Part shown: positions 1 through 64,000 of the stretch, piece by piece | How the letters are laid out: each line of letters opens with the position of its first letter | Numbering within the stretch: the first letter of the stretch is position 1 | Assembly: GCA_963821285.1 (NCBI GenBank) | Contig: CAWGDD010000010.1 | Span: 530,715-594,714 of the forward strand | DNA: 64,000 nucleotides | Source: an uncultured Acidobacteriota bacterium | Lineage (GTDB): Bacteria > Acidobacteriota > Vicinamibacteria > Vicinamibacterales > CAVVIG01 | Reading direction: 5' to 3' | Made by a program: the position numbers and the translations under genes | The notes under the pieces: generated by a model | What the model saw: only the letters and a program-made list of their open reading frames with translations | What the model was told of the DNA's origin: nothing | Databases searched by the model: none

Positions 1-179
1 CGGCCGTACGCGTCGCCGAGATCGACCGGCTTGATGTCCCGTGTGTCGATGCTGCGGGTCAGGGCCGCGTAGCCGTCGCGCAGCTGATCCTGGACGGACG
101 GCGCCGCGTGCGAAAGGTCCGGCAGCGTGAGGCGGCGCAGATCGGCCGGCCGCGGCGTCGACGAACACGCGGCCGCCAT
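1..179 (-). CDS. hypothetical protein, N-terminal fragment continuing past the left window edge
   Basis: The minus-strand frame stays open from ATG (177-179) to the edge (MAAACSSTPRPADLRRLTLPDLSHAAPSVQDQLRDGYAALT...). It is absent from the ORF track because no stop lies in the window. An upstream TTG (228-230) would add a lipoprotein-like leader, but it lies inside the terminator hairpin, so the start is uncertain. Confidence 0.3.
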   Translation of the reverse strand, partial: MAAACSSTPRPADLRRLTLPDLSHAAPSVQDQLRDGYAALTRSIDTRDIKPVDLGDAYG

Positions 180-201
180 GAAGGCGGGCACCAAAAGAAA
201 A

Positions 202-263
202 AACGCAAAACGGAAAACGCAAAACGGCAACCGGGCCCGTTCCTGCGTCTTCCGCCTTGCGTT
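202..263 (-). terminator. word-hairpin W1, likely Rho-independent terminator on the minus strand
   Basis: Left arm 202-227 is AACGCAAAACGG repeated. Right arm 237-263 is CCGTTCCTGCGTCTTCCGCCTTGCGTT. I count 21 Watson-Crick pairs plus 5 A-C mismatches on the plus strand. All 5 become G-U wobbles in minus-strand RNA, giving a 26-bp helix with one bulge and a 9-nt loop. The helix is followed on the minus strand by UUUUCUUUUGG (reverse complement of 181-201). Confidence 0.65.
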
Positions 264-285
264 CAGCGGTTCGACGTGCCGCGTC

Positions 286-1124
286 TTACGGTACTTCTTG
301 CGCAGGTGGCCGTAGAGCAGCTCTTCGGAGAACTCCACGCACTTGAACTCCAGCAGCTGGAAGTTCTTCTCGGTGTGCTTGTAGAGCACCGTGCTGAGCT
401 TCCAGGGACGCGTGAAGAGCTTCGCGTCTTCGATGGTCGCCTCGTAGTTGATGTGATCCGCGTCGGCCAGCGTGTAGCGCTCGACGACGTGGGTCGTGTC
501 GGTGGTGTAGTTGCCGGCGCGGTCGAGCCACGCGTTGCCGTTGAGGCCGGTGACGTCGACGACCAGCGTGTCGCCTTCCCACTTGCCGTTCGACCAGCCC
601 ATCCAGCTGTCCACCGGCGCTTCGGTCGGCTTGCCCATGTTCACCACGCGGTTGGCCGACGCATATTCGTAGGCGAACAGGATGTTCTGGGGGCTCTGGA
701 CGATCTGGAAGGGAAACGGCATGTACGTCGCGCGCGGGAGGCCCGGCATGTAGCACTTGACCTCGGGGTCGAGCGTCAGGCGGTTGCGTGCGTTGTCGTC
801 GCGCTTGGTCTTCGCGGCCGGCGTGTACGGGATATCGCCGCCCTCGACGATGCCCTGGCCGGCCGGGATCGCGCCGGTGGCGCCGAGCTGGAAGAACGGT
901 CCGGCCGACGCGCCGTGGTCCTCGAGATTCCAGTTCGAGTTGACCATGACCTGCCAGATGCCGTTCAAGTTCGGCTTGCCGTCCGCCGTGCGCGGCACGC
1001 GCGCGGCAGCAGCGCCGCCGCGGCCCGCGGGCGCCTGGCCTCGCAGCACGGCAGGCACGACCGCCAGCGACACGACTGCCGCGACGCCGGCCGCAATCAA
1101 CACACCTCTGAACGAATTTCGCAT
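286..1124 (-). CDS. secreted protein, uncharacterised S-family paralog 1 (no in-frame stop codon)
   Basis: ATG at 1122-1124 is preceded by GAGGAG. Signal peptide MRNSFRGVLIAAGVAAVVSLAVVPAVLRGQA. The core GKWEGDTLVVDVTGLNGNAWLDRAGNYTTDTTHVVERY...EDAKLFTRPW is shared with 1903-2919 and four more ORFs. The frame runs through hairpin W1 to the window edge. TAA at 286-288 is one frame off, so an indel near 289-300 is suspected. Confidence 0.7.
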
Positions 1125-1362
1125 GGACCGATCTCCTCGTGAAACCCGCTCCGGCCGACCCACGACATGGGTCGAACTCGGGCGGCCCTTACTTAATTCA
1201 TGTCTGAACCAGGATTTCGAACAAACTTCTACCCGAAGTCGAGCGCCGGTGTCAACGTGGAGAGGTCATTGAGAACGCGGAGGGAAAGGGTATGGGATGC
1301 CCTGGAGCGCATACTCCGAGGCATCCCATGCCGACAGTCTCAGACAACAGAGCGGCGGGCCG

Positions 1363-1776
1363 CTATTCCTTGCGTTCGTCCGGCGCCCCAGTGCCCTGGG
1401 AGCCGACGAAGAGCTTCTTGCCGTCCTTGAAGGTGATATCGCGGCCGTTGGCGCGGTTGGCGCCGTCTTTCGCCTGATAGCCTTCGATGACGATCTCGGT
1501 GCCCGGCAGCAGCGAGTTCTTCGTCCAGCCGCGGCGGAGGAGTGCGTTCGGCGCGCCGGCTTCCACCATCCAGTTCGTGACGGTGCCGTCGGTGTTCTTC
1601 ACGTCGATGTAGATCCACGCGTGCGGATTGATCCACTCCATCTTCGTCACCGTTCCCGAAAGCTTGACGGGTCTCTTGGCGTCAAACTCGGCGGCGAAGG
1701 AGTGGTGGGCGAGTACCGGCACGGCCGCCAGGAGCAAACCGAGACCGGCAATCATCAAGGACAACTTCGTTCGCAT
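1363..1776 (-). CDS. small secreted protein, DUF6152-like (family name from memory), copy 1
   Basis: ORF-track ORF of 137 aa. Signal peptide ends ...VPVLA, followed by HHSFAAEFD. It shares W(I/T)NPH and a beta-rich body with 17382-17768 and 54208-54609. Confidence 0.75.
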   Translation of the reverse strand: MRTKLSLMIAGLGLLLAAVPVLAHHSFAAEFDAKRPVKLSGTVTKMEWINPHAWIYIDVKNTDGTVTNWMVEAGAPNALLRRGWTKNSLLPGTEIVIEGYQAKDGANRANGRDITFKDGKKLFVGSQGTGAPDERKE

Positions 1777-1902
1777 CGAAAACCTCCCGCTAGTTAGTGC
1801 TTGGGCCTATCTTAGTCGATGTTGGCGGACTCGCCAACTGATCCAACGGATTATCGGTCAATGCCTTAGCGGGCCACAGTTTACAACCCCTGCCGCACCA
1901 AG

Positions 1903-2915
1903 TCACCTACCCGTTTGAGCGGCGGGCGCCTGCCGCTCCTCAGCACGGGCCGCGGTGAGGATGTTGTGCAGGCCGTAATTGCCTTCATGACAGGCGTATT
2001 CGAAGGGTGCCTGCGTCGCGTCCTTCGTCAGGTTCATGGCAAACGTCCACGGCCTGGCCCACGTCGCCGCGTCGTCGAACGTGACGGACCACTCGACCCG
2101 GTTCGGTCCAACGGGCTTGAACCGTTCGACGACGCGCAGCTTCTCGCTGGCGCCGCGATTGGCCGCCTGCGGCAGGAAATTGGTCGTCTCGACGACCAGC
2201 GTGCTGCCGTCCCAATGCCCACGCGCATCGCCCATGTAGGTCTGGATCTTCGATCCGACGTGCGCGCGCTCGTCGAGCGGAATGATCCGCGTTTCGTGAA
2301 TCATCTCGTAGCGGATGGCCACGACGCCCGGGCTCTGGTGGATCTGATACGAGTTGCCGTAGATGGCCGGCATCATCGAGCCCGGAAGGCCCCGCGTGAT
2401 GCACTGGTCGTAGAGGCTCCGATCCTCGTACGAGTCCGCCGGGCCGCGGCCCGCGCGTGCCGCCGCGCGCGCGGCGGCGCGCTTCTCGGCCTCGGGCACG
2501 GTCGCCGGGATCCGGCCGTCCGCAGGATCCGTGATCAGCCACGGACGGCTGTTCTTCGCGTCGTAGTGTTCGTACCAGTGCACCGGGCCGGCGCCCGTTT
2601 CGGCTCCGCCGATGCCCGGCGCGCGCGTCACGCTCGCCTCGTTCCGCGCCTTGACGATTTCCGTGAACTCGGACTCATCGACATCTTCGAGCTTCTTGCC
2701 CGCGAACTCGCTCGGCCGCTCGACGGGAATGCCGTTCTCGTCCTTGTTGGTGTAGACGCCGGCCAGATCCGGGTCGCCCCACGCGGTCCGCGGGGGTGTG
2801 TAGGCTTTCGCCGGCGCTTTTTTCGACGCAGGCGCCTGGGTCTGGGCCGCCGTCGGGATGGACGCATAGACGAACACGAGGACGATCGCCAACCGCATCG
2901 TCACCACGGGTCGCT

Positions 2916-2919
<4 letters not shown>
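1903..2919 (-). CDS. secreted protein, uncharacterised S-family paralog 2
   Basis: ORF-track ORF of 338 aa with a signal peptide. C-terminal core GHWDGSTLVVETTNF...LRVVERF...DDAATWARPW aligns by eye with paralog 1. Confidence 0.75.
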
Positions 2920-4880
<1,961 letters not shown>

Positions 4881-4894
4881 GGGCGCGAGTATAC

Positions 4895-5063
4895 GTCCTT
4901 GGGCCTTGGGCCTTGGTTCCCGGTCCGTTCTTGGTCCCAGGTCCGTTCGCGGGGCCGTCGTCCTGTTTCCGAGCAAGGACGCATCTACGCAGGACCGCAG
5001 ACCGCCGCACCAGGGACCAGGAACAAAGGACGGACCAAGAACAAGGGGCCAAGACCCAAGGAC
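4895..5063. repeat. word-hairpin W2 (GTCCTTGG / GTTCTTGGTCC word family)
   Basis: The left arm is GTCCTTGGGCCTTGGGCCTTGGTTCCCGGTCCGTTCTTGGTCCCAGGTCC. The right arm is GGGACCAGGAACAAAGGACGGACCAAGAACAAGGGGCCAAGACCCAAGGAC, its imperfect reverse complement. The centre is about 60 nt. It lies between the lipoprotein stop (5092) and the synthetase start (4880). Confidence 0.75.
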
Positions 5064-5091
5064 TCGCGGCTATGCCGAAACGAAAGACGCG

Positions 5092-5574
5092 TTACGGGGG
5101 CGTGAGGCACCCGCGCGGCGTCGTCTGCCAGGGCAGGTCCTGAAGCACGGTGCGACCCTGCCCGGCCGTGCGCACGACGTCGGCCGAGCTGGCGTTGCAG
5201 CGATCGCGGTTGGGACCCGACAGATGGACACGGAACCTTTCACCGGGATTGACCTGCTTCGGCGTCACTTCGAAGGACGTCGCAAGCGGCGACAACGGCA
5301 CCTCGTGCCGCTCCGGAACGACATCTCTGAACACGTCTGTCGAACACAGCATCGGCGCAGCCGTCAGACCGCGAAAGCTGGCGCAGCGCGCCTGGTCATC
5401 GAGGAGGGTGAGTTGAGAGGCGTTCCACACGTCCACGGACATCGTGCCATCGGTCGCGAAGAACCCGGGGTTGACGACGACGACGAGAGTGACGGAATCC
5501 CCCGGTGATGGAGCCACCACCAGGAGGCAGGCGCTCATCGCCATCGTCACGCCCAGGAGCATGAGCACGCGCAT
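5092..5574 (-). CDS. hypothetical lipoprotein
   Basis: The internal start MRVLMLLGVTMAMSAC gives a lipobox-like signal. No recognisable domain. Confidence 0.55.
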   Translation of the reverse strand: MRVLMLLGVTMAMSACLLVVAPSPGDSVTLVVVVNPGFFATDGTMSVDVWNASQLTLLDDQARCASFRGLTAAPMLCSTDVFRDVVPERHEVPLSPLATSFEVTPKQVNPGERFRVHLSGPNRDRCNASSADVVRTAGQGRTVLQDLPWQTTPRGCLTPP

Positions 5575-5657
5575 GGTCTGTCCGATCAGATTCTGCGTCC
5601 GGGCCACGGACAACGCAATGGACAGGTTTGTAACCGCTCTTGATGTAACCTCAAGCG

Positions 5658-6656
5658 GTGACTGACGCCCGCAGCTCGTTCAAAGTCTTCCGGATTGCCG
5701 ACAACGGGGGCCGGATTGCCGGCGCGATCGTGGACGCCACGCTCGACGAACTGAGCCCCGGGGACGTCGTGATTGCGGCCGAGTACTCGAGCGTCAACTA
5801 CAAGGACGCGCTGGCGGCCACGGGCGCCGCGAAGATCCTCAAGCGCATGCCGCTCGTGGGCGGCATCGACGTCGCCGGCACCGTGGCGTCAAGCACCGAC
5901 GCGCGGTTCCGGGAGGGCGACCAGGTCCTCGTCACCGGCTACGACCTGGGCGTCGCCAACGACGGTGGCTACTCCGCGTATGTGCGCGTGCCCGCCGACT
6001 GGGTGGTCAAGATTCCCGCCGGATTGACCGCGCGCGACGCGATGACGCTCGGCACGGCCGGATTCACCGCCGCAAGGTCCGTCATCCGCCTCGAACAGAA
6101 CGGCCTCACGCCGGGTTCAGGGCCCGTCATCGTCACGGGCGCGACCGGCGGCGTCGGCAGCATCGCGGTCGCCATTCTTGCGGGCCTTGGCTACCAGGTG
6201 ACCGCGATGACCGGCAAGGACGCCGAGCACGCGTACCTGAGATCGCTGGGCGCGGCGGAGATTCTGCCGCGATCGGCGGCCCAGAAAAGTCAGCGGCCGC
6301 TCGAGAAGGCAACGTGGGCGGGCGCGGTCGATCCCGTGGGCGGCGACACGCTCGCGTGGCTCACCAGGACGATGAACTACGGCGCAAGCATCGCGAACTC
6401 CGGGCTGACGGGCGGCACCGAACTCCACACCACCGTGGTGCCGTTCATCCTGCGCGGTATCAACCTGCTGGGGATCGATTCCGTGACGTGTCCGATGGTG
6501 CCGCGGCTCGAGATCTGGCGGCGCCTGGCGACCGACATGAAGCCGACGATGCTGGCGTCCATCGCCCGCGAGATCGACCTCGCGGGCCTCCCCGACGCGT
6601 TTGCGACGCTCGCCGCCGGCAACGCCCGCGGCCGCTTCATCGTCAAGCTGCCGTAG
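5658..6656 (+). CDS. acuI: acrylyl-CoA reductase / YhdH-type NADPH:quinone oxidoreductase (MDR family)
   Basis: 332 aa. SSVNYKDALA, GIDVAGTV, GTAGFTA and VTGATGGVGSIAV (Rossmann) are typical of the YhdH/AcuI subgroup. Confidence 0.8.
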   Translation: MTDARSSFKVFRIADNGGRIAGAIVDATLDELSPGDVVIAAEYSSVNYKDALAATGAAKILKRMPLVGGIDVAGTVASSTDARFREGDQVLVTGYDLGVANDGGYSAYVRVPADWVVKIPAGLTARDAMTLGTAGFTAARSVIRLEQNGLTPGSGPVIVTGATGGVGSIAVAILAGLGYQVTAMTGKDAEHAYLRSLGAAEILPRSAAQKSQRPLEKATWAGAVDPVGGDTLAWLTRTMNYGASIANSGLTGGTELHTTVVPFILRGINLLGIDSVTCPMVPRLEIWRRLATDMKPTMLASIAREIDLAGLPDAFATLAAGNARGRFIVKLP

Positions 6657-7030
6657 CGAAGTAGCGCGGGCCTTTCAGGCCCGCCGTTGTCGGCGCGGTC
6701 CAGCACGACGGATATCGAGGAATCGATCCGATGCCGAAAACCACGACTCCAGCCGTGATGTACGGGCTCGACATCCAGACCGAGCCATAGACGAGGACGG
6801 CCAGGCCAACTCCCCTGCACCGCTCTGGCCGTTGAACAGTCGCCCCACAGGCCGGTCGGTTCGATGACGCCTGTACCGACGAGCACTGTTCCCAGTACCG
6901 CGCCGACACCAATTGCGGTGGCAAGGCCGACAACGAGCACTTCCCACAGCCTGAGCGGCGGCCCAAACAGCCACGTGCCACCCACGCACGCGGCGAGGAG
7001 GATGGCGAATTGAATCTTGTCGTTCTTCAT
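6643..7030 (-). CDS. small hydrophobic membrane protein, apparently frameshifted
   Basis: ATG at 7030 (MKNDKIQFAILLAACVGGTWLFGPP...VLVVGLATAIGVGAVLGTVLVGTG). A second hydrophobic stretch (GLAVLVYGSVWMSSPYITAGVVVFGIGSI) lies in another frame (ORF 6643..6981). The end is uncertain. Confidence 0.35.
6661..6686 (+). repeat. REP element (GTAG head plus GC-rich hairpin)
   Basis: The sequence is GTAGCGCGGGCCTTTCAGGCCCGCCG. It is preceded by a second GTAG that contains the acuI stop codon (TAG, 6654-6656). Confidence 0.7.
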
Positions 7031-7032
7031 GT

Positions 7033-7655
7033 CTACTGCCCTCGGGCGCCGGCTTCGACAGGTACGCCTTCGACGCCGCCTCGTCCTTGAGCGGCGTGAC
7101 CTTGTCGGGATCGATGCGCACCATCAGGTAGTCGATGTGGTCGTCGATCTTCGTGAACAGATGCCCGGTCCCGGCCGGAATGACGACGACGTCGCCAGGC
7201 TTGAGCTGGTACGTGACGCCGTTGCGGATGGCCGACCCGTTGTTGCCGGGCCCGTTGAACTCGCGCACCGTCAGCTGCGTGGCGGGACGCCGTTGCCGGT
7301 TCGTGATGTCAGGGCCGACCATGAGCGTCGCCGTGCCGTCCACGATGTGATAGACCTCGCTGACCTGATCGTGTTCGGCGACGGAATCCGGCGCCGGCGC
7401 GTCCAGCTTGCCGCGATGCACCATGCCGATGCCCACGTGCGCCTTGCCGATCTCGACGTCCCGCACCTGCTGATCCAGCAGTCTCTCGTCGATGGCTTTC
7501 TTCGTGTACGCCTGGAGCTCGCTGAGCGGGATGTACTGTCCGGGGCACATGTAACACGTGGGCTGCGGGTCGGTGGGGTTGAGCCGCGCCTGCGCTGCCA
7601 GCGCGGCGACGGCGCACAACGCTCCGGCGATGCCGATGACGATGGTCTGTTTCAT
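7033..7655 (-). CDS. secreted cupin-domain protein
   Basis: Signal peptide MKQTIVIGIAGALCAVAALAAQA. Cupin-like HIVDGTATL...GDVVVIPAGTGHLF. The ORF-track frame (6675..7655) lacks a stop and would overlap the next gene. An out-of-frame TAG at 7033-7035 sits just before the next ATG, suggesting an indel near the 3' end. Confidence 0.65.
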
Positions 7656-7674
7656 GAGGAGCCCCTTTAGTTGA

Positions 7675-9601
7675 TCACTTGTCGGGAAGGAATTCTACGG
7701 CCACGACGGCCTTTTCGCCCGCTGGCTGGCCGGTGTCGCGCCACGTGACGTAGACGCGCATCGGCCGCGGCACGGCACCGCATTTGACGCCGCCGTCCAG
7801 GTCGTTCCGGTACGCGATGAAGTCCACCTCGTTCAGGCGACCGGCGAGCGGACCGGGAGCACCGGCTTCCGCCAGATGAAACGTGGCCTTGCCTCCGGCC
7901 ACGCAGTCGATGCGATCGAGCGTGCCTTCGGCGCGGGCCTCGCCAGCCTGAACCACACGGTAATCCGGGATGAATCGCGGCCGGCCGTCGTCCGGGGAGC
8001 GCGGCTGATCGATGCCGGGGACAGGGATGGACTTGGAGCCCGAGGCGGCGAGGAACGCCGACAGGTCGTCTTTCGCGCCCGTGCGCCGGCGATCCTCTGC
8101 GTTGACGATGTACGTCATGAGGCTGCGGGCCGAGTCGCGCACGCCGGGCGGATACATGCCGGTCATGAGCGGTCCGACAACCGTGCGTGCAGCCGCGAAC
8201 TCGCCGCGCCGGGCCAGAATCTGCGCCTGAATGAACGCGTAGTCGTAGCGGCCGGGCGTCAGCGCCCGTGCGCGCGAGATGGCCGCGACGGCTTCATCCG
8301 AGGGGTCGTCCGGGCCAGGGAGGTCCAGCGCGGCACGGTGGGCGAGCACGTTGGGCATCTCCGCGCGGTCGCCGCTCACCGTGTCCAGCTGCCGGCGCGC
8401 GGCCTGAATGAGGCTGACGTTCGCCGACCCGGCGATGCCAACGCCCGCCAGGTCGGCCATCGCCATCGCCGCGCTGTAGGCGACGAGCCAGTCGTCGCTC
8501 TTGCCGAGCGCGATCAGGCGATTCTCGGCGCTGCCGTACTGCTGGCGGCCCATCTCGAGCTGCGCCATGGCGATGGTGGCGCGCGGGCTGGCCGGGTCGG
8601 CCTTGAGCGCGAGGTCGAGCTGAGCGGCAGCCTCTTCGTACTGCTGGTGCTGGACGAGGTACGTTCCCAGAAAGGCGGCGACCTCGCCGGGCGACAGGAC
8701 GGTCGGCGCCGCGGCGAACGCGGCGACCCTGGCCGGCAGCTCGACCACGACCGTGTTGTACAGCTCGCGGGTCAGGTAGACCCGGAGGTCCTGCTCCATC
8801 CGCGCCGTTCCGAACGTCTCCTCCCAGGCCCGTGCCTCCGGAACGCCGTCGCCGACGCTGCGCAAGTAGGTCGAGAGCTGGGCCACGCGGCTGGGCTCGC
8901 CGTTGAGCACCATGTGCGTCAGCGCCCACGATTCCGCATAGAACACCGAGGCACGGGCCGACTCGTTGTAGAGCGGCGATCGCGCGTCCACCTTCAGCAG
9001 ATCCGCGAGCGGCACGCGGCCGGAGTTCCTCAGCAGCTGCAGGTGTTCGCCGATCGCCAGGCCGATCTGCGCCTGCTTGCCGCCGCCCATCAGCCGGAAC
9101 GTGCTGTAGAACTCGGCCAGCCCCTCGTTCAGCCAGACGGGAGGGTTCGGCATGACGTTGGAGACGATGAGATGCGCGTACTCGTGAAAGATGATGCGGT
9201 CGGTGGCGACACCGCCGCTCTGCACGAGGATGTAATTGAGGTTGGCGCCCGGGGCGAAAAACCCCAGGACATCCGTGCGCGGCTTGCCCTGGTAGGTCGG
9301 CTTGAACGGGTTGAACGCCTTCTCGTCTGAAAAGACGATGATGATCGTCGGCACGGCCGCGGCTGTCGCGCGTTCGCTGATGGCGTGGCTCAGCGCTTCG
9401 CGGAAGCCTTCGAACTTGACCGCGATGTCGCGCAGTTCGCGCGCGCTCACGTCGCCGACGACCGTGAAGTTCGGGCTGTCGAGCCGGCGCCATTCGGCGG
9501 CGCACGGCGCGGCCAGCGAGGATCACGGCGAGCGCAGCCAGAACCACGCTGCGAACACGATCACGTAGCCACAGAGGCACAGAGGCCACAGAGCTTCGCA
9601 T
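7675..9601 (-). CDS. Peptidase_MA_2-like putative metalloprotease with C-terminal TPR-like repeats (one frameshift near 9500-9520)
   Basis: HEYAHL (HExxH) followed by WLNEGLAEFYS. The helical repeat region is Ala/Leu-rich. The N-terminal signal (MRSSVASVPLWLRDRVRSVVLAALAVILA) is in the frame of ORF 8294..9601. The body (AEWRRLDSPNFTVVGDVSARELRDIAVKFEGF...) is in the frame of ORF 7675..9450. Confidence 0.7.
9565..9594. repeat. one-armed tandem word repeat W8 (CACAGAGG x3) with GTAG head
   Basis: The sequence is GTAGCCACAGAGGCACAGAGGCCACAGAGC, with no inverted partner nearby. It encodes residues 3-12 of the predicted N-terminus of the 7675-9601 gene. Confidence 0.55.
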
Positions 9602-9607
9602 CGGCTC

Positions 9608-10045
9608 CTACGGCTTCGCCGTGACGGCGCCCCATTCCTCGGGCGAGACGTCGGCGATGTGCTGCGAGAACGTCCACCAGTGGCCGAACGGATCCTGGAT
9701 GGTGCACTGCCGCTCGCCGAACGGCATGTCCCCCGGTTCCATGAGCACGCGCGCGCCGGCCTGCTTCGCGCGGTCGAACTGGCGATTGACGTCGGGCACG
9801 TGCACGACCACGTACTGGGAAGGTGGGCTGCCGTCGGGCGCCTTCATCGGTCCACCCTGGAGTCCGATCATGATGGCGCACTCGGCCACCTCGAGTTGCG
9901 CGTGGCCAATCACGCCGTCGCGTTTGGCGCGGAGGCGTTCCTTGAACCCGAACGCGTTACACAGCCAGTCGATCGCCTTGCCGACGTCCGGGTAGATCAG
10001 GACCGGAACGACGGTCGCGGTGGGCGCCGAACGATTCGTGGTCAT
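9608..10045 (-). CDS. VOC / glyoxalase-bleomycin resistance family protein
   Basis: Start taken at the internal Met (MTTNRSAPTATVVPVLIYPDVGKAIDWLCNAFGF...). Fold-typical pattern: ...HAQLEV...MIG... and PFGERQCTIQDPFGHWWTF. Confidence 0.8.
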   Translation of the reverse strand: MTTNRSAPTATVVPVLIYPDVGKAIDWLCNAFGFKERLRAKRDGVIGHAQLEVAECAIMIGLQGGPMKAPDGSPPSQYVVVHVPDVNRQFDRAKQAGARVLMEPGDMPFGERQCTIQDPFGHWWTFSQHIADVSPEEWGAVTAKP

Positions 10046-10119
10046 GGATCTATCCACAAGCCTTCCAAGATCCGCGGATAGTAGCACGCTCGGTCGATTG
10101 ATTCTCGGGGTACAAGAGA

Positions 10120-10147
10120 ACGCCGGCCCGAGGAACCGGGCCGGCGT
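10120..10147 (-). terminator. GC-rich hairpin downstream of the ACIII-like operon
   Basis: ACGCCGGCCCG-AGGAAC-CGGGCCGGCGT forms a perfect 11-bp stem about 26 nt after the stop at 10173. It is followed on the minus strand by UCUCUUGU, a weak U-tract. Confidence 0.5.
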
Positions 10148-10172
10148 ACGTGTGAATTGGAGACTCGCTTGA

Positions 10173-11459
10173 TTACTTGGCCTTGCGTCCGGTCACGTCG
10201 CCTGCCGTCTTCGGATCGGGACGGCCGAACCTGGCGTTGTCGATCGCGACGTTCGGCTCGTAAGCCGTCAGCGTCCAGTCGTCGCGCTCGCTGACCCAGG
10301 CGTAGCCGAATTTGAACGGCATCTTGACGCCCGCGACATCGCGGTAGTCGTCGTAGTCCACCTGCGTCGGGATGCGGCCGACCATCGTGTTCGCGTAGCG
10401 GATGTAGCGCTTCAGCAGGCCCGTCTTCTTGTCGAAGTAGAGCGTGCCGATCATGCCCGTCGGCGTGCTGCCCTGGATGACGTCGACGTCGACACCGTCA
10501 ATCGTCTGGCCGTAGCTGACGCGCCAGGTCGTGAAGAACGGCCGAATCTTCCACGGGAACGCCATGATCGCGTCGAATTTCGCGCCCTCGAGCAGCGTCG
10601 CCGTCAGCGGATACTGCGGCGTGACGGTGAGCGGCAGCTGCCACCACGCGGCGGTGCCGTCGTAGGCCCGGACGACGTCGCCTTCCTGCTGGTGGACGAA
10701 CGTCGCCACGTGCCCGTCAGCTTTCGCGTAGATTTCCGCCGGGTTGCCTTCGCCGACCTCACCGAACAGCAGGCTCTTGCCTTTGGCCGTATAGCTCGTG
10801 AGGGCGTTGACGCGTGCCGCCCCGCCTGAGGCCTCGATGAACCTGGCGAAGATCTGATCGACGGTCTTCGTGGCGTTCGTGTCGCGCACCAGAATGTCCG
10901 GCGGCGTCACCACGGCCTCGCCGTAGGCGAAATCGAGCGGCGGCGTGACGGCGGGGCTCAGATTCCCGCGATGGCAGGTCCAGCACGTCACCACCTGCCG
11001 GCCTCCGAAATTCGTCTTGTTGATGTTCTGCACCATCTGGACCATCGCGCGAGCGGTCCTCTTCCGCGCCGTCTGCGGCGACCCCGTGTCGTCCTCCCAT
11101 TTCGGATCGGACGTGCCGGCGCCGGTGTGGCAGTTGCCGCAGCAGAGGCTGAGCGACGTCGTGAAGACGCCCATCGTGCCCATGAACTCGTCCACCGGGA
11201 TGCCCTTGAGCACCTGGATGTTCTTGAACACGGCTTCCGACATCTGCGGCCGCGCGGTCGCGGCAGCGGCCTGGGCCGCCTGCTTGAGGGCGGGCGCGGC
11301 GTGAAGCGGCACGGCCGTGCCAGGAGCAAACGTCTCGAACGTCGCGCCCGGCGCCGGCGACGGCGCCGGGTGGAGACTTGTTGCGAAGGCGATGCCGGTC
11401 AGCCACGCCACCGTCAGGGCGGTGGACCCGAAGACCAGTCCTTTCGACCAAGACTTCAT
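10173..11459 (-). CDS. c-type cytochrome (photosynthetic-reaction-centre cytochrome-c-like domain) with C-terminal beta-rich LolA-like domain
   Basis: ATG at 11459 is preceded by GAGAGGAGA. Signal/TM MKSWSKGLVFGSTALTVAWLTGIAFA. Heme motifs CGNCH and CWTCH. In the sequence as given it is in frame with actD with no stop between them. Confidence 0.7.
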   Translation of the reverse strand: MKSWSKGLVFGSTALTVAWLTGIAFATSLHPAPSPAPGATFETFAPGTAVPLHAAPALKQAAQAAAATARPQMSEAVFKNIQVLKGIPVDEFMGTMGVFTTSLSLCCGNCHTGAGTSDPKWEDDTGSPQTARKRTARAMVQMVQNINKTNFGGRQVVTCWTCHRGNLSPAVTPPLDFAYGEAVVTPPDILVRDTNATKTVDQIFARFIEASGGAARVNALTSYTAKGKSLLFGEVGEGNPAEIYAKADGHVATFVHQQEGDVVRAYDGTAAWWQLPLTVTPQYPLTATLLEGAKFDAIMAFPWKIRPFFTTWRVSYGQTIDGVDVDVIQGSTPTGMIGTLYFDKKTGLLKRYIRYANTMVGRIPTQVDYDDYRDVAGVKMPFKFGYAWVSERDDWTLTAYEPNVAIDNARFGRPDPKTAGDVTGRKAK

Positions 11460-11472
11460 CGGTGTTCTCCTC

Positions 11473-11999
11473 TCAATGCTCTGAAAGTCGGCGGTCTTCA
11501 CGGCGAGCGCTCCGCCCGCGTCGAGCGCGCGACGGATCGCCTCGGGCGTCCGATCGGCCGCGATCGGGACGCCGACAAGGATCTTGCCGTCCGACACTTC
11601 CGGATCGTACAGCGACTTCGCGCGGCTCGGCAGCCGCGCCGTGACGAGCAGCGACACGACGGTCGTGAGAATCGCCGACAGCATCGTCATCTCGAAGATG
11701 ATAACCAGATACGGCCACCACGCGACGATGGGCATGCCGCCGACGTTGATCGGCCAGGCGCGTGAGGTCCCGGTCACCAGCAGCACCGCGCCGATGAACC
11801 CGAAGAGGCCCCCGACAGCCGCCAGGCGGAACAGCAGGAGCGAGTGATCGCGCTGGCTGAATTCGAACGCCTCGAAGGGCTCGGCCGAGATCACGGTGAT
11901 CTCGTTTTCGGGCACACCGGCCCGCCGGAGCGCCGTGAACGCGCGCTGCGCGGCCGAAGGCTCGGCGTAGAGGCCGTAAACCGCGGTGCTCGAGGCCAT
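11473..11999 (-). CDS. actD: alternative complex III subunit ActD-like (DUF3341-type) membrane protein
   Basis: MASSTAVYGLYAEPSAAQRAFTALRRAGVPENEITVISAEPFEAFEF plus two TM helices. The start overlaps the actC stop. The 3' end is uncertain: the frame reads through into the next gene, and an alternative stop at 11473 is one frame off. Confidence 0.7.
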
Positions 12000-13378
12000 C
12001 AGGGATGCGTCCTCCAGAGCGTCGCCGCTTCGTCCGGCGTCTCGTCAGGCTGGGTCAGCTCGAGTTGCTCGCCCACCTTGAGCTCCCAGATCGAGATGAT
12101 CGGCACGAACTTCGAGAAGAGCGTGTAGAGCAGCCCCATGGCGCCGAACGTCGCGACAAACAGCAGGATTTCCGGCATCCGCGGGCGATAGGACCCCCAC
12201 GAATACGACAGGTATTTGTGGCTCAGCGTCGGCACGATGATGAGGAACCGCTCGAGCCACATGCCGACGACGACGCCGCACGACGCGATGACGCAGCCGG
12301 TCACCGTCCGGAGCTTCCTGAACGACAGGATGCAGAGCGGCGCCACGAAGTTGCACACCACCATCGTCCAGTAGAGCGGCGCGAACGCTCCGGTCTGCGT
12401 GGTCCAGAACACGGACATCTCGGCCGACTCGTTGCCGTACCACGTCGTGAGGCGCTCCGCGAACACGAAGTAGCCCCACAGCAGGCTCATCATGAGGAGG
12501 AGCTTACCGAGGTTCTCGAAGTGCACCGGGTGCAGATAGGCCTCGAGGTGCAGGAACTTCCGGAGCGCGGCCATCGCGATGATGAGCGCGGCGATGCCGC
12601 TGAAGATCGCCCCGGCCACGAAATACGGCCCGAAGATCGTCGAGTGCCACATCGGCACGATGGCCATCGAGAAATCGAACGACACGATCGTGTGCACCGA
12701 GACGGCGACCGGAATGATGGCGATCGCCATGATCTGCATGGCCGTCTCGAGCCGGTGCCATTGCTTCGTGGTGCCTCGCCAGCCGAGCGCCAGCGCGCCG
12801 TACACCTTGCTCCGGAAGCCCGTCGTCCTGTCGCGCACGAGCGCGAAGTCGGGAATCGTCGGCAGGTACAGAAACAGGAGGCTGCCGGTCAGGTACGTCG
12901 AGATGGCGAAGAAGTCCCAGACCAGCGGCGACCGGAAGTTCGGCCAGATCTGCCGCTCGCTCGGATACGGCATCAGCCAGAAGAACAGCCACGGACGGCC
13001 GAGGTGCACGATCGGGAACATCGCGCCGATCATCAGCGCGAAGGCCGTGATCACTTCCGCGCAGCGCGTGACGGGCCGCCGCCACCCGGCGTTGACGAGG
13101 CGCAGGATCGCGGAGATCAGCGTGCCGGCGTGGCTGATGCCGATCCAGAACACGAAGTTGGTGATGTCGAACGCCCAGAACACGGGCCAGTTGAGCCCCC
13201 AGACACCGATCCCGTTGTTGACCTGATAGGCGAACGATCCAACGCCCAGCAGGACGATGCCGCCGAACACGATCACCAGCGCGTAGAACCGCCAGGACGT
13301 CTCGAGGAGCGGACGGAGCAGATCCTCCGTCACGGTCGAGGGCACGCCCGTTGCCGGGCGGGAGGTCGCCCCTGTCAT
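11999..13378 (-). CDS. actC: alternative complex III subunit ActC (NrfD/PsrC-like polytopic membrane protein)
   Basis: Start at the internal Met (MTGATSRP...) overlaps the actB2 stop as ATGA. About 10 TM helices with NrfD-like motifs (WGLNWPVFWAFDITNFVFWIGISHAGT). Intact. Confidence 0.85.
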   Translation of the reverse strand: MTGATSRPATGVPSTVTEDLLRPLLETSWRFYALVIVFGGIVLLGVGSFAYQVNNGIGVWGLNWPVFWAFDITNFVFWIGISHAGTLISAILRLVNAGWRRPVTRCAEVITAFALMIGAMFPIVHLGRPWLFFWLMPYPSERQIWPNFRSPLVWDFFAISTYLTGSLLFLYLPTIPDFALVRDRTTGFRSKVYGALALGWRGTTKQWHRLETAMQIMAIAIIPVAVSVHTIVSFDFSMAIVPMWHSTIFGPYFVAGAIFSGIAALIIAMAALRKFLHLEAYLHPVHFENLGKLLLMMSLLWGYFVFAERLTTWYGNESAEMSVFWTTQTGAFAPLYWTMVVCNFVAPLCILSFRKLRTVTGCVIASCGVVVGMWLERFLIIVPTLSHKYLSYSWGSYRPRMPEILLFVATFGAMGLLYTLFSKFVPIISIWELKVGEQLELTQPDETPDEAATLWRTHP

Positions 13379-14067
13379 GCGGAGGCCTGCGACTTGAGAT
13401 ACGTGACGTTCGGCCGCGTGCCGAGGTCTTCGAGCAGTTTCTCGCCGCGCGCCGACCGCGACAGCCGCGACGCCTGGCTTTCCGGATCGTTCAGGTCGCC
13501 GAACACGATGGCGGTGGCCGGGCACGACTGCGCGCAGGCGGGCTTCAGCTCGCCGTCCTTCATCTCACGGTTTTCGGACCTGGCCAGCTGTGTCGTCGCC
13601 TTGATGCGCTGCACGCAGAACGTGCACTTCTCCATCACGCCCACTTCGCGGACCGAGACGTCCGGGTTGAGCTGGAGATGGAGCGGCTTCTCCCAGATCG
13701 GGTTGAAGAAGTTGAAGAACCGGACGTTGTACGAGCAGGCGTTGGCGCAGTAGCGGGTCCCGATGCAGCGGTTGTAGACCTGCGCGTTGAGCCCTTCTTC
13801 GGTGTGGTGGCTCGCGTAGGTCGGGCACACGGGCTCGCACGGCGCCGCGTCGCACTGCTGGCAGAGCACCGGCCGGAACTTCAGCCGGACGTCGGGGAAC
13901 TCGCCTTCCCAGTACCGTTCGACGCGCAGCCAGTGCATGGCGCGGCCGCGCGCCGCTTCGGCGGCGCCGACGGTCGGGATGTTGTTCTCGGCGTGGCACG
14001 CGACCACGCACGCCTCGCACCCCGTGCAGCGATCCAGGTCGACGACCATTCCCCAGCGGTGTGCCAT
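13375..14067 (-). CDS. actB: alternative complex III subunit ActB2 (4Fe-4S ferredoxin-type iron-sulfur protein)
   Basis: MAHRWGMVVDLDRCTGCEACVVACHAENN..., CQQCDAAPCEPVCP and CIGTRYCANAC are Cys clusters typical of the PsrB/ActB2 Fe-S subunit. Confidence 0.85.
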   Translation of the reverse strand: MAHRWGMVVDLDRCTGCEACVVACHAENNIPTVGAAEAARGRAMHWLRVERYWEGEFPDVRLKFRPVLCQQCDAAPCEPVCPTYASHHTEEGLNAQVYNRCIGTRYCANACSYNVRFFNFFNPIWEKPLHLQLNPDVSVREVGVMEKCTFCVQRIKATTQLARSENREMKDGELKPACAQSCPATAIVFGDLNDPESQASRLSRSARGEKLLEDLGTRPNVTYLKSQASA

Positions 14068-14075
14068 ATGCCTTC

Positions 14076-16317
14076 TCAGCGGTGCGTATGCTCGGCTTCG
14101 GTCAGCGAGCCGCCAAACCGGATCAGGCCGCCGTCGGCCTCGGCGACGCGCGCGATCTTCACGCGGGTCGCCGCCCACGCGAGCGCGCCGGTTTCCGGTT
14201 CGACGACCGGCGCCAGCACCTTCACCGGGTTGCTGCCGCGGCCGCTCGCGTAGCGCGTGAACGTCTCGTGCCCCTGCCCGACCGGCATCGCGAGCACATC
14301 GGGCGCGATACCGGGCGAATGCAGGGCCGGCGCGCGCACCGTGCCGTGCGCCGACGCGATCTCGACGACGTCGCCGTCGCCGATGCCGAGCCGGCCCGCG
14401 GTCTGCGGGTTGATCTCCACCCAGACGCTCCACATCGCCGTGGAGATCGGATCCGGCATCTCCTGCAGCCACGGCAGGTGCGCCAGGGATCCGTCGAGAA
14501 ACGCCTGCGACGCGTACGGCAGGAAATGAAACGGATACTGCGCCGCGTCGCCATCGAACACCGCCTCGCGCACGATCTCTCTTCCCCGTCTGCCCTCTGC
14601 CCTCAGCCTTTGCCCTCTGCCCTTCGCCCTTGCCCTCTGCCCTCTGCCCTGTGCCTTCGCACCCACCCCTGCTTCGTCGCCGTCGCCCAGGCCTCCTCGC
14701 CGATCGTGGCCTGCAGCATCTGATCGAACGACGCCCACGGCAGTTCCGGCTTGATGGGCGACGCGAGTTTCTTCGCGACGTCGAGCAGCACGTCCGGCGT
14801 GGCGCGCGTCTGGTAGAGCGGCTTCATCGCGGGCCCGGCGACCGTCGTCACCGCCACGGTCGCGCCCGACTCGGGCCGCGCGTCGGTCCACGACTCGAGG
14901 AACGCGTGGTCCGGCAGGATGAGGTCGGCGAGCACGCTCGTGTCGTCCACGAAGCTGGCGAAGCTGACGACGAACGGGACCTTGAGGATGGCGTCCTTGA
15001 CGCGCCAGCCGGGCGGCGTGGCGTAGACCGGGTTGACGCGGTCGACGAGCAGCACCTGCACGGGCGGCTTGTCGGCGGCGAGTATGTCCGCGGCGACGGC
15101 GCGCAGCGTCTTCCCGGTGCCGCGAGCCGGCGGAGTCGGCCTGCGGCGTGAACGAGAGACCGCCCGGTGCGCCCACGCTGCCGAGCAGCGCGTTCAGCGC
15201 GTTGACGGCGAGCGCCTGAAACAGACCGTTGGCCTGCGCGAGCGGCGCGCCGCCGATGATGGCCACCGATGGCCGCTGTTCGGCCAGCTCGCGCGCAAGC
15301 CGCTCGACCCGCGCGGCCTTGACGCTCGTCTTCTGCTCGACGGCCTGCGGCGTGTAGTCGGCCAGGCCTCTGGACCACCCGTCGACGAGCGCGCCCGCAC
15401 GGCCGGCCGCATCCGCGGGCCGCAGCTTGTCGCGCATGATCACGTGGGCAAGTCCGAGCGCCAGCACGGCCTCGGTGCCGGGACGAATCGCGACCCATTC
15501 ATCCGCGCTCGCGCCGGTCAGGGACATGCGGGGTTCCACCTGGACGAACGCTCCGCGAATGCCCGGCCGGCCCTGCCGCATGCGACCGTAGGCGCCGGTG
15601 TGCGCGACGGGGCTGTTCCAGGTGCCGAGGAAATCTGCGCCGAACGAGATCGCGTAACGCGAGGCCGCGAGATCGAACGTCGGCAGCTGCGCCGCGGCCG
15701 AAGCTCATCTCGTTCGCGCGCCGCAGGACGTCGTCGCTGAACAGCTCGAACGTCGTGGCCGGCGGCGCGCCGAAACGCGCGAGGAAAAGCGCCGTCAGGT
15801 CGTGGCGCGCGCTCGAACCGGGCCGCGTCCAGCACGCGAGCGCCGGCTGCGTCTTCGACGCGGCGAGCGCGTCGAGCTGGCCGACCAGTTCCGCAATGGC
15901 GGCGTCCCACGTGATCGGCTGGAAATCGTTGCTGCCTCGTGCGCCGCGGCGCTTGAGCGGCTCCTTGATCCGGTCGGGGTGATACGCGATCTGGATGGCC
16001 GCCTGGCCGCGCGGGCAGAGCGTCCCCTGGTTCACCGGGTGCGTCGGGTTGCCCTCGAGCTTCTTCGCCAGGCTCATCGTCACGACGCCGGCCTGACCGC
16101 CGCGCACCGTGTCCACGTCGCCCTGCATCACACGGATGGTCGTCCCGCATCCGGCGTTGCACTGCGGGCACACGCCGTTCTTGATCTCCGCGAGACCCGG
16201 CGTCAGATCCTCGTCGGGCACGAACCGGATGAGCTCGTGCTCCGGGTTGCCGCAGCTCGCGAGCGTGACTGCGCCGCCCGTCACCGCCGTCAGCTTGATG
16301 AAGTTTCGACGATCCAT
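14076..16317 (-). CDS. actB: alternative complex III subunit ActB1 (Tat-exported molybdopterin-oxidoreductase-like), three frame changes
   Basis: Tat signal MDRRNFIKLTAVTGGAVTLASCG. The N-terminal Cys cluster is CPQCNAGCG. Homologous sequence continues across three frames (ORFs 15499..16914, 14076..15581, 14603..15061), with shifts near 15693, 15118 and 14660. Confidence 0.8.
14589..14657. repeat. tandem heptamer repeat W9 (TCTGCCC-like, about 10 units) inside the actB1 coding region
   Basis: The run is TCTGCCC TCTGCCC TCAGCCTT TGCCCTC TGCCCTT CGCCCTT GCCCTC TGCCCTC TGCCCTG TGCC. Period 7 is not a multiple of 3. It is translated as Gly/Arg/Ala-rich filler (GAKAQGRGQRARAKGRGQRLRAEGRRG). A reading-frame change maps to its edge. 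Confidence 0.7.
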
Positions 16318-16331
16318 GGTCTGCGGACGCC

Positions 16332-16914
16332 TCAGAAGTGACACGTGAGGCAGTCGTTCGACGCCTTCCGCTCGCGGTGGCAGTCCACGCAGAACCCCAT
16401 CGAGTGGTTGACCGTCGCGCTCGGCGACCGTCATCTTGGCGACGTCACCGTGGCAGTTCGTGCACTCGACCTTCGCGCGGATGTGCGGCGCGTGGTTGAA
16501 CCGGACGTGTGCTTCGGACGTGAAACCGTAGACCCGCTGCCACGGCAGGTCGATGTTCTTCTTGTAGTAGTCGTTCGTGATCTTCATGATCAGCGGCCGA
16601 TCGGTCGCGATCGAGTCGTGGCAGATCATGCAGGTCTTCACGCTCGGGATGCCGGCGGCCGGCCCCTTCTCCACCGACTCGTGGCACGTCTCCGTGCACT
16701 TGAGCATCGCCTTCTCGACGTGCGTCTGGTGCGGAAACGGGATCGGCTGCTGCGCCGAGGCGCGCATGCCGAAGAATTCGCGCACGGCAGCCATGTTCGT
16801 GGAGTGCGCCGTCGTGAAGATGTTTGCGGCGGGAGGCGCGGGCGTACACGCGGACGCGCACGCCCCGATTCCCAGGATGACTCCCAGACTGATGATCCGG
16901 CAGCGTGCGCGCAT
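16332..16914 (-). CDS. actA: alternative complex III subunit ActA (pentaheme cytochrome c), one frameshift near 16417
   Basis: Heme motifs CTETCH, CMICH and CTNCH lie in the ORF 15499..16914 frame. After a 1-nt shift the true C-terminus appears (TVNHSMGFCVDCHRERKASNDCLTCHF, stop 16332-16334), adding CVDCH and CLTCH. Confidence 0.8.
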
Positions 16915-16923
16915 CCGCCGGGG

Positions 16924-17352
16924 CTACTTCTTCGCGATGCTGTGCAGGTAGTTCACGACATTCCAGATGTCGGTGTCCATCATCTTGGCCTTCATCGGCT
17001 TCATGTCGAACTTCGGGCCGACGCCTTCCTTGATGCTCGTGAAGATCTCGCCGTCGGTCGAACCGTGATCCCAGGTGGCGTCCACCAGGTTGGGCGGATG
17101 CGTGTCTTTCGGCGCGAGCGCGCCGTTCCCCGTCGCGTCTTCGGCGTGGCAGAACTTGCAGTACTTGCCGTACGCCGTTTTCCCGGCAGCAATCGATTCG
17201 GGCGACGACTTCACCGGGTTCTTGATCTTGGCCGCCTCGGCGTTCTTGACACCCTGCGCGCTGGCGGACACGGCGAGTGAGACGACAAAAGCGGCGGTCG
17301 CCGCAACGATGATCGGTCGCGAAACGCGGATCCTGTGGGCGAAACTAGACAC
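16924..17352 (-). CDS. monoheme c-type cytochrome
   Basis: GTG start at 17350-17352 is preceded by AGGAGGAG. Signal peptide present, heme motif CKFCH. Confidence 0.75.
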   Translation of the reverse strand: MSSFAHRIRVSRPIIVAATAAFVVSLAVSASAQGVKNAEAAKIKNPVKSSPESIAAGKTAYGKYCKFCHAEDATGNGALAPKDTHPPNLVDATWDHGSTDGEIFTSIKEGVGPKFDMKPMKAKMMDTDIWNVVNYLHSIAKK

Positions 17353-17381
17353 GAAATCTCCTCCTGTTCGGCGCTCGGATT

Positions 17382-17768
17382 CTACTCCACTGTCCCCGAT
17401 GAACGCCACGGCGCGCCGTTCAGGGTGACCGCACAGCGCCGGCACAATCCGCTCGCTGTACCGGCGCGCGACGGACGCACCGTCATCACCACGTGGTCGC
17501 CGGGCCGCAGCGACGTTTTCGTCCAGCCGTCGGCGGAGAGCGCGCTCGGACTGCCCAGTTCGACCGTGTACGTCCGGCCGGCGAACGCGCCGCTGGCGAC
17601 GTCGATGTATACGTGGCAGTGCGGGTTCGTCCATGCGAAGCCGGCCACCCGGCCTTTGACAGCGACGGTTTCGTCGGCCGCGTACGTCGCGGCCGCGCTG
17701 TGATGCGCCGAAGCGGTCGACGCAGCGGCGAGTGACATCACGACCGCCCACGCCGGCAGCTGGCTCAC
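17382..17768 (-). CDS. small secreted protein, DUF6152-like, copy 2
   Basis: Signal peptide ends ...ASTASA, followed by HHSAAATYA. WTNPH motif. It sits between two cytochrome c genes directly upstream of actA. Confidence 0.7.
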   Translation of the reverse strand: MSQLPAWAVVMSLAAASTASAHHSAAATYAADETVAVKGRVAGFAWTNPHCHVYIDVASGAFAGRTYTVELGSPSALSADGWTKTSLRPGDHVVMTVRPSRAGTASGLCRRCAVTLNGAPWRSSGTVE

Positions 17769-17778
17769 CGCGTCCCGC

Positions 17779-18213
17779 TTACTTCGGCTCCGACATCTTC
17801 ACGGTCTTCAGCGTCGCGGCGGTCGTCGGCAGCGGCGCCTTGCCCGCGGGGTACTTGTTGACGCTCAGTACGTATGCCATCACGTCCGCATACTGATCGG
17901 CCTTGAGCGTGCCCGGCGCGTTGGACGGCATGTCCATCGAGATCTTGTCGAAGAGCTCGGCGGCGGTCATGCCCTTCCAGCCGTTGATGAAATCCTTACC
18001 CGAAATCGCCGGGCCTCCCGTGCTGGAGCCTTCCAGCTTATCGCCGTGGCAGATGGCGCAGGAGTCGGCGTAGACCTTCTCCCCGCGTTTCGCCTGCTCG
18101 TCGGCGTAGATGCCGTCGGCGGCGGTCGCCGGCGCCTGCGCGCGGGCGGTCGAAAACCCGACCGTAAACGTCGTAATTGCAAGGACTAGGAGGCCGGACG
18201 GTATGCGCTTCAT
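17779..18213 (-). CDS. monoheme c-type cytochrome
   Basis: 144 aa with a signal peptide and heme motif CAICH. Confidence 0.8.
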   Translation of the reverse strand: MKRIPSGLLVLAITTFTVGFSTARAQAPATAADGIYADEQAKRGEKVYADSCAICHGDKLEGSSTGGPAISGKDFINGWKGMTAAELFDKISMDMPSNAPGTLKADQYADVMAYVLSVNKYPAGKAPLPTTAATLKTVKMSEPK

Positions 18214-18256
18214 ACCGTTATTTTACTTACGAGGAGGTCAAACCATTTACATGTGA

Positions 18257-19174
18257 TTACCGGGAGGACATCGAGAAACGGACCAGGACGTCCTCGACGA
18301 AATCCGCCACGATCTGCTGCTCGGGGCTCACGAACCGGAGGGTCGTGACGCTCAGCGCGCCCTCGCGGTGCTCCTTCTCGCTGACGGGCCGCCCGAACGA
18401 GAGCTCGGCCTCTTCGCGGGTCATGCCCTTGTGGGGCGCGACGGTCTGCACGACGGGAACATCGCGATCGTCGGGATCGTCCCGGTCGTCACGCGTCTGC
18501 ACGGGAACGGCCGGGTGGTAGCCGAGCGACGAGAAGTCCACGAACTCGGCCAGCGCCGCCATCACCTCGTCCGGCTTGATGCCGGACGGCACCGCGCCGC
18601 GGTAGCGGAGGTTGAAGCGCGAGCCGCCCTTCCTCCGGCGCTCGTCCAGCAACTCACGCTTACGGTCTTCAGCGGCGGCACGCTCGACGTCGATGCGGCG
18701 ATTCTTCCGCTCGCGGCGCTCGCGCAGTTCGTCGCGTTCGTGCTCGAGGCGGCGGCGCTCGTGCGAATCGTCTTCTTCCTTGATCAGCCGGTCGAGTTCG
18801 CGCTCGCGGCTGGTCGGCTCGACGTACGGGATGCTGACCGACGTGCTGGTGTCGTCGCCGAACGTGCCGTAGCCGCCGCCATTCAGCTGGAACTCGATGT
18901 GGTCGCCCTTGATTTTGACGAGCGTCACCGTCGCGGACTGGCGCGAGTGGATGGCGGTTCCGTAGAGCTTCAGGCGCTCGCCGTACTGCCGGTAATCGAG
19001 AGCGCTGCTCGAGTCGGCCTGCACGTCGATGCCGTCGGAGGTGCCGGGCATGTCGATTGCGAGGGTGACGCGGCGGCCTTCGAAGAACGACCGCAGGCCC
19101 GCTTCGTCCTGCGCGGCGACAGGCGTTCCACAGGCCAGGACGAAGGCGACGGCAACGAAGGCGCGACGTGACAT
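18257..19174 (-). CDS. secreted hypothetical protein with highly charged coiled-coil-like segment
   Basis: 305 aa with a signal peptide. The central stretch is RERELDRLIKEEDDSHERRRLEHERDELRERRERKNRRIDVERAAAEDRKRELLDERRRK. No domain recognised. Confidence 0.55.
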   Translation of the reverse strand: MSRRAFVAVAFVLACGTPVAAQDEAGLRSFFEGRRVTLAIDMPGTSDGIDVQADSSSALDYRQYGERLKLYGTAIHSRQSATVTLVKIKGDHIEFQLNGGGYGTFGDDTSTSVSIPYVEPTSRERELDRLIKEEDDSHERRRLEHERDELRERRERKNRRIDVERAAAEDRKRELLDERRRKGGSRFNLRYRGAVPSGIKPDEVMAALAEFVDFSSLGYHPAVPVQTRDDRDDPDDRDVPVVQTVAPHKGMTREEAELSFGRPVSEKEHREGALSVTTLRFVSPEQQIVADFVEDVLVRFSMSSR

Positions 19175-19267
19175 CAGATCCTCCGGATCGTCTATCGGCC
19201 CGGCGGATCTGATTGTTGAGGTGAGGTTCGCGGCGATGCGCGCCGCTGCACGGTTGCGATCACGAAA

Positions 19268-19290
19268 CGTCCGGCGTAGCCGGACGCTAC
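19268..19290 (-). repeat. REP element, variant stem (GTAGCGTCCGGC-TAC-GCCGGACG on the minus strand)
   Basis: The plus strand reads CGTCCGGCGTAGCCGGACGCTAC. It overlaps the stop of the hydrolase gene at 19287. Confidence 0.65.
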
Positions 19291-21709
19291 GCTCGGGTCG
19301 GAAGCTTCTGCTCGAGCCAGCCGCGAATCGCGTCGAACACCTCGCGGCGGTTGTTCTCGAGCATCATGAAGTGCCCGTTGCCGAGGATCCCCTTGTCTTT
19401 CAGGTTGAACTCCTCGGCATCCACGCCCGCCTGCTTCAGGAACGCGACCACGGGCGCGCCGTTCCTGCCCGAACGCTCGGCGACGACGTAGATCGTCGGG
19501 ATGTTCTGGAGGTTCTTGAGCTTCCGCGCGGGATCGGCCTGGAGCTTGTACGTCGCGCCGCCGGCGCCCGTCACGTCGCGCGTCGCGAGCTGCGACGGAT
19601 CGGCGGCGGGCGGATCGTAGACCATCGGCACGTCGGTGAGCCCCCACGGCGTGCCCGCCGCAAACGGCTGGCCGCCGCCCTCGACGTTGATGATCGCCTT
19701 CACCAGATTCGGCCGCTCGTTCGCGACGATCCAGCTGAACGGCCCGCCGGCCGAATGCACCTGGATGATCGCGGGGCCGATCCTCTCGAGCAGTTCCGCG
19801 CCGCGGCTCGCCCACAGCGTGTGCGCGAAGACGTTGTCCTGCGGCGCGGCGTTCTGCCCGGCGAGCACCTGATCGAGCAGCGGGTCGCCGTTGTCGCCGG
19901 TGCCGGGCCACTGGTGGTTCGGCCCGACGGCCGCGCGGCGCGTGTCGCCCGCGATCGCGGCGTAGCTCACGTTGCCGCCGATCGGCCCCAGCGAATCGGG
20001 GTGATACGGCGAGCGCCCGTGTCCCGGCCGGTCGACGAGGTAGACGCGGTAGCCTTCCTGCACGTAGTAGTGCGCCCACCCGGCCTTCTCGCCGACGCCC
20101 ATGTAGTGCAGCGCCGTGCCGCCGCCGCCGTGCACGAGCACGATCGGATACGGGTGGCGCACCTGCGCCGGCGTGAAGTACTGCACGAACATCTGACCGG
20201 TGATGATCGTGCCGTACGGCATCTTCTTGTGCTCGGTGCCGACCCAGAAGTAGCCGGTGTCGGCGAGCTTCATGGCCGTCGAGTCTTCCTTTCTGGCCGG
20301 CGGCTTCGGGTTCGACGGCTTCGCGCTTCCGTTCACGTTCTTGTCGATCCACGCGAGGATCGGCTTCAGCACCTCGCGGTTGTTCTTCTCGACCATCATC
20401 ATGTGGCCGTTGCCCTGGATGCCGAGCGTGACCAGCCGCATTTCCTCGGCCTTGCAGCCCGCCTGCTTGAAGTACGCGACGCCGCCGGGGTTGCCCGGCG
20501 ACGCAAACGACGCCTCGGCGGTGACGATGACGATCGGGATGTTCTGCAGGTTCTTCAGCTTGCGCGCGGGCTCTTCCTGCAGCTGATACGCGTTCACGCC
20601 CGGCTCGGGCGACTCCACCCGCTTCAACTTGATCTCGGACGGATCGGAAACCGGCGGATCGTACGCGACGGGAATCGTGGACATGCCCCAGACGTTGGCG
20701 CCGCCGAACGGCTGGCCGCCGCCTTCGATCGCGACGATACCCTTCACGAGGTTCGGACGGATTTCGGCGACGAGCCAGCCGAAGGGCCCGCCGGCCGAAT
20801 GGGTCATGATGATCGACGGACCGATCTTGTCGAGCAGCATCGCGCCGCGCTGACGCCAGACCATGTGCTGGCTGTCGGGTCCGCCTGCGGGCATGCCGGT
20901 CGCGCCGAGCACCGGAGGCACGGTGGGGGCCGGTGAGGTACCGCGCCGCGTCCAGCTGCGCCGGGAGCCGCACCACGTCCGGCGCCGCCGCGACCGCCCG
21001 CACCTGGCGGCGGCGCACCGAACCCGGCGACCTGGACGTACGAGCCGCCTTGCGAGGCGACGAGCTGGTCGAGATCGCGCGAGCCGAGCTCGCCGGTCCC
21101 CGGCCACTGGTTGTGCAGCTTGCGCAGGTCGTTGACCGCGGGCCGCGCCGCGTTGGGCGGCGTGAACTGCCCCGACATCTGCTCGAGCGGCAGGTTCTGC
21201 GCGGGGAACGGACCGTCCACGTCCGGATGAAACGGCGATCGGCCGTGGCCCGGACGATCGACCACGTAGACCTTGTAGCCTTCCTCGAGGAGTATCTGCG
21301 TCCAGCCGCGGCGTCCGTCAGGCGTGCCCATCCAGTCGAGCCCCTGTCCGCCGCCGCCGTGCACGAGCACGATCGGGTACGGATGGCGCACCTGTGCCGG
21401 AATGAACGATTCGACGTACATCTGCTTGCCGTTCACGAACGACCCGCGCGCCAGCTCGATCCGCTCGACGCCCACGAAGAAGTAACTCCACTCGGCGAGG
21501 TCGAGCGGCGCGAGCGCCGGCCCGGCGGCCACGCCCGTCTGCGCGGCGGCGGCCTGGGCCGGGTCGCCCAGCATCCAGCCGGGAATCGACACGCCTGCGG
21601 CAAGCACGGCCGACGCGCCGCGGATGAAACCGCGGCGGCTCACGCGACCCGCGGTGTATTCGCGATACAGATCGAACAGGCGTGGATTGACGTAAGGGTT
21701 GTTGGACAT
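19287..21709 (-). CDS. Tat-exported fused tandem alpha/beta-fold hydrolase (two homologous units), one frameshift at a G5/C5 run near 20925-20929
   Basis: Tat-like signal RRGFIRGASAVLAAG. Unit 1 and unit 2 both carry AQVRHPYPIVLVHGGGG, GY(K/R)VY(V/L)VDRPGHGRSP(F/Y)HPD, HSAGGPF and EGGGQPF. They are joined in frame by the linker NVNGSAKPSNPKPPARKEDSTA (unit 2 Met at 20273). Unit 2 has no signal peptide of its own. Confidence 0.75.
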
Positions 21710-21719
21710 GGAATGACTC

Positions 21720-21743
21720 CGTCCGGCTAAAGCCGGACGCTAC
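21720..21743 (-). repeat. REP element, same variant stem as 19268-19290
   Basis: The plus strand reads CGTCCGGCTAAAGCCGGACGCTAC, about 10 nt upstream of the hydrolase start. Same orientation as the copy at the 3' end of the gene. Confidence 0.65.
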
Positions 21744-21807
21744 GGACAATGTGCCTGCCAGGCCAGCCCGCCCCGCCTGCGCCCGCCTGCCCTCCGTTCA
21801 GCTTGCC

Positions 21808-22640
21808 TTACAGGCCGCCGGGATACCACTTCGACGCGTCGGCTTCCTTCTTGAAATGCGTGCTGGTGATGAAGGACTGCTGCAGATACTTCGGGTCCTC
21901 CACGATAGTGGTCACCGTGAACCACTCGTCGCCGTTCGCCTCGTTGTGGCGGTCGAAGTATTCGGTGACCACGGCGTTCTCGCTGTAAGGGACGCCGTTC
22001 TTCCGCAGGTAGCCTTCCTTGAGGCGGGTCGTCACGACTTTCAGCGAGCCGCCGCCGGGGCGGTGGACCGCCACGGCCGCGGCCCGGCGCCGCGGCGCCG
22101 CCGGCCGCCGGCGCCACCGTTCCGCCGGCGGGAGCCGGAGGCGGCGGACCACCTCGGCCAGGGGCGGGGCCGGCCATCTCCCACACCGCCGCCGAGTAAC
22201 CCTGCCAGCTGGGGTCACCACCGGGCGTGCCCGTGAAGTGCAGCAGACGTGTCTGCTGGCCCGCATCGGTCTCGATCTTCAGCGTCGTGTCGTCCTGCCA
22301 CGAGATGTGCAGGCGCCCCGGCACGCGCATGATGTTGCCGGCGCCGTACGACTTGCACGCGTTGCCGGCGGCCGTGTCCTTCGCCGGATCCCAGGCGTCG
22401 GCTACCGCTCTCGCGGCGCCGTTGAGCGGGACGCTCGCGTAATCGCCCTTGGGCGGCGTCACCATGCGGAAGCGCCAGTCCTCCGTCACGATCGACACCC
22501 AGTTGCCCGTGAGATCGATCGGCGACAGCGGCGCGCGCGCTGCCCGGCACCGGCGCCGCCGCCGGCTGCTGTGCGGCCATCGACCGGCCCAGCAGCGCAA
22601 GTGCAAAGACGATCGCGCACAGACGAATAATACGAATCAT
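21808..22640 (-). CDS. secreted S-family paralog 3 (triad A, position S2), at least 2 frameshifts
   Basis: Signal MIRIIRLCAIVFALALLGRSMAAQ. N-domain DLTGNWVSIVTEDWRFRMVTPPKGDYASVPLN...CKSYGAGNIMRVPGRLHISWQDD. Gly/Pro/Arg linker. C-domain SLKVVTTRLKEGYLRKNGVPYSENAVVTEYF...EDPKYLQQSFITSTHF. Shifts near 22535 (GCGCGCGC run) and near 22055 (linker). Confidence 0.7.
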
Positions 22641-22653
22641 GCTGTCCTCAACG

Positions 22654-22676
22654 GCAGGCCTGAAGGCCTGCACTAC
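22654..22676 (-). repeat. REP element
   Basis: GCAGGCCTGAAGGCCTGCACTAC is the exact reverse complement of the consensus GTAGTGCAGGCCTTCAGGCCTGC. Confidence 0.8.
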
Positions 22677-22730
22677 ACCTGCCGGTCGACCCGCCCGACG
22701 CCCGCCGCCGACCTGCCAGACCCGCCAGAC

Positions 22731-23762
22731 CTACTTCTTCGCCTTGCTCAGATCCTTGTAGACCGCTTCGATGAACTGATCCGTCGTCCAGAAGCCGCTC
22801 GTCGCACCCCATCGCGCGTCGTAGTCGAGCGTCGGCTTCCCGGCCTTCACCTGGTCGAGCGTCTGCCCGCGCTTGACACCATCCTGAATGCGGTCGCGGA
22901 TGATCGTGATCATGTCCCGATACTCGAGCAGATCGGCTTCGTCGGTCAGGCGGCCGTGGCCCGGGATGATATAGGTGCCGCCTTCCTGCATCGCCTTCGG
23001 GATCGCGATGTCGAGCATGTTGTTCAGCGCCGCGATGATCCCGGTGATGTTCCCGCCGCGCGCCGAGTCGATGAACGGGTACGTCGTCGTGACGAAGAGA
23101 TCCCCGGCGACGATGACGTCCGACTTGCGGAAGTACACGATGCTGTCGCCGTCGGTGTGGGCCGCGGGCTGGTGGATGACCTGCAGCGACTCCCCGTTGA
23201 AGAAGAGCTCCTTCTGCTTCGAAATGTAGGTGTCGGTCGGCCACGCGGTCGTCGGGAACGGCGCCTGCTGGCCGGTCGGCGCGCTCATGCGGTTCAGGAC
23301 GTTTTCGTGCGCGATGATACCGGCACCCACGCCCGCCCCGGCGCCCACGTTGCCGCCTGCGATCGTGCTGCCCAGCTTCCCGATGTAGTCGTTGCCGCCA
23401 ACATGATCCGGGTGCACGTGGGTGTTCACGATGTAGCGAATCGGCTTGTTGCTCAGCGTGCGGATGGCGGCCACGACCTTCTCCGCGTTCGCCGCGAGCC
23501 CGGTGTCCACCAGCAGCACGCCGTCGTCGCCAATCTGCAGCGCGATGTTGCCGCCGGCGCCGACCAGCATGTGCACGTTGCCCTGCACGTGCAGGATGTG
23601 GAGCTCGGCGTCCGCAGCCGCGGGCGCGGCGCCTCGCCCGCCGCGGCCTCCGCCGGCGCCCGGCTGCGGAGCCTGCCGGGCCTCGCCCTGTACACCCGAA
23701 TACACGAGCGAGGCGATCGCGACAGCGGCCAGCGCGGCCAGCTTCGAGGTATTGCTCTGCAT
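22731..23762 (-). CDS. periplasmic MBL-fold metallo-hydrolase (triad A)
   Basis: 343 aa with a signal peptide. HxHxDH motif VNTHVHPDHVGGN, a later H (AAHTDGDS) and PGHG. Gly/Arg-rich insert GAGGGRGGRGAAP after the signal peptide. Confidence 0.8.
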   Translation of the reverse strand: MQSNTSKLAALAAVAIASLVYSGVQGEARQAPQPGAGGGRGGRGAAPAAADAELHILHVQGNVHMLVGAGGNIALQIGDDGVLLVDTGLAANAEKVVAAIRTLSNKPIRYIVNTHVHPDHVGGNDYIGKLGSTIAGGNVGAGAGVGAGIIAHENVLNRMSAPTGQQAPFPTTAWPTDTYISKQKELFFNGESLQVIHQPAAHTDGDSIVYFRKSDVIVAGDLFVTTTYPFIDSARGGNITGIIAALNNMLDIAIPKAMQEGGTYIIPGHGRLTDEADLLEYRDMITIIRDRIQDGVKRGQTLDQVKAGKPTLDYDARWGATSGFWTTDQFIEAVYKDLSKAKK

Positions 23763-23772
23763 GCGCGGACTC

Positions 23773-24672
23773 CTACCGGCCGGCCGCTGCGGCCGGCGTC
23801 ATGTTCTGCAGCTTCAGCATGTACTCGGGATACATCGTCTCGGCGCCGCCGCGCGTCGGCTCGAACGGGAGCTTTTCCTTCACGGCGAACTCACGCAGAA
23901 ACGTGTTCGAGCCAGGCAGGTGATGCGGCACGTAGCCCTGCTCGCGTTGGATTTCGGCGACGTACTGGCACGGATATGGCGCGATCTGCTGATGCGGATC
24001 GAGGCCCCAGTTGGTCGTGCGCACGAACGGCTCGGTCAGATACACCGGATCGCTGATGACCGAGATCAGCGTCAGGTAGTTGTCGTGGCGCACGAAGTGC
24101 TCGGTGAGCACCGCCTTGTCGCTGCGCGGGATGCCATTACGGCGAATCCATCCCATCTTCAGGTGCGTGGTCGTCACCGTCAGCATGTCGCCGTCCCACT
24201 TGCCGGTCGAGAACCCCTGCCACGTATGCGCCGCGTACTCCGGCGGATGCGGGCGGCCGTCCATCCAGATCGTCCGTTCGGGCTGCTGCCACGAGATGTG
24301 CGTGTGGATCGCCACGAGCTGCTGCGAGGGACCGTCGAACTCGCGCCAGATGCGCAGGTTGGCGGGGCCGCGCGGCGAGTAGTCGGCGGGGTGCGGCTTG
24401 CACTGATGTTCGGGTAGCGTCAGGAGGGACGCGTCCCAGCTGTCTCCGTGCAGACGCCCCGCTTCGTTGATCGGCAGGCCGAGGTAATCGCCGATGTCCG
24501 GCCCCGGAATGCGCTCCGGCTGGTCCTCGTGGAAACGCGGCGCCCACTCGCCCGACAGGTCGGTCCCGATGGAGGGTCCCGGAGGGCCCTGCGCCAGCAC
24601 GGGCACGACGACGCTGGCGGCCGCGGCGACCAGCAGCGCGGAAACGAACGCGGTCGAAAGTTTGTGTGCCAT
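23773..24672 (-). CDS. secreted S-family paralog 4 (triad A, position S1)
   Basis: 299 aa with a signal peptide. LSGEWAPRFHEDQPERIPGPDIGDYLGLPIN...CKPH...TWQGFSTGKWDGDMLTVTTTHLKMGWIRRNGIPRSDKAVLTEHF...SDPVYLTEPF. Confidence 0.75.
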   Translation of the reverse strand: MAHKLSTAFVSALLVAAAASVVVPVLAQGPPGPSIGTDLSGEWAPRFHEDQPERIPGPDIGDYLGLPINEAGRLHGDSWDASLLTLPEHQCKPHPADYSPRGPANLRIWREFDGPSQQLVAIHTHISWQQPERTIWMDGRPHPPEYAAHTWQGFSTGKWDGDMLTVTTTHLKMGWIRRNGIPRSDKAVLTEHFVRHDNYLTLISVISDPVYLTEPFVRTTNWGLDPHQQIAPYPCQYVAEIQREQGYVPHHLPGSNTFLREFAVKEKLPFEPTRGGAETMYPEYMLKLQNMTPAAAAGR

Positions 24673-24789
24673 GTCAGTTCAGAATCCGGCGCGACGTGCG
24701 CCCGGTGGGCGTGCATTTTACGATTAGTGCCCCCCGAACACCAGAAACCCCTTTGACATAGGTCCTTGCGCAATCGGTATCGCCCGATT

Positions 24790-25239
24790 TCAAAAGGATT
24801 TTCCAAAGAACTGGAGCACGCGGCCCCAGTACATCACACCGACCCAGAGGAACAACGACACGGCCGCACTCACCTTCGCGCCGGATGGCGCCTCCTCCCC
24901 CGCCTCGACCCCGTCCGCGGCACGCTTGAGGCCCGTCACGTAATACAGGAAGGCGTTCAGGCAGGCCAGAAGGATAAAGAACATCTTGGCGACAAACGAC
25001 AGGCTGAGCGGCGGCCCGACATACTGGCCGGGGTTCGCGGCGATGAAGACCACTCCGCTTCCGAGGCTCATGACGAACCCCAGCAGGGCCCACGGCATCA
25101 GGCGCTGCAGCGGCGCCACGGGCAGCCGTTTGGCCATGCCGAGCAGGCGCAGGTCGAGGATTCCGGCAAAGCCAATCAGCATCGCCATGCCGATGAAGTG
25201 CAGGCTCTCGCAGACCGGGAGGATCCAGCTGGCGATCAC
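24790..25239 (-). CDS. small 4-TM membrane protein, H...DLRxLG family (X3)
   Basis: Putative GTG start (MIASWILPVCESLHFIGMAMLIGFAGILDLRLLGMA...). The C-terminal YWGRVLQFFGKSF resembles the other family members. Confidence 0.55.
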   Translation of the reverse strand: MIASWILPVCESLHFIGMAMLIGFAGILDLRLLGMAKRLPVAPLQRLMPWALLGFVMSLGSGVVFIAANPGQYVGPPLSLSFVAKMFFILLACLNAFLYYVTGLKRAADGVEAGEEAPSGAKVSAAVSLFLWVGVMYWGRVLQFFGKSF

Positions 25240-25253
25240 GTCAGAAGTCGGCC

Positions 25254-25739
25254 CTAGAAGTATGCAATGTAGCGCCCGGCCGTGATGGCACCGAACCAGC
25301 ACAGGATCGACGCGGCGGCGAGGTACCGGCTGGAGGCGCTGGACACATCCACGCCGGCGGCATCAACAGCGGCCGACCGGAACACACGGCGCCGGATCGC
25401 GATCGTGATCCCCGCGGCGAGAAACACCAACGTCATCTTGACGAGGTAGGCCGGGTTCTCGAGTTTCGCCGTCGCATCGCTGAAGAACAGCACCGCGCCC
25501 GACGCGGCGTTGACGGCAAACGCGATCCAGATCACCCTGAAGAACGTGTCAAAGGGCGCGAGAGGGAGCCTGCGCCCGACGCCGAGGATCCGCAGGTCGA
25601 TCGCCACGCTGGGCCCGACGGTGAACGACAGCCCGACGGTGTGCAGAAACAGCAGCGTCGGGTAGCCCCAGAGAGACGGCGACTCCTTCAGCCAGCTCGC
25701 CCACGCGCTGCCCTCGATTGACTGCAGCCAGCCCATCAT
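25254..25739 (-). CDS. small 4-TM membrane protein, H...DLRxLG family (X2)
   Basis: MMGWLQSIEGSAWASWLKESPSLWGYPTLLFLHTVGLSFTVGPSVAIDLRILGVG...ITAGRYIAYF. Close paralog of 26861-27352. The start overlaps the micro-ORF stop (ATGA). Confidence 0.7.
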   Translation of the reverse strand: MMGWLQSIEGSAWASWLKESPSLWGYPTLLFLHTVGLSFTVGPSVAIDLRILGVGRRLPLAPFDTFFRVIWIAFAVNAASGAVLFFSDATAKLENPAYLVKMTLVFLAAGITIAIRRRVFRSAAVDAAGVDVSSASSRYLAAASILCWFGAITAGRYIAYF

Positions 25740-25831
25740 GACTCGTTCATTCTGTTGATCAGGTACGCGGCCGCACCGACGACCAGCACGGCGGCCGAAA
25801 CGGCGAGGCAGACGGTGAGCCAGAGCGCCAT
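25736..25831 (-). CDS. candidate 31-aa single-TM micro-protein
   Basis: MALWLTVCLAVSAAVLVVGAAAYLINRMNES. The ATG lies 2 nt after the X1 stop and its stop overlaps the X2 start, a translational-coupling geometry. Confidence 0.35.
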   Translation of the reverse strand: MALWLTVCLAVSAAVLVVGAAAYLINRMNES

Positions 25832-25833
25832 TG

Positions 25834-26789
25834 TCAGAACGCGTTGCCGATGAACGGCAGCATGTGGCCGCAGAACAGGACGGCGGCCCACAGAGCGATC
25901 GCCGACGCCGCCGCGACCTTCGACGGCAGCGGCGCATCGTCGCCCGATCCGACGGCCCAGACGTCGTCTTCGAGCATGAAGTACAGGAGGTTGATCCCGC
26001 CGAGCACGACGAAGAGGATCTTCCAGTAGAACGTCTTGTTGTGAATGTACTGCGGCAGGGCGCCGAGGAAGAAGCAGCAGGCCGGTCACGAGATTCAGGC
26101 CGAAGCCGAGCATGCCGAGCGGCAGCAGCTGATAGACGGCGGCGTACGGCAGGCGCTCTGGCCACGCCGAGCAGCCGCAGGTCCACGATGAGCACCACGG
26201 TGAACAGCAGGCTCAGGCCGATGAAGTGCAGCGTCTCGGCCGTCGGCCACACCCACGAATGACCGGACACGAACATGCCGATCGCCTGCGCGGTGCCGGC
26301 CACGGCATCTTCGCCGGTCGATGCCGCCGCGCGAATCTCCGGGTGGTGAATCTCGCCGCCGAGTTCGGCCGCGCGCGCCATCAGGCCGAACGCCACGACC
26401 GCCGACAGCAGCACGACCGGCAGCTGCCAGCGATCGAGCCTTGGCACGCGACGCCACTGCCAGAGCGCCAGCCAGGCCAGAAAGCCGGTGATCTCCATGA
26501 CCGCGAACGCCAGAAGCGCGGCGTCCTCGTGCGCGCGCACGGCGCGAGGCGAGATGTCAGACCGATCCTGCACGACCGCCTCGGCGGCGTTCCCCGACAG
26601 GTAGGCCGCGATGGCGACGACGGCGACGACGAAGAACATCACGAGGCCGGCGCGCGTCAGGTCGTCGTGCCGTTTCAGCCGGGCGACGACGAAGAGCGCG
26701 AGCGCGACGCCGAACCCCACCGTGGGCACGTGATTGAGCCACATGTGCACGTGCGCCGGGTTCGACAGCATCTGGAGCATTTCATTCAC
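25834..26789 (-). CDS. two-module membrane protein (X1): N-terminal 4-TM module fused to an H...DLRxLG module, 2 frameshifts
   Basis: N-module MNEMLQMLSNPAHVHMWLNHVPTVGFGV...AAELGGEIHHPEIR. C-module WVWPTAETLHFIGLSLLFTVVLIVDLRLLGVA, then LPYAAVYQLLPLGMLGFGLNLVTG, then FFLGALPQYIHNKTFYWKILFVVLGGINLLYF...CGHMLPFIGNAF, recovered across three frames (shifts near 26153 and 26070). Confidence 0.6.
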
Positions 26790-26792
26790 GAA

Positions 26793-26850
26793 GTAGTGCA
26801 GGCCCTTTCAGGGCCGCTCTTCAGCTGGCAGGGCTAAAGGCCTGCACTAC
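26793..26850. repeat. REP doublet in inverted orientation (REPIN-like)
   Basis: GTAGTGCAGGCCCTTTCAGGGCCGC (26793-26817), a 10-nt spacer, then GCAGGGCTAAAGGCCTGCACTAC (26828-26850). It lies exactly between 26861-27352 and 25834-26789. Confidence 0.8.
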
Positions 26851-26860
26851 TACACCAGCG

Positions 26861-27352
26861 TCAGAGTCCGCTCACCGGCCCCACGTACGCGAGCAGACGG
26901 CCGGCGGTGATCGCGCCCAGCCAGCACACGAGGGATGCCGCGGCCAGCGCCTTCGCGCCGGATGTCACCGGAGCGGGCTCGGATTCGGGCCCGCGGAACA
27001 CGCGCGCGTCAATCGACCGCCGGACGATGACGGCCGCGAAGATGAACGCCATCTTCACGAAGAAATCGGGGTTGGCCAGCTTCGTGGTGGCATCGGCGAC
27101 GAGCAGGATCGTCCCGGTGGCCGCGTTGACAGCGAACGCGACCCACAGGGCCGGCAGGAACCTGCGCATCGGCGCCAGCGGAAGCGCCGGCGCAAAGCCG
27201 AGAATCCGCAGGTCGATGCCCGCGGCGAGGCCCACGACCACGGCCATTCCGCAAGTGTGCAGGAGCAAAATGCCCGGGTACGCGAACAGCGACCGCGACT
27301 CGCGTACCCAGGCCGACAACCCGGTTTGCTCGAGGTACGCGAGGAACTCCAA
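26861..27352 (-). CDS. small 4-TM membrane protein, H...DLRxLG family (Y3)
   Basis: 163 aa. FAYPGILLLHTCGMAVVVGLAAGIDLRILGFA...ITAGRLLAYV. Confidence 0.7.
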   Translation of the reverse strand: MEFLAYLEQTGLSAWVRESRSLFAYPGILLLHTCGMAVVVGLAAGIDLRILGFAPALPLAPMRRFLPALWVAFAVNAATGTILLVADATTKLANPDFFVKMAFIFAAVIVRRSIDARVFRGPESEPAPVTSGAKALAAASLVCWLGAITAGRLLAYVGPVSGL

Positions 27353-28238
27353 CTACGGCTTCGCCGGCACGTCGACCGGCGGATCGATCTTGCAGGGCGA
27401 GGGATTCCATTTCGCCCCGTCTTTCTCGAGCTTGAAGTGCGTGCTCGTGATGAACGGCACCTGCAGGTACTTCGCATCCTCGACGACGGTCCGCACCAGC
27501 AGCACGATGTCGCCGTTGGGCTCGGGCCCGACCTTGTCGAAGTATTCCGTGATCGACGCGTTCTCGCTGTAGGGCACGCCGTTCTTGCGCAGGTAGCCCT
27601 CGCGGAAGTTCGTCGTGACCACGTGCAGCGAGCCGCCGCGCGGCGGCGCCGCTCCTCGCACGTCCACCGCCCCCGCCTCCACCCCCGCGTCCGCCGCGGC
27701 CGCCGGCTGGCGGAGCCACCGGGATGCCGTTGCGATCGACGGCGACCGACTGGCCTGCGATTTCCCAGTTGGCAGCGGAATACCCCTGCCACGTCTTCGG
27801 GGCTTTCGCCACGGTCTTGTCGGCGAAGTTCAGCAGGCGCGTCTGCGTGCCGGCATCGAACTCGAGCTTGAGCGTGGTGTCGTCCTGCCAGGTGATGTGC
27901 ATGCGGCCGGGCATCCGCATGATGTTGCCCACGCCGTACGGCTTGCAGGCGAGACCGCCCGCCTCGTCTTTGGCCAGGTTCCAGGTGTCAGCCACGCGAC
28001 GGCCTTCGTCGTTAATCGGCACGCTCGCGTAGTCGCCCTTGGGCGGCGTCAGCATGCGCCAGCGCCAGTCTTCGGTGATGAGGGCCACCCAGTAGCCGGT
28101 GATGTCGACGGGCGCGATCGTTCGCGGTGTGCGCGGCGGCGCGGGTGGCTGTGTCGCGGGGGCGGCCGGCTGTTGAGCACCCGCCGTCACGCCGACGACG
28201 AGCGCAATCGCGAACGCGAACGCGATTCTGATCTTCAT
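27353..28238 (-). CDS. secreted S-family paralog 5 (triad B, position S2), frameshift in poly-Gly linker near 27670
   Basis: Signal MKIRIAFAFAIALVVGVTAGAQ. ITGYWVALITEDWRWRMLTPPKGDYASVPIN...CKPYGVGNIMRMPGRMHITWQDD. Linker GGRGGRGGGGGGGG. C-domain SLHVVTTNFREGYLRKNGVPYSENASITEYF...EDAKYLQVPFITSTHF in the frame of ORF 27353..27682. Confidence 0.7.
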
Positions 28239-28248
28239 CCAATCACTC

Positions 28249-29232
28249 CTACCGGACGACCGGTTTGCCCTTGGGGTTCGAGAGGTCCTTGAAGACGGCC
28301 TCGACGAAGCCTGCGGTGGTCACGAAGCCGGTGTCCGACCCGTAGTGGAGGTCGTAGTCGAGCGTCGGCCTGGCCGCCTTGACCTGGTCGATGGTCAGGC
28401 CGCGCTTGATCATGTCCTGGATGCGGTCGCGAACGATCGTCACCATGTCGCGGTACTCGAGGACGTCGGCCTCGTCGCAGATGCGTCCGTGGCCGGGGAT
28501 GACGAAGGTGCCGCCTTCCTGCTCGTGCGCCGGCACCGCGATGTCGAGGATGCGGTTGAGCGCGTTGAGTTCGCCCTGAATGCTGCCGCCGTTTGCCTGA
28601 TCGATGAACGGATACGACGTCGTGACGAACACGTCGCCCGCCACCACGACGTCGGACTTGCGCAGGTGCACGATCGAATCGCCGTCGGTGTGGGCGGCCA
28701 CGTCGTGAAACAGCAAGACGGCTTCGCCGTTGAAGTAGATGTCCTTCTCCTCAGGGAAGTAGGTGTCGGTCGGCCACGACGCGGTGGGCAGCTTGTTGGC
28801 CGGCGCGCTCATCCTGGTCAGCACGTTCTCGTGCGCGAGGATCTCGGCAGGCCCGCCGTTGGTCTTGCTGCCCGCCTTCGCGACGGCTTCGTTGCCGCCC
28901 GTGTGATCGGGGTGGAAATGCGTGTTCAGCACCCACCGGATCGGCTTGTCGGACAGCTTCCTGATCGCGGCGATCACCCGATCCGCGTTTTGCGCCAGCC
29001 CCGTATCGACGACGAGCACGCCATCGTCACCGATCTGCACGGCGATGTTGCCGCCGGCGCCGACCAGCATGTAGACGTTGCCCTGCACGTGGATCGAGCC
29101 CAGCTCAGCGTTGTTCCGGGCGGCCTGGGCGGCCGGCGCTTGGGCCTGGAGGGTGGACAGGGACACGCGCTGGGCGACGCCGACGGCGCCGAGCAGCGCG
29201 CACGCGGCGATCAGTGTGCTCTGAGTAGTCAT
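28249..29232 (-). CDS. periplasmic MBL-fold metallo-hydrolase (triad B)
   Basis: 327 aa with a signal peptide and LNTHFHPDHTGGN. Roughly two-thirds identical by eye to 22731-23762 along the whole length. Confidence 0.8.
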   Translation of the reverse strand: MTTQSTLIAACALLGAVGVAQRVSLSTLQAQAPAAQAARNNAELGSIHVQGNVYMLVGAGGNIAVQIGDDGVLVVDTGLAQNADRVIAAIRKLSDKPIRWVLNTHFHPDHTGGNEAVAKAGSKTNGGPAEILAHENVLTRMSAPANKLPTASWPTDTYFPEEKDIYFNGEAVLLFHDVAAHTDGDSIVHLRKSDVVVAGDVFVTTSYPFIDQANGGSIQGELNALNRILDIAVPAHEQEGGTFVIPGHGRICDEADVLEYRDMVTIVRDRIQDMIKRGLTIDQVKAARPTLDYDLHYGSDTGFVTTAGFVEAVFKDLSNPKGKPVVR

Positions 29233-29235
29233 GAA

Positions 29236-30121
29236 CTATTTCGTCCCTGACGCCGCGGCCGGCTTGGGCGGCTTCGGCAGTGTTTTCAGCTTGGCCATGT
29301 ATTCCGGGTAGGTCGTCTCGACGCCGCCCTTTGCGGCGTCGACGGGCACGCCGTAGCGATAGGCGAAGTCGCCGTCGAACGGGCTGCGGCCCGGGAGGTA
29401 ATGCGGCACGGCGCTGTGCGGACGGTCGACGATTTCGTCCACGTACTCGCACGGCCACAACCAGTTGCCGGCCGTGCGCTCGTTGAGGACGAAGTCCTCG
29501 CTGCGCCACAGCGGCTCGGCAAGGTACACCGGATCGGTCCACTGCACGAGGTGCGACATGATGTTGCCGTGGCGGATGAAGTGCTCGATCATCGTCGACT
29601 TCTCGCTGTTCGGCACGCCGTTGCGCCGCACCCACTCCTGCTTGATGTGAGTGGTGTACACGGTGAGGATGTCGCCGTCCCATTTGCCCGTGGAGAAGCC
29701 CTGCCACGTGTGCGGCGCGTATTCGGGCGGGTGCGGGCGGCCGTCCATCCAGATCGTGCGGCTCTGCTCGTAGGTATTGAGGTACACCTGGAGGGCCACG
29801 AGTTGCTGCGTGCGCGGGTCTTTCTCTTCCCAAATACGGAACTGGATCGGGCCGTGAAGGATGTACGGAGCGTTGTGCACCTTGCACTGGTGCTCGCGCA
29901 GCGTCAGGCGCGACGCGTCCCAGCTGTCGGCCGCGAGCCGGGCGCCGTCGGTCAGCGGCAGCCCGGTGTAGTCGCCCAGTTCGGGTCCGGGAATGCGGTC
30001 CGGCTGATCTTCGTGGTACCGCGGGCTCCATTCCCCGACGAGGCTCACCTGCGCCAGCGCCGGCGCGGAGAGCGCCAGCACGGCGACGCCGGCCAGGATC
30101 CCGCCCTGTCCAGTTGCTCAT
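29236..30121 (-). CDS. secreted S-family paralog 6 (triad B, position S1), frameshift in the signal-peptide region near 30103
   Basis: ATG at 30121 is preceded by GAGGAG (MSNWTG, then after the shift GILAGVAVLALSAPALAQ). The body LVGEWSPRYHEDQPDRIPGPELGDYTGLPL...TWQGFSTGKWDGDILTVYTTHIKQEWVRRNGVPNSEKSTMIEHF parallels 23773-24672. Confidence 0.7.
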
Positions 30122-30146
30122 CGGGCAACTCCTCATCGCGCTGCTC

Positions 30147-30625
30147 CTATCCGCCAAACCCAATCCACCGGCCGCCCCACGCGACCGCGAACCACAGGCC
30201 CACCGACACGAGGGCCGACCGACTTGCTCGTGGCCGGCAGAGACGTGGGCGGCGTCGGCCAGCGAGACTCTCCTGCGCACCGTGAACGTGAACAGCATCG
30301 CCAGCAGGAGGGCGATCATCTTGATCCAGAACGCGGGGCTCACGTAGCACTTCGTCGCCTCGGACGTGTACAGCGACACGCCGGACACGAGCATCACGAT
30401 CAGGCTGCCGACGAGCCACGGGTGCGCGTCCTTCGCCAGCTGCTTCACCGGCGTCTCGCGCAGGCCAAGCCCCAGCATCCGCATGTCCACGATGAGCACG
30501 GCGCCGCCAATCACCGCGAGCGCCGCGAGGTGGAAGTACTCGATGATCGGGAACGCGTACTGCGAGTTGCGGATGGCGACGCCGAGCGCCGTCGCCTCCG
30601 ACCATTTCGCAAACTCCCACAACAT
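30147..30625 (-). CDS. small 4-TM membrane protein, H...DLRxLG family (Y2), frameshift near 30230
   Basis: MLWEFAKWSEATALGVAIRNSQYAFPIIEYFHLAALAVIGGAVLIVDMRMLGLG... The C-terminus ALVSVGLWFAVAWGGRWIGFGG is recovered in the frame of ORF 30147..30620. Confidence 0.6.
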
Positions 30626-30655
30626 GTGCTGGAATCCCCGGCGTCCCGGCCTCCC

Positions 30656-31210
30656 CTACTGGGGAGCCTCGGGCGCCTCGCAGCCCGCGAGGGTGCTGAT
30701 GATGTGCGACTGCTCCGGCTTGTCGCAGTCGAACCAGTTGTAGGCGATCATGCGCCCGCAGAAGATGATCGTCATCCAGAGCACGAGCGACGCGTAGCCG
30801 GCGAAGCGCGCCGAGCGCGGCGGCACCGGGTCACGGTCCCAGGGCTGGATGCCGCGGGGATGAAACACCCACGCGTTGATGCCGGCCAGCACGAGCAGCA
30901 CCAGCTTCACGCGGAAGAAGATGTTCTGGTACGAGCGAATCGGGATCGCGTAGAACAGCAGGATGCCGCTGACGACCATGACCACGAACCCGAACGTCGT
31001 CCAGGGCAGGATGCGCCTGGCGATTTGCGAAACGGGAACGTTCGTGAACGACAGACCGGTCAGGCGCAGGTCGAGCACCACGGCCAGGCCGACGAACAGG
31101 CACAGCGCCCAGACGTGAATCGATTCGACGATGGGATAGCCGTAGAGCGATTCGTGGAGGGCGACGCTCCAGGGCGTGTCCGCCATCCATTTGAAGAAGC
31201 CGAGCAACAT
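30656..31210 (-). CDS. small 4-TM membrane protein, H...DLRxLG family (Y1)
   Basis: 184 aa. YGYPIVESIHVWALCLFVGLAVVLDLRLTGLS...CGRMIAYNWF. First gene of the co-oriented array. Confidence 0.7.
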   Translation of the reverse strand: MLLGFFKWMADTPWSVALHESLYGYPIVESIHVWALCLFVGLAVVLDLRLTGLSFTNVPVSQIARRILPWTTFGFVVMVVSGILLFYAIPIRSYQNIFFRVKLVLLVLAGINAWVFHPRGIQPWDRDPVPPRSARFAGYASLVLWMTIIFCGRMIAYNWFDCDKPEQSHIISTLAGCEAPEAPQ

Positions 31211-31367
31211 GTTCCTGTCCCGTTCCCGGGAAGACCTCCGTTGAGGTTCATACGATCAAACCCGACAAAACGTTTACCGGGCAAAAGGCGCCCAAGATAC
31301 TGGCACAAGGGCGGTTGCGACGCAAAAAACGCGCAAATTCCGGTCGGGCGCGGATAATGGGACAACC

Positions 31368-31988
31368 ATGAGGCGCCGCGTCATCCCGCTCATCGCCCTT
31401 GTCCTTCTGATGCCGCCGGCCATCGTGTGGGGCATCGGGCTGTGGGTCGCGCGGACCGAGGGGTTCAGCGCGCGCGAGGAGCCGCGGACTCTCGAGCGCA
31501 TGATGGCGCGCACAGCGCGGCGCTGGGCCGTGCCGGCCGCCGCGCGCCGCGCGGCCAACCCGATCGTCTTCTCACCGGACGTGTGGATGGAGGGTCGCGC
31601 GCACTTCGCCGACCACTGCGCGTCGTGCCACGCTAACGACGGCAGCGGCGATACCGAGCTCGGCCGCAACATGTTTCCGCGGGCGCCCGACATGCGGCTG
31701 CCGGACACGCAGAATCTGACCGACGGGGAAATCTACTGGGTCATCGCAAACGGCATCCGCCTGACGGGCATGCCGGCCTGGGGGCCTGGTGGGCCCGACG
31801 ATGCGGATACCTGGAAGCTGGTGCATTTCATCAGGCGGCTGAAGGACCTGACCGCCGCCGACCTCAAGACGATGAAGGCGCTGAACCCGAAGTCGCCCGA
31901 GGAGTACGAAGAAGAACGCGAGGACGAGCGATTCCTGACCGGCGAAACGCCCGCGATACCGTCGCCAGAGGCGCACCACCACGATTAG
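31368..31988 (+). CDS. membrane-anchored monoheme c-type cytochrome
   Basis: 206 aa with an N-terminal TM helix and heme motif CASCH, plus GMPAWG. Divergent from the array at 31210. Confidence 0.8.
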   Translation: MRRRVIPLIALVLLMPPAIVWGIGLWVARTEGFSAREEPRTLERMMARTARRWAVPAAARRAANPIVFSPDVWMEGRAHFADHCASCHANDGSGDTELGRNMFPRAPDMRLPDTQNLTDGEIYWVIANGIRLTGMPAWGPGGPDDADTWKLVHFIRRLKDLTAADLKTMKALNPKSPEEYEEEREDERFLTGETPAIPSPEAHHHD

Positions 31989-32001
31989 AATAGGAGCACC
32001 T

Positions 32002-32319
32002 ATGAAACACCTCATTCGCGCAGCCGCCGCACTGGTTCTGACCCTGGCCCTGGGCGTCCCTGCGTTCGCGCACGGAACCAACGCCCACGTCCGTGGCGTC
32101 GTGACGCAGGTGACGGCGAAGTCCGTCACCGTGCAACTGGCCGACAACACCACCAAGACGCTGACCCTCAGCGCCAAGACCACCTTCGAACGCGCGGGCA
32201 AGCCCGCCGCGATGACCGACCTGAAGGTGGGCGACCGCGTTGTCATCGACGTGCCGAAGAATTCCAGCGAGGCGCTCGAAGTGCAGATCGGCACGGCGCC
32301 CAAGGCCGCGACAAAGTAG
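32002..32319 (+). CDS. small secreted beta-rich protein (DUF5666-like, tentative)
   Basis: 105 aa. Signal peptide ends ...GVPAFA, followed by HGTNAHVRG. VTQVTAKSVTVQLADNTTKTLTL...VGDRVVIDV. Confidence 0.5.
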   Translation: MKHLIRAAAALVLTLALGVPAFAHGTNAHVRGVVTQVTAKSVTVQLADNTTKTLTLSAKTTFERAGKPAAMTDLKVGDRVVIDVPKNSSEALEVQIGTAPKAATK

Positions 32320-32334
32320 CGCGGCCCGGTCCAA

Positions 32335-32358
32335 GTAGGACGGCCCTTGAGGGCCGCC
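32335..32358 (+). repeat. REP element (variant stem)
   Basis: The sequence is GTAGGACGGCCCTTGAGGGCCGCC. A partial head GTAGCGCGGCCCGG at 32316-32329 contains the stop codon of the preceding gene. Confidence 0.6.
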
Positions 32359-32382
32359 GCAATTCATAAGGAGATGCTGACC

Positions 32383-32709
32383 ATGACCCGCAGTCGACTC
32401 CGTGTGACTCTCGGCGCGCTGGTCTGCGCGCTCGTGTTCTCCACGTCCGCCAGCGCCCAAACGGCCAAGGGCGAGCACGCCTTCAAGGGTGTCGTGCAGA
32501 AGATCGACGAAAAGGCCAAGTCGCTGACCGTGGACGGCGAAAACGTGCCCGGCTGGATGATGGCGATGACGATGTCCTACACGGCCGACAAGGAAGAGGT
32601 CTTCAAGACGGTGAAGGCCGGCGATCAGATCACGGCGACGGTGAAGGACGGCGACTTCAAGACGTTGTACAACGTCAAGGTCGTGCCGAAGGAGGCGCCG
32701 AAGAAGTAG
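32383..32709 (+). CDS. CusF-like periplasmic copper-binding protein
   Basis: Start at the third Met (AAGGAG 9-10 nt upstream). Signal peptide. GVVQKIDEKAKSLTVDGENVPGWMMAMTMSY...GDQITATV is the CusF-type OB fold with a Met-rich site. Confidence 0.65.
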   Translation: MTRSRLRVTLGALVCALVFSTSASAQTAKGEHAFKGVVQKIDEKAKSLTVDGENVPGWMMAMTMSYTADKEEVFKTVKAGDQITATVKDGDFKTLYNVKVVPKEAPKK

Positions 32710-33181
32710 GCGGCGTGACGCCGTTCATTCGGGCATAGACGACCATCTGCCCGTAGTGGTCGTAGCTGTGGAACGCGATGCCTGCGGCCACGGCCGCCCG
32801 CGGCTGCGATCCGAAATAGGTGCGGAGCGGGTCCAGCTGGTTCTTCTCGTTCAGTGACGCCATGGCCTTCCTGGCGTACGCGATCGAGCCCTTCAGATAC
32901 TCCACAACCTGCGCCTTGCCAAGGACAGTGTCCGGCCCGTTATCGTTGGTGCCGGGACCGTAAGGCGACCTCTCTTCGAGCACGATCGCGGCGGTCATGT
33001 ACATCATGGTCGCCGCGTGCCTGACCTGCTCCCCGAACGTCCGCACGCCCTCGAACGCCCCGGCCTCCGGGCGGAAGTCGTACTTGTCGGCCGGCATCGC
33101 CTCAGCGAGGTTCACGAGGTCGTGTTCGACGAGATCCAGCTGCTTCTGGTACATGTCCGTCACCGGATCCACGCGCGGCAT
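32675..33181 (-). CDS. DinB-family protein
   Basis: 168 aa. DLVEHDLVNLAEAMP...RTFGEQVRHAA...AFHSYDHYGQMVVYARMNG is the DinB four-helix His pattern. The 3' end overlaps the CusF-like gene by about 35 nt. Confidence 0.75.
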   Translation of the reverse strand: MPRVDPVTDMYQKQLDLVEHDLVNLAEAMPADKYDFRPEAGAFEGVRTFGEQVRHAATMMYMTAAIVLEERSPYGPGTNDNGPDTVLGKAQVVEYLKGSIAYARKAMASLNEKNQLDPLRTYFGSQPRAAVAAGIAFHSYDHYGQMVVYARMNGVTPPTSSAPPSARP

Positions 33182-33192
33182 CGTGAATCAGT

Positions 33193-33215
33193 GTAGTGCA
33201 GGCCTTCAGGCCTGC
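33193..33215 (+). repeat. REP element, consensus copy
   Basis: GTAGTGCAGGCCTTCAGGCCTGC, located between the DinB start and the DUF4198 stop. Confidence 0.8.
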
Positions 33216-33224
33216 CGTTGCGCT

Positions 33225-34040
33225 CTAGCGTGCGGTGTGGAACGCGAGGGTGACCCAGAAGCTCTCCCACTCCGGGCCCGGGGGGAATGCCTTGGGCAAC
33301 CGCTCCATGTGAACGGTCTTCACGAGCCACGCGCCGGCGCGATCGATGGGGAACGTCGCCCTGCCCTGAGCGTCGGTCTGACGCGGGATCTCGCCGCCGT
33401 CGACCGCCGCGCTGACGGCAGCGTTCGGTGCGGGCCGTCCGTTGACCAGCAGTTGAACCGTCAGGGTCTCTCCAGCGCGGACTGACGTCGGGTCGGTGGC
33501 CGGCACCAGCTCCGCCCTGACGCCGACCGGTCTCGTCAGGTGCGCCGCGCTTCCCTCTCCGTTGCGGATCGCCAGCTTGGCGTACCGGGAATATCGTTCC
33601 TTGGCCGGCCGGTCGAGCTCACCGGCAGCTTTCCGCTCGGCGAGCGCATCGGTCAGCCCTTCTTCTTTCAGGTAGTCGTTGAACTCGTCCGCCTTCATCT
33701 CGATCGTGCGTGGCGTCACCCGCATGACGGCGAGGAACGCGCCTGTCGCCGGTAGGTTGACATCGGCCACCATCGCCAGCTCGCGCCGCTCGAACATCTT
33801 GGACACGGGAATCGCGGCGGACGGCCCGATGATCCGCCAGTCGTCGAACCAGTTCGCCGGCGTCTTGAAATCGAGACGGGTTGGGAAGTGTTCGCCGACG
33901 CCCGCGCTGATGCCGAACGGCGTCCCCGCATCCGGGGTCCAGTTCGATGCGGCAAGCCAGAAATCGTGTGCCGAGAGGTGCGCGGTCGCCAGCGCAAGGG
34001 CGACCGCCGTGGCCACGCCGAAAGGAATTCTGATGCGCAT
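33225..34040 (-). CDS. DUF4198-domain periplasmic protein (Ni/Co-uptake-associated family)
   Basis: 271 aa. Signal peptide ends ...AHLSA, followed by HDFWLAASNW, the typical DUF4198 N-terminus. Confidence 0.75.
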   Translation of the reverse strand: MRIRIPFGVATAVALALATAHLSAHDFWLAASNWTPDAGTPFGISAGVGEHFPTRLDFKTPANWFDDWRIIGPSAAIPVSKMFERRELAMVADVNLPATGAFLAVMRVTPRTIEMKADEFNDYLKEEGLTDALAERKAAGELDRPAKERYSRYAKLAIRNGEGSAAHLTRPVGVRAELVPATDPTSVRAGETLTVQLLVNGRPAPNAAVSAAVDGGEIPRQTDAQGRATFPIDRAGAWLVKTVHMERLPKAFPPGPEWESFWVTLAFHTAR

Positions 34041-34054
34041 GGAATCCGCCTGCT

Positions 34055-34708
34055 CTACTTCTTCTTCGACCTGATCTCGCTCTTCTCGATCCTGGCGCGC
34101 TGCCGCTCGTCCTCTTCGACCGCTTTTCGATCGCCCGGATACCAGTACTCGAGGTGACAGGCTTCGCAGGCCTTGTCGAGGTCTTCGCCGGCCTCGAACA
34201 GCGCCTTGGTGTCTTTCTTGTTCGCGATCTCGAGCACTTCCAGCGCCACGTTACGCAGCGCCTGGATCTTGGCGTCCCAGAGCACCGGATCCGCGTCGAG
34301 CTTGGCTTGGATCTGAGTGGGCGACAGCTCAGGCGGATTGGGGCCGGTGCTGTTGTTGACGTCGCCGGCTGGCGCGAACGGCCGCGGGAGCTTGAGCAGG
34401 TAGATCGCTTCAGCCAGCGTAACGGCGCCGATCTTCACCTTCTCCCAATCCTCGTCGGTCTTCGGAAAAGTTTCGACGATGCCCTTCTTGGTAGCCTCGT
34501 AGGTGACCGCATCGAAGATGTTGTCGGAGATGGGGTCGATGGTGAACCGCATCAGCTCCTTGACCGAGACGACGGCTTTCATCTCGGTCCGCCCGACCGG
34601 GTTCGCCGCCGGCGGGGCCGCGGGCCTGGGCGACGAGCAATTCGCCGTCAACGCCGCAACATACAAGATGCCGGCCACCACGATGAGACGTTTACCACCG
34701 CTCAACAT
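34055..34708 (-). CDS. lipoprotein, class-II (cytochrome c-prime-like) c-type cytochrome
   Basis: Lipobox LTANC. A single C-terminal heme motif (ACEACHLEYWYPGD) in a helical protein. Paralog of 53420-54016. Confidence 0.6.
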   Translation of the reverse strand: MLSGGKRLIVVAGILYVAALTANCSSPRPAAPPAANPVGRTEMKAVVSVKELMRFTIDPISDNIFDAVTYEATKKGIVETFPKTDEDWEKVKIGAVTLAEAIYLLKLPRPFAPAGDVNNSTGPNPPELSPTQIQAKLDADPVLWDAKIQALRNVALEVLEIANKKDTKALFEAGEDLDKACEACHLEYWYPGDRKAVEEDERQRARIEKSEIRSKKK

Positions 34709-34802
34709 GTCGGTACCTTACACCACGGCCGAAGCTCCGCACAGGGTTCCCCATGTCCCGATATTTCAGGCCCACGGCGCATGTTGCCCTCACTCTATCG
34801 CA

Positions 34803-37151
34803 TCAGAAGCCGACCGCCAGCGTCACCCGCAGCGTCCGGGGAACAGCCGGGTGCGTATGGATGTCCTCGACGCCGGCGAGGGGCTCGCCCGGCAGGCGGG
34901 ACGCGAAGTAATAGTCGATGTCGCTCACTTTGGCGTTCGCAAGGTTGAAGACCTCGAGGTTCACGCGCAGCTGCTTGGCCATCTGATAGCCGCCTTCGAG
35001 GTTCAACAGCGTGGTGGCCGCCGAGCGGATCGAGTTGTCTGCGGTGAGAGGACGCGGTCCGAAATAGCGGAGCCGCAGGCTGGCGAACGAACGGTGGAAG
35101 TTGTCGATGCTGGCGCCTCCTGAAACGACCAGGTCCACGGCCTCCGGAACGTAGGGACCGCCTGCGTTGAATTCCGAGTAGCGTGCCTGCGACTTGGAGA
35201 GATCGCCGTCGAAGATCAACCACGGCTTCGGGCTGTAGTAGTTGGCGAACTCGACACCCCACCGCTTGCTCGAGGGTCCCGGCTCCGTTCCGCCGATGTC
35301 GGCGTTGTAGAGCAGTTCCGACCCGAGGCGAAGCATCCAGAGGGACACCGTGCTCTGGAGATGACGCACCCTGACGGTCCGGACGCCGATTTCTGCGCCC
35401 GTCGCTCGCACCAGCGGCGCCACGGGCGCAGCCGGTTCGCCATTCGAGTCGTACGCGAGCGTCGTTCCCCGCGCGTCGTTGCTGTGATACCCCAACCCGG
35501 CATTCAGGTAGACCTCGGTGCCATCCCAGGGTCCGAACGTCGCCATGCCCTTCGGACTGAACAGGCCGGCGTTGGATGTGCCGCTGTTGCGGCCGTCGAG
35601 CTTGTCCGTGATGCCGGCGTGAGACCCGTCCCAGCGGATGCCGGCCGTCGTGCGGAGCCACGACGACCACGCGACCTGATTCTCCGCGTACAGGCCCGCG
35701 TTCGTGACGTTGGCGTCATCGTCGGTCTTCGTGAAAAGCGGAGCGCCTTTCTCCGTGTGAATCAGGGAGTTGCTGATGTTGTCGTTGCGAATCTGTACCC
35801 CGTAGGTGTTCTGGACGCTGCGGCCGCCCCAGCGGACGAGGCGCTTCTGGAACGCCTTGACGCCCGAGACGAATCGGTGTTCGACCTGATCGTTCTGATC
35901 GCCGTGCTCCGGATCGTCGAGGTAGAACGTGAAGTTGTTGCGCAGCAGCAGGTCGTAGCTGATGCCGTACGCCTGAATCTTGCTCAGCGTCGAGCTGCTG
36001 CTGTGCTGCCATTCGCCAACGGCGCTGACGCGGTACGTGTGGCCCAGGTCGGTCGGATCGATCGTGCCGAACCGGTCGACGATTCCCGCATCGACCGCAC
36101 GCTCCGGCACGGCCTGGGTCGCGTTCCACTTGCCGTGATACGCCATGCCCGTCAACGAGAACCCGTTCACGTTGTCGCCGCGGCTGTAACGCACGACGCC
36201 GTTCAGCTTTGTGTAGTCGTCCGGACTGAGCCACGGGCCGGCGTTGGTCGACGTCTCGAACGCCATCAGCAGGTGCCCGTCCTTGCCCACCTTTGGCGAC
36301 GCCGCAAACAGGCCCCGTGCGAATCCGTAGCCGCCCGCTTCCGCGTGGACGACGGGCCTGTCCAGCTGCGTCGCGTAGTTGATATTCGACGAGCCGGCCG
36401 TGGCAAAGTCGCCCTGGTCGGCGAAGTACGGCCCCTTCGAGTACTGCACGCCGGCGACCAGTTCCGGGATCAGGAAGTTCAAGTCCGAGTAGCCCTGGCT
36501 GTGCACATGCGTGACCATGTTCACCGGCGCGCCAGCCACCCACATCGCGAAGTCCGTGCCGTGATCGAGGTTGAAACCGCGGAGGTAGTACTGATTGGCT
36601 TTGCCCTCGCCGCTGTGCTGCGTGATGATGACCCCCGGCACGGTCTCGAGCACTTCCCCCTGGCGCATGAACGGCCTGACGTCGAGCTGCCTCGCGGTGA
36701 TGGCACCCTGGCTGGCCGACTGCGCGATGCCCACGAGATCCTCGGCTGGATTCTCGACATCGGCAAGATTGACGAACGTCCGCTTGCCGATCACCACCAC
36801 GTCGGCGTTCATCGACAAGTGCATCATCTCGTTGTTGGTGACGACTGCCCCGGCCGTGATCGCGACATTGCGATGCGTCACGGTCGCGAAGTTGAGCATC
36901 GTGTAGTTGAGCTGGTACGTGCCCGGCGCGATGTCGCTGAAGGAGTAGTCGCCGCGGCCGTCGGTCACCGTCACCAGGGGGGCGGCGCCGTTCGCGGCGC
37001 GGAGTTCCACGGTCACGCCAGGAAGCACTCCGTCCGTTTCATCGGTGACGCGGCCCTGAATCCTGGCAACGGCCTGACCCTGGGCGGCTGCCGCAATACC
37101 GGAAACCGCAAGGCCGAGCCAAACCGCCACCGCAACGACCAGAGGACGCAT
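34803..37151 (-). CDS. TonB-dependent receptor with N-terminal carboxypeptidase-regulatory-like domain
   Basis: Start at the internal Met (MRPLVVAVAVWLGLAVSGIAAAAQGQ). GRVTDETDGVLPGVTVEL is the CarboxypepD_reg part. A plug/barrel follows, ending in a terminal aromatic residue (LAVGF). Intact over about 2.3 kb. Confidence 0.8.
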   Translation of the reverse strand: MRPLVVAVAVWLGLAVSGIAAAAQGQAVARIQGRVTDETDGVLPGVTVELRAANGAAPLVTVTDGRGDYSFSDIAPGTYQLNYTMLNFATVTHRNVAITAGAVVTNNEMMHLSMNADVVVIGKRTFVNLADVENPAEDLVGIAQSASQGAITARQLDVRPFMRQGEVLETVPGVIITQHSGEGKANQYYLRGFNLDHGTDFAMWVAGAPVNMVTHVHSQGYSDLNFLIPELVAGVQYSKGPYFADQGDFATAGSSNINYATQLDRPVVHAEAGGYGFARGLFAASPKVGKDGHLLMAFETSTNAGPWLSPDDYTKLNGVVRYSRGDNVNGFSLTGMAYHGKWNATQAVPERAVDAGIVDRFGTIDPTDLGHTYRVSAVGEWQHSSSSTLSKIQAYGISYDLLLRNNFTFYLDDPEHGDQNDQVEHRFVSGVKAFQKRLVRWGGRSVQNTYGVQIRNDNISNSLIHTEKGAPLFTKTDDDANVTNAGLYAENQVAWSSWLRTTAGIRWDGSHAGITDKLDGRNSGTSNAGLFSPKGMATFGPWDGTEVYLNAGLGYHSNDARGTTLAYDSNGEPAAPVAPLVRATGAEIGVRTVRVRHLQSTVSLWMLRLGSELLYNADIGGTEPGPSSKRWGVEFANYYSPKPWLIFDGDLSKSQARYSEFNAGGPYVPEAVDLVVSGGASIDNFHRSFASLRLRYFGPRPLTADNSIRSAATTLLNLEGGYQMAKQLRVNLEVFNLANAKVSDIDYYFASRLPGEPLAGVEDIHTHPAVPRTLRVTLAVGF

Positions 37152-37310
37152 TTGCCTGAATGCTGCGACTGCAGAACCCGGGCCATCGTCTCCGGGGCGC
37201 GAGCACACCCAAAGCCCAGAAGACGCGGGCCTGGCGTTGGAGTGAGCCAGGGGATTCTCGCAGCCGGCGGGAAAATTCCGCGTGGGCATGGAAGGCGAGG
37301 CGCGGCTGGC

Positions 37311-37724
37311 CTACTGAACGGCCCCGGAGAAGCTGACCTGCCCGCGCCCCTGGGGGCCGTCCCACTCGACCGCGATGCGCCAGCGGCCGGCCATCGAGAA
37401 CTCGCCGGTCGCCGCGTAGCGCCCGGGGACGTCCGTTCGCTGAACGTCGATCGTGCTGAACATCGGCATCCCCGGCATCGGCATGCTCGCGCTCGCCTTC
37501 ACCGCGCCAACGTCCACGAGCGCGCCGGATTCGGAGCGGAACTCAAGGACGAACGCGTCTTTGCCGTGGCGGAGGGCGTCGTGATCGGCCAGCAGCACGA
37601 CTTGCAGGGCACCGGCCCTGACACTCTCGAGCTGAGTCAGCGGCGCGCCGGTACCGCGACCACACCCGATCGCGCTCATCGCCAGTGCCACCGCAAGCGC
37701 CGCACTCCAACGCGTGGTCTTCAC
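37311..37724 (-). CDS. FixH/YtkA-like lipoprotein with Met-rich patch
   Basis: Lipobox AIGC. SASMPMPGMPMF and GRYAATGEFSMAGRWRIAVEW are typical of the FixH family. Confidence 0.55.
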   Translation of the reverse strand: MKTTRWSAALAVALAMSAIGCGRGTGAPLTQLESVRAGALQVVLLADHDALRHGKDAFVLEFRSESGALVDVGAVKASASMPMPGMPMFSTIDVQRTDVPGRYAATGEFSMAGRWRIAVEWDGPQGRGQVSFSGAVQ

Positions 37725-37725
37725 A

Positions 37726-38407
37726 TCATCTCCTGCGTACGGGAATCAACAGAATCCTGGCACCGGCACGCACGCCCCGGATGACGGTTCCGGCCGGAAG
37801 CGCAATCGGCTTCCGGAACAGAAACGGGTGTCGCGCGCTTTGTGCGTACTCGTACAGCCACACCAGCGGCTCGACGTCGCCGTCTGGCCGCACGGCGACA
37901 ACCTGCATCGAGGCGCCCGCCGGCACGCGCTCGGGGTACAGGCCATCGATCGTCACCGCGCGTTGGAGTTTCGTCGTGCCCGTCACGGCGATCGCGCCGG
38001 CCGGGACGGCATATCGCGCGGTTTCGGCGAACTTCGGGACCGGCGGCAGCGACTTGGGGTTGTTGCCGCGCGTGATGCCGCCTTCCACCCAGTCCGCAAC
38101 GAGCCCGATCTGCTCCTGCGTCAACCCCTCGTCGTTCCTGAAATTTCCGAAGCCCTTCACGGCGCCCCAGGGAGGCATGCGCCGTGCCAGCACGCTGTCC
38201 TTGATGGCCGACGCGTACGGCTGCGCGTCCTGATAGGTTATGAGCGAAAACGCTCCGCCGCCGTCGCGATGGCACGCGGCGCACCGCTCGTACACGATCC
38301 GCGAGATCTCCCGGTTCCAGGTAATCGGCGCCGCGCTGGGGTCGTGCGCGCGCAGGTTCACAGCAGTCGCGAACAGCACGGCCGACGGCGAGAATGCAGC
38401 GCGTCAT
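37726..38407 (-). CDS. secreted c-type cytochrome domain protein with C-terminal beta-sandwich (copper-monooxygenase-like fold is tentative), frameshift near 38380
   Basis: MTRCILAVG, then after the shift VLFATAVNLRAHD. ERCAACHRDGGGAFSLITYQDA...RRMPPWGAVKGFGNFRNDEGLTQEQI. Confidence 0.65.
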
Positions 38408-38426
38408 CACAGTTGACAATCGTGCT

Positions 38427-39365
38427 GTGCGGGCCTTCACGATCGGCGGCCTTCTTCTGGCGCTCGGCGCGGCGGGCGCATGCACACGCACGCCCGAGGC
38501 TCCGCCCCCCGCCCGAGGACGCGGCGGCGCGGCGAACCGCCAAGGCGAAGTCGCCGGCGCCGAACCCGTCGGTCGATCTCGCCTACGTCTGCCCCATGGA
38601 TCGCGACATCCGGTCGGCCGGTCCGGGCAAATGCCCGCGGTGCGGCATGGCCCTGGTGGCGGGCGTCCCCGACCAGACCGAATATCACGTGGACGTCTCC
38701 GTCACGCCGCGCCCCGCGAAACCCCACGAGACGGTCCACCTCACGTTCGCGGTGTTCGACCCGTGGAAAGACCGGCCCGTCGACAAGTTCACCGTCGTTC
38801 ACGAAAAGCTCTTCCACACGTTCATCGTCAGCCGCGACCTGCAGTTCTTCGTCCACGACCATCCCGTCTGGCGCGACGGGGCGTTCCACTTCGACATCGC
38901 GTTTCCCAAACCCGGCATGTATCGCGTGCTCGGCGACTTCTACCCGGAGGCCGCGGCGCCGCAGCTGATATCCGAGACCGTCTTCGTGGCCGGCGACGAA
39001 GCGCCTCCCGCTCCGCTCACCCGCGACTACTCCGCGAAGGACGCCGCGAACCTGAAGGTCGAGTTCTCCACGAGCCCCGAACATCCCGTCGCCGGCCTCA
39101 CGACGCAGATACGCGTCCACCTGGCGCCCGGCGAGGGCCTGCAGCAGTACCTGGGCGCCTGGGGCCACATGCTGACGGCCAGCGACGATCTCATCGACAT
39201 GATCCACACGCATCCTTACATCGCGGACGGCAGCCCGCAAATGCAGTTCACCCTCACGTTCCCGCGGCCGCGCGTCTACCGCGTGTGGGTGCAGTTCCAG
39301 CGCAACGGCGTCGTCAATACGGCGCATTTCGATGTGCGCCCGTCGGCGCGCCCACCACGTCCTGA
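38427..39365 (+). CDS. lipoprotein with heavy-metal-binding domain (YVCPMD...CPRCGM), frameshift at C6 run 38505-38510, 3' end uncertain
   Basis: GTG start gives MRAFTIGGLLLALGAAGAC. After the shift: DLAYVCPMDRDIRSAGPGKCPRCGMALV, then an Ig-like body (YRVLGDFYPE...YRVWVQFQRNGVVNTAHFDV). Neither candidate frame has a convincing stop before it overlaps the cusA 3' end. Confidence 0.65.
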   Translation: MRAFTIGGLLLALGAAGACTRTPEAPPPARGRGGAANRQGEVAGAEPVGRSRLRLPHGSRHPVGRSGQMPAVRHGPGGGRPRPDRISRGRLRHAAPRETPRDGPPHVRGVRPVERPARRQVHRRSRKALPHVHRQPRPAVLRPRPSRLARRGVPLRHRVSQTRHVSRARRLLPGGRGAAADIRDRLRGRRRSASRSAHPRLLREGRREPEGRVLHEPRTSRRRPHDADTRPPGARRGPAAVPGRLGPHADGQRRSHRHDPHASLHRGRQPANAVHPHVPAAARLPRVGAVPAQRRRQYGAFRCAPVGAPTTS

Positions 39366-42300
39366 TATCCTCGCCGATGACGAACAGGCACGGCGTCATG
39401 AAGAGCACGTGCAGGCTCGACGTGACCATGCCGCCGATGCTCGGCGCCGCGATCGGCTTCATGATCTCCATGCCCGGCGCCGCTCGCGAACATGACGGGC
39501 AGCAGCGACAGGACGATCGCGGCCACGGTCATGAGCTTCGGCCGCAGACGGGTCGCTGACCCCTCGATCACGGCGTCGATGTACGACTGCCGCCTGGTCC
39601 GCCCGGTCTGGTCGTCGCGGTGGTCGAGCGCGCCTCGAATGAAGATCACCATGATGATGCCGGTCTGCACGGCCACGGCGAAGAGCGAGATATAGCCGAC
39701 GATCACGGCGGTCGTCATCGGGTAGCCGAGCAGCCACTGCAGGAACACGCCGCCCACCATCGCGAAGGGCACCGACAGCAGAATCAGCACGCTCTCCGCG
39801 ACCGAACGGAACGCGACGACCAGCAGGCCGAAGATGATCGCGAGCGTCAGCGGCACGATGAGCCGCATCCGGGCGCGCGCCGCGGCCGCGTACTCGTAGA
39901 GTCCCGTCCACTCGATCGAGTAGCCGGCCGGCAGCGTCAGGTTCTTCGCCAGCAGCGCCTGCGCGCGTGTCCACGTAGTCGGGGCCCGTGACGTTCTGCA
40001 GATCGACGTAGATGTAGCCGGCGAGCTCGCCGTTGTCGTTCCGGATCATCTCCGGCATCTTTCGCACCGCCACGTCCGCGATATCCCCGAGCGGAACCGA
40101 CCGTCCGTCGCCGGTCACGACCGGCGTGTTCTTGATCTTGTCGAGCGTGTCGATGTACTCGGGCGAATACTGCACGCTCAGCGGGATCACGGTGTCGCCG
40201 GCCTGCTTGACGCCGACGATGTTGTCGCCGCCGATGGCGTAGCGCACCGTGGCCATCGCTTCGTCCACCGTGACGCCGTGCTCGGCCATGCGTGCGAGAT
40301 CGTTCTGCACGTCGACGTAGTAGCCTTCGGAAATCCGCTCGGCAATCACGGACTTGGTGCCGGGCAGGCTCTCGCAGCAGCACCTCGATCTGCTGCGAGA
40401 TGTCCTCGATGACGCCAACCTCAGGGCCCTTGACCTTGATGCCCGACCGGCGTCTGGATGCCGGTGCTCTGCATCATCACGCGGCCCCGAATCGGCTGCA
40501 CCCAGGCGTTCACGTAGCCGATCGTCTCGGCCGCCTTGTCCATTTCGGCGACGAGCCTGTCCTTCGTCATGCCCTTGCGCCATTTCGACTTCGGCTGCAG
40601 CAGGACGGTCGTCTCGATCATCGTGAGCGGCGCCGGGTCGGTCGACGTGTCCGCCCGGCCGATCTTGCCGAAGACTCGCTCGACCTCGGGGAACGCCTTC
40701 AGCTTCTTGTCCATCTGCTGGACGATCCAGCCGGCCTCGCGATTGGGCAGGCCCGGCAGTGTCGTCGGCATATAGAGGATGGCGCCCTCGTCGATGTCGG
40801 GCAGGAAGTCCTTCGGGAACCGCGCGAGCAGGACGGCGGCCGGGATCAGGACGAGCATGCCGGTCGCCGGTGAACGCGTAGCGGTACCGAATCACGGCCC
40901 GGAGCGCGGATCGGTACATCTGACCGCCGCGCTCTCCCGGAAGTCCTTCTGCGCCAGCGTATCGTGCTTGAAGATCCACACCACGATCAGCGGCAGCAGC
41001 AGCATCGTCAGCAGCGTCGAGAACGCCATCGCGAACGTCTTGCTGTAGGCCAGCGGATCGAAGAGGCGGGCTTCGCGTTCCTCCAGGAAGAACACCGGCA
41101 GGAACGACGCCAGGATGATCAGCAGCGAGAACAGCAGCGGCTTCGCGACCGAGGCGATCGAGTGAACGAGCAGATCTCCTCCTTCTCTTCGCGGCTGATC
41201 GACCCGCGCATCGACAACTCGGCGGTGCAGTTCTCGACGATGACGATCGTCGCGTCGGCGATCTCGCCGATCGCGATGGCCAGGCCCGCCAGCGAGAACA
41301 GGTTGATCGTCTGGCGGAAGCCGACGAGCGGCATCGCCGTGAAGAGCGTGCTGAGGAGCAGGATGGCGATCGGCCCGACGGCGGTGCGGATGTTCCGCAG
41401 GAACAGCAGCGTGACGACGATGAGGACGACCAGCTCGATGGCCAGCGTCTCGAAGAACTGCCGGAGCGTCGCCCAGATCCAGGCCGATCGGTCGTAGGCG
41501 GTGACGATCTCGACGCCCCGCGGCAGCAGCGGACGCAGCTGCTGGAGCTGCTGCTCGAGCGACCGCGTGATCGGCGAGGACGTTCTGGTCCTGCTCCATG
41601 ATCGACGATGCCGCCGACGACTTCGCCGGTGCCGTCCAGGTCGACGGTGCTGCGCCGCTGGTCGTAGCCGACCTGCAGGTAGCCGACGTCCTTGAGCGTG
41701 ATCGGTCGTCCCGTCACGCTGACGGCCGACGACCAGCTACGTCCAGCTTGTCGACGTCCTCGGTGTTGATCGACGCCGCGGAGCTGGTAGTCGCGGTTGG
41801 TGACCTCGATCATGCGTCCGCCGGCTTCCTGGAAGACATCCTGGACGGCGGCAATCACCTGCCGGAGCGGGATGCCCGCCTTCGCCAGCAGCGGCGGGAA
41901 GATCTTGATCTGGTACTGCTTCTCCAGCCCGCCGACCGACGCCACTTCCGCGACGCCGGGGACGGTCTGCAGCGCCGGCTTGATCTGGCTCTCGTTCACC
42001 AGCCGCAGGTCGCGCAGGTCGTGCGCGCCCTCCGCGATCGACGAGCGCGTACTGGTAGATCCAGCCCATGCTGCTGGCGTTGGGCCCGAGCGTGACGCTG
42101 GCGTCCGGCGGCAGCTGCGGGCGGATGGCGTTGATCTCGGTCGAGCACCAGCTGCTGCACGGCGTCCCGCCGCGCGCCGTTGCTCGAGAATCACGTAGAT
42201 GAACGAGTAGCCCATGTGCGAGCTGACCCGCGGAGCGACTGGATGTCGGGGGACCCGACGAGCGCGCTGATCGAGCGGCTCGGTCACCTCGCGCTCCAGC

Positions 42301-42478
42301 AGCTGCGGGCTGCGCGGCCACTTCACGTAGACGACGATTTGCGGATCGGAGATGTCCGGGATGGCGTCGAGCGACGCGGTCCGGATGGAGTAGACGCTGA
42401 CCAGCACGCCGGCCGCGACCAGCAGCCAGACGACGGCCTGCCAGCGGATGACGAGTCTAATGAGGCGCGATGATGCAT
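39314..42478 (-). pseudogene. cusA: CusA/CzcA-type heavy-metal RND efflux pump, at least 15 reading-frame changes
   Basis: Recognisable RND blocks are scattered over all three minus frames: LDAIPDISDPQIVVY, MGWIYQYALVDR, VAEVASVGGLEKQYQIKI, DLDGTGEVVGGIV, FSLAGLAIAIGEIADATIVIVEN, AKPLLFSLLIILASFLPVFFLE, ILYMPTTLPG, VPLTLAIIFGLLVVAF, MKPIAAPSIGGMVTSS. Confidence 0.8.
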
Positions 42479-43168
42479 CGCGGGTCGTCGGCGGTCCGGT
42501 CGCCCTTCAGCTTGTGCTCGGCGTCGATGAAGAAGCTGCCGAACGTCACGACCTGGTCGCCATCGTTCACGCCGCCGAGCGACCTGCGTGTAGCAACTCG
42601 CCCTGGATGCCGGTGTGAATCTCCTGCGGGCACGTACTGACCGGCGCTGCGCTGCACGTAGACGATGCGCCGTGTCGCCTTCTTCGATGATCGCTTCGTT
42701 CGGAACGGCCAGGAACGGCCCGCGCTCGACGACGATCTCCATGACGTAGTGGGTGGTGTTCTGGCGACCCGATAGCCGTGCAGCGTGCGCTTCAACAGTC
42801 GCGCCGCCCGGCGCTGGCGGTGACGCGCGTCACGTACGCCTGGTACATCGACGACTTGGAGCTCGGCGGAAAGGCGCGCACCCGCTGGCCGACCTTGACC
42901 AGCGCGGCCTCAGGTCCGGCGAGCGATGCGCGTCAGGATCTTCCCGGACTTGTCGATGGTGCCGGCCGTGCGGACCCACGTCTGAATGAGCCGGGGTGTC
43001 ACCGCGCTGACAGCGTCAGGGTGAGGTCGGCCGCCTGGGATTCGGTGACGGCCGTGCTCTTGGGCCCGGCCAGGCGCGTGTGCTGCGCGGACGTCCTGCG
43101 CCGGCCGGAAGCGCCGGCGGCGCAGGCCCGAGCATCACGACCGCCGCAAGACAGGACGCCGAACGCGC
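42457..43168 (-). pseudogene. cusB: CusB-like RND periplasmic adaptor, short and multiply frameshifted
   Basis: Fragments in different frames: LTLSAVTPRLIQTWVRTAGTIDKSGKILT, VKVGQRVRAFPPSSKSSMYQAYVTRV, YVMEIVVERGPFLAVPNEAIIEEGD, RIVYVQRSAGQYVP, EIHTGIQGE, GGVNDGDQVVTFGSFFIDAEHKLKG. The stop overlaps the cusA start region. Confidence 0.55.
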
Positions 43169-43179
43169 GCGGCACGCGA

Positions 43180-44382
43180 TCAGTGACAGTAGTTGTCCTT
43201 GCTGTCCATGATGTGCGTGCCCCACGGAAACAGCCCGACGTTGGCGACCTTCTCGAACGTGCTCGGTCTTCGCATCGATGATGACGACCGCAGTTCGTCG
43301 GTCGACTCGGCGAGATAGAGCTTCTCGTCCGCCGTGTCGGTCGTGGCGGTCTCGAGCTGGATGTTCGTGCCGATCTTGATGCGACCGGCCGGCCGCAGCG
43401 TCTTCATGTCGTACACGTAGACGAACCCGCTCGTTGAGCTGATGACGAACGCCTTGCCGGCCGCGAAGTTGACGCCCGTCATGTCCGGTCCGGCTTCGAG
43501 CGTCGCCGCCACCTTGTTGGCCTGCGAGGTCGATGATCGAGATCGTCTCGATCGCCGTTGTTCGGCGTGATCGCGTACTTGCCGTCGTGGCTCATGTAGA
43601 TGCGCCACGGCGTTCTTGCCCACGCGGATCGTCTTGATCACCTTGTCTTCGCGCGGATCGATCACCCCGACCACGCCCAGATCGCCGTCCGCGGCGTAGA
43701 GGAGCTGCCGTCGTTGGTGATCGCGGCGATGTTGATGCCCTTGATCTCGCCGAGGTACTTGCTCGGGATCGAGCTCGCGCGACGCCGGGCACGTCGGCCA
43801 TCTGGATCTTCTTCAGCAGCTCGTGCCGCCGGACGTCGATGACGCCGACCCAGTGGGCGCCGTAGTTGCCGACGTAGGCCTTGGATCCGTCCGGCAGAGA
43901 ACGTGACGTTGAGCGGCTCGGCGAGGCCGGGAATCGTCTTGATCTTCGTCAGCGACACCATGTCGATCACGGAGATCGAATCGCCGTCGGGATTGCCCTG
44001 GTAGTACCAGCGGCTGTCCGGCGAGAACGACAGGTGCTCCGGCGCGATGTCCACGTTGATCACCTTCACGAGCTGCAGCGTGCTGCGCGTCGATGATGTA
44101 CGCCTTGTTGGCGCGCGTGCCGCCGGTCACCACGTAGCGTCCGTCCGGCGACATCATCACCATGTGCGGGTTGACGTTGTTGCCGAGGAAGGTCCTGCCG
44201 ACGATCTTCTTCGTCTTGATGTCCATGAACGCGATGTCGTTCGAGTCGCGATTGACGATCATGACGACCGACGTCGGATCAATCACTTTCACGTCCGCGG
44301 CGCGCAGGCCCACGTTCGCCAGCGCCCCGCCGACCGCAGCAGCCAGTAGAGTTGCGATGAGAAAGCGTCTTGCGCGTGCCAT
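43180..44382 (-). pseudogene. YVTN-family beta-propeller repeat protein, at least 6 reading-frame changes
   Basis: ATG at 44382 is preceded by GGAGGA. Signal MARARRFLIATLLAAAVGG. Repeats such as MMSPDGRYVVTGG, SFSPDSRWYYQGNPDGDSISVIDM, DGSKAYVGNYG..VGVID (recovered across frames) and FVYVYDMKT are spread over three frames. Confidence 0.6.
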
Positions 44383-44408
44383 CTTGTGTCCTCCTGCCCG
44401 AGTGACCA

Positions 44409-46052
44409 TCAGAACCTCGCCTGCAGCCGCACGCCCGGAATCAGGAACCCGTAGTCCGGCGTCCCCGCCTGCCGTTCGAAATAGTGCTGCACGTGGAGCG
44501 ACAACCGCAGCTTCTCGGAAATCTGGAAGTTGTAGTAGCCCTCCACCTGCTTCTCGTTGTCGCCGGAACCGAGCATCGTCTGCGAGTATCCCACGCCCCA
44601 GAAGTCGAGGGGATTGAATACCGCTCCATTCTGGATCTGAAAGCCGAGACTCCAGAAGTTGTCCTTGTCGACGTCCGCATCAGCCCGGCCGTACCGTCCG
44701 AACAACCCGAACTGCGACGTCAGTTTCTGATCGAGGCTCAACCCCCATGCCTGCCGGCTGGTGCCCGTCGCGTTGTCATTGCGGAACCACACGCGGTAGT
44801 TGCCTTCCGACAGGCCCGGCGGACGCGCCACGTAGTCGGCTTCGACCATCGAGAAGATCGAGTCCGACAGGTTCGTTGCGTCGGTGTTGCTCTGCTGGAA
44901 ACCGCCCTTCACGGCGAAGCCGTTCTTCGGATCGAACACGCCGACAACGCCGGCGCCGTTGCTGGTCAGTCCGAGCATCGGGTTGTTCACGAGCGCGTCG
45001 CTGATGAACTGGAACGTCTCGTCGTTGGCCATCGCGTTGCGGTCGAAGTAGTTGGCCAGGTCGAGGCGTCCTGCGCTCAGGCCGAGCTTCTGCGAGAACA
45101 ACTCGGTCCGCAGCCAGGCCTCGCGAACGTTCACCTCGTTCTGCCGCACGAGGCGCGCCGTATAGCTGTTGATCAACGTCAGCGAGGGGATTTCGGCGTC
45201 AGGCGGAGCACCCGAGAGGCCCACGATGTCCGCGAAGAAGCTCGTGTACTGCGCGATGCCGGCCGAGAACAGAAGGTCGGCCGAGGCGAGCTGATAGAAA
45301 TGGTTGTTGGCGTCCGGATCCAGCGCGGCACCCTTGGTTTGATGAGCGAACTGGGTCACGCTGGCCGCGCTCACGCCGATCTGGATGCGCTTGGCGTTCT
45401 CGTCGCCGAGCGCCTGCTCGAGCTTCTCGCTGAGCCACGTCCGGCGGTAAACACGCTCGCGCTGATACGTGACTTTCTTCTCGGCGCCGGGGACGGGCTC
45501 GTCGTGCTCGTTCCCGTTCTTGTCCACGTAGACTTCGACCCGCTTCACGCGCGTTTCGGGCTCGGACAGGACCGTGCCCGATTCGAGGTCGTTGATACGC
45601 TGCTCGAGCGCCTTGATGCGGTCGAGCAACGCCTGTGGATCGTTGGCGGACCCTGTGGTGGCCACAGTCGGCAGCGGTGCCCCGGGCACGTCGAGTTGCT
45701 CCAACGCGACCGTCAGGGTCTGCGGCTGGTTGGCGACCGTGACTTCCTGCGACGACCGCTCGAAACCTGGTGCATCGACTAGCAGGACGTACTGCCCCGG
45801 GGGGACCTGACCGAACGTAAACGTCCCGTTCGCCGCCGACGTCGTCGTCCGGTCGGGGGCCATGCCGGGCATGTTGGCTGGCATGGCGGGGGCGCCCGGC
45901 GGCGGCAGCACCCGGAGCGTCACGTCGGCGCCCGCGATGACACCTCCCCGGGCGTTGGACACACTGCCACCGACCGTGGCAGTCTGGGCCGAGGCACCGG
46001 CCGCCGTCAGCAGGACGGCGGCACAGGTCGCGGCCAGACAGAATCTACTCAT
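44409..46052 (-). CDS. outer-membrane porin (OprB/carbohydrate-porin-like barrel) with N-terminal carboxypeptidase-regulatory-like domain and coiled-coil linker
   Basis: 547 aa, intact, with a signal peptide. GGSVSNARGGVIAGADVTL, LLDRIKALEQRINDLE, a beta-barrel-like C-half and C-terminal ...GVRLQARF. First gene of the porin-YVTN-cusB-cusA string. Confidence 0.65.
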   Translation of the reverse strand: MSRFCLAATCAAVLLTAAGASAQTATVGGSVSNARGGVIAGADVTLRVLPPPGAPAMPANMPGMAPDRTTTSAANGTFTFGQVPPGQYVLLVDAPGFERSSQEVTVANQPQTLTVALEQLDVPGAPLPTVATTGSANDPQALLDRIKALEQRINDLESGTVLSEPETRVKRVEVYVDKNGNEHDEPVPGAEKKVTYQRERVYRRTWLSEKLEQALGDENAKRIQIGVSAASVTQFAHQTKGAALDPDANNHFYQLASADLLFSAGIAQYTSFFADIVGLSGAPPDAEIPSLTLINSYTARLVRQNEVNVREAWLRTELFSQKLGLSAGRLDLANYFDRNAMANDETFQFISDALVNNPMLGLTSNGAGVVGVFDPKNGFAVKGGFQQSNTDATNLSDSIFSMVEADYVARPPGLSEGNYRVWFRNDNATGTSRQAWGLSLDQKLTSQFGLFGRYGRADADVDKDNFWSLGFQIQNGAVFNPLDFWGVGYSQTMLGSGDNEKQVEGYYNFQISEKLRLSLHVQHYFERQAGTPDYGFLIPGVRLQARF

Positions 46053-46177
46053 AGCGCCTCACCTCTTCGCAGTGACCATTGAGCTCGTCGGAATGGGAAA
46101 ATGGCAGCCCGGGCTCTGAAGCGGCCTGAGCCTACTACGGCAATCCGGCACTGCATCCGGTGGGACGGTCACTTCGT

Positions 46178-46200
46178 GGTCAGTGACGCGGTCACTGACC
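46178..46200. promoter_or_regulatory. perfect 10-bp inverted repeat, candidate operator (GGTCAGTGAC-gcg-GTCACTGACC)
   Basis: Located 126-148 nt upstream of the porin start, with another GGTCA at 46167-46171. The 10-mer GGTCAGTGAC recurs at 54701-54710, and TCAGTGACA recurs at 52641-52649. Confidence 0.5.
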
Positions 46201-46274
46201 TGATCTGACAGGGCAAGGCGAGACCCAGCCACAGTGGGGCGTTATGCTTGCCGTCGTACCCGCTCCACCAGGGC

Positions 46275-46297
46275 GTAGTGCAGGCCTTCAGGCCTGC
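46275..46297 (+). repeat. REP element, consensus copy
   Basis: GTAGTGCAGGCCTTCAGGCCTGC, immediately left of W3. A degenerate remnant (GCGGCCTGAGCCTACTAC) lies at 46121-46138. Confidence 0.8.
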
Positions 46298-46304
46298 CGG
46301 AAAC

Positions 46305-46445
46305 GGTCCCAAGTCCTTGGGCCTTTGTTCCTGGTCCGTTCTTGGTCCATGGTCCACGCCTGTCCGCGCATCCGTGCACGAGTTGCGGGAACCGTGCGGA
46401 CCACGGACGGGATGGACCAAGAACCAAGAACCAAGGACCAAGGAC
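46305..46445. repeat. word-hairpin W3, same word family as W2
   Basis: The left arm is GGTCCCAAGTCCTTGGGCCTTTGTTCCTGGTCCGTTCTTGGTCCATGGTCC. The right arm is GGACCACGGACGGGATGGACCAAGAACCAAGAACCAAGGACCAAGGAC. The right arm abuts the stop codon of the receptor gene (46445-46447). Confidence 0.75.
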
Positions 46446-49043
46446 TAGAACGACACCCCCAGCTGCACCTGATACGCGCGCGGCGTGACGAAGTGCGTCC
46501 CGCTGAACGTGGAGAGGAAGTTGTACAGCGACTCCGTGTTCGTCAGGTTGACGACACTGAAGCGGAGACGCAGTTTGGCCTTGTCCGTGTGCAGCAGGTT
46601 GTCTGCGCCCATGCCGAGGTCGAACAGGTGGCGCGGCGCCACGCGCGACGGGTTGTTAAGCGGATCGCCTGTTCCCGCTGCCGGGACGACGAGCCGGGTC
46701 GCGGAAATGGCGCTCGGGTCGCAACTCGTGAAACCGGCACCGGGCGTCGCCGCCACGCCGCCGCACGAGACGCCGGCGGCGGCCTGCTGCGCCGGGGTCA
46801 GGGTCAACAGATCGAGCACGTCGCCGATCGAGCTGGCCGACCAGTCCTGAATCGTAGCGCCAGTTCAGCGCCGTCCAGATGCCGCGCTGCTTGTTGACCA
46901 CATACTGCAGGTTCGTCGTCAGCGTTGAACTTCTGATCGTGATCGATCCGGAACGAGCAGCCGGCATCCTCACAGGGCGGCTCGAGCAGGACACCGCCCA
47001 CGCCCGGAGGGAAATAGATGGCGTTGGTATGCGCCATCACGGCGAACGCGCTGAACCCGTGGTGCTCGAGCAGGTTGATGCGGCCGGTGAAGCCGTCGAT
47101 CGTCGAGTGATCCCATGCGACCGGGAACACGATCGGCGTGTCGAAGAGCACGCTGAAGTCGTAGCCGTTGCTGGTGTGCTTCGTGAAGTAGCCGACGTCT
47201 GCGACGAGCCATCCGCCGAACGCCTGCTGCGCGCCGAACTCGACCTGGTCGCGCGTCCCGGGCAGTGGCGGGTTGGCGGTGGTGCCGGTGAGCGCCTCGG
47301 CGCCGACGCCACTCGACAGCAGCAGGCCCTCGTTGTACGGCGTCTCCATGGTCCGGCCGTACGACGCCCGCAGGACGGTGCCGCCGGCCCCGACGGCGTA
47401 CGACACGCCGATGCGCGGCTGCAGTTCGGTCGCCGTCGTCAGCCCGTCGTAGTGATCGAGCCGCAGGCCGAGCTTGATCGTCGCGTTTCCGGCTTTGATC
47501 TCGTCCTGCGCGTACACCGCCTGCTGCTTGATGGTCGCGGCCTGGTTGTAGACGAACGGCGATCCGCCGCGGGTCAGATCGAAGGCCAGCTGGTTCGGGC
47601 TGAAGGCGGGGTTGACGGTCAGGTCGCCGGCGCACTGAACCGGGCTCGTGAGCGCCGTGTCGGTGGACGGGGTGCCGTCGGGGGCGAGGCACGGCGAGTT
47701 GAAAGCCGGATCGGTGAAACCGAGTCCGAAGTTCTCATTGAGCTTCGTGGCGCTGACTGTGCCGCCGAACTTCAGATTCTGGCGCCCGGCCGTGTACGCA
47801 ACATCCGACTTGAACCCGACGTTCCGGAGCGTGCGATCCTGGCTGACGCTGCCCGGCTGATCCGCGAACGGATCCGGGCTGGGCGAGTAGGTCACGTGAT
47901 CCTGCCGGACGTACACGTTCGCGGTGAACAGCGTCTTGAGGCCGATCACCTGGGAAAAACCGGGCGCGATGTTGAACGTGTTGATGTCCTGATGCTGCGC
48001 CTGGCCGAGCGCGTCGGCGTCGAGGCTGTTCGGCACGTCGAAAGTCCGACCGCGCCGCCTGGACGTTGAGGTGCAGCGTGCCGGCGTCGCCCGGTGCGGA
48101 CGTCGAGACGATCGAAGAACGAGACCTGGTGCCCCGAATCGTGCAGCGCCTGAAACTCAGGCGGGTCGAGGAAGCGGTCGGTCCGCATGCCGTTCAGCGA
48201 CACGAAGTTGCCGACTCTGTGCGATCCGTCTCCCATGTTGACCTCGGCGGTCGGGCTGGCGAACGAACCGTAGCCAAACGAAAAGCTGCCGGTCGGCTTC
48301 GGCTGGTCGAGACCCGATTTGGTCACGATGTGGACGACGAGGCTCGTCTTGTCGCCGTACTCCGCCGGAGCCACGCCCGTGATGATCTCCATCGACTGCA
48401 CGGCGTCCTGCGAAATCTGGTTCGAGTACACGCGGCTCTGCTGGTCGGTGACCGGCTGGTTGTCGATCGAAAACTGCGTCTGCGCGTGATCGCCGACCGG
48501 ATGGAAGAATCCGTTCGAGTCGGACACCACGCCGGGCGACGCGAGCGTGATCACCTGATTCAGGCCGGCCGACGGCTCCAGGACGAGCTTCGCGATCCGG
48601 CTTTGATCGAGATCCGTATGGGCGCTGGGATCGCGCTCCACCAGGTCTTCCACATGGCCGACGACGTCGATTGACGTCGCGGCACCGGCGAGCGAGAGCG
48701 TCAGGTCGAGCGTGATCGGCACGGCGCTCCGGACGTCGACGTCCCGGGCCAGCCGGTTGAAGCCCTGTGCCTCGACGGTCACGTGATACGAGTTGGGCGG
48801 CAGGTTGCTGAACACGTACCGGCCGGAGGCGTCGGTCGTCGCGGTTCTGGTGAAACCGCTGACCGCGTTGGCAATTTTCACCTCGACCGCCTGCATCACG
48901 CCGCCGGTCGGATCCTTCACGGTGCCCTGCAGCGTGCCTGCGCCGCCGAGGCCCTGCGCCCGGACATGGGTTGTTCCAAGAGCTCCCGCACATATCAACA
49001 GAATGCCAAGGCTCGCGCCCGGGCGTCGAATCAAATACACCAC
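46445..49043 (-). CDS. TonB-dependent receptor with carboxypeptidase-regulatory-like domain, 3 frameshifts (near 48098, 46923, 46830)
   Basis: Probable GTG start at 49043 (AGGAGG 6 nt upstream). GTLQGTVKDPTGGVMQAVEVKI, plug (IEIITGVAPAEYGDK-like) and C-terminal YQVQLGVSF. The body continues across ORFs 47946..49067, 46804..48036, 46656..46994 and 46445..46819. Confidence 0.8.
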
Positions 49044-49067
49044 GACAAACCTCCTGTTCGATTGCAT

Positions 49068-49121
49068 GTAGTGCAGGCCTTCAGGCCTGCCTGATCAGGC
49101 GGACCTGAAGGTCCGCACTAC
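49068..49121. repeat. REP doublet in inverted orientation (REPIN-like)
   Basis: GTAGTGCAGGCCTTCAGGCCTGC (49068-49090), an 8-nt spacer, then GCGGACCTGAAGGTCCGCACTAC (49099-49121). Confidence 0.8.
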
Positions 49122-49137
49122 ACCCGAATAGATCGCG

Positions 49138-49512
49138 CTACAGGAGGTCGAGCGGCGGACCGCGCGGGGCGGCGGTTGAGAGAGCGACGCGGCCGGCGAG
49201 CGCGGACTGCTCGGGGCGAACGACCGCGATCTTGACGCTGACGGGAGCGGCGGCCGGCGTGGGCGTGAGGCCGGCGCGCAGCGAGCGGAGCGAGTGGCAG
49301 AGCGCGCAGTGGTCGTCAACCGGGCCGGACGGCAGTTGTCCAGCCTGGAGACGATGCTTGCTGTGATCGTGTTGAACCGGAGGCGGATTGCAGGCGGGAT
49401 CATCCCAGCCGGTGTGGCGGAAGTCCGCGCCGCCGATGCAGACGAGCGCCGCGAGGAGCAGCGCCACGGCGCGGCTGCCGGTCCGGCGAAGTGATCGCAG
49501 CGTCTGCATCAA
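49138..49512 (-). CDS. small secreted Cys/His protein (DUF2946-like, tentative)
   Basis: 124 aa with a signal/TM segment. It contains DDHCALCHSLRS, a CxxC motif that also matches CxxCH. It sits directly downstream of a TonB-dependent receptor, a position typical of DUF2946 in copper-uptake loci. Confidence 0.4.
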   Translation of the reverse strand: MMQTLRSLRRTGSRAVALLLAALVCIGGADFRHTGWDDPACNPPPVQHDHSKHRLQAGQLPSGPVDDHCALCHSLRSLRAGLTPTPAAAPVSVKIAVVRPEQSALAGRVALSTAAPRGPPLDLL

Positions 49513-49558
49513 CGGATCGACTCTACGCCGGTCGTGAGTTCGCTGTCAAAGCCAACGG

Positions 49559-52025
49559 TCATGGCGCGGCCGCTGCGCCTCCCAGCATCACCGACACACC
49601 AGTGCGAATCGTAATCGGCAGCGCGGGGAAACCCGCGGCGGCCTGATAGTCCTGGTTCAGCAGGTTCTCGATGCTCGCATACCACCTGAGACGCGGGTGC
49701 ACGCGGTACGATCCGCTCAGATCGATCTTCGCGTAACCCTTGTCCATGTCCTGGTTGGGCAGCAGCAGGCTGTTGCCGAAGAACCCGTCGGTCAGCAGCG
49801 TGCTGTCGTCCTGCTTGCCGGAGAAGTAGCCGGCGACGGCGATCTGTCCCGGGCCCCTGGAGTAGGACACCAGCAGGTTGCCGGAATTCGCCGGCCGGCG
49901 GAACGGACGGTTGCCGACCAGCGGCGAGAACGCGCCGATCGGAATTCCTGGAAACTTGTCATTCATTGACGCCGGCGCGCCCAAGGCTTCCCTGACCTCC
50001 GCGTCGAGATACGTGTAGGAGGCGGACACACGCCAGTTCCTTGCGAACACGGCATCGGCCGACAGCTCCAGCCCATCGCCCGTCGTCGACTGCGAGTTGA
50101 CGTAGGCCCCAAACGGGGTCGCATTCGCGACGGCCGGCGGCACCCCGGCCTGCACGAGCCCGTTCTTGCCGAGGAACTCGAGCAAATCCTCGAACGTGTT
50201 GTGGAAATACGTGGCCCTCACCCGCAGCTGCCCGCGCACGAGTCCCTGCTCGACGCCGACGTCGAGATTCCCCGCGCGCTCTGGCCCGACGGGCCCGACA
50301 CCGAGCGCCGCCGCCTGCGCCGGCGGCAGAAGCGGCAGCAGCGAGTTCAATTCCTGGTAGATCGACGGCGCCTTGATGCCCGTGCCGGCGTTGAACGTCA
50401 GCTTTGTGTCGTTGGGACGTGCGGCCGTCGAGTTCTGCAGATAGAACGCGAGCGACACCCGCGGCGATACGGCGCTGCCGTAGACCGCGTGGTGCTCGTA
50501 ACCAACGCCCGCGCTCGCGAACAGGCGGCCGGCCGTGACGCGCGCCTCCCCGAAGAGGCCGCCGTTGTTGCGCGCGCTCTCCGTCTTCGGACTCGACGCG
50601 CCGCCCGACTGAGTGTATCCCTGTTCGTTCTCGAATCGACCGCCGCCCGACACCGTCAGCAGCGATCCGGCACGGTAGCTGACCTGACCGGACAGCGCGT
50701 TGCGCGTGGTGTGGCCGTCGAACAGCGACGGGTACTGCCCGCCGTAGTCGAGAATCGCCTGGCCGGTCACGGCGTACCCGTTCGCGCCCGTGATGGTCAC
50801 CGTGTCGCCGAGGTAGTTGGCGCCGAACCCGAAGGGGTCGAACGGCTTGCCCGTCGGCGACGGGTTCGTGTAGTGCGTGTTCTGCGCCATGGACGCGAAC
50901 CGGACCGTGCTCTGCCATCGGTCGTTGATCTGCGATTGCGCCGCGACGGCGCCGTACGTGAAGTCGTCCTGTTGCTTCGAATCGTCGGGGACCACGTAGA
51001 AGAGAATCGCGTTCGGGCTGCCGTAGTTCGTGTCGGCGCGCCGGAGCGTGCCGCTCAGGTCGGTTCCGTGGCCAAGGGCGGCACTGAACCGGCCCGCGTA
51101 CGTCCCGTTCGTGAACCCGTTGTTCGGGACGTCGTTGTCGGTCGTGAAGTAGCTGTAGTCGGAGAAGTAATCGAAACGGCCCGATGCGCCTGCGATCGCG
51201 ACGTCGTTCTTCATCGTGCCCAGGTTCCCGCCGTCAATCGCGTACGAGAACTCCGGGATTCGCGTGCGGCCGCGGCGCGTCGTGATGCTGACGACGCCCG
51301 ACAGGCTGTCCGAGCCGTAGATCACGCTGTTCGCCTCGCGAAGGACTTCGACGGAGTCGACTCCCGTGACGGACACAGACGAGAAATCGAAGCCGCCGCC
51401 GATGTCGTTGGCGGCCACGCCGTCGATGAGCACCTTGTTGAAATTCGACGCGCCGCCGCGCACGAACAGCGAGGTCACGGCGCCGCGCTGCCCCGCCTGA
51501 ACGACCTGCGCTCCCGGGACCAGCCGCAGCGCCTCGAGCACGTCCGGCTTGGCCAGCGCGTCGAGCGTGGCCGCGTCGATCACGGTCACCGATGCCGCGA
51601 CCTGCGACGGCAGAACGATCGTGGCTGCCGCGGTCACGGACACATTCTGCTCGAGCGGACCGATCGGCAGGGCGAGCTCGATGTTTACGCGCCCGGACCC
51701 GGAGAAAAAGATTGGATCCGACGTACGGGTTTGAAACCCGGGCGAACTCGCTTCGATCCGATACCGGCCCGCGCTCAACGCGTCGAAGGCGAAAGTCGCC
51801 GTCGGCGTTCGAGGAGGCTTCCTTCACGGCCTTCCCGTCGAGCAGCAGCCTGACGGTCGCGCCGCTCACGCGCGCGCCGAGGGGATCGACCACGGTTCCG
51901 GCAACGGTACCGCCGGTCTGCGCCCACGACGCCGGCGTCACCAGCAGCACCAGCGCTGTCAGCGCGAGACACACGTGCCGGACGGAAACGGCAAGGGGAT
52001 TGAACGTACGAGGAGTGGACAGCAT
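49559..52025 (-). CDS. TonB-dependent receptor with carboxypeptidase-regulatory-like domain, one frameshift near 51790
   Basis: Start at the internal Met of ORF 51234..52163 (MLSTPRTFNPLAVSVRHVCLALTALVLLVTPASWAQ). GTVVDPLGARVSGATVRL. After the shift: AFDALSAGRYRIEASSPGF. Plug motifs VEVLREANSVIYGSDSLSGVVSITT. Confidence 0.8.
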
Positions 52026-52087
52026 GCTTCCTGTTCTCCGCAGAAAGTCGAACGCGTTGATGTCTGGGTAGGTCTCCTGGCTCGGAG

Positions 52088-52106
52088 GTGCAGACCGTTG
52101 GTCTGC
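52088..52106 (+). repeat. REP-like degenerate hairpin
   Basis: GTGCAGACCGTTGGTCTGC has a 7-bp stem and resembles the REP stem GTGCAGGCC...GGCCTGC, but it lacks a clean GTAG head. Confidence 0.35.
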
Positions 52107-52241
52107 GGCTGCTTCACCTTCCCCGGCCGATGGCCGAGTGGTCGTTCGAAGCAGCGTCCTCACTCACAGTGGCGGGACCGCGCCGGCTTTTCACCGGACT
52201 TCCCTGTTATGCCCTCGTGGGCACCCAGACAGGGATCAGCT

Positions 52242-52568
52242 TTATACCATCTCTACTCCGATGGCGTCCAGCGCGCGCTCGGCGAGCTGCCACGCCGCGA
52301 ACACCTGGCGGCCGTACACCGATGGCCGGTACCACCGGCGCGGTCGCCCCGTCGCACCCTGGATCATGGGCTCGACGTGGGACTCGACGTAGCCCTTGCT
52401 CTGCATGCGCTGGAGCGTGATGTAGACAGTCCCCCGCTTGAGCGAACCGCCCGAACGGTCGGCCAGCCGAAGCGGGAATTGCTCCCCGTCCTGAAGCAGA
52501 CTCAGAATCAGGAGCTCGGTCTCCGCCAGCTGCGGCATCCGCGAGGTGAAATACCGTCTCGATGACAT
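52242..52568 (-). CDS. PadR-family transcriptional regulator
   Basis: 108 aa. LLILSLLQDGEQFPLRLADRSGGSLKRGTVYITLQRMQSKGYVES...RRWYRPSVYG is the winged-helix PadR pattern. Confidence 0.7.
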   Translation of the reverse strand: MSSRRYFTSRMPQLAETELLILSLLQDGEQFPLRLADRSGGSLKRGTVYITLQRMQSKGYVESHVEPMIQGATGRPRRWYRPSVYGRQVFAAWQLAERALDAIGVEMV

Positions 52569-52627
52569 GGGTGCCTCCCAAAGACAGGCACCGTAGCACG
52601 GCGGGAGCGATGTCAGGCCGGCAGAGC

Positions 52628-52671
52628 GGTCACGAGTGCGTCAGTGACACGTGAGTGACATCCGGTTGACC
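52628..52671. promoter_or_regulatory. cluster of GGTCA / GTGAC half-sites upstream of the PadR gene
   Basis: GGTCACGAGTGCGTCAGTGACACGTGAGTGACATCCGGTTGACC lies 60-100 nt upstream of the PadR start. It shares TCAGTGACA with the sites at 46178-46200 and 54687-54723. Confidence 0.4.
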
Positions 52672-52688
52672 GTGAAGACTGGCCGGCC

Positions 52689-53423
52689 TCAGGACTTGGG
52701 CACAGCGGGATACGCGAAGTCCAGCGCCGTTGCCACGCCCGGCTTGACGTCCACCGTCTTCGTGAGCGTCCCGAACTTCTCGTGCCACACGCTGATCGTG
52801 CGCTTGCCGGCAGGCACGTTGCCGATCGTGAACGAGCCGTCGGCGCCGGTGACCGCGAAGTACGGATGATCGACGATGCCGACCCACGCCGTCATCCAGC
52901 GGTGGACGTCGCAGCCGATCTTGAGCATCTCTTCATCCACGAGCTTGAAGTCGTGCGTGATACCGGCGATCGGCTGCCCCACGTTGAAGCTGTTGCGATG
53001 GCTGGAGCTGCTATGGACGTTGTGCAGCAGGTTGTCGCTGTTCTTGACGCGCAGCATCTGGCCCACGCGCGCGCCGATGACTCGAGGCAGGTAGAAGCAG
53101 GCCTTCTGATCGATGACGACCGGCTGCGCCGGCACGGGTGTCCCGGGGAAGGCGCCTTCCAGCTTCACGAACACGTTCATCAACCCGCCATCGTCGCTCG
53201 TGGCGACGACTTCGTCCACGGGCCCGGGTTTCTTGCCGGCCCACATCTTCGCGCACATCGGGTCCATGCCCATCCGGATGACCCGGTTGCCGGGGGCCTC
53301 TCCGCTCAGCTTGACGCGGCCTTTGAGCGTGCCCGTCGCATCGGGCGCGGCAGAGGCCAAGACCGCCGCCGCCGAAACCGCCAGCGCGCTGGCAGCGAAT
53401 ACGCCCCGGACGCGATGCGTCAT
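52689..53423 (-). CDS. secreted cupredoxin-like (type-1 copper site) protein with C-terminal carboxypeptidase-regulatory-like domain
   Basis: Start at the internal Met (MTHRVRGVFAASALAVSAAAVLASA). Candidate ligands are NLLHNVH and GCDVHRWM (His, Cys-x2-His-x2-Met). The C-terminal part is GADGSFTIGNVPAGKRTISVWHEKFG. Confidence 0.6.
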   Translation of the reverse strand: MTHRVRGVFAASALAVSAAAVLASAAPDATGTLKGRVKLSGEAPGNRVIRMGMDPMCAKMWAGKKPGPVDEVVATSDDGGLMNVFVKLEGAFPGTPVPAQPVVIDQKACFYLPRVIGARVGQMLRVKNSDNLLHNVHSSSSHRNSFNVGQPIAGITHDFKLVDEEMLKIGCDVHRWMTAWVGIVDHPYFAVTGADGSFTIGNVPAGKRTISVWHEKFGTLTKTVDVKPGVATALDFAYPAVPKS

Positions 53424-54016
53424 TTCTTTCTCACGCTGGCCGCGCGCTCGACCTTCTCGGCATCCGCCGGATACCAGTACTTCAGGTGGCAGTTTTCGCA
53501 CGCGTTGTCGATGACTTCGCCGGCGTCCGACAGCGCCTCGGCGTTCTTGGCGTCGATGGCCGCCAGGGCCTTGAGCCCGGCATCGTGCAGGGCGTCCGCC
53601 AGCTTGACGAGCGTGTCCGGGTCGTTGTCCATGACCATCCGGATCGCCTCGGGGCTCAGCTCGATGCCGGGGTTTTCGGATTTCTCGCCCGGCTTGGCGA
53701 CGGCGCGCCCCTCCATGATCAGCAGATTGTTCGCTTCCACGAGCGTGATCGCGGCGCGACGGACTTTCTTCCAGTCGTCGTCAGTCCGCGGCCGGCGCTC
53801 CTCAGTGCCTGCCTTCGTGACGATCGTCGCCACCGACTCCCAGAGGTAGTCGGCGGCCGGGTCGACCATCGAGTCCATGATGTCCTTGATGGTCGCCGTC
53901 TTGCGGAACGGCGGCTCCTTCTTGGCGGGCGGGGCGGGAGCGGGTGCCGAACACGCGGCGGCGATCAGCAGCGATACGCCAGCCAGCACGAGCCAATGGA
54001 ACGTTCTCAGTCTCAT
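53420..54016 (-). CDS. lipoprotein, class-II (cytochrome c-prime-like) c-type cytochrome
   Basis: Start at the internal Met (MRLRTFHWLVLAGVSLLIAAAC). C-terminal heme motif NACENCHLKYWYPAD. Paralog of 34055-34708. The stop overlaps the cupredoxin start (ATGA). Confidence 0.6.
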   Translation of the reverse strand: MRLRTFHWLVLAGVSLLIAAACSAPAPAPPAKKEPPFRKTATIKDIMDSMVDPAADYLWESVATIVTKAGTEERRPRTDDDWKKVRRAAITLVEANNLLIMEGRAVAKPGEKSENPGIELSPEAIRMVMDNDPDTLVKLADALHDAGLKALAAIDAKNAEALSDAGEVIDNACENCHLKYWYPADAEKVERAASVRKK

Positions 54017-54057
54017 TCGACACCCTTCTTCAACATGGAGCCGCCCGAAAAAGCGAA

Positions 54058-54095
54058 GGGCAGGCAGGCAGGAATCCAACCTGCCCAACCTGCCC
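54058..54095. repeat. small word-hairpin W4b (GGCAGG x3 / CCTGCC x2)
   Basis: The sequence is GGGCAGGCAGGCAGG-AATCCAA-CCTGCCCAACCTGCCC. It lies 40-80 nt upstream of the cytochrome start at 54016. Confidence 0.55.
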
Positions 54096-54115
54096 CCACA
54101 ACGACCGTCGAATTT

Positions 54116-54199
54116 GGTCATCTGGTCATCTAGTCATCTGGTCATCAATTGGATCATTTCGAAGAAATGACCAGATGACCAAATGACCAGATGACCAGA
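54116..54199. repeat. word-hairpin W4 (GGTCATCT x4-5 / AGATGACC x4)
   Basis: GGTCATCTGGTCATCTAGTCATCTGGTCATCAATTGGATCATTTC-GAA-GAAATGACCAGATGACCAAATGACCAGATGACCAGA. AT-rich relative to the window. It starts about 9 nt after the stop of the DUF6152 gene (54208). Confidence 0.8.
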
Positions 54200-54207
54200 T
54201 TCACTCT

Positions 54208-54609
54208 TTAGTCGAAGGTGCCGCCCCACTTCCAGCCGTCGGACGGCCGGGTGATCGTGCGCATCCGCAGGCGGTGATCCTCGGGATTGCGGCCCGGGTT
54301 GCCCGTGATGATGACGTGGTCGCCGGGTTTCAGCGTCTCACGCGTCACGCCCTGGCGGTTCAGCTGCAGACCAGCGCCCCACTCCACCGCGTACCGCACC
54401 ACCTGCCCCTGCGCGTCCTTGCCTTCGACGTGCACGAACGAGTGCGGGTTGCGGAAGAGGAACTGCACCAGCTCGCCTTCGACCGACTCGGTCTTGTCTT
54501 CGAAATACGTCGCCGCGAACGAGTGGTGCGCGGAGACCGGCTTCATCGTATAGATGAAGGCCCCCACGAACGCCACAGCTGTCAGTCCCAGAAGCAACTT
54601 GTGTTTCAT
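54208..54609 (-). CDS. small secreted protein, DUF6152-like, copy 3
   Basis: Start at the internal Met (MKHKLLLGLTAVAFVGAFIYTMKPVSA), followed by HHSFAATYF. Contains an FRNPH motif. Confidence 0.75.
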   Translation of the reverse strand: MKHKLLLGLTAVAFVGAFIYTMKPVSAHHSFAATYFEDKTESVEGELVQFLFRNPHSFVHVEGKDAQGQVVRYAVEWGAGLQLNRQGVTRETLKPGDHVIITGNPGRNPEDHRLRMRTITRPSDGWKWGGTFD

Positions 54610-54686
54610 CGCCGTCCTCCAGAGCCTGTCCGGCCCCTTGAATACGCAACAACATAACACGAGGCAGCGCGATTTCCGACCTTCAG

Positions 54687-54723
54687 GCGGTCAAATTGCG
54701 GTCAGTGACAGGTCTGTGACCGC
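54687..54723. promoter_or_regulatory. candidate operator: GCGGTCA direct repeat plus inverted TGACCGC, containing GGTCAGTGAC
   Basis: GCGGTCAAATTGCGGTCAGTGACAGGTCTGTGACCGC lies 78-115 nt upstream of the DUF6152 copy 3 start. Confidence 0.45.
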
Positions 54724-54756
54724 GGCACGTGTTCCTTTTTACGGATTTTCAACGGT

Positions 54757-56010
54757 TTAGCGGGCGCTTCCGGCGCTTAACGCAGACTTGGACAGCTGAA
54801 GCTCCCGGTGAAACAGGTAGGAAATGTCGATCGGCGTGTCGTCCATGGCTTTGACCTTCAGGACGACCTGGTAGAACCGCGGCAGCGAGCCGTTTGGGCT
54901 CTGCCCCTTGAGACTCGAGACGAGCTGTTTGGCGAGGTCGGGGTCGGTCAGCGCCTGCACCGCTCCCATCACGCTCGCGATCGTATTGCCGGACAAGTAC
55001 AGGATCTTGCCGTTGCCGTAGAGCCCCGGCAAGTTGCTGATCAGCGCGTGGCTTTCCTCGAACTCCTGCCCGCCCCTGGGAATGACGTCGGCGAGGAACG
55101 CGGGCTCGCCCGGCTGCGGCTTCAGGTTCTTCACGCCTTCCGGGGTGAGGACAAACGGCTGATCGATGGGCGGAATCGCCTGGATTTGCGGTTTCCCGAC
55201 CGTCGAGCCCACGAAGATGACGTCGCCCATCGCGATCTCGCCCATCGACAGCAGATCGCTGCGGATGGGAAAGACGTTGCGCTTGCGCTGGCCGAGAAAC
55301 TGCCCGAGCAGAAACGCGGCGTTCGCCGTGCCGACACCGGTGACGCCGGACGCGCTCGCCGCGACGGCGACGCCCTGCGCGCTCGCGTGAAACGGGTCGG
55401 TCGACAGCGTGACCATCAGCGGGCGATCGGACGACAGCAGCGGGCCCCACAGCTGCTGAAGCTCCGGCGTCCACGGCAGCTGCGCGCCGGTGGCCGCCGT
55501 CTTCTCGGCTCGCGACAGCCGAATACCAAAGTACGCCGCGGACACCACCGCCAGCAGGAGCGCTGCGGCGAGTGCGATCTCGCGCGGCGACACCTTCCCG
55601 CGCTGCGGCTCGGCCACCGGCTCGGCCACGGCCACGTCCACGGCAGGACGCGGCGCGAACGTCAGCGTGAAGCCGCCTTTCGGCAGGTCCACGATGATCG
55701 GATCCTCCAGGCCTTCAGTCCGGTAGTACTCGCTCAGCTTCTGGCGCAGCCGGCCGACGTGCATTCGAACGACCGACTCCTGCCGCGGGTCGTACGAAGC
55801 AGGCTTGCCGAATACGTCCAGGCCGACGGTGTATTCCTTGAGGGTGTGCGCCTCGCCCGAAAGGGACTTGCCCGCGAGGTAGTTGAGGAGGTTCCGGTGA
55901 ACTTCCGACGTCTTGAACGCCTTGCTCGAGACGATGCGCTGAACCTGGACCTGGTTCGTGTCCAGCTCGGCAACCTCGGGAACCATAACGGCCGATTGTA
56001 CTTCCTGCAT
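54757..56010 (-). CDS. membrane-anchored winged-helix (CadC/trans_reg_C-like) regulator with periplasmic domain
   Basis: IVSSKAFKTSEVHRNLLNYLAGKSLSGEAHTLKEYTVGLDVFGKPASYDPRQESVVRMHVGRLRQKLSEYY, then one TM helix (IALAAALLLAVVSAAYFGI), then a domain of about 270 aa. Start is Met at 56010, or possibly 56025. Confidence 0.65.
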   Translation of the reverse strand: MQEVQSAVMVPEVAELDTNQVQVQRIVSSKAFKTSEVHRNLLNYLAGKSLSGEAHTLKEYTVGLDVFGKPASYDPRQESVVRMHVGRLRQKLSEYYRTEGLEDPIIVDLPKGGFTLTFAPRPAVDVAVAEPVAEPQRGKVSPREIALAAALLLAVVSAAYFGIRLSRAEKTAATGAQLPWTPELQQLWGPLLSSDRPLMVTLSTDPFHASAQGVAVAASASGVTGVGTANAAFLLGQFLGQRKRNVFPIRSDLLSMGEIAMGDVIFVGSTVGKPQIQAIPPIDQPFVLTPEGVKNLKPQPGEPAFLADVIPRGGQEFEESHALISNLPGLYGNGKILYLSGNTIASVMGAVQALTDPDLAKQLVSSLKGQSPNGSLPRFYQVVLKVKAMDDTPIDISYLFHRELQLSKSALSAGSAR

Positions 56011-56030
56011 TCGGGCTGACACCATAAAAG

Positions 56031-56056
56031 GCGGGGACGGCCGGACGGCCGCCCCC
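56031..56056 (-). terminator. hairpin plus U-run after the cytochrome c gene
   Basis: On the minus strand: GGGGGCGGCC-GUCC-GGCCGUCCCC, then GCC, then UUUUAU. The single plus-strand A-C mismatch becomes a G-U pair in the minus-strand RNA. Confidence 0.45.
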
Positions 56057-56093
56057 ATTGTCCGTCGCGCCGAAGCCCAGGCGAAGGCGGACG

Positions 56094-56669
56094 CTACTTC
56101 TTGGCGGCGGGCTTCGGCGGAGGAGCGCCGCTCTTCACGTTGTTCTTGATGGCGGGAATCGTCTGCAGGTACGCCCACATGGACTTGATGTCGTCGTCCG
56201 ACAGCACCTTGTACAGTTCCCACGGCATCGGCGGCTGCAGGTCTTCCCCCTCGGGCTTCTTGCCGGTGCGCAGCGTCTTGATGAACTGCGCCTCGGTGTA
56301 GCGGGTCTTCAGGCCGGTTTCGGGATCCGGCGTGAGGTTGGCGCCGTAGCTCACGCCCCACGGACCCGCCCACGCCGTCAGGTCGAGCGAGGCGTGGATC
56401 TCGGCGTTGTTCTGCGACGGGGCCATCGTCGTTTGCGGGCGGCCCGAGAACGGTCGCTTGGGATCGGGGTGCTGCTGCGCGTCGATCTTCGGCGAGTGGC
56501 AGTCGTTGCAGGCGCCGATCGTCATCAAGTACTTGCCGCGCGCGATCTTGTCCGCACTTGCAGAAGCCGCCGGCTTCGACTGAGCCTTCAACGCGCCCGC
56601 GCCCCACAGTCCGAGTCCGAGCACGCCCAGCGCGAGCACGCCCGAGCGAAGAGCCGTTCTCATCATCAA
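56094..56669 (-). CDS. secreted c-type cytochrome
   Basis: 191 aa with a signal peptide and heme motif CNDCH, plus PPMPW. Confidence 0.75.
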   Translation of the reverse strand: MMMRTALRSGVLALGVLGLGLWGAGALKAQSKPAASASADKIARGKYLMTIGACNDCHSPKIDAQQHPDPKRPFSGRPQTTMAPSQNNAEIHASLDLTAWAGPWGVSYGANLTPDPETGLKTRYTEAQFIKTLRTGKKPEGEDLQPPMPWELYKVLSDDDIKSMWAYLQTIPAIKNNVKSGAPPPKPAAKK

Positions 56670-56716
56670 GTCCTCCTGACGGTTGCGGGGGCGATTCTAG
56701 CAAATTCCAACACCAC

Positions 56717-56831
56717 AAGGTTCCAGAGGTTCCGGAGGTTCCGGAGGTTCCGGAGGTTCCAGGGGTTCAGGTTCGGCGAACCTTGGAACCGGAACCCGTG
56801 GAACTTTGGAACTCTGGAACTTTGGAACCTT
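56717..56831. repeat. word-hairpin W5 (GGAGGTTCC x4 / GGAAC-containing 8-mers)
   Basis: AAGGTTCCAGAGGTTCCGGAGGTTCCGGAGGTTCCGGAGGTTCCAGGGGTTCAGGTTCG-GCG-AACCTTGGAACCGGAACCCGTGGAACTTTGGAACTCTGGAACTTTGGAACCTT. It fills the divergent intergenic region between the cytochrome (56669) and the esterase (56846). Confidence 0.8.
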
Positions 56832-56845
56832 GCTATATTGCCCCG

Positions 56846-58378
56846 ATGCGCCACGCCACCGCCTCAGCCCTCGCCGTCGCATTCATCGCCCTGGGTCACA
56901 CGGCGAATGCTGCGCCCTGCGAGAGTCTGTCCTCCCTTTCCCTGCCCAACGTGACGATCCTCATGGCGACGCCGGTGGCGGCGGGCGCGTTCACGGCGCC
57001 GGGGCGTGGAGGAGCAATCCAGCAGTTCGCGGGCTTGCCGGCGTTCTGCCGTGTGCAGGCGAGCCTCAAGCCGACGAGTGATTCCGATATCAGGATGGAG
57101 CTGTGGCTGCCGCTCGACTCGCCTGGCGGAGGCGGGTGGAACGGCAAGTTCCGGGGCACCGGAAACGGCGGGCTCGGCGGCGGCACCGGCGCGAACCCGA
57201 ATCAGCTGGCGGGCGGCGTTCGCGCGGGCTACGCGACGGCGGGTCATAACACCGGGCACGAGGGCGACTCGAGTTACGCGCTGGACCATCCCGAGAAGAT
57301 CAAGGACTTCGGCTACCGGTCCACGCACGAGATGACCGTGGCATCCAAGGCGCTGATCAAGGCCTTCTACGGCCGCGACGCGCGCCTGTCGTACATGGCG
57401 GAAGGCGGCGGCGGCACGATCGCGGCGCTCAGCTCCGCGCAGCGCTATCCCGAGGACTACGACATCATCGCGGTGACCGGCATGTCGTCGCACCTCACGC
57501 GCCACACGTTCGCGCAGATGTGGGTGTGGCAGGCCACGCACAAAGACGCCGCGAGTTTCATCCCGCCCGATAAATATCCGGTGCTCCACGACGCGGCGCT
57601 TGCCGCCTGCGACACGCTCGACGGGTTGAAGGACGGCATCATCGGCGACGTGCCGCGCTGCACGTTCGACCCCGCGGTGACGCTCTGCAATGGGGCCGAC
57701 TCACCGACATGCCTGACGCCGCCGCAGGTCGAGGCCGCACGAAAGATCTACGGGGGACCGAAGAATCCCCGTACGGGCGAGGAGATCTACTCGCCCCTCT
57801 ATCCGGGCAGCGAGCTGGGCTGGGGGCAACTGGCCGGCGGCGACCAGCCCCTCGGCATCCCGGTCGAGTTCTTCAAGTACTACGTCCTGCGGGATCCGTC
57901 GTGGGACTACAAGGCACGACCCATTAACTTCGACGGCGACGTGACGGCGTCGAACCGTCCGGAGATCCAGCCGGTCAACGCCGTGGACCCGGACCTGGGC
58001 AGGTTTTTCGCGCGAGGCGGAAAACTCCTCCTGGTGGACGGCTGGAGCGACACCGCCGTGCCGCCGAAAGTCGCGATCAACTACTACAACGCGGTGGTGA
58101 AGAAGCTCGGCGCGAAGACCGTCAGCGCGTCGATGCGATTCTTCATGGTCCCCGGGATGGGCCATGGGCCGGGCACCGCCGGCGCCGAAAACTTCAACTT
58201 CGACGCCCTGGGCCTCATCGAGCGGTGGAAAGAAGACGGCCAGGCGCCGGACCAGCTCGTCATTTCTCACTTTAGGAACGGCGTCGAGGTCGGCAAGCGC
58301 CTGGTGTGCCGATACCCCCAAATCGCCATGTATAAAGGTGGCGATCCGGAGGCTCCTGCAAGCTACACTTGCCGGTAG
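56846..58378 (+). CDS. tannase/feruloyl-esterase-family alpha/beta hydrolase
   Basis: Start at the internal Met (MRHATASALAVAFIALGHTANA). PAFCRVQASLKPTSDSDIRMELWLP...WNGKFRGTGNGG and later Cys pairs are typical of this family. Intact. Confidence 0.8.
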   Translation: MRHATASALAVAFIALGHTANAAPCESLSSLSLPNVTILMATPVAAGAFTAPGRGGAIQQFAGLPAFCRVQASLKPTSDSDIRMELWLPLDSPGGGGWNGKFRGTGNGGLGGGTGANPNQLAGGVRAGYATAGHNTGHEGDSSYALDHPEKIKDFGYRSTHEMTVASKALIKAFYGRDARLSYMAEGGGGTIAALSSAQRYPEDYDIIAVTGMSSHLTRHTFAQMWVWQATHKDAASFIPPDKYPVLHDAALAACDTLDGLKDGIIGDVPRCTFDPAVTLCNGADSPTCLTPPQVEAARKIYGGPKNPRTGEEIYSPLYPGSELGWGQLAGGDQPLGIPVEFFKYYVLRDPSWDYKARPINFDGDVTASNRPEIQPVNAVDPDLGRFFARGGKLLLVDGWSDTAVPPKVAINYYNAVVKKLGAKTVSASMRFFMVPGMGHGPGTAGAENFNFDALGLIERWKEDGQAPDQLVISHFRNGVEVGKRLVCRYPQIAMYKGGDPEAPASYTCR

Positions 58379-58477
58379 CGTGCTGAGGACAATTCCCCAG
58401 TGCGCCGTGGCCGAGCGCCATTTTTCGGCCTGAAATTGGCCGATCGAGTTGGCAACGAAGTTGCGACAGGTGAGGCT

Positions 58478-59104
58478 ATGACTACCAGATTTGCGACGGT
58501 TGCTGCGCTCACGCTGGCCGTCTTCGTGTGCAGTGTCGGCTTTGCCGACGCGGGCCAGCGGCACCAGGGAGGCGGGGGGTCGCCCGCGGTCGGACGCGCC
58601 GTCCCACGCGGCGGCGGCGGTCAGGGCGGCGGGGGCGGTCGACCCGGAGGCGGCGGTGGCGGCTACCCGTCATCTCCCGGACGCTACTACGGCGGCGGCT
58701 ACTATCGGCCGTACTACGGATACTACGGCCGGTACGGATATCCGTACTACGGCGGCTACTACCCCTACGGGTACGGTTACTACGGCCTGGGCTACGGGTT
58801 TAGTGTCGGGTTCGGCTTTGGCTACGGCTACGGTTACGGCTACCCCGGCTATGCATACCCCTACTACGGCGGCTACGTCAATTCGTACGGCGGCGTGAAG
58901 ATCGAGAACGCCCCGCCCGACGCGGCGGTCTACGCCGACGGCTACTACGTCGGCACAGTGGACGACTTCGACGGGAGCTTCCAGAAGCTCAACCTGGAAC
59001 CCGGCGCACACCACATCGAGGTCATGCGGCCGGGCGGCGCGCCACCGGCGTCTGTGGACGTCAACATCCGTCCGGGACAAACGGTGACCTTCCGTGCGAA
59101 CTAG
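58478..59104 (+). CDS. secreted Gly/Tyr-rich low-complexity protein with C-terminal PEGA-like domain
   Basis: Signal MTTRFATVAALTLAVFVCSVGFADA. About 110 aa are almost only G, Y, P and R (GYYRPYYGYYGRYGYPYYGGYYPYGYGYYGLGYGF...GYGYGYGYPGYAYPYYGG). Then VKIENAPPDAAVYADGYYVGT...LEPGAHHIEV. Confidence 0.7.
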   Translation: MTTRFATVAALTLAVFVCSVGFADAGQRHQGGGGSPAVGRAVPRGGGGQGGGGGRPGGGGGGYPSSPGRYYGGGYYRPYYGYYGRYGYPYYGGYYPYGYGYYGLGYGFSVGFGFGYGYGYGYPGYAYPYYGGYVNSYGGVKIENAPPDAAVYADGYYVGTVDDFDGSFQKLNLEPGAHHIEVMRPGGAPPASVDVNIRPGQTVTFRAN

Positions 59105-59106
59105 GG

Positions 59107-59205
59107 AAGAAGAAAGTTCAAAGTAGAAAGTTCAAAGTGGAAAAGTCAGTGCGCAGCGACTTTTCCACTTACTTTTCTACTTTGTACTTTTGACTTTGAA
59201 CTTTC
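59107..59205 (+). terminator. word-hairpin W6 (AGAAAGTTCAAAGT words), likely Rho-independent terminator
   Basis: The perfect core is GTGGAAAAGTC (59137-59147) paired with GACTTTTCCAC (59158-59168), with a 10-nt loop. Imperfect word-repeat extensions flank it. It is followed by TTACTTTTCTACTTTGTACTTTTG. It starts right after the stop at 59104. Confidence 0.65.
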
Positions 59206-59218
59206 GTACAATCGTCCT

Positions 59219-60805
59219 GTGCGTCGCGCCGTTCTGGCGTCTGGTCTTCTTCTCGCCGCCTTCCTTTCCCTTTCCGATTCGCTTCTGAGTCAGCCGGCCG
59301 CGCTAACCGTTGTTTCAAAAGATGGGCGCCGCACGCTGGCCACGACGGTTCAGAACGAACAGGATTTCGTCGCGCTCGACGACCTCGCGTCGATGTTCCA
59401 GCTCACCGTGCGCGAAGACGCGCTGGGCGTCACCGTGGCCTACAAGGGCCGGACGGTCGTCCTCACGGTCGATCAGCCGCTGGCGTCGGTGTCGGGACGT
59501 CTCGTCTCGCTGCCCGCGACGCCCATCCGCAACCCGGCGCGCCGCTGGCTGGTGCCGGCCGAGTTCATCAGCCGCGCGCTCGCGCTCATCTACGATGCCA
59601 AGCTCGAGCTTCGCCGCCCGGCGCGGCTGCTCCTCGTCGGCGACATCCGGGCGCCGCGCGTCCAGATGCGCTACGAGGCAGTGGGCACCGGTGCCCGCCT
59701 GACGATCGACGCCGCGCCTCGTGCCGACAACGCGGTCTCGCAGGACAACGACCGCATCGCCATCAAGTTCGACGCCGACCTGCTGGACATCCCGAACAAC
59801 GGCCTCGCGCTGCCGGCGCAAAGCGCGGCGCAGGGCGTCATCCAGGCCGTGCGCCTCGCCGACGCGACGACGATCGCCGTCGATCTCGGCCCGCGATTCT
59901 CCTCGTTCAGGGCAGCGTCGCAGCAGCTCGACAACGCGACGCGGCTGGTCATCGACCTCACCGCGGCCACGGTGGCCGAAGCCGCCCCTGCTCCGGCGCC
60001 CGGCGCGACTTCGACCACGGGGGCCGCGGCGGCCGCGGGGGCCGCGCCGCCACCGGCCGCGCCGGCTCCGCCGCCTGATCTGAGCGCGCTCACGCAGACG
60101 CCCAGCTCCGTCAGGACGATCGTCATCGATCCGGGCCACGGCGGCGACGACGAGGGCGTGAAGGGGCCGGCGGGAACGAAAGAGAAGGACCTGACGCTCG
60201 CGCTGGCCCGCCGCGTCAAGGCCGCCATCGAGTCGCGCCTCGGCATCCGCGTGCTGCTGACGCGCGACGACGACCGCCGCGTGTCGATCGACGATCGGAC
60301 GTCGATGGCCAACAACAACAAGTCGGATCTGTTCATCAGCCTGCACGCCAACGCGTCGTTCCGTCCCTCGCTCGCCGGCGGATCGATCTACTCCGCGGCG
60401 TTCGAGCCCGGCGCGGCGCAGGCGGCGCGCGCCCTGGCGCCCGAGCGCGTGCCGGCCTTCGGCGGCGGATCGCGCGACATCGAATTCGTCCCGTGGGACT
60501 TCGCGCAGTCGGCGCACATCGAGGAATCAGACGCCCTGGCGAGGCTGCTCCAGGCGCAGCTGCACGACCGCATTCCGCTCGCGGCCCGTCCGATCGATTC
60601 GGCGCCGCTGCGCGTGCTCGAATCGGCGAACATGCCGGCGGTCCTCATCGAGATCGGGTACCTGACGAACCCGGAGCAGGAAACGCAGCTCGCGGGCGCC
60701 GAGTTTCAGAACCCGTTCGTGCAGGGCGTGCTCGACGCCATCATCCGGTTCCGCGACGCGCTCGACGAGAAGCGGCGGCCGGCAGCGGGCGGGGCGGGAC
60801 GGTGA
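59219..60805 (+). CDS. N-acetylmuramoyl-L-alanine amidase (AMIN domain plus Amidase_3)
   Basis: 528 aa. IVIDPGHGGDDEGVKGPAGTKEKDLTLALARRV...DLFISLHANAS...PAVLIEIGYLTNPEQE. Intact. Confidence 0.85.
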   Translation: MRRAVLASGLLLAAFLSLSDSLLSQPAALTVVSKDGRRTLATTVQNEQDFVALDDLASMFQLTVREDALGVTVAYKGRTVVLTVDQPLASVSGRLVSLPATPIRNPARRWLVPAEFISRALALIYDAKLELRRPARLLLVGDIRAPRVQMRYEAVGTGARLTIDAAPRADNAVSQDNDRIAIKFDADLLDIPNNGLALPAQSAAQGVIQAVRLADATTIAVDLGPRFSSFRAASQQLDNATRLVIDLTAATVAEAAPAPAPGATSTTGAAAAAGAAPPPAAPAPPPDLSALTQTPSSVRTIVIDPGHGGDDEGVKGPAGTKEKDLTLALARRVKAAIESRLGIRVLLTRDDDRRVSIDDRTSMANNNKSDLFISLHANASFRPSLAGGSIYSAAFEPGAAQAARALAPERVPAFGGGSRDIEFVPWDFAQSAHIEESDALARLLQAQLHDRIPLAARPIDSAPLRVLESANMPAVLIEIGYLTNPEQETQLAGAEFQNPFVQGVLDAIIRFRDALDEKRRPAAGGAGR

Positions 60806-61372
60806 CCGCGCGCCGCGTGCTGGGCTTCGGCGCGATGGCGGTCGCCCTGGCGGCGATCGCGTGGGCGCTGTTCGTCGGCCTGCCGCGATGCGTCGCGCCC
60901 GCGGGCGCAGCCGCCTCCCCCGCCGGCGCCGGCCGCGGCAGCGCCCGGACGCAAGATCAAGGCGCGCCTCTTCTACGTCTCCGAAGACGGCACGCGGCTG
61001 ACCGGCGTCGAGCGCGACGTCGCGTACGGCGACGGCGCGGCCGCCCAGGCGCAGGAGATCATCAAGGCGCAGCTCGCGCCCGCCGACGCCCCGCTCGTCT
61101 CCGCCGTCCCCGCGGGCACCACGCTGCGCGCGCTGTATCTGACCGCGAACGGCGCCGCGTACGTCGACCTCAGCCGCGACATCGTGACCGCGCACCCGGG
61201 CGGCTCGCTCGACGAGCTGCTGACGATCTACACCATCGTCAACGCGCTGACGATGAACCTGCCGGCGGTGACGTCGGTGCAGGTGCTGGTGGACGGGAAG
61301 GAGGTCGACACGCTCGCCGGCCACGTCGACCTGCGGCGTCCGCTGACGAAGAATGTGTCCTGGGTGGAATAG
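60802..61372 (+). CDS. GerMN-domain membrane-anchored protein, frameshift near 60870-60935
   Basis: GTG overlaps the amidase stop (GTGA). TM helix VLGFGAMAVALAAIAWALFVG. After the shift: KIKARLFYVSEDGTRLTGVERDVAYG...LLTIYTIVNALTMNLPAVTSVQVLVDGKEVDTLAGHVDL. Confidence 0.65.
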
Positions 61373-61381
61373 AATCGTCTG

Positions 61382-62109
61382 ATGCGCTCCGACCAGCGTC
61401 CGGCGAACCAGCTCCGCGCCACCGTCATCACACCAGACTTCCTCGAACACGCCGAAGGGTCGGTGCTCATCGAGGCCGGCCGCACGCGCGTCATCTGCAC
61501 GGCCAGCGTCGAGGACCGCGTGCCGCCGTTCCTGCGCAACAGCGGCAAGGGCTGGGTGACGGCCGAGTACGGCATGCTGCCGCGCGCGACCAGCACGCGC
61601 ACGCAGCGCGAGGCGACGTCCGGCAAGGTCGGCGGCCGCACGCAGGAGATCCAGCGGCTCATCGGCCGTTCGCTGCGGGCGGTCACGAACCTGCCCGCCC
61701 TGGGCGAGCGGACCATCTGGATCGACTGCGACGTCATCCAGGCGGACGGCGGGACGCGCACGGCGTCGATCACGGGCGCGTTCGTCGCCCTGGCGCTCGC
61801 GCTCGGCACGCTGCGCGAACGCGACGTGCTGCGCACGATTCCGCTCACCGACTACGTCGCGGCCATCAGCGTCGGCATCGTGGACGGCGAGCCGCTGCTC
61901 GACCTGGCGTACGACGGACGATTCGCGCGCCGAAGTGGACATGAACATCGTGAAGACCGGCGACGGCCGGTTCATCGAGGTCCAGGGCACCGCCGAAGCC
62001 ATCCCGTTCGGGCGCGACAGCCTCGATCGACCTGCTCGATCTCGCCGACGTCGGCATCCGCCAGCTCATCGACAAGCAGCGGGCCATCGTCGGGCACCTG
62101 GTCAAGTAA
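61382..62109 (+). CDS. rph: ribonuclease PH, two frameshifts (near 61918 and 62025)
   Basis: [44 protein letters not shown]...[17 protein letters not shown]...[16 protein letters not shown]...[23 protein letters not shown]. The C-terminal parts [26 protein letters not shown] and [25 protein letters not shown] lie in other frames. Stop at 62107-62109. Confidence 0.85.
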
Positions 62110-62213
62110 CGACGACGTCCAACGCAGAGCACGCGGAGCACGCAGAGTGTTCTGTCAGCCGACCATGCTGACTACTCTGCGTGCTCGGCGTGCTCTGCGT
62201 TGTACGTTGTCGT
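62109..62213. repeat. word-hairpin W7 (GCAGAGCACGC words), 40-bp near-perfect stem between convergent rph and rdgB
   Basis: The left arm ACGACGACGTCCAACGCAGAGCACGCGGAGCACGCAGAGT (62109-62148) matches the reverse complement of 62174-62213, ACGACAACGTACAACGCAGAGCACGCCGAGCACGCAGAGT, with 3 mismatches in 40. The loop is 25 nt. Confidence 0.85.
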
Positions 62214-62790
62214 GAGCCACGTTCGCAGCGCTCTGAAGGCCTGGCCGCGGTGGCTGACCTCGGCCTTGCGGTCGCCGGCCTCGGCCAGGGTGCAGCCAAA
62301 CGGCGGGTAATAGAAGATGGGGTCGTAGCCGAACCCGCCCGTGCCCTTCGGCTCCGGCGCGATCCGGCCTTCGACGACGCCGCGGGTTTCGAAGAGGATC
62401 TGGCCGCCGCGCGCCAGCGCCAGCGCGCAGACGAACCGCGCCGGGCTCCCGGCCGCGCCCCGCGCGCGCAGCATGCCGTAAATAAGGTCGAACTTCTCGG
62501 CGTAGGTCGAGTCAGCGCCCCCGAAACGCGCCGATTCCACGCCGGGCGCCCCGTCGAGCGCGTCGATCTCGAGGCCCGAGTCGTCGGCCACCGTCAGCTC
62601 GCCCGTGTGCGCCGCGTAATACAGCGCCTTCAACCGGGCGTTTTCGGCGAAGGTCCGCCCGGTTTCCTCCGGAGCGGCCGACATCCGGCCACTCGGCCAG
62701 CGTCACCAGCTCGAACGGCAGCCCCTGCAGCAGCTCCGCGATTTCGCGGAGCTTGCCGCGGTTGGTGGTGGCGACGGCGAGCTTGGGCAT
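62172..62790 (-). CDS. rdgB: non-canonical purine NTP pyrophosphatase (RdgB/HAM1), frameshift near 62685
   Basis: [21 protein letters not shown]..., then after the shift [18 protein letters not shown]...[21 protein letters not shown]...[12 protein letters not shown]...[10 protein letters not shown]. The last 12 codons ([12 protein letters not shown]) and the stop are supplied by the right arm of W7. Confidence 0.8.
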
Positions 62791-62838
62791 GGCCGCTACA
62801 AATAATATGAGAAGGCGACGTAGAATGGCGCCTGAGTC

Positions 62839-64000
62839 ATGGACGCGGCTTTCCGGTTCCTCTTCAAGTATCCGCTCCTCGTCTTTCAGCAGGGCGACTT
62901 CGTGCTGGGTGTGTCCCGGCCGGTGCTGCTCGTCCTGCTGGTAGCCGCGGCGGTCGCGGCCGGCGTCCTCCTGACGTACCGATCGATCGCCAGCGAAGGC
63001 TCGTCGCGCGACAAGGCCGTGCTCATCGGGCTGCGGCTCGGCGCTCGTCGCCGCGCTGCTGTTCTGCCTGATCAGGCCGACGCTGATCCTGAAGGCGGCG
63101 GTTCCGCAGCAGAACTTTCTCGGCATCCTGATCGACGACTCGCGCAGCATGCTGATCGCCGACCGCGACGGTCAGCCGCGCAGCCAGTTCGTGCAGCGCG
63201 AGCTGGGCGGCATCGACTCGGCGCTCCTGAAGACGCTCAAGGAGCGGTTCGTCCTCCGATTCTTCCGCTTCTCCTCGTCCGCCGGCCGGCTCGGGTCGGC
63301 CGCCGAGCTCAAGTACGACGGCACGTCGACGAAGCTGGGCGATGCGCTCGAACGCGCGCGCGACGAGCTGTCGGGCCTGCCGCTCGCCGGCCTCGTCATG
63401 GTCACCGACGGCGCGGACACGTCGGACGCCTCGCTCGACGAATCGCTGGCCAGCCTCAAGGCGCGCTCGATTCCCGTCTTCACCGTCGGCGTCGGCCAGG
63501 AGCACTTCACGCGCGACATCCAGATCTCCCGCGTCGAGACGCCGCGCACGGTGCTCAAGGGCATCGTCGCTCGTCGTCGACGTCGTCGTCTCGCAGACGG
63601 GGTACGGCGGCCGAACCGTCCCGCTCAACGTCGAAGATCAGGGACGCATCGTGACGACCGAGCAGATCACGCTGCCGCCGGACGGCCAGTCGCTGACGGC
63701 GCGCGTCCGCTTCACGGCCAACGAGGCGGGCGCCCGGCTGTTCCGCTTCCGCGTGCCGCAGCAGGACGGCGAGGAGGTCACGCAGAACAACACGCGCGAC
63801 ATGCTGCTCGAGGTGCGCGACCGCCGCGAGAAGGTGCTGTACTACGAAGGCGAGCCGCGGGCCGAAGCCAAGTTCGTCCACCAGGCGGTCGAGAACGACA
63901 AGAACCTGCAGGTCGCGATGCTGATTCGCACGGCCGAGAACAAGTACTACCGCCGCGACCTCGCCGACAAAGACGAGCTGGCGACGGGGTTCCCGAAGAC
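62839..64000 (+). CDS. membrane protein with BatA-like N-terminal TM pair and VWA domain, partial at right edge, 2 frameshifts (near 63045 and 63564)
   Basis: MDAAFRFLFKYPLLVFQQGDFVLG...TM helices. After the shift: NFLGILIDDSRSMLIADRDG...GTSTKLGDALERA...LAGLVMVTDGADTS (VWA MIDAS-like DxSxS...T...D). It continues to the window end in a third frame. Confidence 0.6.

Follow-up and report, generated by a model that had tools for sequence, protein, structure and literature searches.

Tandem-arm hairpins in a Vicinamibacterales chromosome and their likeness to heptamer intergenic repeats

Hairpin loci and their folding

The analyzed window is a 64-kb piece of a Vicinamibacterales (Acidobacteriota) chromosome. 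It carries eight long hairpins, the arms of which are arrays of short units repeated in tandem (Table 1). A preliminary description had reported these hairpins, and direct reading confirmed all of them at the positions given for them. All eight are intergenic or at gene termini, as had been described. A ninth array, which the preliminary description overlooked, is of the same kind as the hairpin arms and lies in the stretch of a molybdopterin-oxidoreductase ORF that separates its PF00384 and PF01568 domains. Of the nine arrays, eight are intergenic and eight are two-armed.

Table 1. Tandem-unit arrays in the 64-kb window; z, folding against 200 dinucleotide shuffles of each hairpin
Feature	Position	Strand	Description	z
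W1	200..266	-	7/14-nt units AAAACGC/AAAACGG + complement	-5.7
W2	4895..5063	-	169 nt; GGTCC/GGTTC-type units in arms; centre of ~70 nt, unique	-7.5
W3	46305..46446	-	second copy of the W2 family	-7.0
W4b	54058..54095	-	short, G/C-rich; GGCAGG units vs CCAACCTGC	-4.4
W4	54110..54202	-	GGTCATCT x4 per arm; one copy of a dispersed soil-metagenome family	-11.2
W5	56716..56832	.	AGGTTCCGG x5.7 vs GGAACYTTG x7	-6.3
W6	59107..59209	+	AAAGTTC/AAAGTAG units; 36% G+C	-7.8
W7	62109..62213	.	GCAGAGCAC x3 per arm; between convergent rph and rdgB	-13.4
One-armed heptamer array	14589..14655	-	GGGCAGA x10 on minus (TCTGCCC x10); without inverted partner	

W2 is bordered by the end of a minus-strand gene (5092) on one side and the start of an acyl-CoA synthetase gene (~4877) on the other; its arms and those of W3 are an irregular mix of GGTCC-type units. 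Four hairpins (W3, W4, W6, and W7) lie 0–5 nt from a stop codon. W3 overlaps that of a TonB-dependent receptor gene (46445-7), W4 lies 5 nt past that of a DUF6152 gene, and the first base of W7 directly follows the true stop of rph (62106-8). W6 is located 2 nt past the stop of a PEGA-protein gene and 14 nt ahead of the GTG of an amidase gene, and a conserved TACAAT adjoins its right arm. W5 is flanked by the divergent starts of cytochrome c (56669) and tannase (56847) genes, and a conserved TATATT adjoins its right arm. The claim that neighbouring ORFs gain codons from the hairpins was borne out at W7, the right arm of which supplies the last ~13 codons of rdgB (C-terminal ..NAEHAEHAE before the stop). 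W4b is the weakest of the eight, and its arms differ in period (GGCA x3 vs CCAACCTGC x2). True GTAG-REPs, separate from W1–W7, were observed at 46266-93, 10 nt beyond W3, and at 49067-122.

None of the 200 dinucleotide shuffles prepared for each hairpin folded as well as the real sequence (z from -4.4 to -13.4). The longest inverted repeats of the window were W2, W3, W4, W6, and W7, and TRF gave unit periods of 7, 8, 9, and 14 nt in both arms. A purpose-written detector searched for inverted repeats that pair in several registers, as is characteristic of periodic arms (minimum of 3 registers and of 20 nt per arm). It returned five such clusters in the window and none in any of 30 dinucleotide shuffles; the class is far above chance. 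The window has a density of 6.3 per 100 kb, against 7.4 for close relatives, 2.7 for other Acidobacteriota loci, and 0.2 for the syntenic loci of other phyla. In Rfam at the gathering threshold, only a cobalamin riboswitch was found and no family matched the hairpins; with a permissive E-value, generic miRNA-precursor hairpin models were the only further matches, all of them sub-threshold. Integron attC sites were also considered: a by-eye check for R''/R' core sites (RYYYAAC / GTTRRRY) showed that W7 matches R'' only, and the surrounding genes (amidase, rph, rdgB) are housekeeping genes whose synteny is conserved throughout the order.

Indel-type frameshifts were seen in the window in rph, a TonB-dependent receptor gene, and a molybdopterin-oxidoreductase gene. 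They would fit a reading of the hairpins as artefacts of assembly or sequencing in low-complexity DNA, which the preliminary description had named as a possible objection. However, independent Illumina assemblies from other samples (L083–L087) have near-identical hairpins at matching sites, and dozens of further contigs carry hairpins of this kind; the hairpins are therefore not artefacts. The same architecture was seen in Illumina assemblies (megahit/SPAdes) and long-read MAGs of Vicinamibacterales, Thermoanaerobaculia, and Sulfomarinibacteraceae.

Turnover of units at orthologous sites

At orthologous sites, the words expand, contract, and are replaced. The sites remained occupied in most relatives at 73–91% amidase identity, W4 excepted; the flanks were conserved and the units at the W5, W6, and W7 sites varied. 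L003 has GGGCGGGAA at the place of GCAGAGCAC in the window. Hairpins persisted at these three sites down to relatives at 57–73% amidase identity, and W4b was retained down to 86%. L084 is shorter than the near-identical strains L083 and L085 by exactly two 7-nt units, with a flanking amidase protein that is 100% identical, and the window and L087 differ at W5 by about two 9-nt units in one arm. Whole units are gained and lost after arrival, as in slipped-strand mispairing, and unit variants are replaced over longer times.

Both arms of a hairpin change in concert. At three sites, the fraction of left-arm 7-mers having their reverse complement in the right arm was higher for the hairpin's own right arm than for that of the ortholog (0.24 vs 0.13, 0.37 vs 0.23, and 0.22 vs 0.09). 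RNAalifold reported compensatory changes in 5 of 25 pairs at W6 and 3 of 17 pairs at W7; one-sided changes at W6 were mostly from A-U to G-U. The slot beside the stop or start codon tends to stay filled, whether by a hairpin with tandem arms, by an array with one arm, or by a GTAG-REPIN. A GTAG-REPIN takes the place of W6 in L081 and L083-85 and that of W7 in L088, and one-armed arrays occupy the same slots in L082, L013, L025, and L037. Intermediates exist, both one-armed and 'one-and-a-half-armed'.

Dispersed families and the closest known repeats

The view that architecture and not sequence is conserved stands insofar as units are replaced at orthologous sites while the hairpin stays; it fails for the words, which form dispersed families and are not locus-specific as had been supposed. 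The W4 word GGTCATCT gave at least 120 metagenome matches. Among the first 80 listed, 32 were high-GC soil contigs (GC 0.61–0.70) with at least three units, mostly two-armed. The flanking proteins of the window matched only one of these 32 contigs by tblastn, and 31 had no DUF6152 or lipoprotein neighbour, giving at least 31 non-orthologous copies. Copies of the family have common termini, GAAT(T/C)TGGTCATCTGG...CCAGATGACCA(A/G)ATTC, as well as common loop-side motifs, and about half of them end in GAATYTGG...CCARATTC; these outermost 'terminal repeats' may be decayed units. The derived features held in common (the variant unit TAGTCATC, the loop-side GGTCATTGATTGG, and the GAATYTGG ends) argue for copying and not convergence. 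Arrays of the family may overlap start codons, as can those of the cyanobacterial STRR repeats.

W3 is a homologue of W2 (~88% identity across their 45-nt arms), and W7-, W2/3-, and W4b-type words were found again at other loci and in other genomes. W4-, W7-, and W2/3-type hairpins occur together on a single soil contig of 14.7 kb, and L159 has four or five families inside 8 kb. In relatives, one unit is found at several loci of a single genome and in both orientations; some other Acidobacteriota (L056 and L057) use one word, AATTCGG, at several loci. Apart from W2 and W3, the words had been called unrelated between loci. This is correct for the exact words, of which there are at least six in the 64 kb, but not for their cores: RGTTC is common to W5 and W6, GGTC to W2/3 and W4, and W1 and W7 each begin with AACGCA. 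The families are multi-copy and spread across unrelated loci and genomes, with within-genome copy numbers extrapolated from relatives and metagenomes, as this genome is represented by 64 kb. Since the words recur in this manner, the class behaves like REP/MITE families and is not their opposite, as first thought.

The loci inspected showed neither a transposase nor a target-site duplication nor a clean empty site, and the junctions of 18 W4-family copies had no direct repeats. Across 210 loci (2.0 Mb), there were two distant pairs of W4-type arrays, L176 (~1.5 kb apart) and L181 (467 nt); the L176 pair flanks the housekeeping gene radA and no transposase.

Taken together, the hairpins probably belong to several dispersed families built from short units in tandem, which are common in soil Acidobacteriota and correspond there to the 'heptamer' intergenic repeats of other bacteria (probability about 0.7). 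They resemble the heptamer repeats of Xanthomonas and cyanobacteria and are not a wholly new kind of element. The preliminary description did not recognise a described element type in them, but the type has published precedents, the Xanthomonas GGGAATC pairs (PMC4692102) and the cyanobacterial STRR (PMC2670836). In Xanthomonas campestris and X. citri, 89–93% of the GGGAATC heptamer arrays are intergenic (Rehm et al. 2015, PMC4692102), and ~70–75 convergent pairs are able to form stem-loops. The arrays are nearer to the end of the upstream ORF; their position is conserved, and their length and sequence vary between close relatives (PMC4692102). The hairpins studied here share the head-to-tail units (7–9 or 14 nt), the intergenic and convergent arrangement close to the upstream ORF end, and the kept position with variable unit number and sequence among close relatives. 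Unlike them, Xanthomonas has one dominant G-rich word, and G-quadruplex formation has been the focus (PMC4692102). The window has at least six words, mostly not G4-prone, in a different phylum, and its hairpins add termini and loop-side motifs common to copies and the sharing of slots with REPINs.

Cyanobacterial STRR heptamers are intergenic and hairpin-forming, e.g., between hupS and hupL and upstream of hoxW, and they have been proposed to act in transcript stability or translational coupling (PMC2670836). Here, too, heptamer units stand in tandem in intergenic regions, with dispersal over many loci seen in relatives and metagenomes and 64 kb covered of this genome, and a Nostoc unit, GAC(C/T)AAT, is the reverse complement of the loop-adjacent ATTGGTC units in W4-family copies. 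In contrast, STRR are known from heterocystous cyanobacteria with few words per genome, and the present host belongs to Vicinamibacterales, Acidobacteriota. Only a few arrays are paired in one surveyed Nostoc genome (PMC4692102), whereas the two-armed form predominates in the window. The long SSR (LSSR) class has units of 5–11 nt, most often 7 (Mrazek 2007, cited in PMC4679880). TAACTGA direct repeats form intergenic heptamer arrays abutting start codons in Beggiatoaceae, cyanobacteria, and Bacteroidetes (MacGregor 2015, PMC4679880); the word is common to these distant lineages with no known transfer mechanism (PMC4679880). Unlike the window hairpins, the TAACTGA arrays are almost all one-armed, with one inverted case reported, and have a single word strongly oriented to the downstream gene.

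REPs and REPINs carry GTAG or CGTC tags and are RAYT-associated (PMC3733652). As with these, the hairpins are multi-copy intergenic palindromes by stop codons, without target duplication and in the same slots in relatives, and REP dimers also fold into one large stem-loop. REPs, however, are units of 20–40 nt that bear a conserved tag and are not internally periodic, whereas W1–W7 lack GTAG/CGTC tags, are 38–169 nt long, and have periodic tandem-array arms. An analogy, and no more, is offered by the Foldback (FB) elements of Drosophila, which have long inverted arms of tandem short units in variable number; these are eukaryotic, kilobase-scale, and of one sequence family with an associated transposase.

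Possible spread and role of the hairpins

In an intergenic region, two arrays of the same 7–9-nt unit are inverted relative to each other, so that a single strand, RNA or DNA, can fold into a long hairpin. Copies may spread without target duplication, either by a hairpin-recognising HUH/Y1-type enzyme, as for REPs, or by recombination between arrays. Arm complementarity could be kept by template switching within the hairpin, by selection for pairing, or by both. As the transcribed tail of an upstream mRNA, the hairpin would give a stable 3' stem-loop, which might stop exonucleases, cause RNA polymerase to pause or terminate, and protect the leaderless-type promoters predicted directly after W5 and W6.

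An RNA stem-loop at gene ends is our working guess for the role. W1 and W6 had been said to look like intrinsic terminators. This holds for W1, which alone has the canonical look: on its sense strand (minus, the gene strand), a 27-bp stem including 5 G.U pairs precedes UUUUUUCUUUU (-40.5 kcal/mol, vs -28.3 on the plus strand). It does not hold for W6, which, like all the others except W1, has no U-tract past the stem. A consensus terminator scan of W3–W7 flagged nothing except a small sub-stem in W3. The sense strand folded better and with more G.U pairs in all six window hairpins with an unambiguous gene strand and at ~13 of 15 Vicinamibacterales sites, which are not independent of each other. 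Where independent copies of the W4 family lie in co-directional contexts, the sense strand folded better in only ~2–3 of 8, and the asymmetry was mixed in other Acidobacteriota.

These data also bear on the possibility that the host itself selected RNA stem-loops (terminators, mRNA 3'-end protectors, or RNase III sites), tandem units being the easiest mutational route to a longer stem. The position of W3, W4, W6, and W7 at stop codons, the U-tract at W1, the sense-strand folding in the window, the mostly A-U to G-U changes at W6, and the persistence of the W5, W6, and W7 site hairpins, interchangeable with REPINs, would all agree with it. Against this stand the asymmetry that does not follow the gene strand in independent W4-family copies, the location of W5 between divergent genes, where no mRNA tail is expected, the one-armed arrays filling the same slots, the intragenic array, and the lack of a U-tract after most hairpins; we regard it as possible but less likely than not. 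Origin in place, from a local seed by slippage and arm-to-arm copying with locus-specific words and nothing mobile, was the reading of the preliminary description. Close relatives do differ in unit at the same site, strains gain and lose whole units, and one-armed and 'one-and-a-half-armed' intermediates occur; yet the W4-type copies at 31 or more non-orthologous places, with the derived features they have in common, the homology of W2 and W3, the W7- and W2/3-type words at other loci, and the same unit at several loci of single relatives' genomes largely refute it as the sole origin and leave it improbable.

Classical MITEs, i.e., IS deletion derivatives moved by a DDE transposase that binds tandem subterminal units, would likewise be multi-copy, 60–170 nt long, and inverted at their ends, and the GAATYTGG...CCARATTC termini of about half of the W4-family copies would suit them. 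This origin appears quite unlikely, given that all inspected copies are without target-site duplication, that the 210 loci (2.0 Mb) yielded no longer element with such ends (the distant array pair L176 flanks radA), that one-armed arrays exist, and that at least six families would each need a cognate enzyme. Arrays of protein-binding sites in DNA (iteron- or operator-like), or cruciform sites acting on supercoiling or replication, are likewise quite unlikely: many different words are present per genome, the unit is replaced at a fixed site with neighbouring genes unchanged, and word and gene function have no link. Direct and inverted short units do resemble iterons, promoter-like -10 boxes adjoin W5 and W6, and promoter-proximal heptamer repeats of Nostoc altered regulator action in reporter assays (bioRxiv 10.1101/2022.06.06.494920).

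Membership in several dispersed short-unit families, the reading preferred here, could be extended to a phylum-wide hairpin-repeat system of Acidobacteriota, in which a single process, structure-specific and not sequence-specific, would generate, homogenise, and spread many unit families. We consider this extension rather unlikely. Candidates for the process would be a hairpin-recognising HUH/Y1-type enzyme or replication template switching inside hairpins, either of which would accept any hairpin with periodic arms. If such a system existed, the elements would compete with GTAG-REPINs for stop-codon slots and, as mobile 'tandem-arm REPINs', would make up a new class.

For annotation, the hairpins generate spurious ORFs and lengthen real ones, as in the rdgB tail, and they are likely hotspots of long-read indel errors and of mis-called terminators or CRISPR-like repeats in MAGs. 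Heptamer-type repeats have been known for decades, from cyanobacteria and later from Xanthomonas and Beggiatoaceae, and to our knowledge their origin, spread, and function have never been explained, the origin of STRR/heptamer repeats standing unexplained since 1990. Acidobacteriota show a richer form of them, with several unit families per genome, mostly two-armed hairpins, whole-unit strain polymorphism, unit replacement at fixed sites, co-evolving arms, and REPIN exchange in the same slots. Soil Acidobacteriota, which rank with the most abundant bacteria of soils and have dense metagenome sampling, offer a comparative system for measuring rates, junctions, and co-occurring genes. If the structure-specific system is true, they would be a natural system for working out how STRR/heptamer repeats originate.

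Tandem-unit hairpins in the window and their genes

Each of the eight loci (W1 to W7 and W4b) was read directly as a long imperfect palindrome with arms made of runs of a short unit. An inverted-repeat search ranked W2, W7, W6, and W4 first to fourth by length in the window, with W3 following closely. Unit lengths were determined with TRF, and RNA folding energies were compared with those of dinucleotide shuffles (n = 200), none of which (0/200 for each hairpin) matched the real energy. Because periodic arms can pair in more than one register, a custom detector of multi-register inverted repeats was written (cut-off: at least three registers and an arm of at least 20 nt), which returned five clusters in the window and none in each of 30 dinucleotide shuffles. 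Both the eight palindromes and a class defined by architecture were thus borne out. Most hairpins were lower in G+C than the window (0.667), down to 0.36 in W6 and 0.41 in W4. An assembly artefact was ruled out, as the same hairpins were present in independent Illumina contigs.

Coordinates of the hairpins and other features in the window and in L-numbered comparison contigs (from relatives or soil metagenomes)
Feature	Position	Unit (TRF)	Fold z-score	Context
W1	200-266	7 nt, both arms	-5.7	between co-directional genes
W2	4895-5063	7 nt, both arms	-7.5	between co-directional genes
W3	46305-46446	7 nt, both arms	-7.0	between co-directional genes; overlaps stop codon
W4b	54058-54095		-4.4	between co-directional genes (with W4)
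W4	54110-54202	8 nt, both arms	-11.2	between co-directional genes; starts 5 nt past stop codon
W5	56716-56832	left arm 9 nt, right arm 8 nt	-6.3	between divergent starts
W6	59107-59209	14 nt (2 x 7)	-7.8	between co-directional genes; starts 2 nt past stop codon
W7	62109-62213	9 nt, both arms	-13.4	between convergent rph and rdgB; first base directly after true rph stop
Open frame through W1	3-1265 (-)
Molybdopterin-oxidoreductase gene	14076-16923
TCTGCCC x10 array	14589-14655
Near-palindromes GGTCAGTGAC/GGTCACTGAC	46160-46199, 52630-52660, 54695-54720
GTAG-tagged REP and REPIN doublet	46266-46293, 49067-49122
TonB-dependent receptor gene, frameshifted	46445-49094
TonB-dependent receptor gene, downstream of riboswitch	49559-51823
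Cobalamin riboswitch	52050-52243 (-)
TATATT at W5 right arm	56833-56849
PEGA-domain protein gene	58400-59104 (+)
TACAAT at W6 right arm	59206-59221
rph	61382-62108
rdgB C-terminal codons in W7 right arm	62172-62213 (-)
REPIN, L081	9915-10015			W6 or W7 site
REPIN, L083	9895-10015			W6 or W7 site
REPIN, L088	12860-12915			W6 or W7 site
W5-site array, L083	7520-7680
W5-site array, L084	1-148
W5-site array, L085	1-158
Units with GGT(T)C core, L088	7395-7565
GGTCATCT arrays, L176	3556-3640, 5040-5175			on both sides of radA

The gene map was drawn from codon-position G+C and translations, and the amidase neighboring the hairpins (best species-representative genome match, 57–64% identity) placed the window in Vicinamibacterales (Acidobacteriota). 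The 9-nt unit of W7 equals three codons, and the rdgB frame therefore continues into the right arm, which encodes its last ~13 codons (..NAEHAEHAE and stop), so that a hairpin supplying C-terminal codons to a neighboring ORF, as previously proposed, was confirmed there. The resulting (AEH)n tail was likewise found in L083 (..NAEHAETAE and stop).

Two frame changes within ~150 nt are needed to read rph, one TonB-dependent receptor gene is spread over three frames, and the molybdopterin-oxidoreductase gene is split over at least two. Such frameshifts in conserved genes point less to pseudogenes than to long-read assembly indels. The molybdopterin-oxidoreductase ORF holds a one-armed heptamer array between its two Pfam domains, and the coding frame shifts across it. 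From a secreted protein, a single frame stays open across W1 and enters an apparent lipoprotein signal peptide (..FFLLVPAFMAAACSS) with no intervening stop; because of the indel-type frameshifts in the window, it is not trustworthy and probably represents two genes fused by an indel error. Gene fragmentation resembling that of the window was also seen in L081. In the PEGA-domain protein, a long low-complexity stretch rich in Gly and Tyr is encoded by tandem repeats, and coding repeats of this kind gave false detector hits in L014.

The cobalamin riboswitch (Rfam RF00174, 108.8 bits) lies upstream of the second TonB-dependent receptor gene. The GGTCAGTGAC/GGTCACTGAC near-palindromes, present in two or three copies, each lie upstream of a minus-strand gene and are possible candidate operator sites; neither their 9-mer alone nor the GTCACTGAC motif was enriched over shuffles.

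Turnover and arm co-change at orthologous sites

Contigs of graded amidase relatives (91, 86, 85, and 73–74% identity in the protein search) were retrieved, and four sites were comparable owing to conserved synteny. W4b was kept down to 86% amidase identity. W4 was found in the window, L081, and L082, and an unrelated CCTGCC-rich stretch takes its place in L083. At the W5 site, the array varies between conserved flanks (gcgattcta... and ...accttgYtatatt). With flanks or synteny kept and units differing between relatives at W5, W6, and W7, the suggested comparison of orthologous sites did reveal word replacement.

Arrays at the W5, W6, and W7 sites of the window and its relatives
Site	Source	Content
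W5	window	AGGTTCCGG x5.7
W5	L087	AGGTTCCGG unit, ~two copies fewer in one arm
W5	L081	short GGTTCA hairpin
W5	L082	GGGTTCA x4, one-armed
W5	L083	GGTTCAA/GGTTCAC x8 vs CGTGAAC x3
W5	L088	GGTTCGAG x9
W6	window, L082, L086, L088, L089	AAAGTTC-type hairpins
W6	L087	left GGGTTCA array, pairing with right ACTTTGAAC via G.U pairs
W6	L081, L083-85	GTAG-tagged REPIN
W7	most relatives	GCAGAGCAC-type units, copy number varying
W7	L081	inner units replaced by GCTGAGG/CCCTCAG x4; outer CTCTGCGTT..TACGT retained
W7	L088	REPIN
W7, more distant	L003	GGGCGGGAA
W7, more distant	L011	TTGGGAG
W7, more distant	L013, L025, L037	one-armed arrays

The window itself contains a REP with the GTAG tag (GTAGTGCAGGCCTTCAGGCCTGC) and a REPIN, a doublet of REP palindromes; the REPINs in the relatives are of the same type. 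Empty-site comparison at W4 (L083) and W6 (REPIN alleles) gave no informative junctions because the entire spacer was replaced. The W5-site arrays of L083, L084, and L085, contigs from different samples with 100% identical amidase proteins, differ by exactly two 7-nt units, which is a strain-level VNTR and the signature of slipped-strand mispairing.

For the arm test, the fraction of left-arm 7-mers with a reverse complement in their own right arm was compared with that in the right arm of the ortholog. The own arm scored higher at all three sites (W5, 0.24 vs 0.13; W6, 0.37 vs 0.23; W7, 0.22 vs 0.09), and RNAalifold on rough alignments returned compensatory changes in 5 of 25 pairs of W6 and 3 of 17 pairs of W7. 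Quasipalindrome correction, in which templates are switched within a hairpin, is known from E. coli. The co-change of the arms could come from such switching or from selection for pairing.

Dispersed unit families

The preliminary description regarded the words as locus-specific. The arms of W2 and W3 are ~88% identical over 45 nt, including the irregular sequence of unit variants, and their centers are unlike. The W4 word GGTCATCTGGTCATCT had at least 120 metagenome matches, some of them expected by chance for a 16-mer given the size of the collection; about half of the first 80 were low-GC contigs with two units only. Another 32 of these 80 were contigs of GC 0.61–0.70 with at least three units, in most cases with an inverted arm. 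Two W4-flanking window proteins had a tblastn match in 1 of the 32, so the copies stand in unrelated contexts. They have in common a variant unit TAGTCATC and a loop-side GGTCATTGATTGG, and GAAT(T/C)TGG...CCA(A/G)ATTC ends occur in about half of them. Common derived details are not expected from convergence and argue for copying. Locus specificity was thus contradicted by the homology of W2 and W3 and by the dispersal of the W4 word.

No target-site duplications were seen at the inspected W4-family copies, and their ends (TIRs) are fuzzy. The search for an autonomous element with W4-type ends gave two distant array pairs (L176 and L181); the L176 pair, the one inspected, brackets radA, with a one-armed x10 array at the stop and a two-armed hairpin at the start. 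In the retrieved comparison DNA, words of the W7, W2/3, and W4b types were also found at other loci, and L159, a 14.7-kb soil contig, carries W4-, W7-, and W2/3-type hairpins and two more families inside 8 kb. In single genomes of relatives, one unit recurs at several loci in both orientations, in some cases as long one-armed arrays (AGTTGGTG x14 in L005; AGCACCCT x19 and x14 in L018; GTTGGGA at three loci in L011).

A core of GGT(T)C is common to many units of W2–W6 and of L088 (GGTCC, GGTCA, GGTTCC, AGTTCA), GGTTCGA-type units resemble the tRNA T-arm, and the Nostoc heptamer GACCAAT is the reverse complement of the ATTGGTC units beside the loops in the W4 family; these likenesses are possibly coincidental.

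The same architecture with different units (CGTTCGAGA, CAGTCGC, ACGAAAA, GGGAGTT, ATTTCGG, AATTCGG) was detected in many Acidobacteriota loci among 80 syntenic loci retrieved via the amidase, which had been assembled from Illumina reads (megahit, SPAdes) or from long reads. At the strict threshold, detections per 100 kb numbered 6.3 in the window, 7.4 in close relatives, 2.7 in other Acidobacteriota loci, and 0.2 in same-synteny loci of other phyla, where the sole detector hit was without periodicity.

Precedents, roles, and origin

No Rfam family matched the hairpins at the gathering threshold, only generic miRNA-hairpin noise appeared at E ≤ 1, and a literature search found no account of such elements in Acidobacteria or Vicinamibacteria. 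Integron attC sites and CRISPR were excluded on core-site and context grounds. The architecture had not been recognized as a described element type; it does have precedents. Xanthomonas GGGAATC heptamer arrays are 89–93% intergenic and nearer the upstream ORF, form 70–75 convergent, stem-loop-capable pairs, and keep their positions among close relatives while array length varies (PMC4692102). In cyanobacteria, STRR heptamers of unknown function form hairpins in the hupS–hupL spacer and ahead of hoxW (PMC2670836). Heptamer arrays of Nostoc extend over start codons and, in reporters, changed regulator action (bioRxiv 10.1101/2022.06.06.494920). Heptamers are the commonest long SSRs in prokaryotes, with polymerase slippage as the proposed cause (cited in PMC4679880). 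The window hairpins differ from these precedents in the many unit families per genome, the dominant two-armed form, the evidence of copying between unrelated loci, the unit replacement with co-evolving arms, and the exchange with REPINs. REPs and REPINs are the closest mobile analogue and occupy the same slots at gene boundaries, but lack periodic arms.

As canonical terminators, only W1 qualifies: W1 and W6 had both been proposed, and a terminator-like U-tract was found in W1 alone. The sense strand folded better and had more G.U pairs in all six window hairpins with an unambiguous gene strand, the same held in ~13 of 15 Vicinamibacterales sites, many of them orthologous to each other, and one-sided changes in W6 were mainly from A-U to G-U. 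Of eight independent W4-family copies with co-directional neighbors, only ~2–3 folded better on the sense strand, and the asymmetry was mixed in other Acidobacteriota. Because the independent copies fail it, the asymmetry was rejected as proof of RNA-level selection and is taken as unproven evidence; it may be inherited from a master copy. An RNA-level role of the hairpins is plausible but unproven. The right arm of W5 directly adjoins TATATT, and that of W6 TACAAT; both boxes are conserved in all relatives and located 6–8 nt upstream of the start codons of the tannase (ATG) and amidase (GTG) genes, respectively. They resemble -10 boxes of leaderless mRNAs, and the two hairpins may insulate these putative promoters.

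Overall, the proposed class defined by architecture stands, and its locus specificity and lack of precedent do not. Their mechanism of spread and their function are inferences. The hairpins are likely (probability roughly 0.7) dispersed families of short-unit tandem repeats arranged in inverted pairs, whose arrays change by slippage with the arms co-evolving and which occupy slots at gene boundaries, each slot holding a hairpin, a one-armed array, or a REPIN.

Follow-up and report, generated by a model that had tools for sequence, protein, structure and literature searches.

Judged from its sequences, there is an even chance that DUF6152 is a new family of OB-fold proteins whose metal site is built around an N-terminal histidine. 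A large family, with 13,188 matching clusters (50% identity; E ≤ 1e-3), it abounds in soil Acidobacteriota and is wholly uncharacterised; in the literature, we found no paper on DUF6152 or PF19649, nor on a periplasmic OB-fold copper protein with an N-terminal histidine. If the His-His start of these proteins binds a metal, an N-terminal-histidine site would be seen on an OB fold for the first time, and DUF6152 would join the class of the LPMOs, CopC and the 'signal-strapping' proteins of 2025. What the analysis establishes for the family is the export signal, the pattern at the cleavage site, residue conservation, the class of fold and synteny.

Three DUF6152 precursors in the window

The first-pass annotation had placed three DUF6152 genes in the window (the whole stretch of DNA analysed, 64 kb). 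All three were present, on the minus strand, and all scored above the Pfam PF19649 gathering score (27 bits) used as the membership cut-off. Paralog 1 (par1, 1363..1776) encodes 137 aa (E 2e-36, 124.4 bits), with the signal peptide in codons 1708-1776, the mature His-His at 1702-1707, an NPH motif at 1621-1629 and the conserved Glu72 at 1561-1563. Paralog 2 (par2, 17382..17768) encodes 128 aa (85.6 bits, His-His codons 17700-17705), and paralog 3 (par3, 54208..54609) encodes 133 aa from the ATG at 54609 (68.2 bits, His-His codons 54523-54528). An alternative, longer par3 starting with the GTG at 54660 is possible.

Read from the sequence, the precursor N-termini are MRTKLSLMIAGLGLLLAAVPVLA followed by HHSFAAEF in par1, MSQLPAWAVVMSLAAASTASA followed by HHSAAATY in par2 and MKHKLLLGLTAVAFVGAFIYTMKPVSA followed by HHSFAATY in par3. 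The signal peptides do end in VLA, ASA and VSA, directly before HHS(F/A)AA, as initially described. They are of the Sec type, with hydrophobic cores whose best 9-residue windows average 2.3-2.8 on the Kyte-Doolittle scale, and satisfy the -3/-1 rule by which the cleavage sites of the DUF6152 precursors were assigned (V, A and V at -3, A at -1). The n-region of par2 has no Lys or Arg, which makes its signal peptide the weakest of the three. Cleaved at the predicted sites, mature par1, par2 and par3 would each begin with His-His. Par1 and par3 are identical in 29% of alignment columns, and H24, H25, N50, P51, H52 and E72 are invariant across the three paralogs.

Conservation begins at the predicted cleavage site

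To count conservation, the three window paralogs were aligned by MAFFT with 150 representatives of 50% identity clusters. The suspected conservation of the dipeptide at the cleavage site held across the homologs, with His at +1 in 136/143 sequences, His at +2 in 136/143 and Ala at -1 in 130/143. Residues upstream of the site vary freely, so conservation begins exactly at the predicted cleavage site. In 128 representatives His-His is preceded by 12 or more residues; of these, 120 have Ala and 5 have Gly at -1, and Met lies a median of 24 residues from His-His. The background frequency of His at +1 in secreted proteins is 2.6% (PMC12537917), and the frequency of the motif in the aligned DUF6152 sequences is far beyond chance. 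The genome scan for DUF6152 loci was seeded with an AHH pattern, which biased the primary matches toward His-His. In the cases unbiased by this seed, namely the secondary paralogs in loci L006, L052, L061, L064 and L080 and the metagenome relatives of par2 (L095-L099), His-His after the signal peptide was kept in all, at 31-41% identity.

The further conserved potential ligands of the mature chain are His2, the NPH His (148/151), Glu72 (146/152), Glu30 (129/142) and Asp32 (131/142), the last two conserved in the main DUF6152 clade. Among the conserved potential ligands, only H24, H25, H52 and E72 are invariant in all three window paralogs; E30 and D32 were lost in par2 and par3. Conservation extends beyond the histidines to the whole HHSFAAEFD segment (F27 in 133/140). 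Two tandem-domain homologs depart from the general pattern. The second domain of P0188 keeps an internal WHHSYxDxYD and has lost NPH, while the second OB domain of P0135 keeps DPH and Glu without the His-His segment. Consequently, the putative ligands are not found together in every domain, and a free amine is sometimes missing.

The mature domain is modelled as an OB barrel

The AF2 model of mature par1 (pLDDT 87.3) is a five-stranded OB-type barrel. Foldseek searches of the PDB with this model returned OB folds only (SSB, PriB and the LysRS anticodon domain; E ~1e-3, TM 0.4-0.54), generic matches with no metalloprotein homolog among them, and PDB sequence searches with the single sequence and with a profile found no related solved structure. 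DUF6152 was the sole match in a Pfam scan at E up to 10, with none to CopC, LPMO or CusF, and NCBIfam gave no match for DUF6152, its operon partner described below, DUF6644 or the cytochrome c'-like proteins. On the model, we confidently assign the mature body to the OB-fold barrels, and not to the beta-sandwich of LPMO, CopC or YcnI.

By our own reading of the model summary, the first residues of par1 are among the few low-confidence positions; in the published apo model of DUF6702 the His1 side chain is likewise placed with low confidence (PMC12537917). Covariation recovered the hairpin of strands 2 and 3 (pairs 37-43, 35-45 and 33-47), and if this register is extended, Glu49 comes to pair with Trp31, two positions away from His29 (mature numbering). 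A weaker ladder (12-43, 10-45 and 8-47; rank 13 of 4753) gives a weak hint that the N-terminal segment may run back toward the His29/Glu49 end. Strand 1 of a canonical OB fold is long, with its start at one end and the strand 1-2 loop at the other, a geometry that counts against a composite site of His-His and His29.

Operon partner and gene neighbourhoods

Directly upstream of par1, after a 126-bp gap, lies the gene for a secreted 338-aa protein of an unannotated family (g2-like; 1903..2919, minus strand). This protein is a conserved operon partner of DUF6152: it was present in 79/80 DUF6152 genome loci (99%) and was the same-strand upstream neighbour in 35/46 loci, with a median gap of 53 bp. 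It has no Pfam or NCBIfam match, and PDB sequence searches found no related solved structure for the family. About 8000 homologs were scored, and among the matches listed (120) all were unnamed or 'hypothetical protein'. The sole PDB fold matches of its AF2 model (pLDDT 78) were the calycin barrels of FABP, CRABP and SAHS, and they were weak (E 1.5e-4, TM ~0.5 on the target). Through its link to g2, a family equally large and unannotated, DUF6152 offers experimenters a handle on two groups of hypothetical proteins together. Apparent g2-DUF6152 fusions (P0143 and P0180) look like gene-calling or assembly artefacts and were excluded from the evidence.

We clustered 734 ORFs from the 80 loci and scanned the 148 nearest non-partner neighbours against Pfam. 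Besides g2, the recurrent neighbours were DUF6644 membrane proteins, PQQ dehydrogenases and cytochromes. DUF6644 was found at 23/80 loci (31/148 nearest non-partner neighbours), where it occurs as tandem pairs. The name 'DUF6644' appears in no paper in the literature, and DUF2214 and DUF2231, to which DUF6644 has weak Pfam matches, appear only in surveys of DUF families. A cytochrome c'-like family was near DUF6152 in 5-6/80 loci.

In the window, par2 lies between two class I cytochrome c genes on its own strand (17779..18213, directly upstream; 16924..17340, directly downstream, start codon approximate; both PF13442/PF00034, minus strand), and both are conserved beside par2 orthologs. Alternative complex III-like genes, assigned by Pfam matches, follow downstream (10173..16914, minus strand). 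They encode multihaem and molybdopterin-type ActA/B, NrfD-type ActC and an ActD fused to a multihaem domain, and their order is repeated in metagenome locus L090. The par2 subfamily carries NPHC(H) and a C-terminal GLCRxC motif. Its orthologs on metagenome contigs (62-82% identity) retain HH, NPHC and CRxC, together with the order cytochrome c, DUF6152, cytochrome c, ActA/B. Par2 is a fixed part of a cytochrome c-DUF6152-cytochrome c-alternative complex III operon, a link that gives a handle on this subfamily like that given by g2.

Directly downstream of par3 is a gene for a cytochrome c'-like protein with a C-terminal CENCH (53420..54121, minus strand). Its paralog (34055..34708, minus strand; weak Cytochrom_C_2 match; 38% identical, E 8e-33) lies between a TonB-dependent receptor (34803-37289) and a DUF4198 gene (33225..34040, minus strand; PF10670, E 1.2e-31, 110.9 bits; partial match to PDB 9GCB). 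Each of the two cytochrome c'-like genes thus adjoins a gene for an N-terminal-histidine protein, DUF4198 in one case and par3 in the other. Par3 is upstream of the cytochrome c'-like gene, a CarboxypepD_reg protein and a TonB-dependent receptor, an arrangement that parallels the TonB-dependent receptor-cytochrome c'-like-DUF4198 operon of the same window. The earlier statement that all of these genes lie among copper or cytochrome genes is only partly true. Among the DUF6152 genes it is right for par2 and par3 as regards cytochromes. It fails for par1, whose neighbours are the g2-like protein and an acetyl-CoA synthetase, and for all three it fails as regards copper, the copper-type genes of the window being at least 11.8 kb from every DUF6152 gene.

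A candidate metal site at the N-terminus

From these features we infer metal binding, a ligand set and a role. The ~110-residue DUF6152 protein would be Sec-exported and cut by signal peptidase I after the conserved Ala, leaving a mature chain that starts His-His. The N-terminal His (alpha-amine and imidazole) and/or His2 may form a mononuclear transition-metal site, with two further probable ligands: the invariant His in the NPH turn joining strands 1 and 2, and a Glu, likewise invariant, where strand 3 ends. The protein would work in the periplasm with the co-transcribed, calycin-like g2 protein, and the pair would act from clusters that often hold PQQ dehydrogenases, c-type or c'-like cytochromes, alternative complex III and DUF6644. 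This redox and DUF6644 setting suggests that DUF6152 is either the metal-bearing partner of the module or a metal catcher handing the metal on. The density of paralogs, three in 64 kb here and up to two per 10-kb locus, would be less usual for metallochaperones than for enzymes or binding proteins and counts against this explanation.

A conserved His at +1 after the signal peptide has marked four new metal-binding families on unrelated folds, as shown experimentally, with sites such as His1/His18 and His1/His28/His32 (PMC12537917). By its sequences, DUF6152 is a family of the same description, with a predicted signal peptide and a conserved His at +1, and the precedent makes an N-terminal-His-anchored metal site in DUF6152 reasonable; the text and supplements of PMC12537917 do not mention it. 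DUF6702, Ang-1 and Ang-2 ('signal-strapped' proteins found by the same logic) have His1 conserved at 65-100% and a further His ~28-32 residues on (His1/His28/His32 in DUF6702, compared with the candidate His1/His2/His29 in DUF6152). They are proposed to sequester metal or hand it off, some are fused to membrane permeases, and their affinities have been measured (PMC12537917). They differ from DUF6152 in fold (an Ig-like beta-sandwich in the DUF6702 model) and share no sequence relation with it. Thus, of the histidine-brace copper site suggested by the first-pass annotation, the histidine metal site as such draws support from the near-invariant His-His, the co-conserved NPH His and Glu, and this precedent. 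Copper fared worse. If any metal is bound, it is doubtful that it is Cu(II), with Ni, Zn and Fe comparably likely.

Copper, other metals and non-metal readings

In a canonical Cu(II) histidine brace, His1 would bind through its NH2 and N-delta and a second His through N-epsilon in a T-shape, for CopC-like trafficking or for LPMO-like oxidation with cytochromes or PQQ dehydrogenases donating electrons. The N-terminal His is ~95% conserved, a second invariant His follows 28 residues on, and an N-terminal X-His dipeptide by itself chelates Cu(II) strongly, all of which would suit such a centre. Periplasmic redox proteins neighbour DUF6152 in many loci, and par2 sits in an alternative complex III operon, at the place where one would look for a small periplasmic redox carrier. 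CusF-like (32002-32709), YtkA (37311-37724) and RND pump (39314-42407) genes also lie in the same 64-kb window. Against this, the RND gene is frameshifted and none of these copper-type genes is adjacent to a paralog. For the 148 nearest non-partner neighbours at the 80 loci, the 25 families listed include no copper family (CopA/multicopper oxidase, CopC, CopD, SCO1, PCuAC, HMA or cupredoxin). The recurring gene clusters of these loci contained no copper-handling family, and the 22 metagenome loci had no match to the copper-type genes of the window. A copper genomic context for DUF6152 was rejected after this ORF clustering and Pfam scan.

The likeness to LPMO and CopC, from which copper had been argued, does not extend to the scaffold. 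CopC, YcnI, PmoB-type proteins and LPMOs are, like DUF6152, secreted or periplasmic, with a chelating His as first mature residue and further conserved His. They are beta-sandwiches (Ig or cupredoxin-like), however, and DUF6152 is an OB barrel without a Pfam match to them. There is no PF04234 (CopC) match and no adjacent CopD, the membrane neighbours being DUF6644. In both scaffold and copper context, DUF6152 departs from the copper-brace class (LPMO, CopC, PmoB CuB, YcnI and X325). Nor did the DUF6152 alignment contain a conserved Met-rich Cu(I) motif. The internal His-His of P0188 cannot bear a free amine, which is a mild argument against a strict brace. Moreover, the characterised new N-terminal-His families prefer Ni2+ or Zn2+, and DUF4198, the other parallel drawn for copper, is not stabilised by Cu2+ at 1:1 (delta-Tm -0.2 °C) (PMC12537917). 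Taken with the points in its favour, a Cu(II) brace in DUF6152 is unlikely.

DUF6152 might instead be a periplasmic catcher of Ni, Zn, Co or Fe for import, which passes metal to DUF6644 or takes it from TonB-dependent receptors, as in DUF4198/Zcp, Ang on HupE/UreJ and CopC/CopD. DUF4198 (IsDUF4198/'NikK', PDB 9GCB; Zcp in Neisseria gonorrhoeae) is periplasmic like DUF6152, and cleavage exposes a conserved His. In 79% of its members this His is N-terminal; the site is completed by another conserved His, and the genes lie near TonB-dependent receptors (PMC12537917, PMC12663993). DUF4198 binds Ni2+ (Kd 18 nM), or Zn2+ in Zcp, and not Cu (PMC12537917, PMC12663993). It differs in being a 13-strand beta-sandwich of ~210-270 aa with a single N-terminal His and no sequence similarity to DUF6152. 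The candidate ligands, three His and one Glu, would suit Ni, Zn or Fe. The gene arrangement of par3 resembles the DUF4198 operon, and DUF6644 tandem pairs stand beside DUF6152 in 23/80 loci. DUF6644 beside DUF6152 recalls CopC/CopD and Ang/HupE, where a periplasmic N-His domain is paired with a membrane permease; CopC and YcnI likewise pair with a membrane partner (CopD and YcnJ). However, DUF6644 is missing at ~70% of loci, compared with the 99% presence of g2, and its only other matches, to DUF2214 and DUF2231, are weak. TonB-dependent receptor-type sequences are rare beside DUF6152 (4/80 loci). The neighbours listed show no recurrent family of metal-responsive regulators (Zur, Fur or NikR-type), and a test for enriched 8-mers in the upstream regions of 46 operons gave GC-rich words only, with no conserved regulatory motif. 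An import role of this kind is quite unlikely.

Quite unlikely too is a reading without metal, in which HHS-F-xx-E-F-D caps the OB barrel structurally or serves as a docking or ligand element for g2, haem or an organic cofactor, its N-terminal position being incidental. It would account for the conservation of the entire segment, E30 and D32 included, and for the internal copy kept in P0188. The obligate synteny with g2 suggests a protein-protein complex, and the strand 2/3 face is the usual ligand or partner surface of OB folds. Yet two adjacent invariant histidines exactly at the cleavage site, with a distal invariant His and Glu, are hard to explain structurally, and the loss of E30 and D32 in par2 and par3, which kept HH, NPH and Glu72, suggests that selection is strongest on the candidate ligands of the metal site. 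Very improbable is the proposal that DUF6152 and its obligate g2 make up a periplasmic redox system, so far unrecognised, in Acidobacteriota and some Proteobacteria, with a brace-type copper (or other redox metal) centre at His-His on the OB fold, electrons from PQQ dehydrogenases or cytochromes, and the Cys-bearing par2 as a dedicated carrier or maturation factor of alternative complex III.

Other small OB-fold and N-terminal-histidine proteins of the window

CusF (PF11604) is a small periplasmic OB-fold protein like DUF6152 and binds metal, and the window has two CusF-like genes. In CusF, Cu(I)/Ag(I) is held away from the N-terminus, on the inside of the barrel face, by Met/Met/His and a Trp. 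DUF6152 differs in lacking those Met residues, its alignment showing no conserved Met, and has no CusF_Ec match; homology to the CusF of the window (32347-32709) was rejected (hhalign probability 3.5%). The other gene (32002..32319, plus strand) encodes a secreted DUF5666/CusF-like OB protein of 105 aa, with weak DUF5666/CusF_Ec Pfam matches just below the cut-off. Aligned with the DUF6152 profile it gave an hhalign probability of 80.7% over a region that includes the signal peptide, and we regard the apparent similarity as weak.

This protein and DUF4198 had also been expected to mature to an N-terminal His, and the sequence carries the predicted sites as described, AFA followed by HGTNAH in the former and LSA followed by HDFWL in the latter. 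An alternative site in DUF4198, ATA followed by HLSAH, would expose a His too.

His-His after the predicted cleavage site across DUF6152

The window has a G+C content of 66.7%, and the database sequences closest to its proteins carry the label Vicinamibacterales (Acidobacteriota). The three DUF6152 paralogs reported in the first-pass annotation were present, each on the minus strand (par1, 1363-1776; par2, 17382-17768; par3, 54208-54609), and are genuine members of PF19649 (E-values 2e-36, 2.6e-24 and 6.9e-19 respectively). In all three, the export signal has a core of hydrophobic residues, and positions -3 and -1 are occupied by small ones. Cleavage, placed by the von Heijne rule and by the point where family conservation starts, would leave two histidines at the N-terminus (...AAVPVLA/HHSFAAEF, ...ASTASA/HHSAAATY and ...MKPVSA/HHSFAATY respectively). 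Only 29-33% of alignment columns are common to the paralogs, and A23, H24, H25, S26, N50, P51, H52 and E72 (par1 numbering; H24, H25, H52 and E72 are mature His1, His2, His29 and Glu49) are invariant.

An exhaustive HMMER search over 1.84 billion cluster representatives (E <= 1e-3) retrieved 13,188 DUF6152 relatives. Among the best 150 of these, essentially every full-length sequence has a signal peptide followed by A/HH[SA]F..E[FY]D. In the MAFFT alignment columns (par1 numbering), Ala was found at -1 in 130/143 sequences and His at +1 and at +2 in 136/143 each, followed by F27 (133/140), E30 (129/142), D32 (131/142), N50 (148/152), P51 (152/152), H52 (148/151), W69 (148/152) and E72 (146/152). 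Positions before Ala(-1) vary freely, so that the start of conservation coincides exactly with the predicted cleavage point. The background frequency of His at +1 in secreted proteins is 2.6% (PMC12537917). The genome scan pattern contained AHH and its primary hits are consequently biased toward HH; in the cases chosen without this pattern (second paralogs in the same loci and distant par2 relatives), HH was kept after the signal peptide at 31-41% identity. Judged from these alignments, His-His after predicted cleavage is a hallmark of the family; the earlier observation of this N-terminus was correct, and stronger than its author could know. Two tandem-domain homologs make the picture less simple: P0135 has a second domain without the HH segment that retains DPH and Glu, while the second domain of P0188 retains an internal WHHSYxDxYD and has lost NPH.

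Predicted fold and candidate metal site

AlphaFold2, run on the mature par1 sequence with 111 homologs, gave a confident model (pLDDT 87.3, pTM 0.79) of five main strands, with a helix inserted between the third and the fourth. Foldseek against the PDB returned OB folds only (E about 1e-3, TM 0.4-0.54), namely bacterial and mitochondrial SSB, PriB and the LysRS anticodon-binding domain; the modelled scaffold therefore differs from the beta-sandwich found in LPMOs, CopC, YcnI and DUF4198. No solved structure related by sequence to DUF6152 was found, profile search included, and the literature search found no paper naming DUF6152 or PF19649. The broad OB class would be common to CusF and DUF6152, but DUF6152 has no CusF profile match and no conserved Met, and hhalign against the window's CusF gave a probability of 3.5%.

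Covariation (MI-APC, 181 sequences, Neff about 152) placed its top ladder in the strand 2/strand 3 hairpin (37-43, 35-45 and 33-47, mature numbering). When this register is extended, Glu49 comes to lie opposite Trp31, which is two positions away from His29. A weaker ladder (12-43, 10-45 and 8-47; rank 13 of 4753) hints, suggestively only, that the N-terminal segment runs back toward the His29/Glu49 end. Conservation, fold class, operon structure, the export signal and the pattern around the cleavage site are established, whereas metal binding, its ligands and the role of the protein are inferred. In the reading with the best support, DUF6152 would be an OB-fold protein of the periplasm whose His-His N-terminus anchors a mononuclear metal site, with the NPH histidine and the glutamate of strand 3 as probable further ligands, and it would act with a co-transcribed calycin-like partner in modules for redox chemistry or metal handling in the periplasm. 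In our estimate, the chances that the N-terminal His binds a metal are roughly even; if real, it would add a new scaffold and a new family to the N-terminal-histidine metalloproteins.

A near-obligate operon partner

The 338-aa secreted protein encoded just upstream of par1 (1903-2919, minus strand) belongs to a family that is a near-obligate operon partner of DUF6152. A homolog was present in 79 of 80 DUF6152 loci, all drawn from representative genomes of GTDB species; most of these loci come from Vicinamibacterales, Bryobacterales or other Acidobacteriota, and a few from Pseudomonadota. In 46 cases the central gene could be resolved by crude gene calling, and in 35 of them the upstream neighbour of DUF6152 was a same-strand partner copy (median gap 53 bp). 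Two to five copies per locus are common, among them a short form with the C-terminal domain alone. About 8000 homologs were scored, none of those listed having a name other than 'hypothetical', and the family matched no model in Pfam or NCBIfam. The AlphaFold model (pLDDT 78) is helical in its N-terminal half and strand-rich in its C-terminal half, and its only PDB fold matches, all weak (E 1.5e-4), were FABP/CRABP/SAHS calycin barrels. The conserved motifs are RC, EMIHD.RIIPLDGRPH, GDSRGHWEG.TLVV.TTNF, ERFTR and EYACHEGNY, with conserved cysteines in RC...EYACHEGNY. This obligate unannotated family, together with a subfamily linked to alternative complex III (ACIII), extends the value of the original finding.

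A related cassette is present twice in the window (22731-26789 and 28249-31210, minus strand): a protein with the metallo-beta-lactamase fold (22731-23762 and 28249-29232) is preceded directly by a distant partner relative (23773-24672 and 29236-30081) that shares 21-24% of columns, and nearby are DUF6644 membrane proteins (24790-25302 and 30656-31210) and, in the first copy, a DUF2231/DUF6644 fusion (25254-26789). Various small or metal-dependent proteins thus seem to serve as partners of the calycin-like family.

Among the 80 loci, PQQ dehydrogenases were found near DUF6152 at 10, cytochrome c'-like proteins at 5-6 and reaction-centre-type multihaem cytochromes at 4-5; sulfite-oxidase-type molybdoenzymes also recur. 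Neither the recurring gene clusters nor the 25 families that the neighbour scan listed include one that handles copper.

Which metal, if any

The His-His N-terminus had been read as a possible LPMO/CopC-like copper brace. An N-terminal-His metal site stands as a sound, testable hypothesis, but fold and context speak against that type of copper site. The general principle behind this reading is established in a 2025 paper: irrespective of fold, a His at +1 following signal-peptide removal is the mark of a metal chelator, with DUF6702, Ang-1 and Ang-2 as further examples (PMC12537917); DUF6152 is absent from its text and supplements. The DUF4198 protein (33225-34040, minus strand) is indeed predicted to mature to an N-terminal His, and its family is already characterised, with Ni2+ (IsDUF4198) and zinc (Zcp). 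IsDUF4198 (PDB 9GCB) binds Ni2+ with a Kd of 18 nM by a facial, non-canonical brace made up of His1 and His18, and Cu2+ gave no stabilisation (delta-Tm -0.2 °C at 1:1) (PMC12537917). In Neisseria gonorrhoeae, Zcp captures zinc in the periplasm (PMC12663993). By analogy, precedent would favour Ni or Zn at least as much as copper, and copper is a rather doubtful candidate if any metal is bound at all.

All these proteins had been placed among copper or cytochrome genes; cytochrome genes do neighbour par2 and par3, but none of the window's copper-type genes (two CusF-like, YtkA and that of an RND pump, which is broken into at least four ORFs) adjoins DUF6152. A canonical Cu brace in DUF6152 is improbable: the genomic context gives copper no support, the predicted fold is OB and not a beta-sandwich, and P0188 counts slightly against a strict brace, since its internal HH copy has no free amine to offer.

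Tandem DUF6644 membrane proteins occur at 23 of the 80 loci; of the 148 ORFs nearest to DUF6152 (partner excluded), 31 encode them. That DUF6152 catches metal for import linked to DUF6644 or to a TonB-dependent receptor is slightly less probable than the brace, and the HH segment as a non-metal structural or docking motif is as improbable as this metal catcher. DUF6644 genes nearly always form tandem pairs (L017, L021, L025, L035, L058, L062, L073 and other loci), often with a cytochrome c'-like gene next. Their conserved motifs (P..E..H, DLRLLG and GR) suggest a small membrane module; the only other Pfam similarity, weak, is to DUF2214 and DUF2231.

In the DUF4198 protein, the alternative AxA-type sites ATA/HLSAH and LSA/HDFWL lie four residues apart, and either would expose a histidine. 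A DUF5666/CusF-like small OB protein (32002-32319, plus strand) also has a predicted N-terminal His (AFA/HGTNAH). Immediately upstream of both CusF-like genes is a class I cytochrome c (31368-31988, plus strand) with a His-rich tail (...SPEAHHHD). The RND (AcrB/CusA-type) pump gene (39314-42407, minus strand) has its profile pieces in separate ORFs (positions 20-284 in 39459-42407, 426-502 in 40892-41599, 536-674 in 40421-40858 and 866-989 in 39314-39868) and is either a pseudogene or affected by assembly frameshifts; TonB-dependent receptor pieces at 44409-49067 look fragmented too.

The par2 subfamily and the par3 neighbourhood

par2 is a distinct DUF6152 subfamily. Its metagenomic orthologs (62-82% identity) adjoin the same cytochrome c genes wherever contigs reach far enough, and the longest contigs (L089, L090 and L096) run on into ActA/B of ACIII. 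Besides HH and Glu, the orthologs have NPHC(H) and a C-terminal GLCRxC. The three extra conserved cysteines (NPHC and GLCRxC; 17382-17768 and loci L081-L092), absent from par1 and par3, could form a redox centre, a metal centre or a disulfide.

Downstream of par3 lies a cytochrome c'-like gene (53420-54121, minus strand) whose product is 38% identical (E 8e-33) to that of 34055-34708 (minus strand), located between a TonB-dependent receptor and DUF4198. Both proteins have a C-terminal CxxCH followed by YWYP, and each gene adjoins one for a predicted N-terminal-His periplasmic protein (par3 and DUF4198 respectively).

Follow-up and report, generated by a model that had tools for sequence, protein, structure and literature searches.

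Which described systems come closest to the gene cluster at positions 21,808 to 31,210 of the window, the 64,000-nucleotide stretch of DNA from an uncultured Acidobacteriota bacterium that we analysed? The cluster holds two S1–MBL–S2 triads (two secreted proteins flanking a metallo-beta-lactamase (MBL)-fold protein), six DUF6644 membrane protein genes and a 31-codon micro-ORF. The zinc metallohydrolases of the SoxH and 'quinoprotein relay system' families (TIGR04558/TIGR04559; PP_2678) are likewise secreted MBL-fold proteins with an HxHxDH motif; these families are themselves uncharacterised and adjoin periplasmic redox enzymes. The window, however, encodes no SoxYZ-like carrier, CXXCW protein or PQQ dehydrogenase, and the S1/S2 barrel partners are absent from those systems. 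The type III, MBL-fold alkyl/aryl-sulfatases (for example SdsA1) combine an MBL catalytic domain with an SCP-2-like domain that binds hydrophobic ligands. Here too an MBL hydrolase is coupled, and sometimes fused, to a putative binding domain for small ligands, through which a poorly soluble substrate would be recruited, but the predicted partner is calycin-like rather than SCP-2 and is N-terminal or a separate subunit, and the likeness is architectural only, with no sequence similarity detected. The small multi-TM proteins with a conserved His beside small secreted proteins of metal-binding type (CusF, DUF5666 and DUF6152) recall the copper-uptake pairs CopC/CopD (YobA/YebZ, YcnJ), except that a CopC homolog is missing and that the E. 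coli YebZ profile is matched with a probability of at most 2%. Finally, S1-MBL(-S2) genes that lie directly downstream of CarboxypepD_reg/TonB-type outer-membrane protein (OMP) genes and adjoin AraC regulators, esterases and tannases resemble TonB-dependent PUL-like loci; unlike these, they have no SusD-like lipoprotein, their binding proteins form a new family, and the window cluster itself has no OMP gene.

All 13 genes are co-oriented on the minus strand, with boundaries essentially as drawn by the first-pass annotation. Most junctions span 0–30 nt and three span 71–117 nt, and the micro-ORF and M5 overlap at ATGA. One triad consists of S1B (29236..30121, about 295 aa), MBL-B (28249..29232, 327 aa) and S2B (27353..28238, with a Gly/Arg-rich insert), and the other of S1A (23773..24672, 299 aa), MBL-A (22731..23762, 343 aa) and S2A (21808..22640, with a Gly/Pro/Arg linker). 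The duplication is evident in every pair: S1A and S1B are 52% identical (E 4e-105), S2A and S2B 60% (E 7e-89), and MBL-A and MBL-B 64% (E 3e-141). S1 and S2 are in turn paralogs at 25–29% identity (E down to 5e-23), and signal-peptide-like N-termini are observed among the triad proteins. The two triads are old paralogs that probably act on different substrates.

Both MBL genes are intact and encode the full HxHxDH motif followed by the later H, D, D and H, the canonical metal-ligand pattern. MBL-B matches PF00753 at 82.6 bits. The best-scoring named families for MBL-A are TIGR04559 (106.9 bits) and TIGR04558 (71.5 bits), whose cutoffs are 280–300 bits; at 107 against the 280 bits of TIGR04559 it is therefore not a member, and its resemblance to SoxH-type MBLs is distant. 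Its best PDB match is 8d2z (4e-13). Among 100 MBL homologs, the complete ligand pattern is kept in 77, both window copies included, while the first-site histidines are lost (SADxDx) in 23, nearly all of them S1-MBL fusions. Where SADxDx is found, the MBL domain may have either a mononuclear site or no catalytic activity, and S1 would then possibly be the catalytic part.

The S1 and S2 proteins have no sequence match in Pfam, NCBIfam or the PDB, yet the S1 family comprises 7309 homolog clusters at 90% identity, none annotated, and spans at least 578 species genomes. The AF2 model of S1A, of moderate confidence (pLDDT 70.6), has a beta-barrel core, for which the best Foldseek matches are retinol-binding CRBP, FABP and SAHS proteins; avidin-type barrels are also matched. 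These matches are weak (best E 1.7e-3, rmsd ~7 Å) and hint at a calycin/FABP-like barrel. Near-invariant polar residues in the wider S1 family are D138, R140, H170, K172, R178, S184 and D208.

We surveyed 80 genome loci, all from Acidobacteriota MAGs and thus a phylogenetically narrow sample. Of the 102 S1 genes, 96 have an MBL gene immediately after them on the same strand, and more than one S1 is found at 21 loci; S2 is an optional component, present at 33. S1-MBL fusions occur naturally (P0126, P0216, P0233 and P0235, together with many further single ORFs of 560–650 aa in Illumina and nanopore MAGs), as does an S1-S2 fusion (P0122). Because such fusions exist, the S1–MBL–S2 triad very likely forms one periplasmic complex.

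Do the membrane proteins belong to the same system? The entire 13-gene order recurs in three relatives (L003, L004 and L005) and on two metagenome contigs, and in L086 a single operon reads HpaB-S1-MBL-micro-M3-M4 with a divergent OMP gene alongside. Nevertheless, only 13 of the 80 loci carry M genes within 10 kb of S1-MBL, the other 67 having none, and the membrane module is found without S1-MBL in L084 and on the P0449 contig, where it adjoins a PQQ dehydrogenase and cytochrome c. The first-pass annotation had proposed a single envelope system of uncharacterised components. The conserved synteny and the uncharacterised status of the parts hold up, but the triads and membrane genes make up two modules that can occur apart, not a single obligate system.

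The membrane genes are M1 (30656..31210, 184 aa), M2 (30147..30625, about 158 aa), M3 (26861..27352, 163 aa, TTG start), M4 (25834..26789, about 314 aa), M5 (25254..25739, 161 aa) and M6 (24790..25239, about 150 aa, with a longer GTG-start ORF to 25302). M1 exceeds the 27-bit cutoff of DUF6644 (PF20349) with 44.5 bits, and M2, once stitched across its frame changes, scores 93.1 bits; M3 to M6, in the case of M4 through its C-terminal half, are clearly paralogous members of the DUF6644 set. M1 orthologs in L003 and L004 are 91–93% identical, M3 shares 47% identity with M5 and 51% with its L001 ortholog, and M6 orthologs measure 147–150 aa. As the annotation had observed, a motif is shared by all six, with P26, H32, D47, R49, G52, P59, G82, K102, W145 and G152 (M1 numbering) invariant, M3 included; the invariant His, Asp and Arg are located in TM helices. 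Most of these are 4-TM proteins. M4 has 8 TM helices, as seen in the AF2 model of its homolog P0391 (pLDDT 85.9), and its N-terminal half weakly resembles DUF2231 (PF09990), like DUF6644 a family of unknown function. Downstream of M4, the micro-ORF (25736..25831) encodes a 31-aa single-TM microprotein, conserved as MPLWLxVxLxV...AYLI(N/D) directly 3' of M4-type genes at many loci (L003-L006, L031, L039, L042 and L084) and called as a gene of 31–35 aa.

What does the S1-MBL core do? Recurrent neighbours at the 80 loci include CarboxypepD_reg/TonB-type OMPs (19), DUF6152 (15), HpaB (12), bicupin (10), flavin reductase (9), AraC (9), TAT alpha/beta-hydrolase (8) and tannase (8) genes. Each family is found at only 10–25% of loci, and two of them, HpaB and flavin reductase, are cytoplasmic enzymes. 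In the window, a TAT-signal tandem alpha/beta-hydrolase gene (PF00561 + PF12697; 19293..21709, minus strand) follows S2A and is a probable continuation of the operon; in relatives it encodes about 770–820 aa and lies downstream of S2A in L003, L083 and the P0464 contig. Since HpaB, flavin reductase, bicupin, tannase, TAT alpha/beta-hydrolase, porin and AraC genes recur, we infer that aromatic esters or lactones are imported and then processed in the periplasm. Our preferred explanation as a whole, a catabolic S1-MBL-S2 complex plus a separate membrane module, is put forward tentatively.

The strongest competitor is a periplasmic redox or metal-handling system, in which the DUF6644 proteins and M4 would bind haem or copper and exchange electrons or metal ions with proteins of the cytochrome c, CusF/DUF5666 and DUF6152 types, S1 and S2 would be metallochaperone-like or cofactor-binding barrels, and the MBL would be of oxidoreductase or relay type, a role suggested for the SoxH-like proteins found beside PQQ dehydrogenases. 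The SoxH-related best matches of the MBL point this way, and the P. putida family member PP_2678 lies in the ped PQQ-dehydrogenase cluster. So do the genes that diverge from M1 on the plus strand. According to Pfam they encode a cytochrome c whose tail is rich in His (31368-31988), a protein resembling DUF5666/CusF (32002-32319) and another resembling CusF (32347-32709); this trio also stands beside M1 in the P0003, L083 and P0464 contigs. Similarly, a cytochrome c and a DUF5666-like gene are co-oriented with MBL, DUF6152, S2, M4 and M3 in L055, a multihaem CytoC_RC protein is encoded between MBL and M4 on the P0088 contig, and Module B, as we term the membrane genes, adjoins PQQ dehydrogenase and cytochrome c in the two cases given above. 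The invariant TM-helix residues are consistent with such a role, and the mature DUF6152 N-terminus, HHSF, may form a His-brace. Against this, the MBL falls short of TIGR04559; the match of M5 to CopD (PF05425) is sub-threshold (E 0.002; 18.9 versus 32.1 bits for a CopD match), with hhalign probabilities against YebZ of 2% and 0.1%; the S1, S2 and M proteins contain no CxxCH or other cofactor motif; and the wider S1 family retains neither the Cys pair nor most of the histidines. Moreover, cytochrome c and DUF5666 genes accompany only 4 of the 80 loci, most of which lack M genes altogether. The annotation's hint of a redox or metal role survives at best for the membrane module and its cytochrome c, CusF and DUF5666 neighbours. 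Together with the SoxH-like proteins that are the nearest named kin of the MBL, these neighbours suit such a role for Module B at least as well as they suit our preferred explanation. The S1-MBL core mostly keeps company with aromatic-catabolism genes. For the cluster as a whole we regard a redox or metal role as unlikely.

A defensive or signalling hydrolase, conferring beta-lactam resistance or cleaving N-acyl-homoserine or other signal lactones captured by S1/S2, is far less probable. The MBL fold, intact di-zinc ligands, secretion signal and weak sequence matches to class B beta-lactamases would suit it, and calycin-like partners could hold acyl chains. Yet all B1, B2 and B3 NCBIfam models score far below cutoff (for example, 46.6 versus 200 bits), the family is multi-copy per genome and sits in catabolic contexts, and neither 72,556 plasmids nor a defence-system search yielded a match.

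The annotation was right about the genes, strand, duplication and motifs, but five genes (M2, S1B, S2B, M4 and S2A) have broken reading frames in the window and can be read only across about eight frame changes. Relative to L004, single nucleotides are inserted near 30232 and 30215 (M2), 30108 (S1B, separating the signal-peptide region), 26074 (M4) and 22529 (S2A), and ten near 27668, inside the GGC/GGG-rich linker of S2B; the same insertions are seen against L003 in the alignment rows shown. Further breaks near 26156/26150 (M4) and about 22056 (S2A) are net +1 in gappy, repeat-rich alignment. In relatives the counterparts are intact and in the same order, at 158 aa for M2, 285–308 aa for S1B (85–95% identity), 287–303 aa for S2B, 314–324 aa for M4 (95% identity for the 314-aa homologs) and 276–287 aa for S2A. 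Similar breaks occur outside the cluster, at 12809-14067, 14079-16317 (three), 16335-16914 and 19293-21709. Because of the intact syntenic relatives and these breaks elsewhere in the window, the frameshifts are probably assembly error rather than cluster-specific decay. That they mark real pseudogenisation of a cluster that has lost its function is the least probable reading, despite their density in 9.4 kb of coding sequence, as the unambiguous sites are all insertions, the flanking frames are 85–100% identical to intact orthologs with no premature decay around them, seven genes and the micro-ORF are intact, and the breaks in other long-read MAGs fall elsewhere (within MBL-B for L003, within M4 for L004 and at many sites for L080).

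The cluster is a genuine, widely conserved and uncharacterised locus of soil Acidobacteria and consists of two modules. In keeping with the annotation's failure to assign a pathway, no component maps to a characterised family with a known joint function. A literature search found no mention of DUF6644 or DUF6152, for DUF2231 only a database survey of DUF proteins that does not characterise the family, and no biochemical or other evidence for any cluster component. We found neither a named family nor a paper that describes the system, and no description of the M4 fusion, its dedicated microprotein or the link to S1-MBL.

We propose that Module A, the S1-MBL-S2 triad, is a periplasmic complex in which a predicted di-metal MBL-fold hydrolase works with one or two calycin-like barrels, S1 and S2. 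The barrels probably serve to bind or present the substrate, which would be small, anionic and partly hydrophobic. Suitable substrates would be plant- or humus-derived aromatics that enter via TonB-type outer-membrane proteins, and the enzyme would act on them by hydrolysing ester, lactone or similar bonds. Module B, comprising M4, the microprotein and M3/M5-type DUF6644 proteins, and in the window also M1, M2 and M6, is a separate inner-membrane module, joined to Module A in a minority of genomes, that most likely forms a link between the membrane and the periplasmic enzymes, either by handling electrons or metal or by taking up products. The hydrolysis products would feed HpaB-type hydroxylation and cupin-type ring cleavage in the cytoplasm. 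Judged by the company its genes keep, the cluster probably serves the breakdown of plant-derived aromatic compounds.

What does the cluster at 21808-31210 encode? When the minus strand between 31300 and 21700 was translated in three frames, every gene listed by the first-pass annotation was recovered, in the same order: the small membrane proteins M1 (30656-31210) and M2 (30147-30625, read across frame changes); the secreted protein S1B (29236-30121, across a frame change), the secreted metallo-beta-lactamase-fold protein MBL-B (28249-29232), and S2B, a secreted paralog of S1 (27353-28238, across a frame change); the membrane proteins M3 (26861-27352) and M4 (25834-26789, across frame changes), a 31-codon micro-ORF (25736-25831), M5 (25254-25739), and M6 (24790-25239); and a second triad of S1A (23773-24672), MBL-A (22731-23762), and S2A (21808-22640, across frame changes), all on the minus strand. 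The duplication of the S1-MBL-S2 triad claimed by that annotation is real, as the three pairwise comparisons reveal: S1A and S1B are 52% identical (E 4e-105), the two MBLs 64% (E 3e-141), and S2A and S2B 60% (E 7e-89). S1 and S2 share 25-29% identity, with E-values down to 5e-23. A promoter, terminator, and Rfam scan across the cluster gave nothing informative; the terminator-like matches fall within genes.

Neither S1 nor S2 matches Pfam, NCBIfam, or PDB sequences, S1 having been searched both as a single sequence and as a profile. Searches with S1A and S1B retrieved 7309 and 6615 clusters at 90% identity, respectively, those of S1A all unnamed or "hypothetical," and an exhaustive search of S1 against 50%-identity representatives gave 4547 matches at E <= 1e-3 and 474 at E <= 1e-30. 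With one genome scanned for each species, at least 578 genomes carry S1, often in multiple copies, and conservation inside clades is 70-95%. The best 80 of these at least 578 S1 loci, which are the basis of all locus counts that follow, lie without exception in Acidobacteriota MAGs (Vicinamibacteria, Bryobacterales, and Terriglobia). An AlphaFold2 model of S1A built from a 79-sequence alignment is of moderate confidence (pLDDT 70.6, pTM 0.65). Our calycin test asked for a closed 8-10-stranded up-and-down beta-barrel together with significant structural similarity; the model contains a nine-strand beta core (residues 106-224), and the barrels that Foldseek ranks highest for it (retinol-binding, fatty-acid-binding, SAHS, and avidin-type) match weakly, with a best E of 1.7e-3, a target-normalised TM of 0.55-0.62, and an rmsd of ~7 Å. 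In a wider alignment at 37-62% identity, D138, G139, R140, P143, G153, F154, T156, G157, H170, K172, R178, G180, S184, D208, P209, and E283 are near-invariant, and the Cys pair and most histidines are not universal. To judge from this alignment, the conserved residues resemble a polar ligand-binding pocket more closely than a metal site made of several histidines.

Conservation of the gene neighbourhood, another check proposed for the cluster, gave a divided answer. An MBL gene directly follows S1 on the same strand for 96 of the 102 S1 genes with room downstream, and the full 13-gene order of the window recurs in three related loci (L003, L004, and L005) and in the contigs carrying the homologs P0003 and P0464, whereas DUF6644 genes, the relatives of M1-M6, lie within 10 kb in 13/80 loci. 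S2 is found within 10 kb in 33/80 loci, and 21/80 contain more than one S1. Many S1-family members of ~600 aa are natural S1-MBL fusions, and P0122 (501 aa) joins an S1-type and an S2-type sequence in one secreted protein. Because of these natural fusions, the strongest evidence on the point, we consider that the S1-MBL-S2 triad very probably forms one physical complex. P0122 clusters with P0516 and P0517, and its cluster occurs in JGI, NCBI, ENA, and Logan assemblies. Look-ups of the clusters of distant fused homologs yielded nothing beyond generic JGI names ("cyclase," "glyoxylase-like hydrolase") and gave no taxonomy. We also note that two MAG records, labelled uncultured Bifidobacteriaceae (L006) and Bordetella parapertussis (L060), contain S1-MBL or M-module clusters of the usual acidobacterial kind, 65-79% identical to the window; their taxonomic labels look wrong, through mis-binning or mislabelling.

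The enzyme of the triad is the part most readily placed. MBL-B scores 82.6 bits against PF00753 (gathering threshold 22.7) and is a member of the superfamily; for MBL-A the assignment is indirect, through a PF00753 annotation across its homologs. The HxHxDH motif reported as intact is present in both proteins, and the downstream ligands are kept as well: the metal ligands are HVHPDH...H...D...D...H in MBL-A and HFHPDH with the same downstream H/D/D/H in MBL-B. Among 100 MBL homologs the pattern is canonical in 77 and degenerate in 23, nearly all of the latter being fused to S1; in these, HxHxDH has become SADxDx-like and the four downstream ligands (His, Asp, Asp, His) are kept, so the MBL in such lineages may be mononuclear or non-catalytic. 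Examples of fusions that have lost the HxHxDH histidines (560-790 aa) are found at L053 10004-11776, L059 9944-11656, and L064 2675-4369 and in P0126, P0216, P0233, and P0235, with SADADL, SPDPDH, or TEGRDY as replacement motifs and the later four ligands retained; they may be pseudo-enzymes or mononuclear forms. P0216 has an additional C-terminal domain of ~150 aa. Among named families, the MBLs come closest to the SoxH-like "quinoprotein relay system" metallohydrolases, although scores of 106.9 bits against TIGR04559 and 71.5 bits against TIGR04558 fall below the NCBIfam cutoffs of 280 and 300 and exclude membership. Unlike the SoxH-related relay loci, the window cluster contains no PQQ dehydrogenase, SoxYZ-like carrier, or periplasmic binding protein, and the sole paper we found naming a "quinoprotein relay" MBL lists a predicted, unstudied gene of the ped cluster. 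The best PDB match is 8d2z, an unnamed MBL-superfamily protein; chlorothalonil dehalogenase and the VIM enzymes are much weaker matches. Literature searches combining SoxH with MBL or Acidobacteria with MBL and tannase, or using the PDB code 8D2Z, returned nothing useful.

The six membrane proteins are clear paralogs by BLAST (E 1e-7 to 2e-48). The motif they had been said to share resolves, in the six-protein alignment, into ten invariant positions that include the helix-1 Pro and His, D-x-R-x-x-G, and a C-terminal Gly. M2 (93.1 bits) and M1 (44.5 bits) pass the 27-bit cutoff of DUF6644 (PF20349); M4 (21.6), M5 (19.5), and M6 (23.7) score below it, and M3 has no match. The N-terminal 4-TM half of the stitched, 8-TM M4 scores 21.5 bits against DUF2231 (PF09990; cutoff 26.4), and its orthologs P0449 and P0456 have a precomputed PF09990 match. 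M5 scores 18.9 bits against CopD (PF05425), under the 32.1-bit cutoff. Homology of DUF6644 to CopD is not supported by hhalign, which gave probabilities of 2%/0.1% (A3/A2) against E. coli YebZ, a single-sequence template that gives the comparison low power. The M4 ortholog P0391 yields a confident 8-helix model (pLDDT 85.9, pTM 0.86), and neither an M4 profile against PDB sequences nor Foldseek of this model found anything meaningful (best E 0.35, to generic GPCR helices). Some M4-type proteins have an extra N-terminal PDZ (PF13180) or PF19296 domain (P0439 and P0444-P0466, ~425 aa; P0434-P0440 and P0459, ~390 aa); in the P0464 contig, whose cluster otherwise resembles that of the window, the PDZ form stands in place of plain M4. 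The microprotein MPLWLxVxLxV...AYLI(N/D), for which Pfam gave zero matches, is conserved in every case in which an M4-type gene was followed by a small ORF with an ATG start.

The membrane genes can be separated from the triads and form a unit of their own, in the order M4, microprotein, M3/M5-type gene. For example, the unit directly follows MBL in L001/L031 and in the P0088 contig, where a multihaem CytoC_RC protein lies between the two; in L086 it shares one operon with HpaB, S1, and MBL; and in L084 and the P0449 contig it occurs without S1-MBL, beside a PQQ dehydrogenase and cytochrome c. In the last two (L084 6867-11316 and the P0449 contig), M3-like and M4-like genes and a 31-aa ORF adjoin PQQ-dependent dehydrogenase, cytochrome c, and tannase genes. 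PQQ dehydrogenase was found only next to this membrane unit, in loci other than the window.

When every gene of the 80 best S1 loci was clustered, the recurrent neighbours proved to be as follows: a CarboxypepD_reg/TonB-type outer-membrane protein (19/80 loci), DUF6152 (15/80, next to S1-MBL or S2), an HpaB-family monooxygenase (12/80), bicupin (10/80), flavin reductase and an AraC regulator (9/80 each), and a TAT-signal tandem alpha/beta-hydrolase, a carboxymuconolactone-decarboxylase-like protein, and tannase/feruloyl esterase (8/80 each, the last with 19 genes). Other repeated neighbours are genes for multicopper oxidase and for xylose-isomerase-like TIM barrels. Common orders are bicupin-HpaB-(flavin reductase)-S1-MBL, tannase×n-S1-MBL, AraC-S1-MBL, and OMP-S1-MBL-S2. 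After S2A in the window comes the TAT alpha/beta-hydrolase gene (19293-21709), and cytochrome c, DUF5666-like, and CusF-like genes diverge from M1, a layout kept in close relatives. The adjoining cytochrome c has a His-rich C-terminal tail (window 31368-31988 (+); L003 2720-3349; L055 19437-20051), with the endings …EAHHHD, …PHHHLE, and …HEHHHH. In L055, a Bryobacterales locus, the cytochrome c and DUF5666-like genes are co-oriented, in one operon, with DUF6152, S2, M4, M3, and a gene for a 560-aa secreted protein (17153-18835 (-)) that has a different C-terminal MBL domain (INTHQHFDHSGG) and is a second MBL type with the same partners; the DUF5666-like protein there also has a His-rich tail, HTEDSHTHDSH. 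The two DUF6152 genes of the window (1363-1776 (-) and 54208-54660 (-); 124 and 68 bits) have the predicted mature N-terminus HHSFAA, whose first His could make up a histidine brace that binds metal. Past the CusF gene, 33225-34040 (-) encodes a DUF4198 protein (111 bits) and 32675-33181 (-) a DinB_2 protein, whose gene is unchanged in position in L083.

We tentatively propose, as the best-supported reading, that S1-MBL-S2 is an aromatic-ester/lactone catabolic complex with the membrane genes as an accessory unit. In the triad, a di-metal hydrolase and calycin-like binding subunits would form a complex in the periplasm, used as a catabolic cassette that diversifies and acts on imported aromatic/phenolic esters or lactones, and the M4-microprotein unit would be an accessory inner-membrane unit tying periplasmic enzymes to the membrane. 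The main rival, which we regard as doubtful, is a redox or metal-handling system: in its favour are the SoxH/PQQ connection, the nearby cytochrome and CusF genes, and the histidines conserved in the TM helices, yet the family scores are sub-threshold, the CopD comparison failed, and M and cytochrome genes are absent from most S1-MBL loci.

Resistance, quorum-quenching, and pseudogene readings are unlikely. Class B beta-lactamase was rejected on scores of 46.6 (B1), 36.8 (B2), and 33.8 (B3) bits, far under the NCBIfam cutoffs of 200-240; a defence system, with no PADLOC match for S1, S2, either MBL, M1, M3, or M4; and a plasmid-borne or mobile element, with zero tblastn matches of S1 in 72,556 plasmids. 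As to pseudogenisation, M2, S1B, S2B, M4, and S2A are indeed closed in the window, readable with about eight frame changes in total. Compared with L004, which like L003 is 87.5% identical to the cluster region in DNA, the window has an extra base at 30232, 30215, 30108, 26074, and 22529 and ten extra bases at 27668 in the S2B linker; L003 agrees with L004 at the unambiguous sites in the rows shown, and sites 26156/26150 and ~22056 are net +1 in gappy, repeat-rich alignment. The orthologs in other assemblies are intact and their order is unchanged, related long-read MAGs have breaks at different positions, and frame breaks also occur outside the cluster (12809-14067, 14079-16317 with three breaks, 16335-16914, and 19293-21709), at roughly one per 1-1.5 kb across 12809-21709. 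A ~743-aa protein there needs three frame changes relative to intact L003/L004 orthologs. On these grounds we conclude that the frameshifts are best read as assembly errors and set pseudogenisation aside; the pattern suggests an error-prone long-read assembly, and in the organism itself all thirteen genes are most likely intact.

A bolder proposal, which we think improbable, is that S1/S2 and MBL constitute an unrecognised heteromeric periplasmic enzyme class in which new barrels would give specificity or even catalysis, with an optional new membrane module (a weakly DUF2231-like/DUF6644 8-TM protein, the 31-aa microprotein, and 4-TM paralogs), providing a major route for polyphenolic/humic carbon in soil Acidobacteria. 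Catalysis by the barrels is hinted at by the S1-MBL fusions without zinc-site histidines. By its parts, the system comprises an MBL-fold periplasmic hydrolase, new partner subunits, and DUF membrane proteins, and it does not demonstrably amount to a category of its own. Our literature search found no mention of DUF6644 or DUF6152, the sole DUF2231 paper being a database survey of DUF proteins; with no Pfam or NCBIfam model for S1 and S2, the system is therefore uncharacterised, as the first-pass annotation suggested.

Finally, Acidobacteria rank among the most abundant bacteria in soil, and the S1 family is large and conserved, yet it is without a Pfam or NCBIfam model, a solved structure, or a literature. 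The membrane module contributes a conserved microprotein and an 8-TM fold without a solved relative. If the aromatic-ester cassette is indeed a periplasmic hydrolase for plant-derived aromatics, it would close a gap in the turnover of tannin, lignin, and humic carbon by Acidobacteria, and S1 and MBL together would be a marker gene pair for plant-aromatic hydrolysis in metagenomes.
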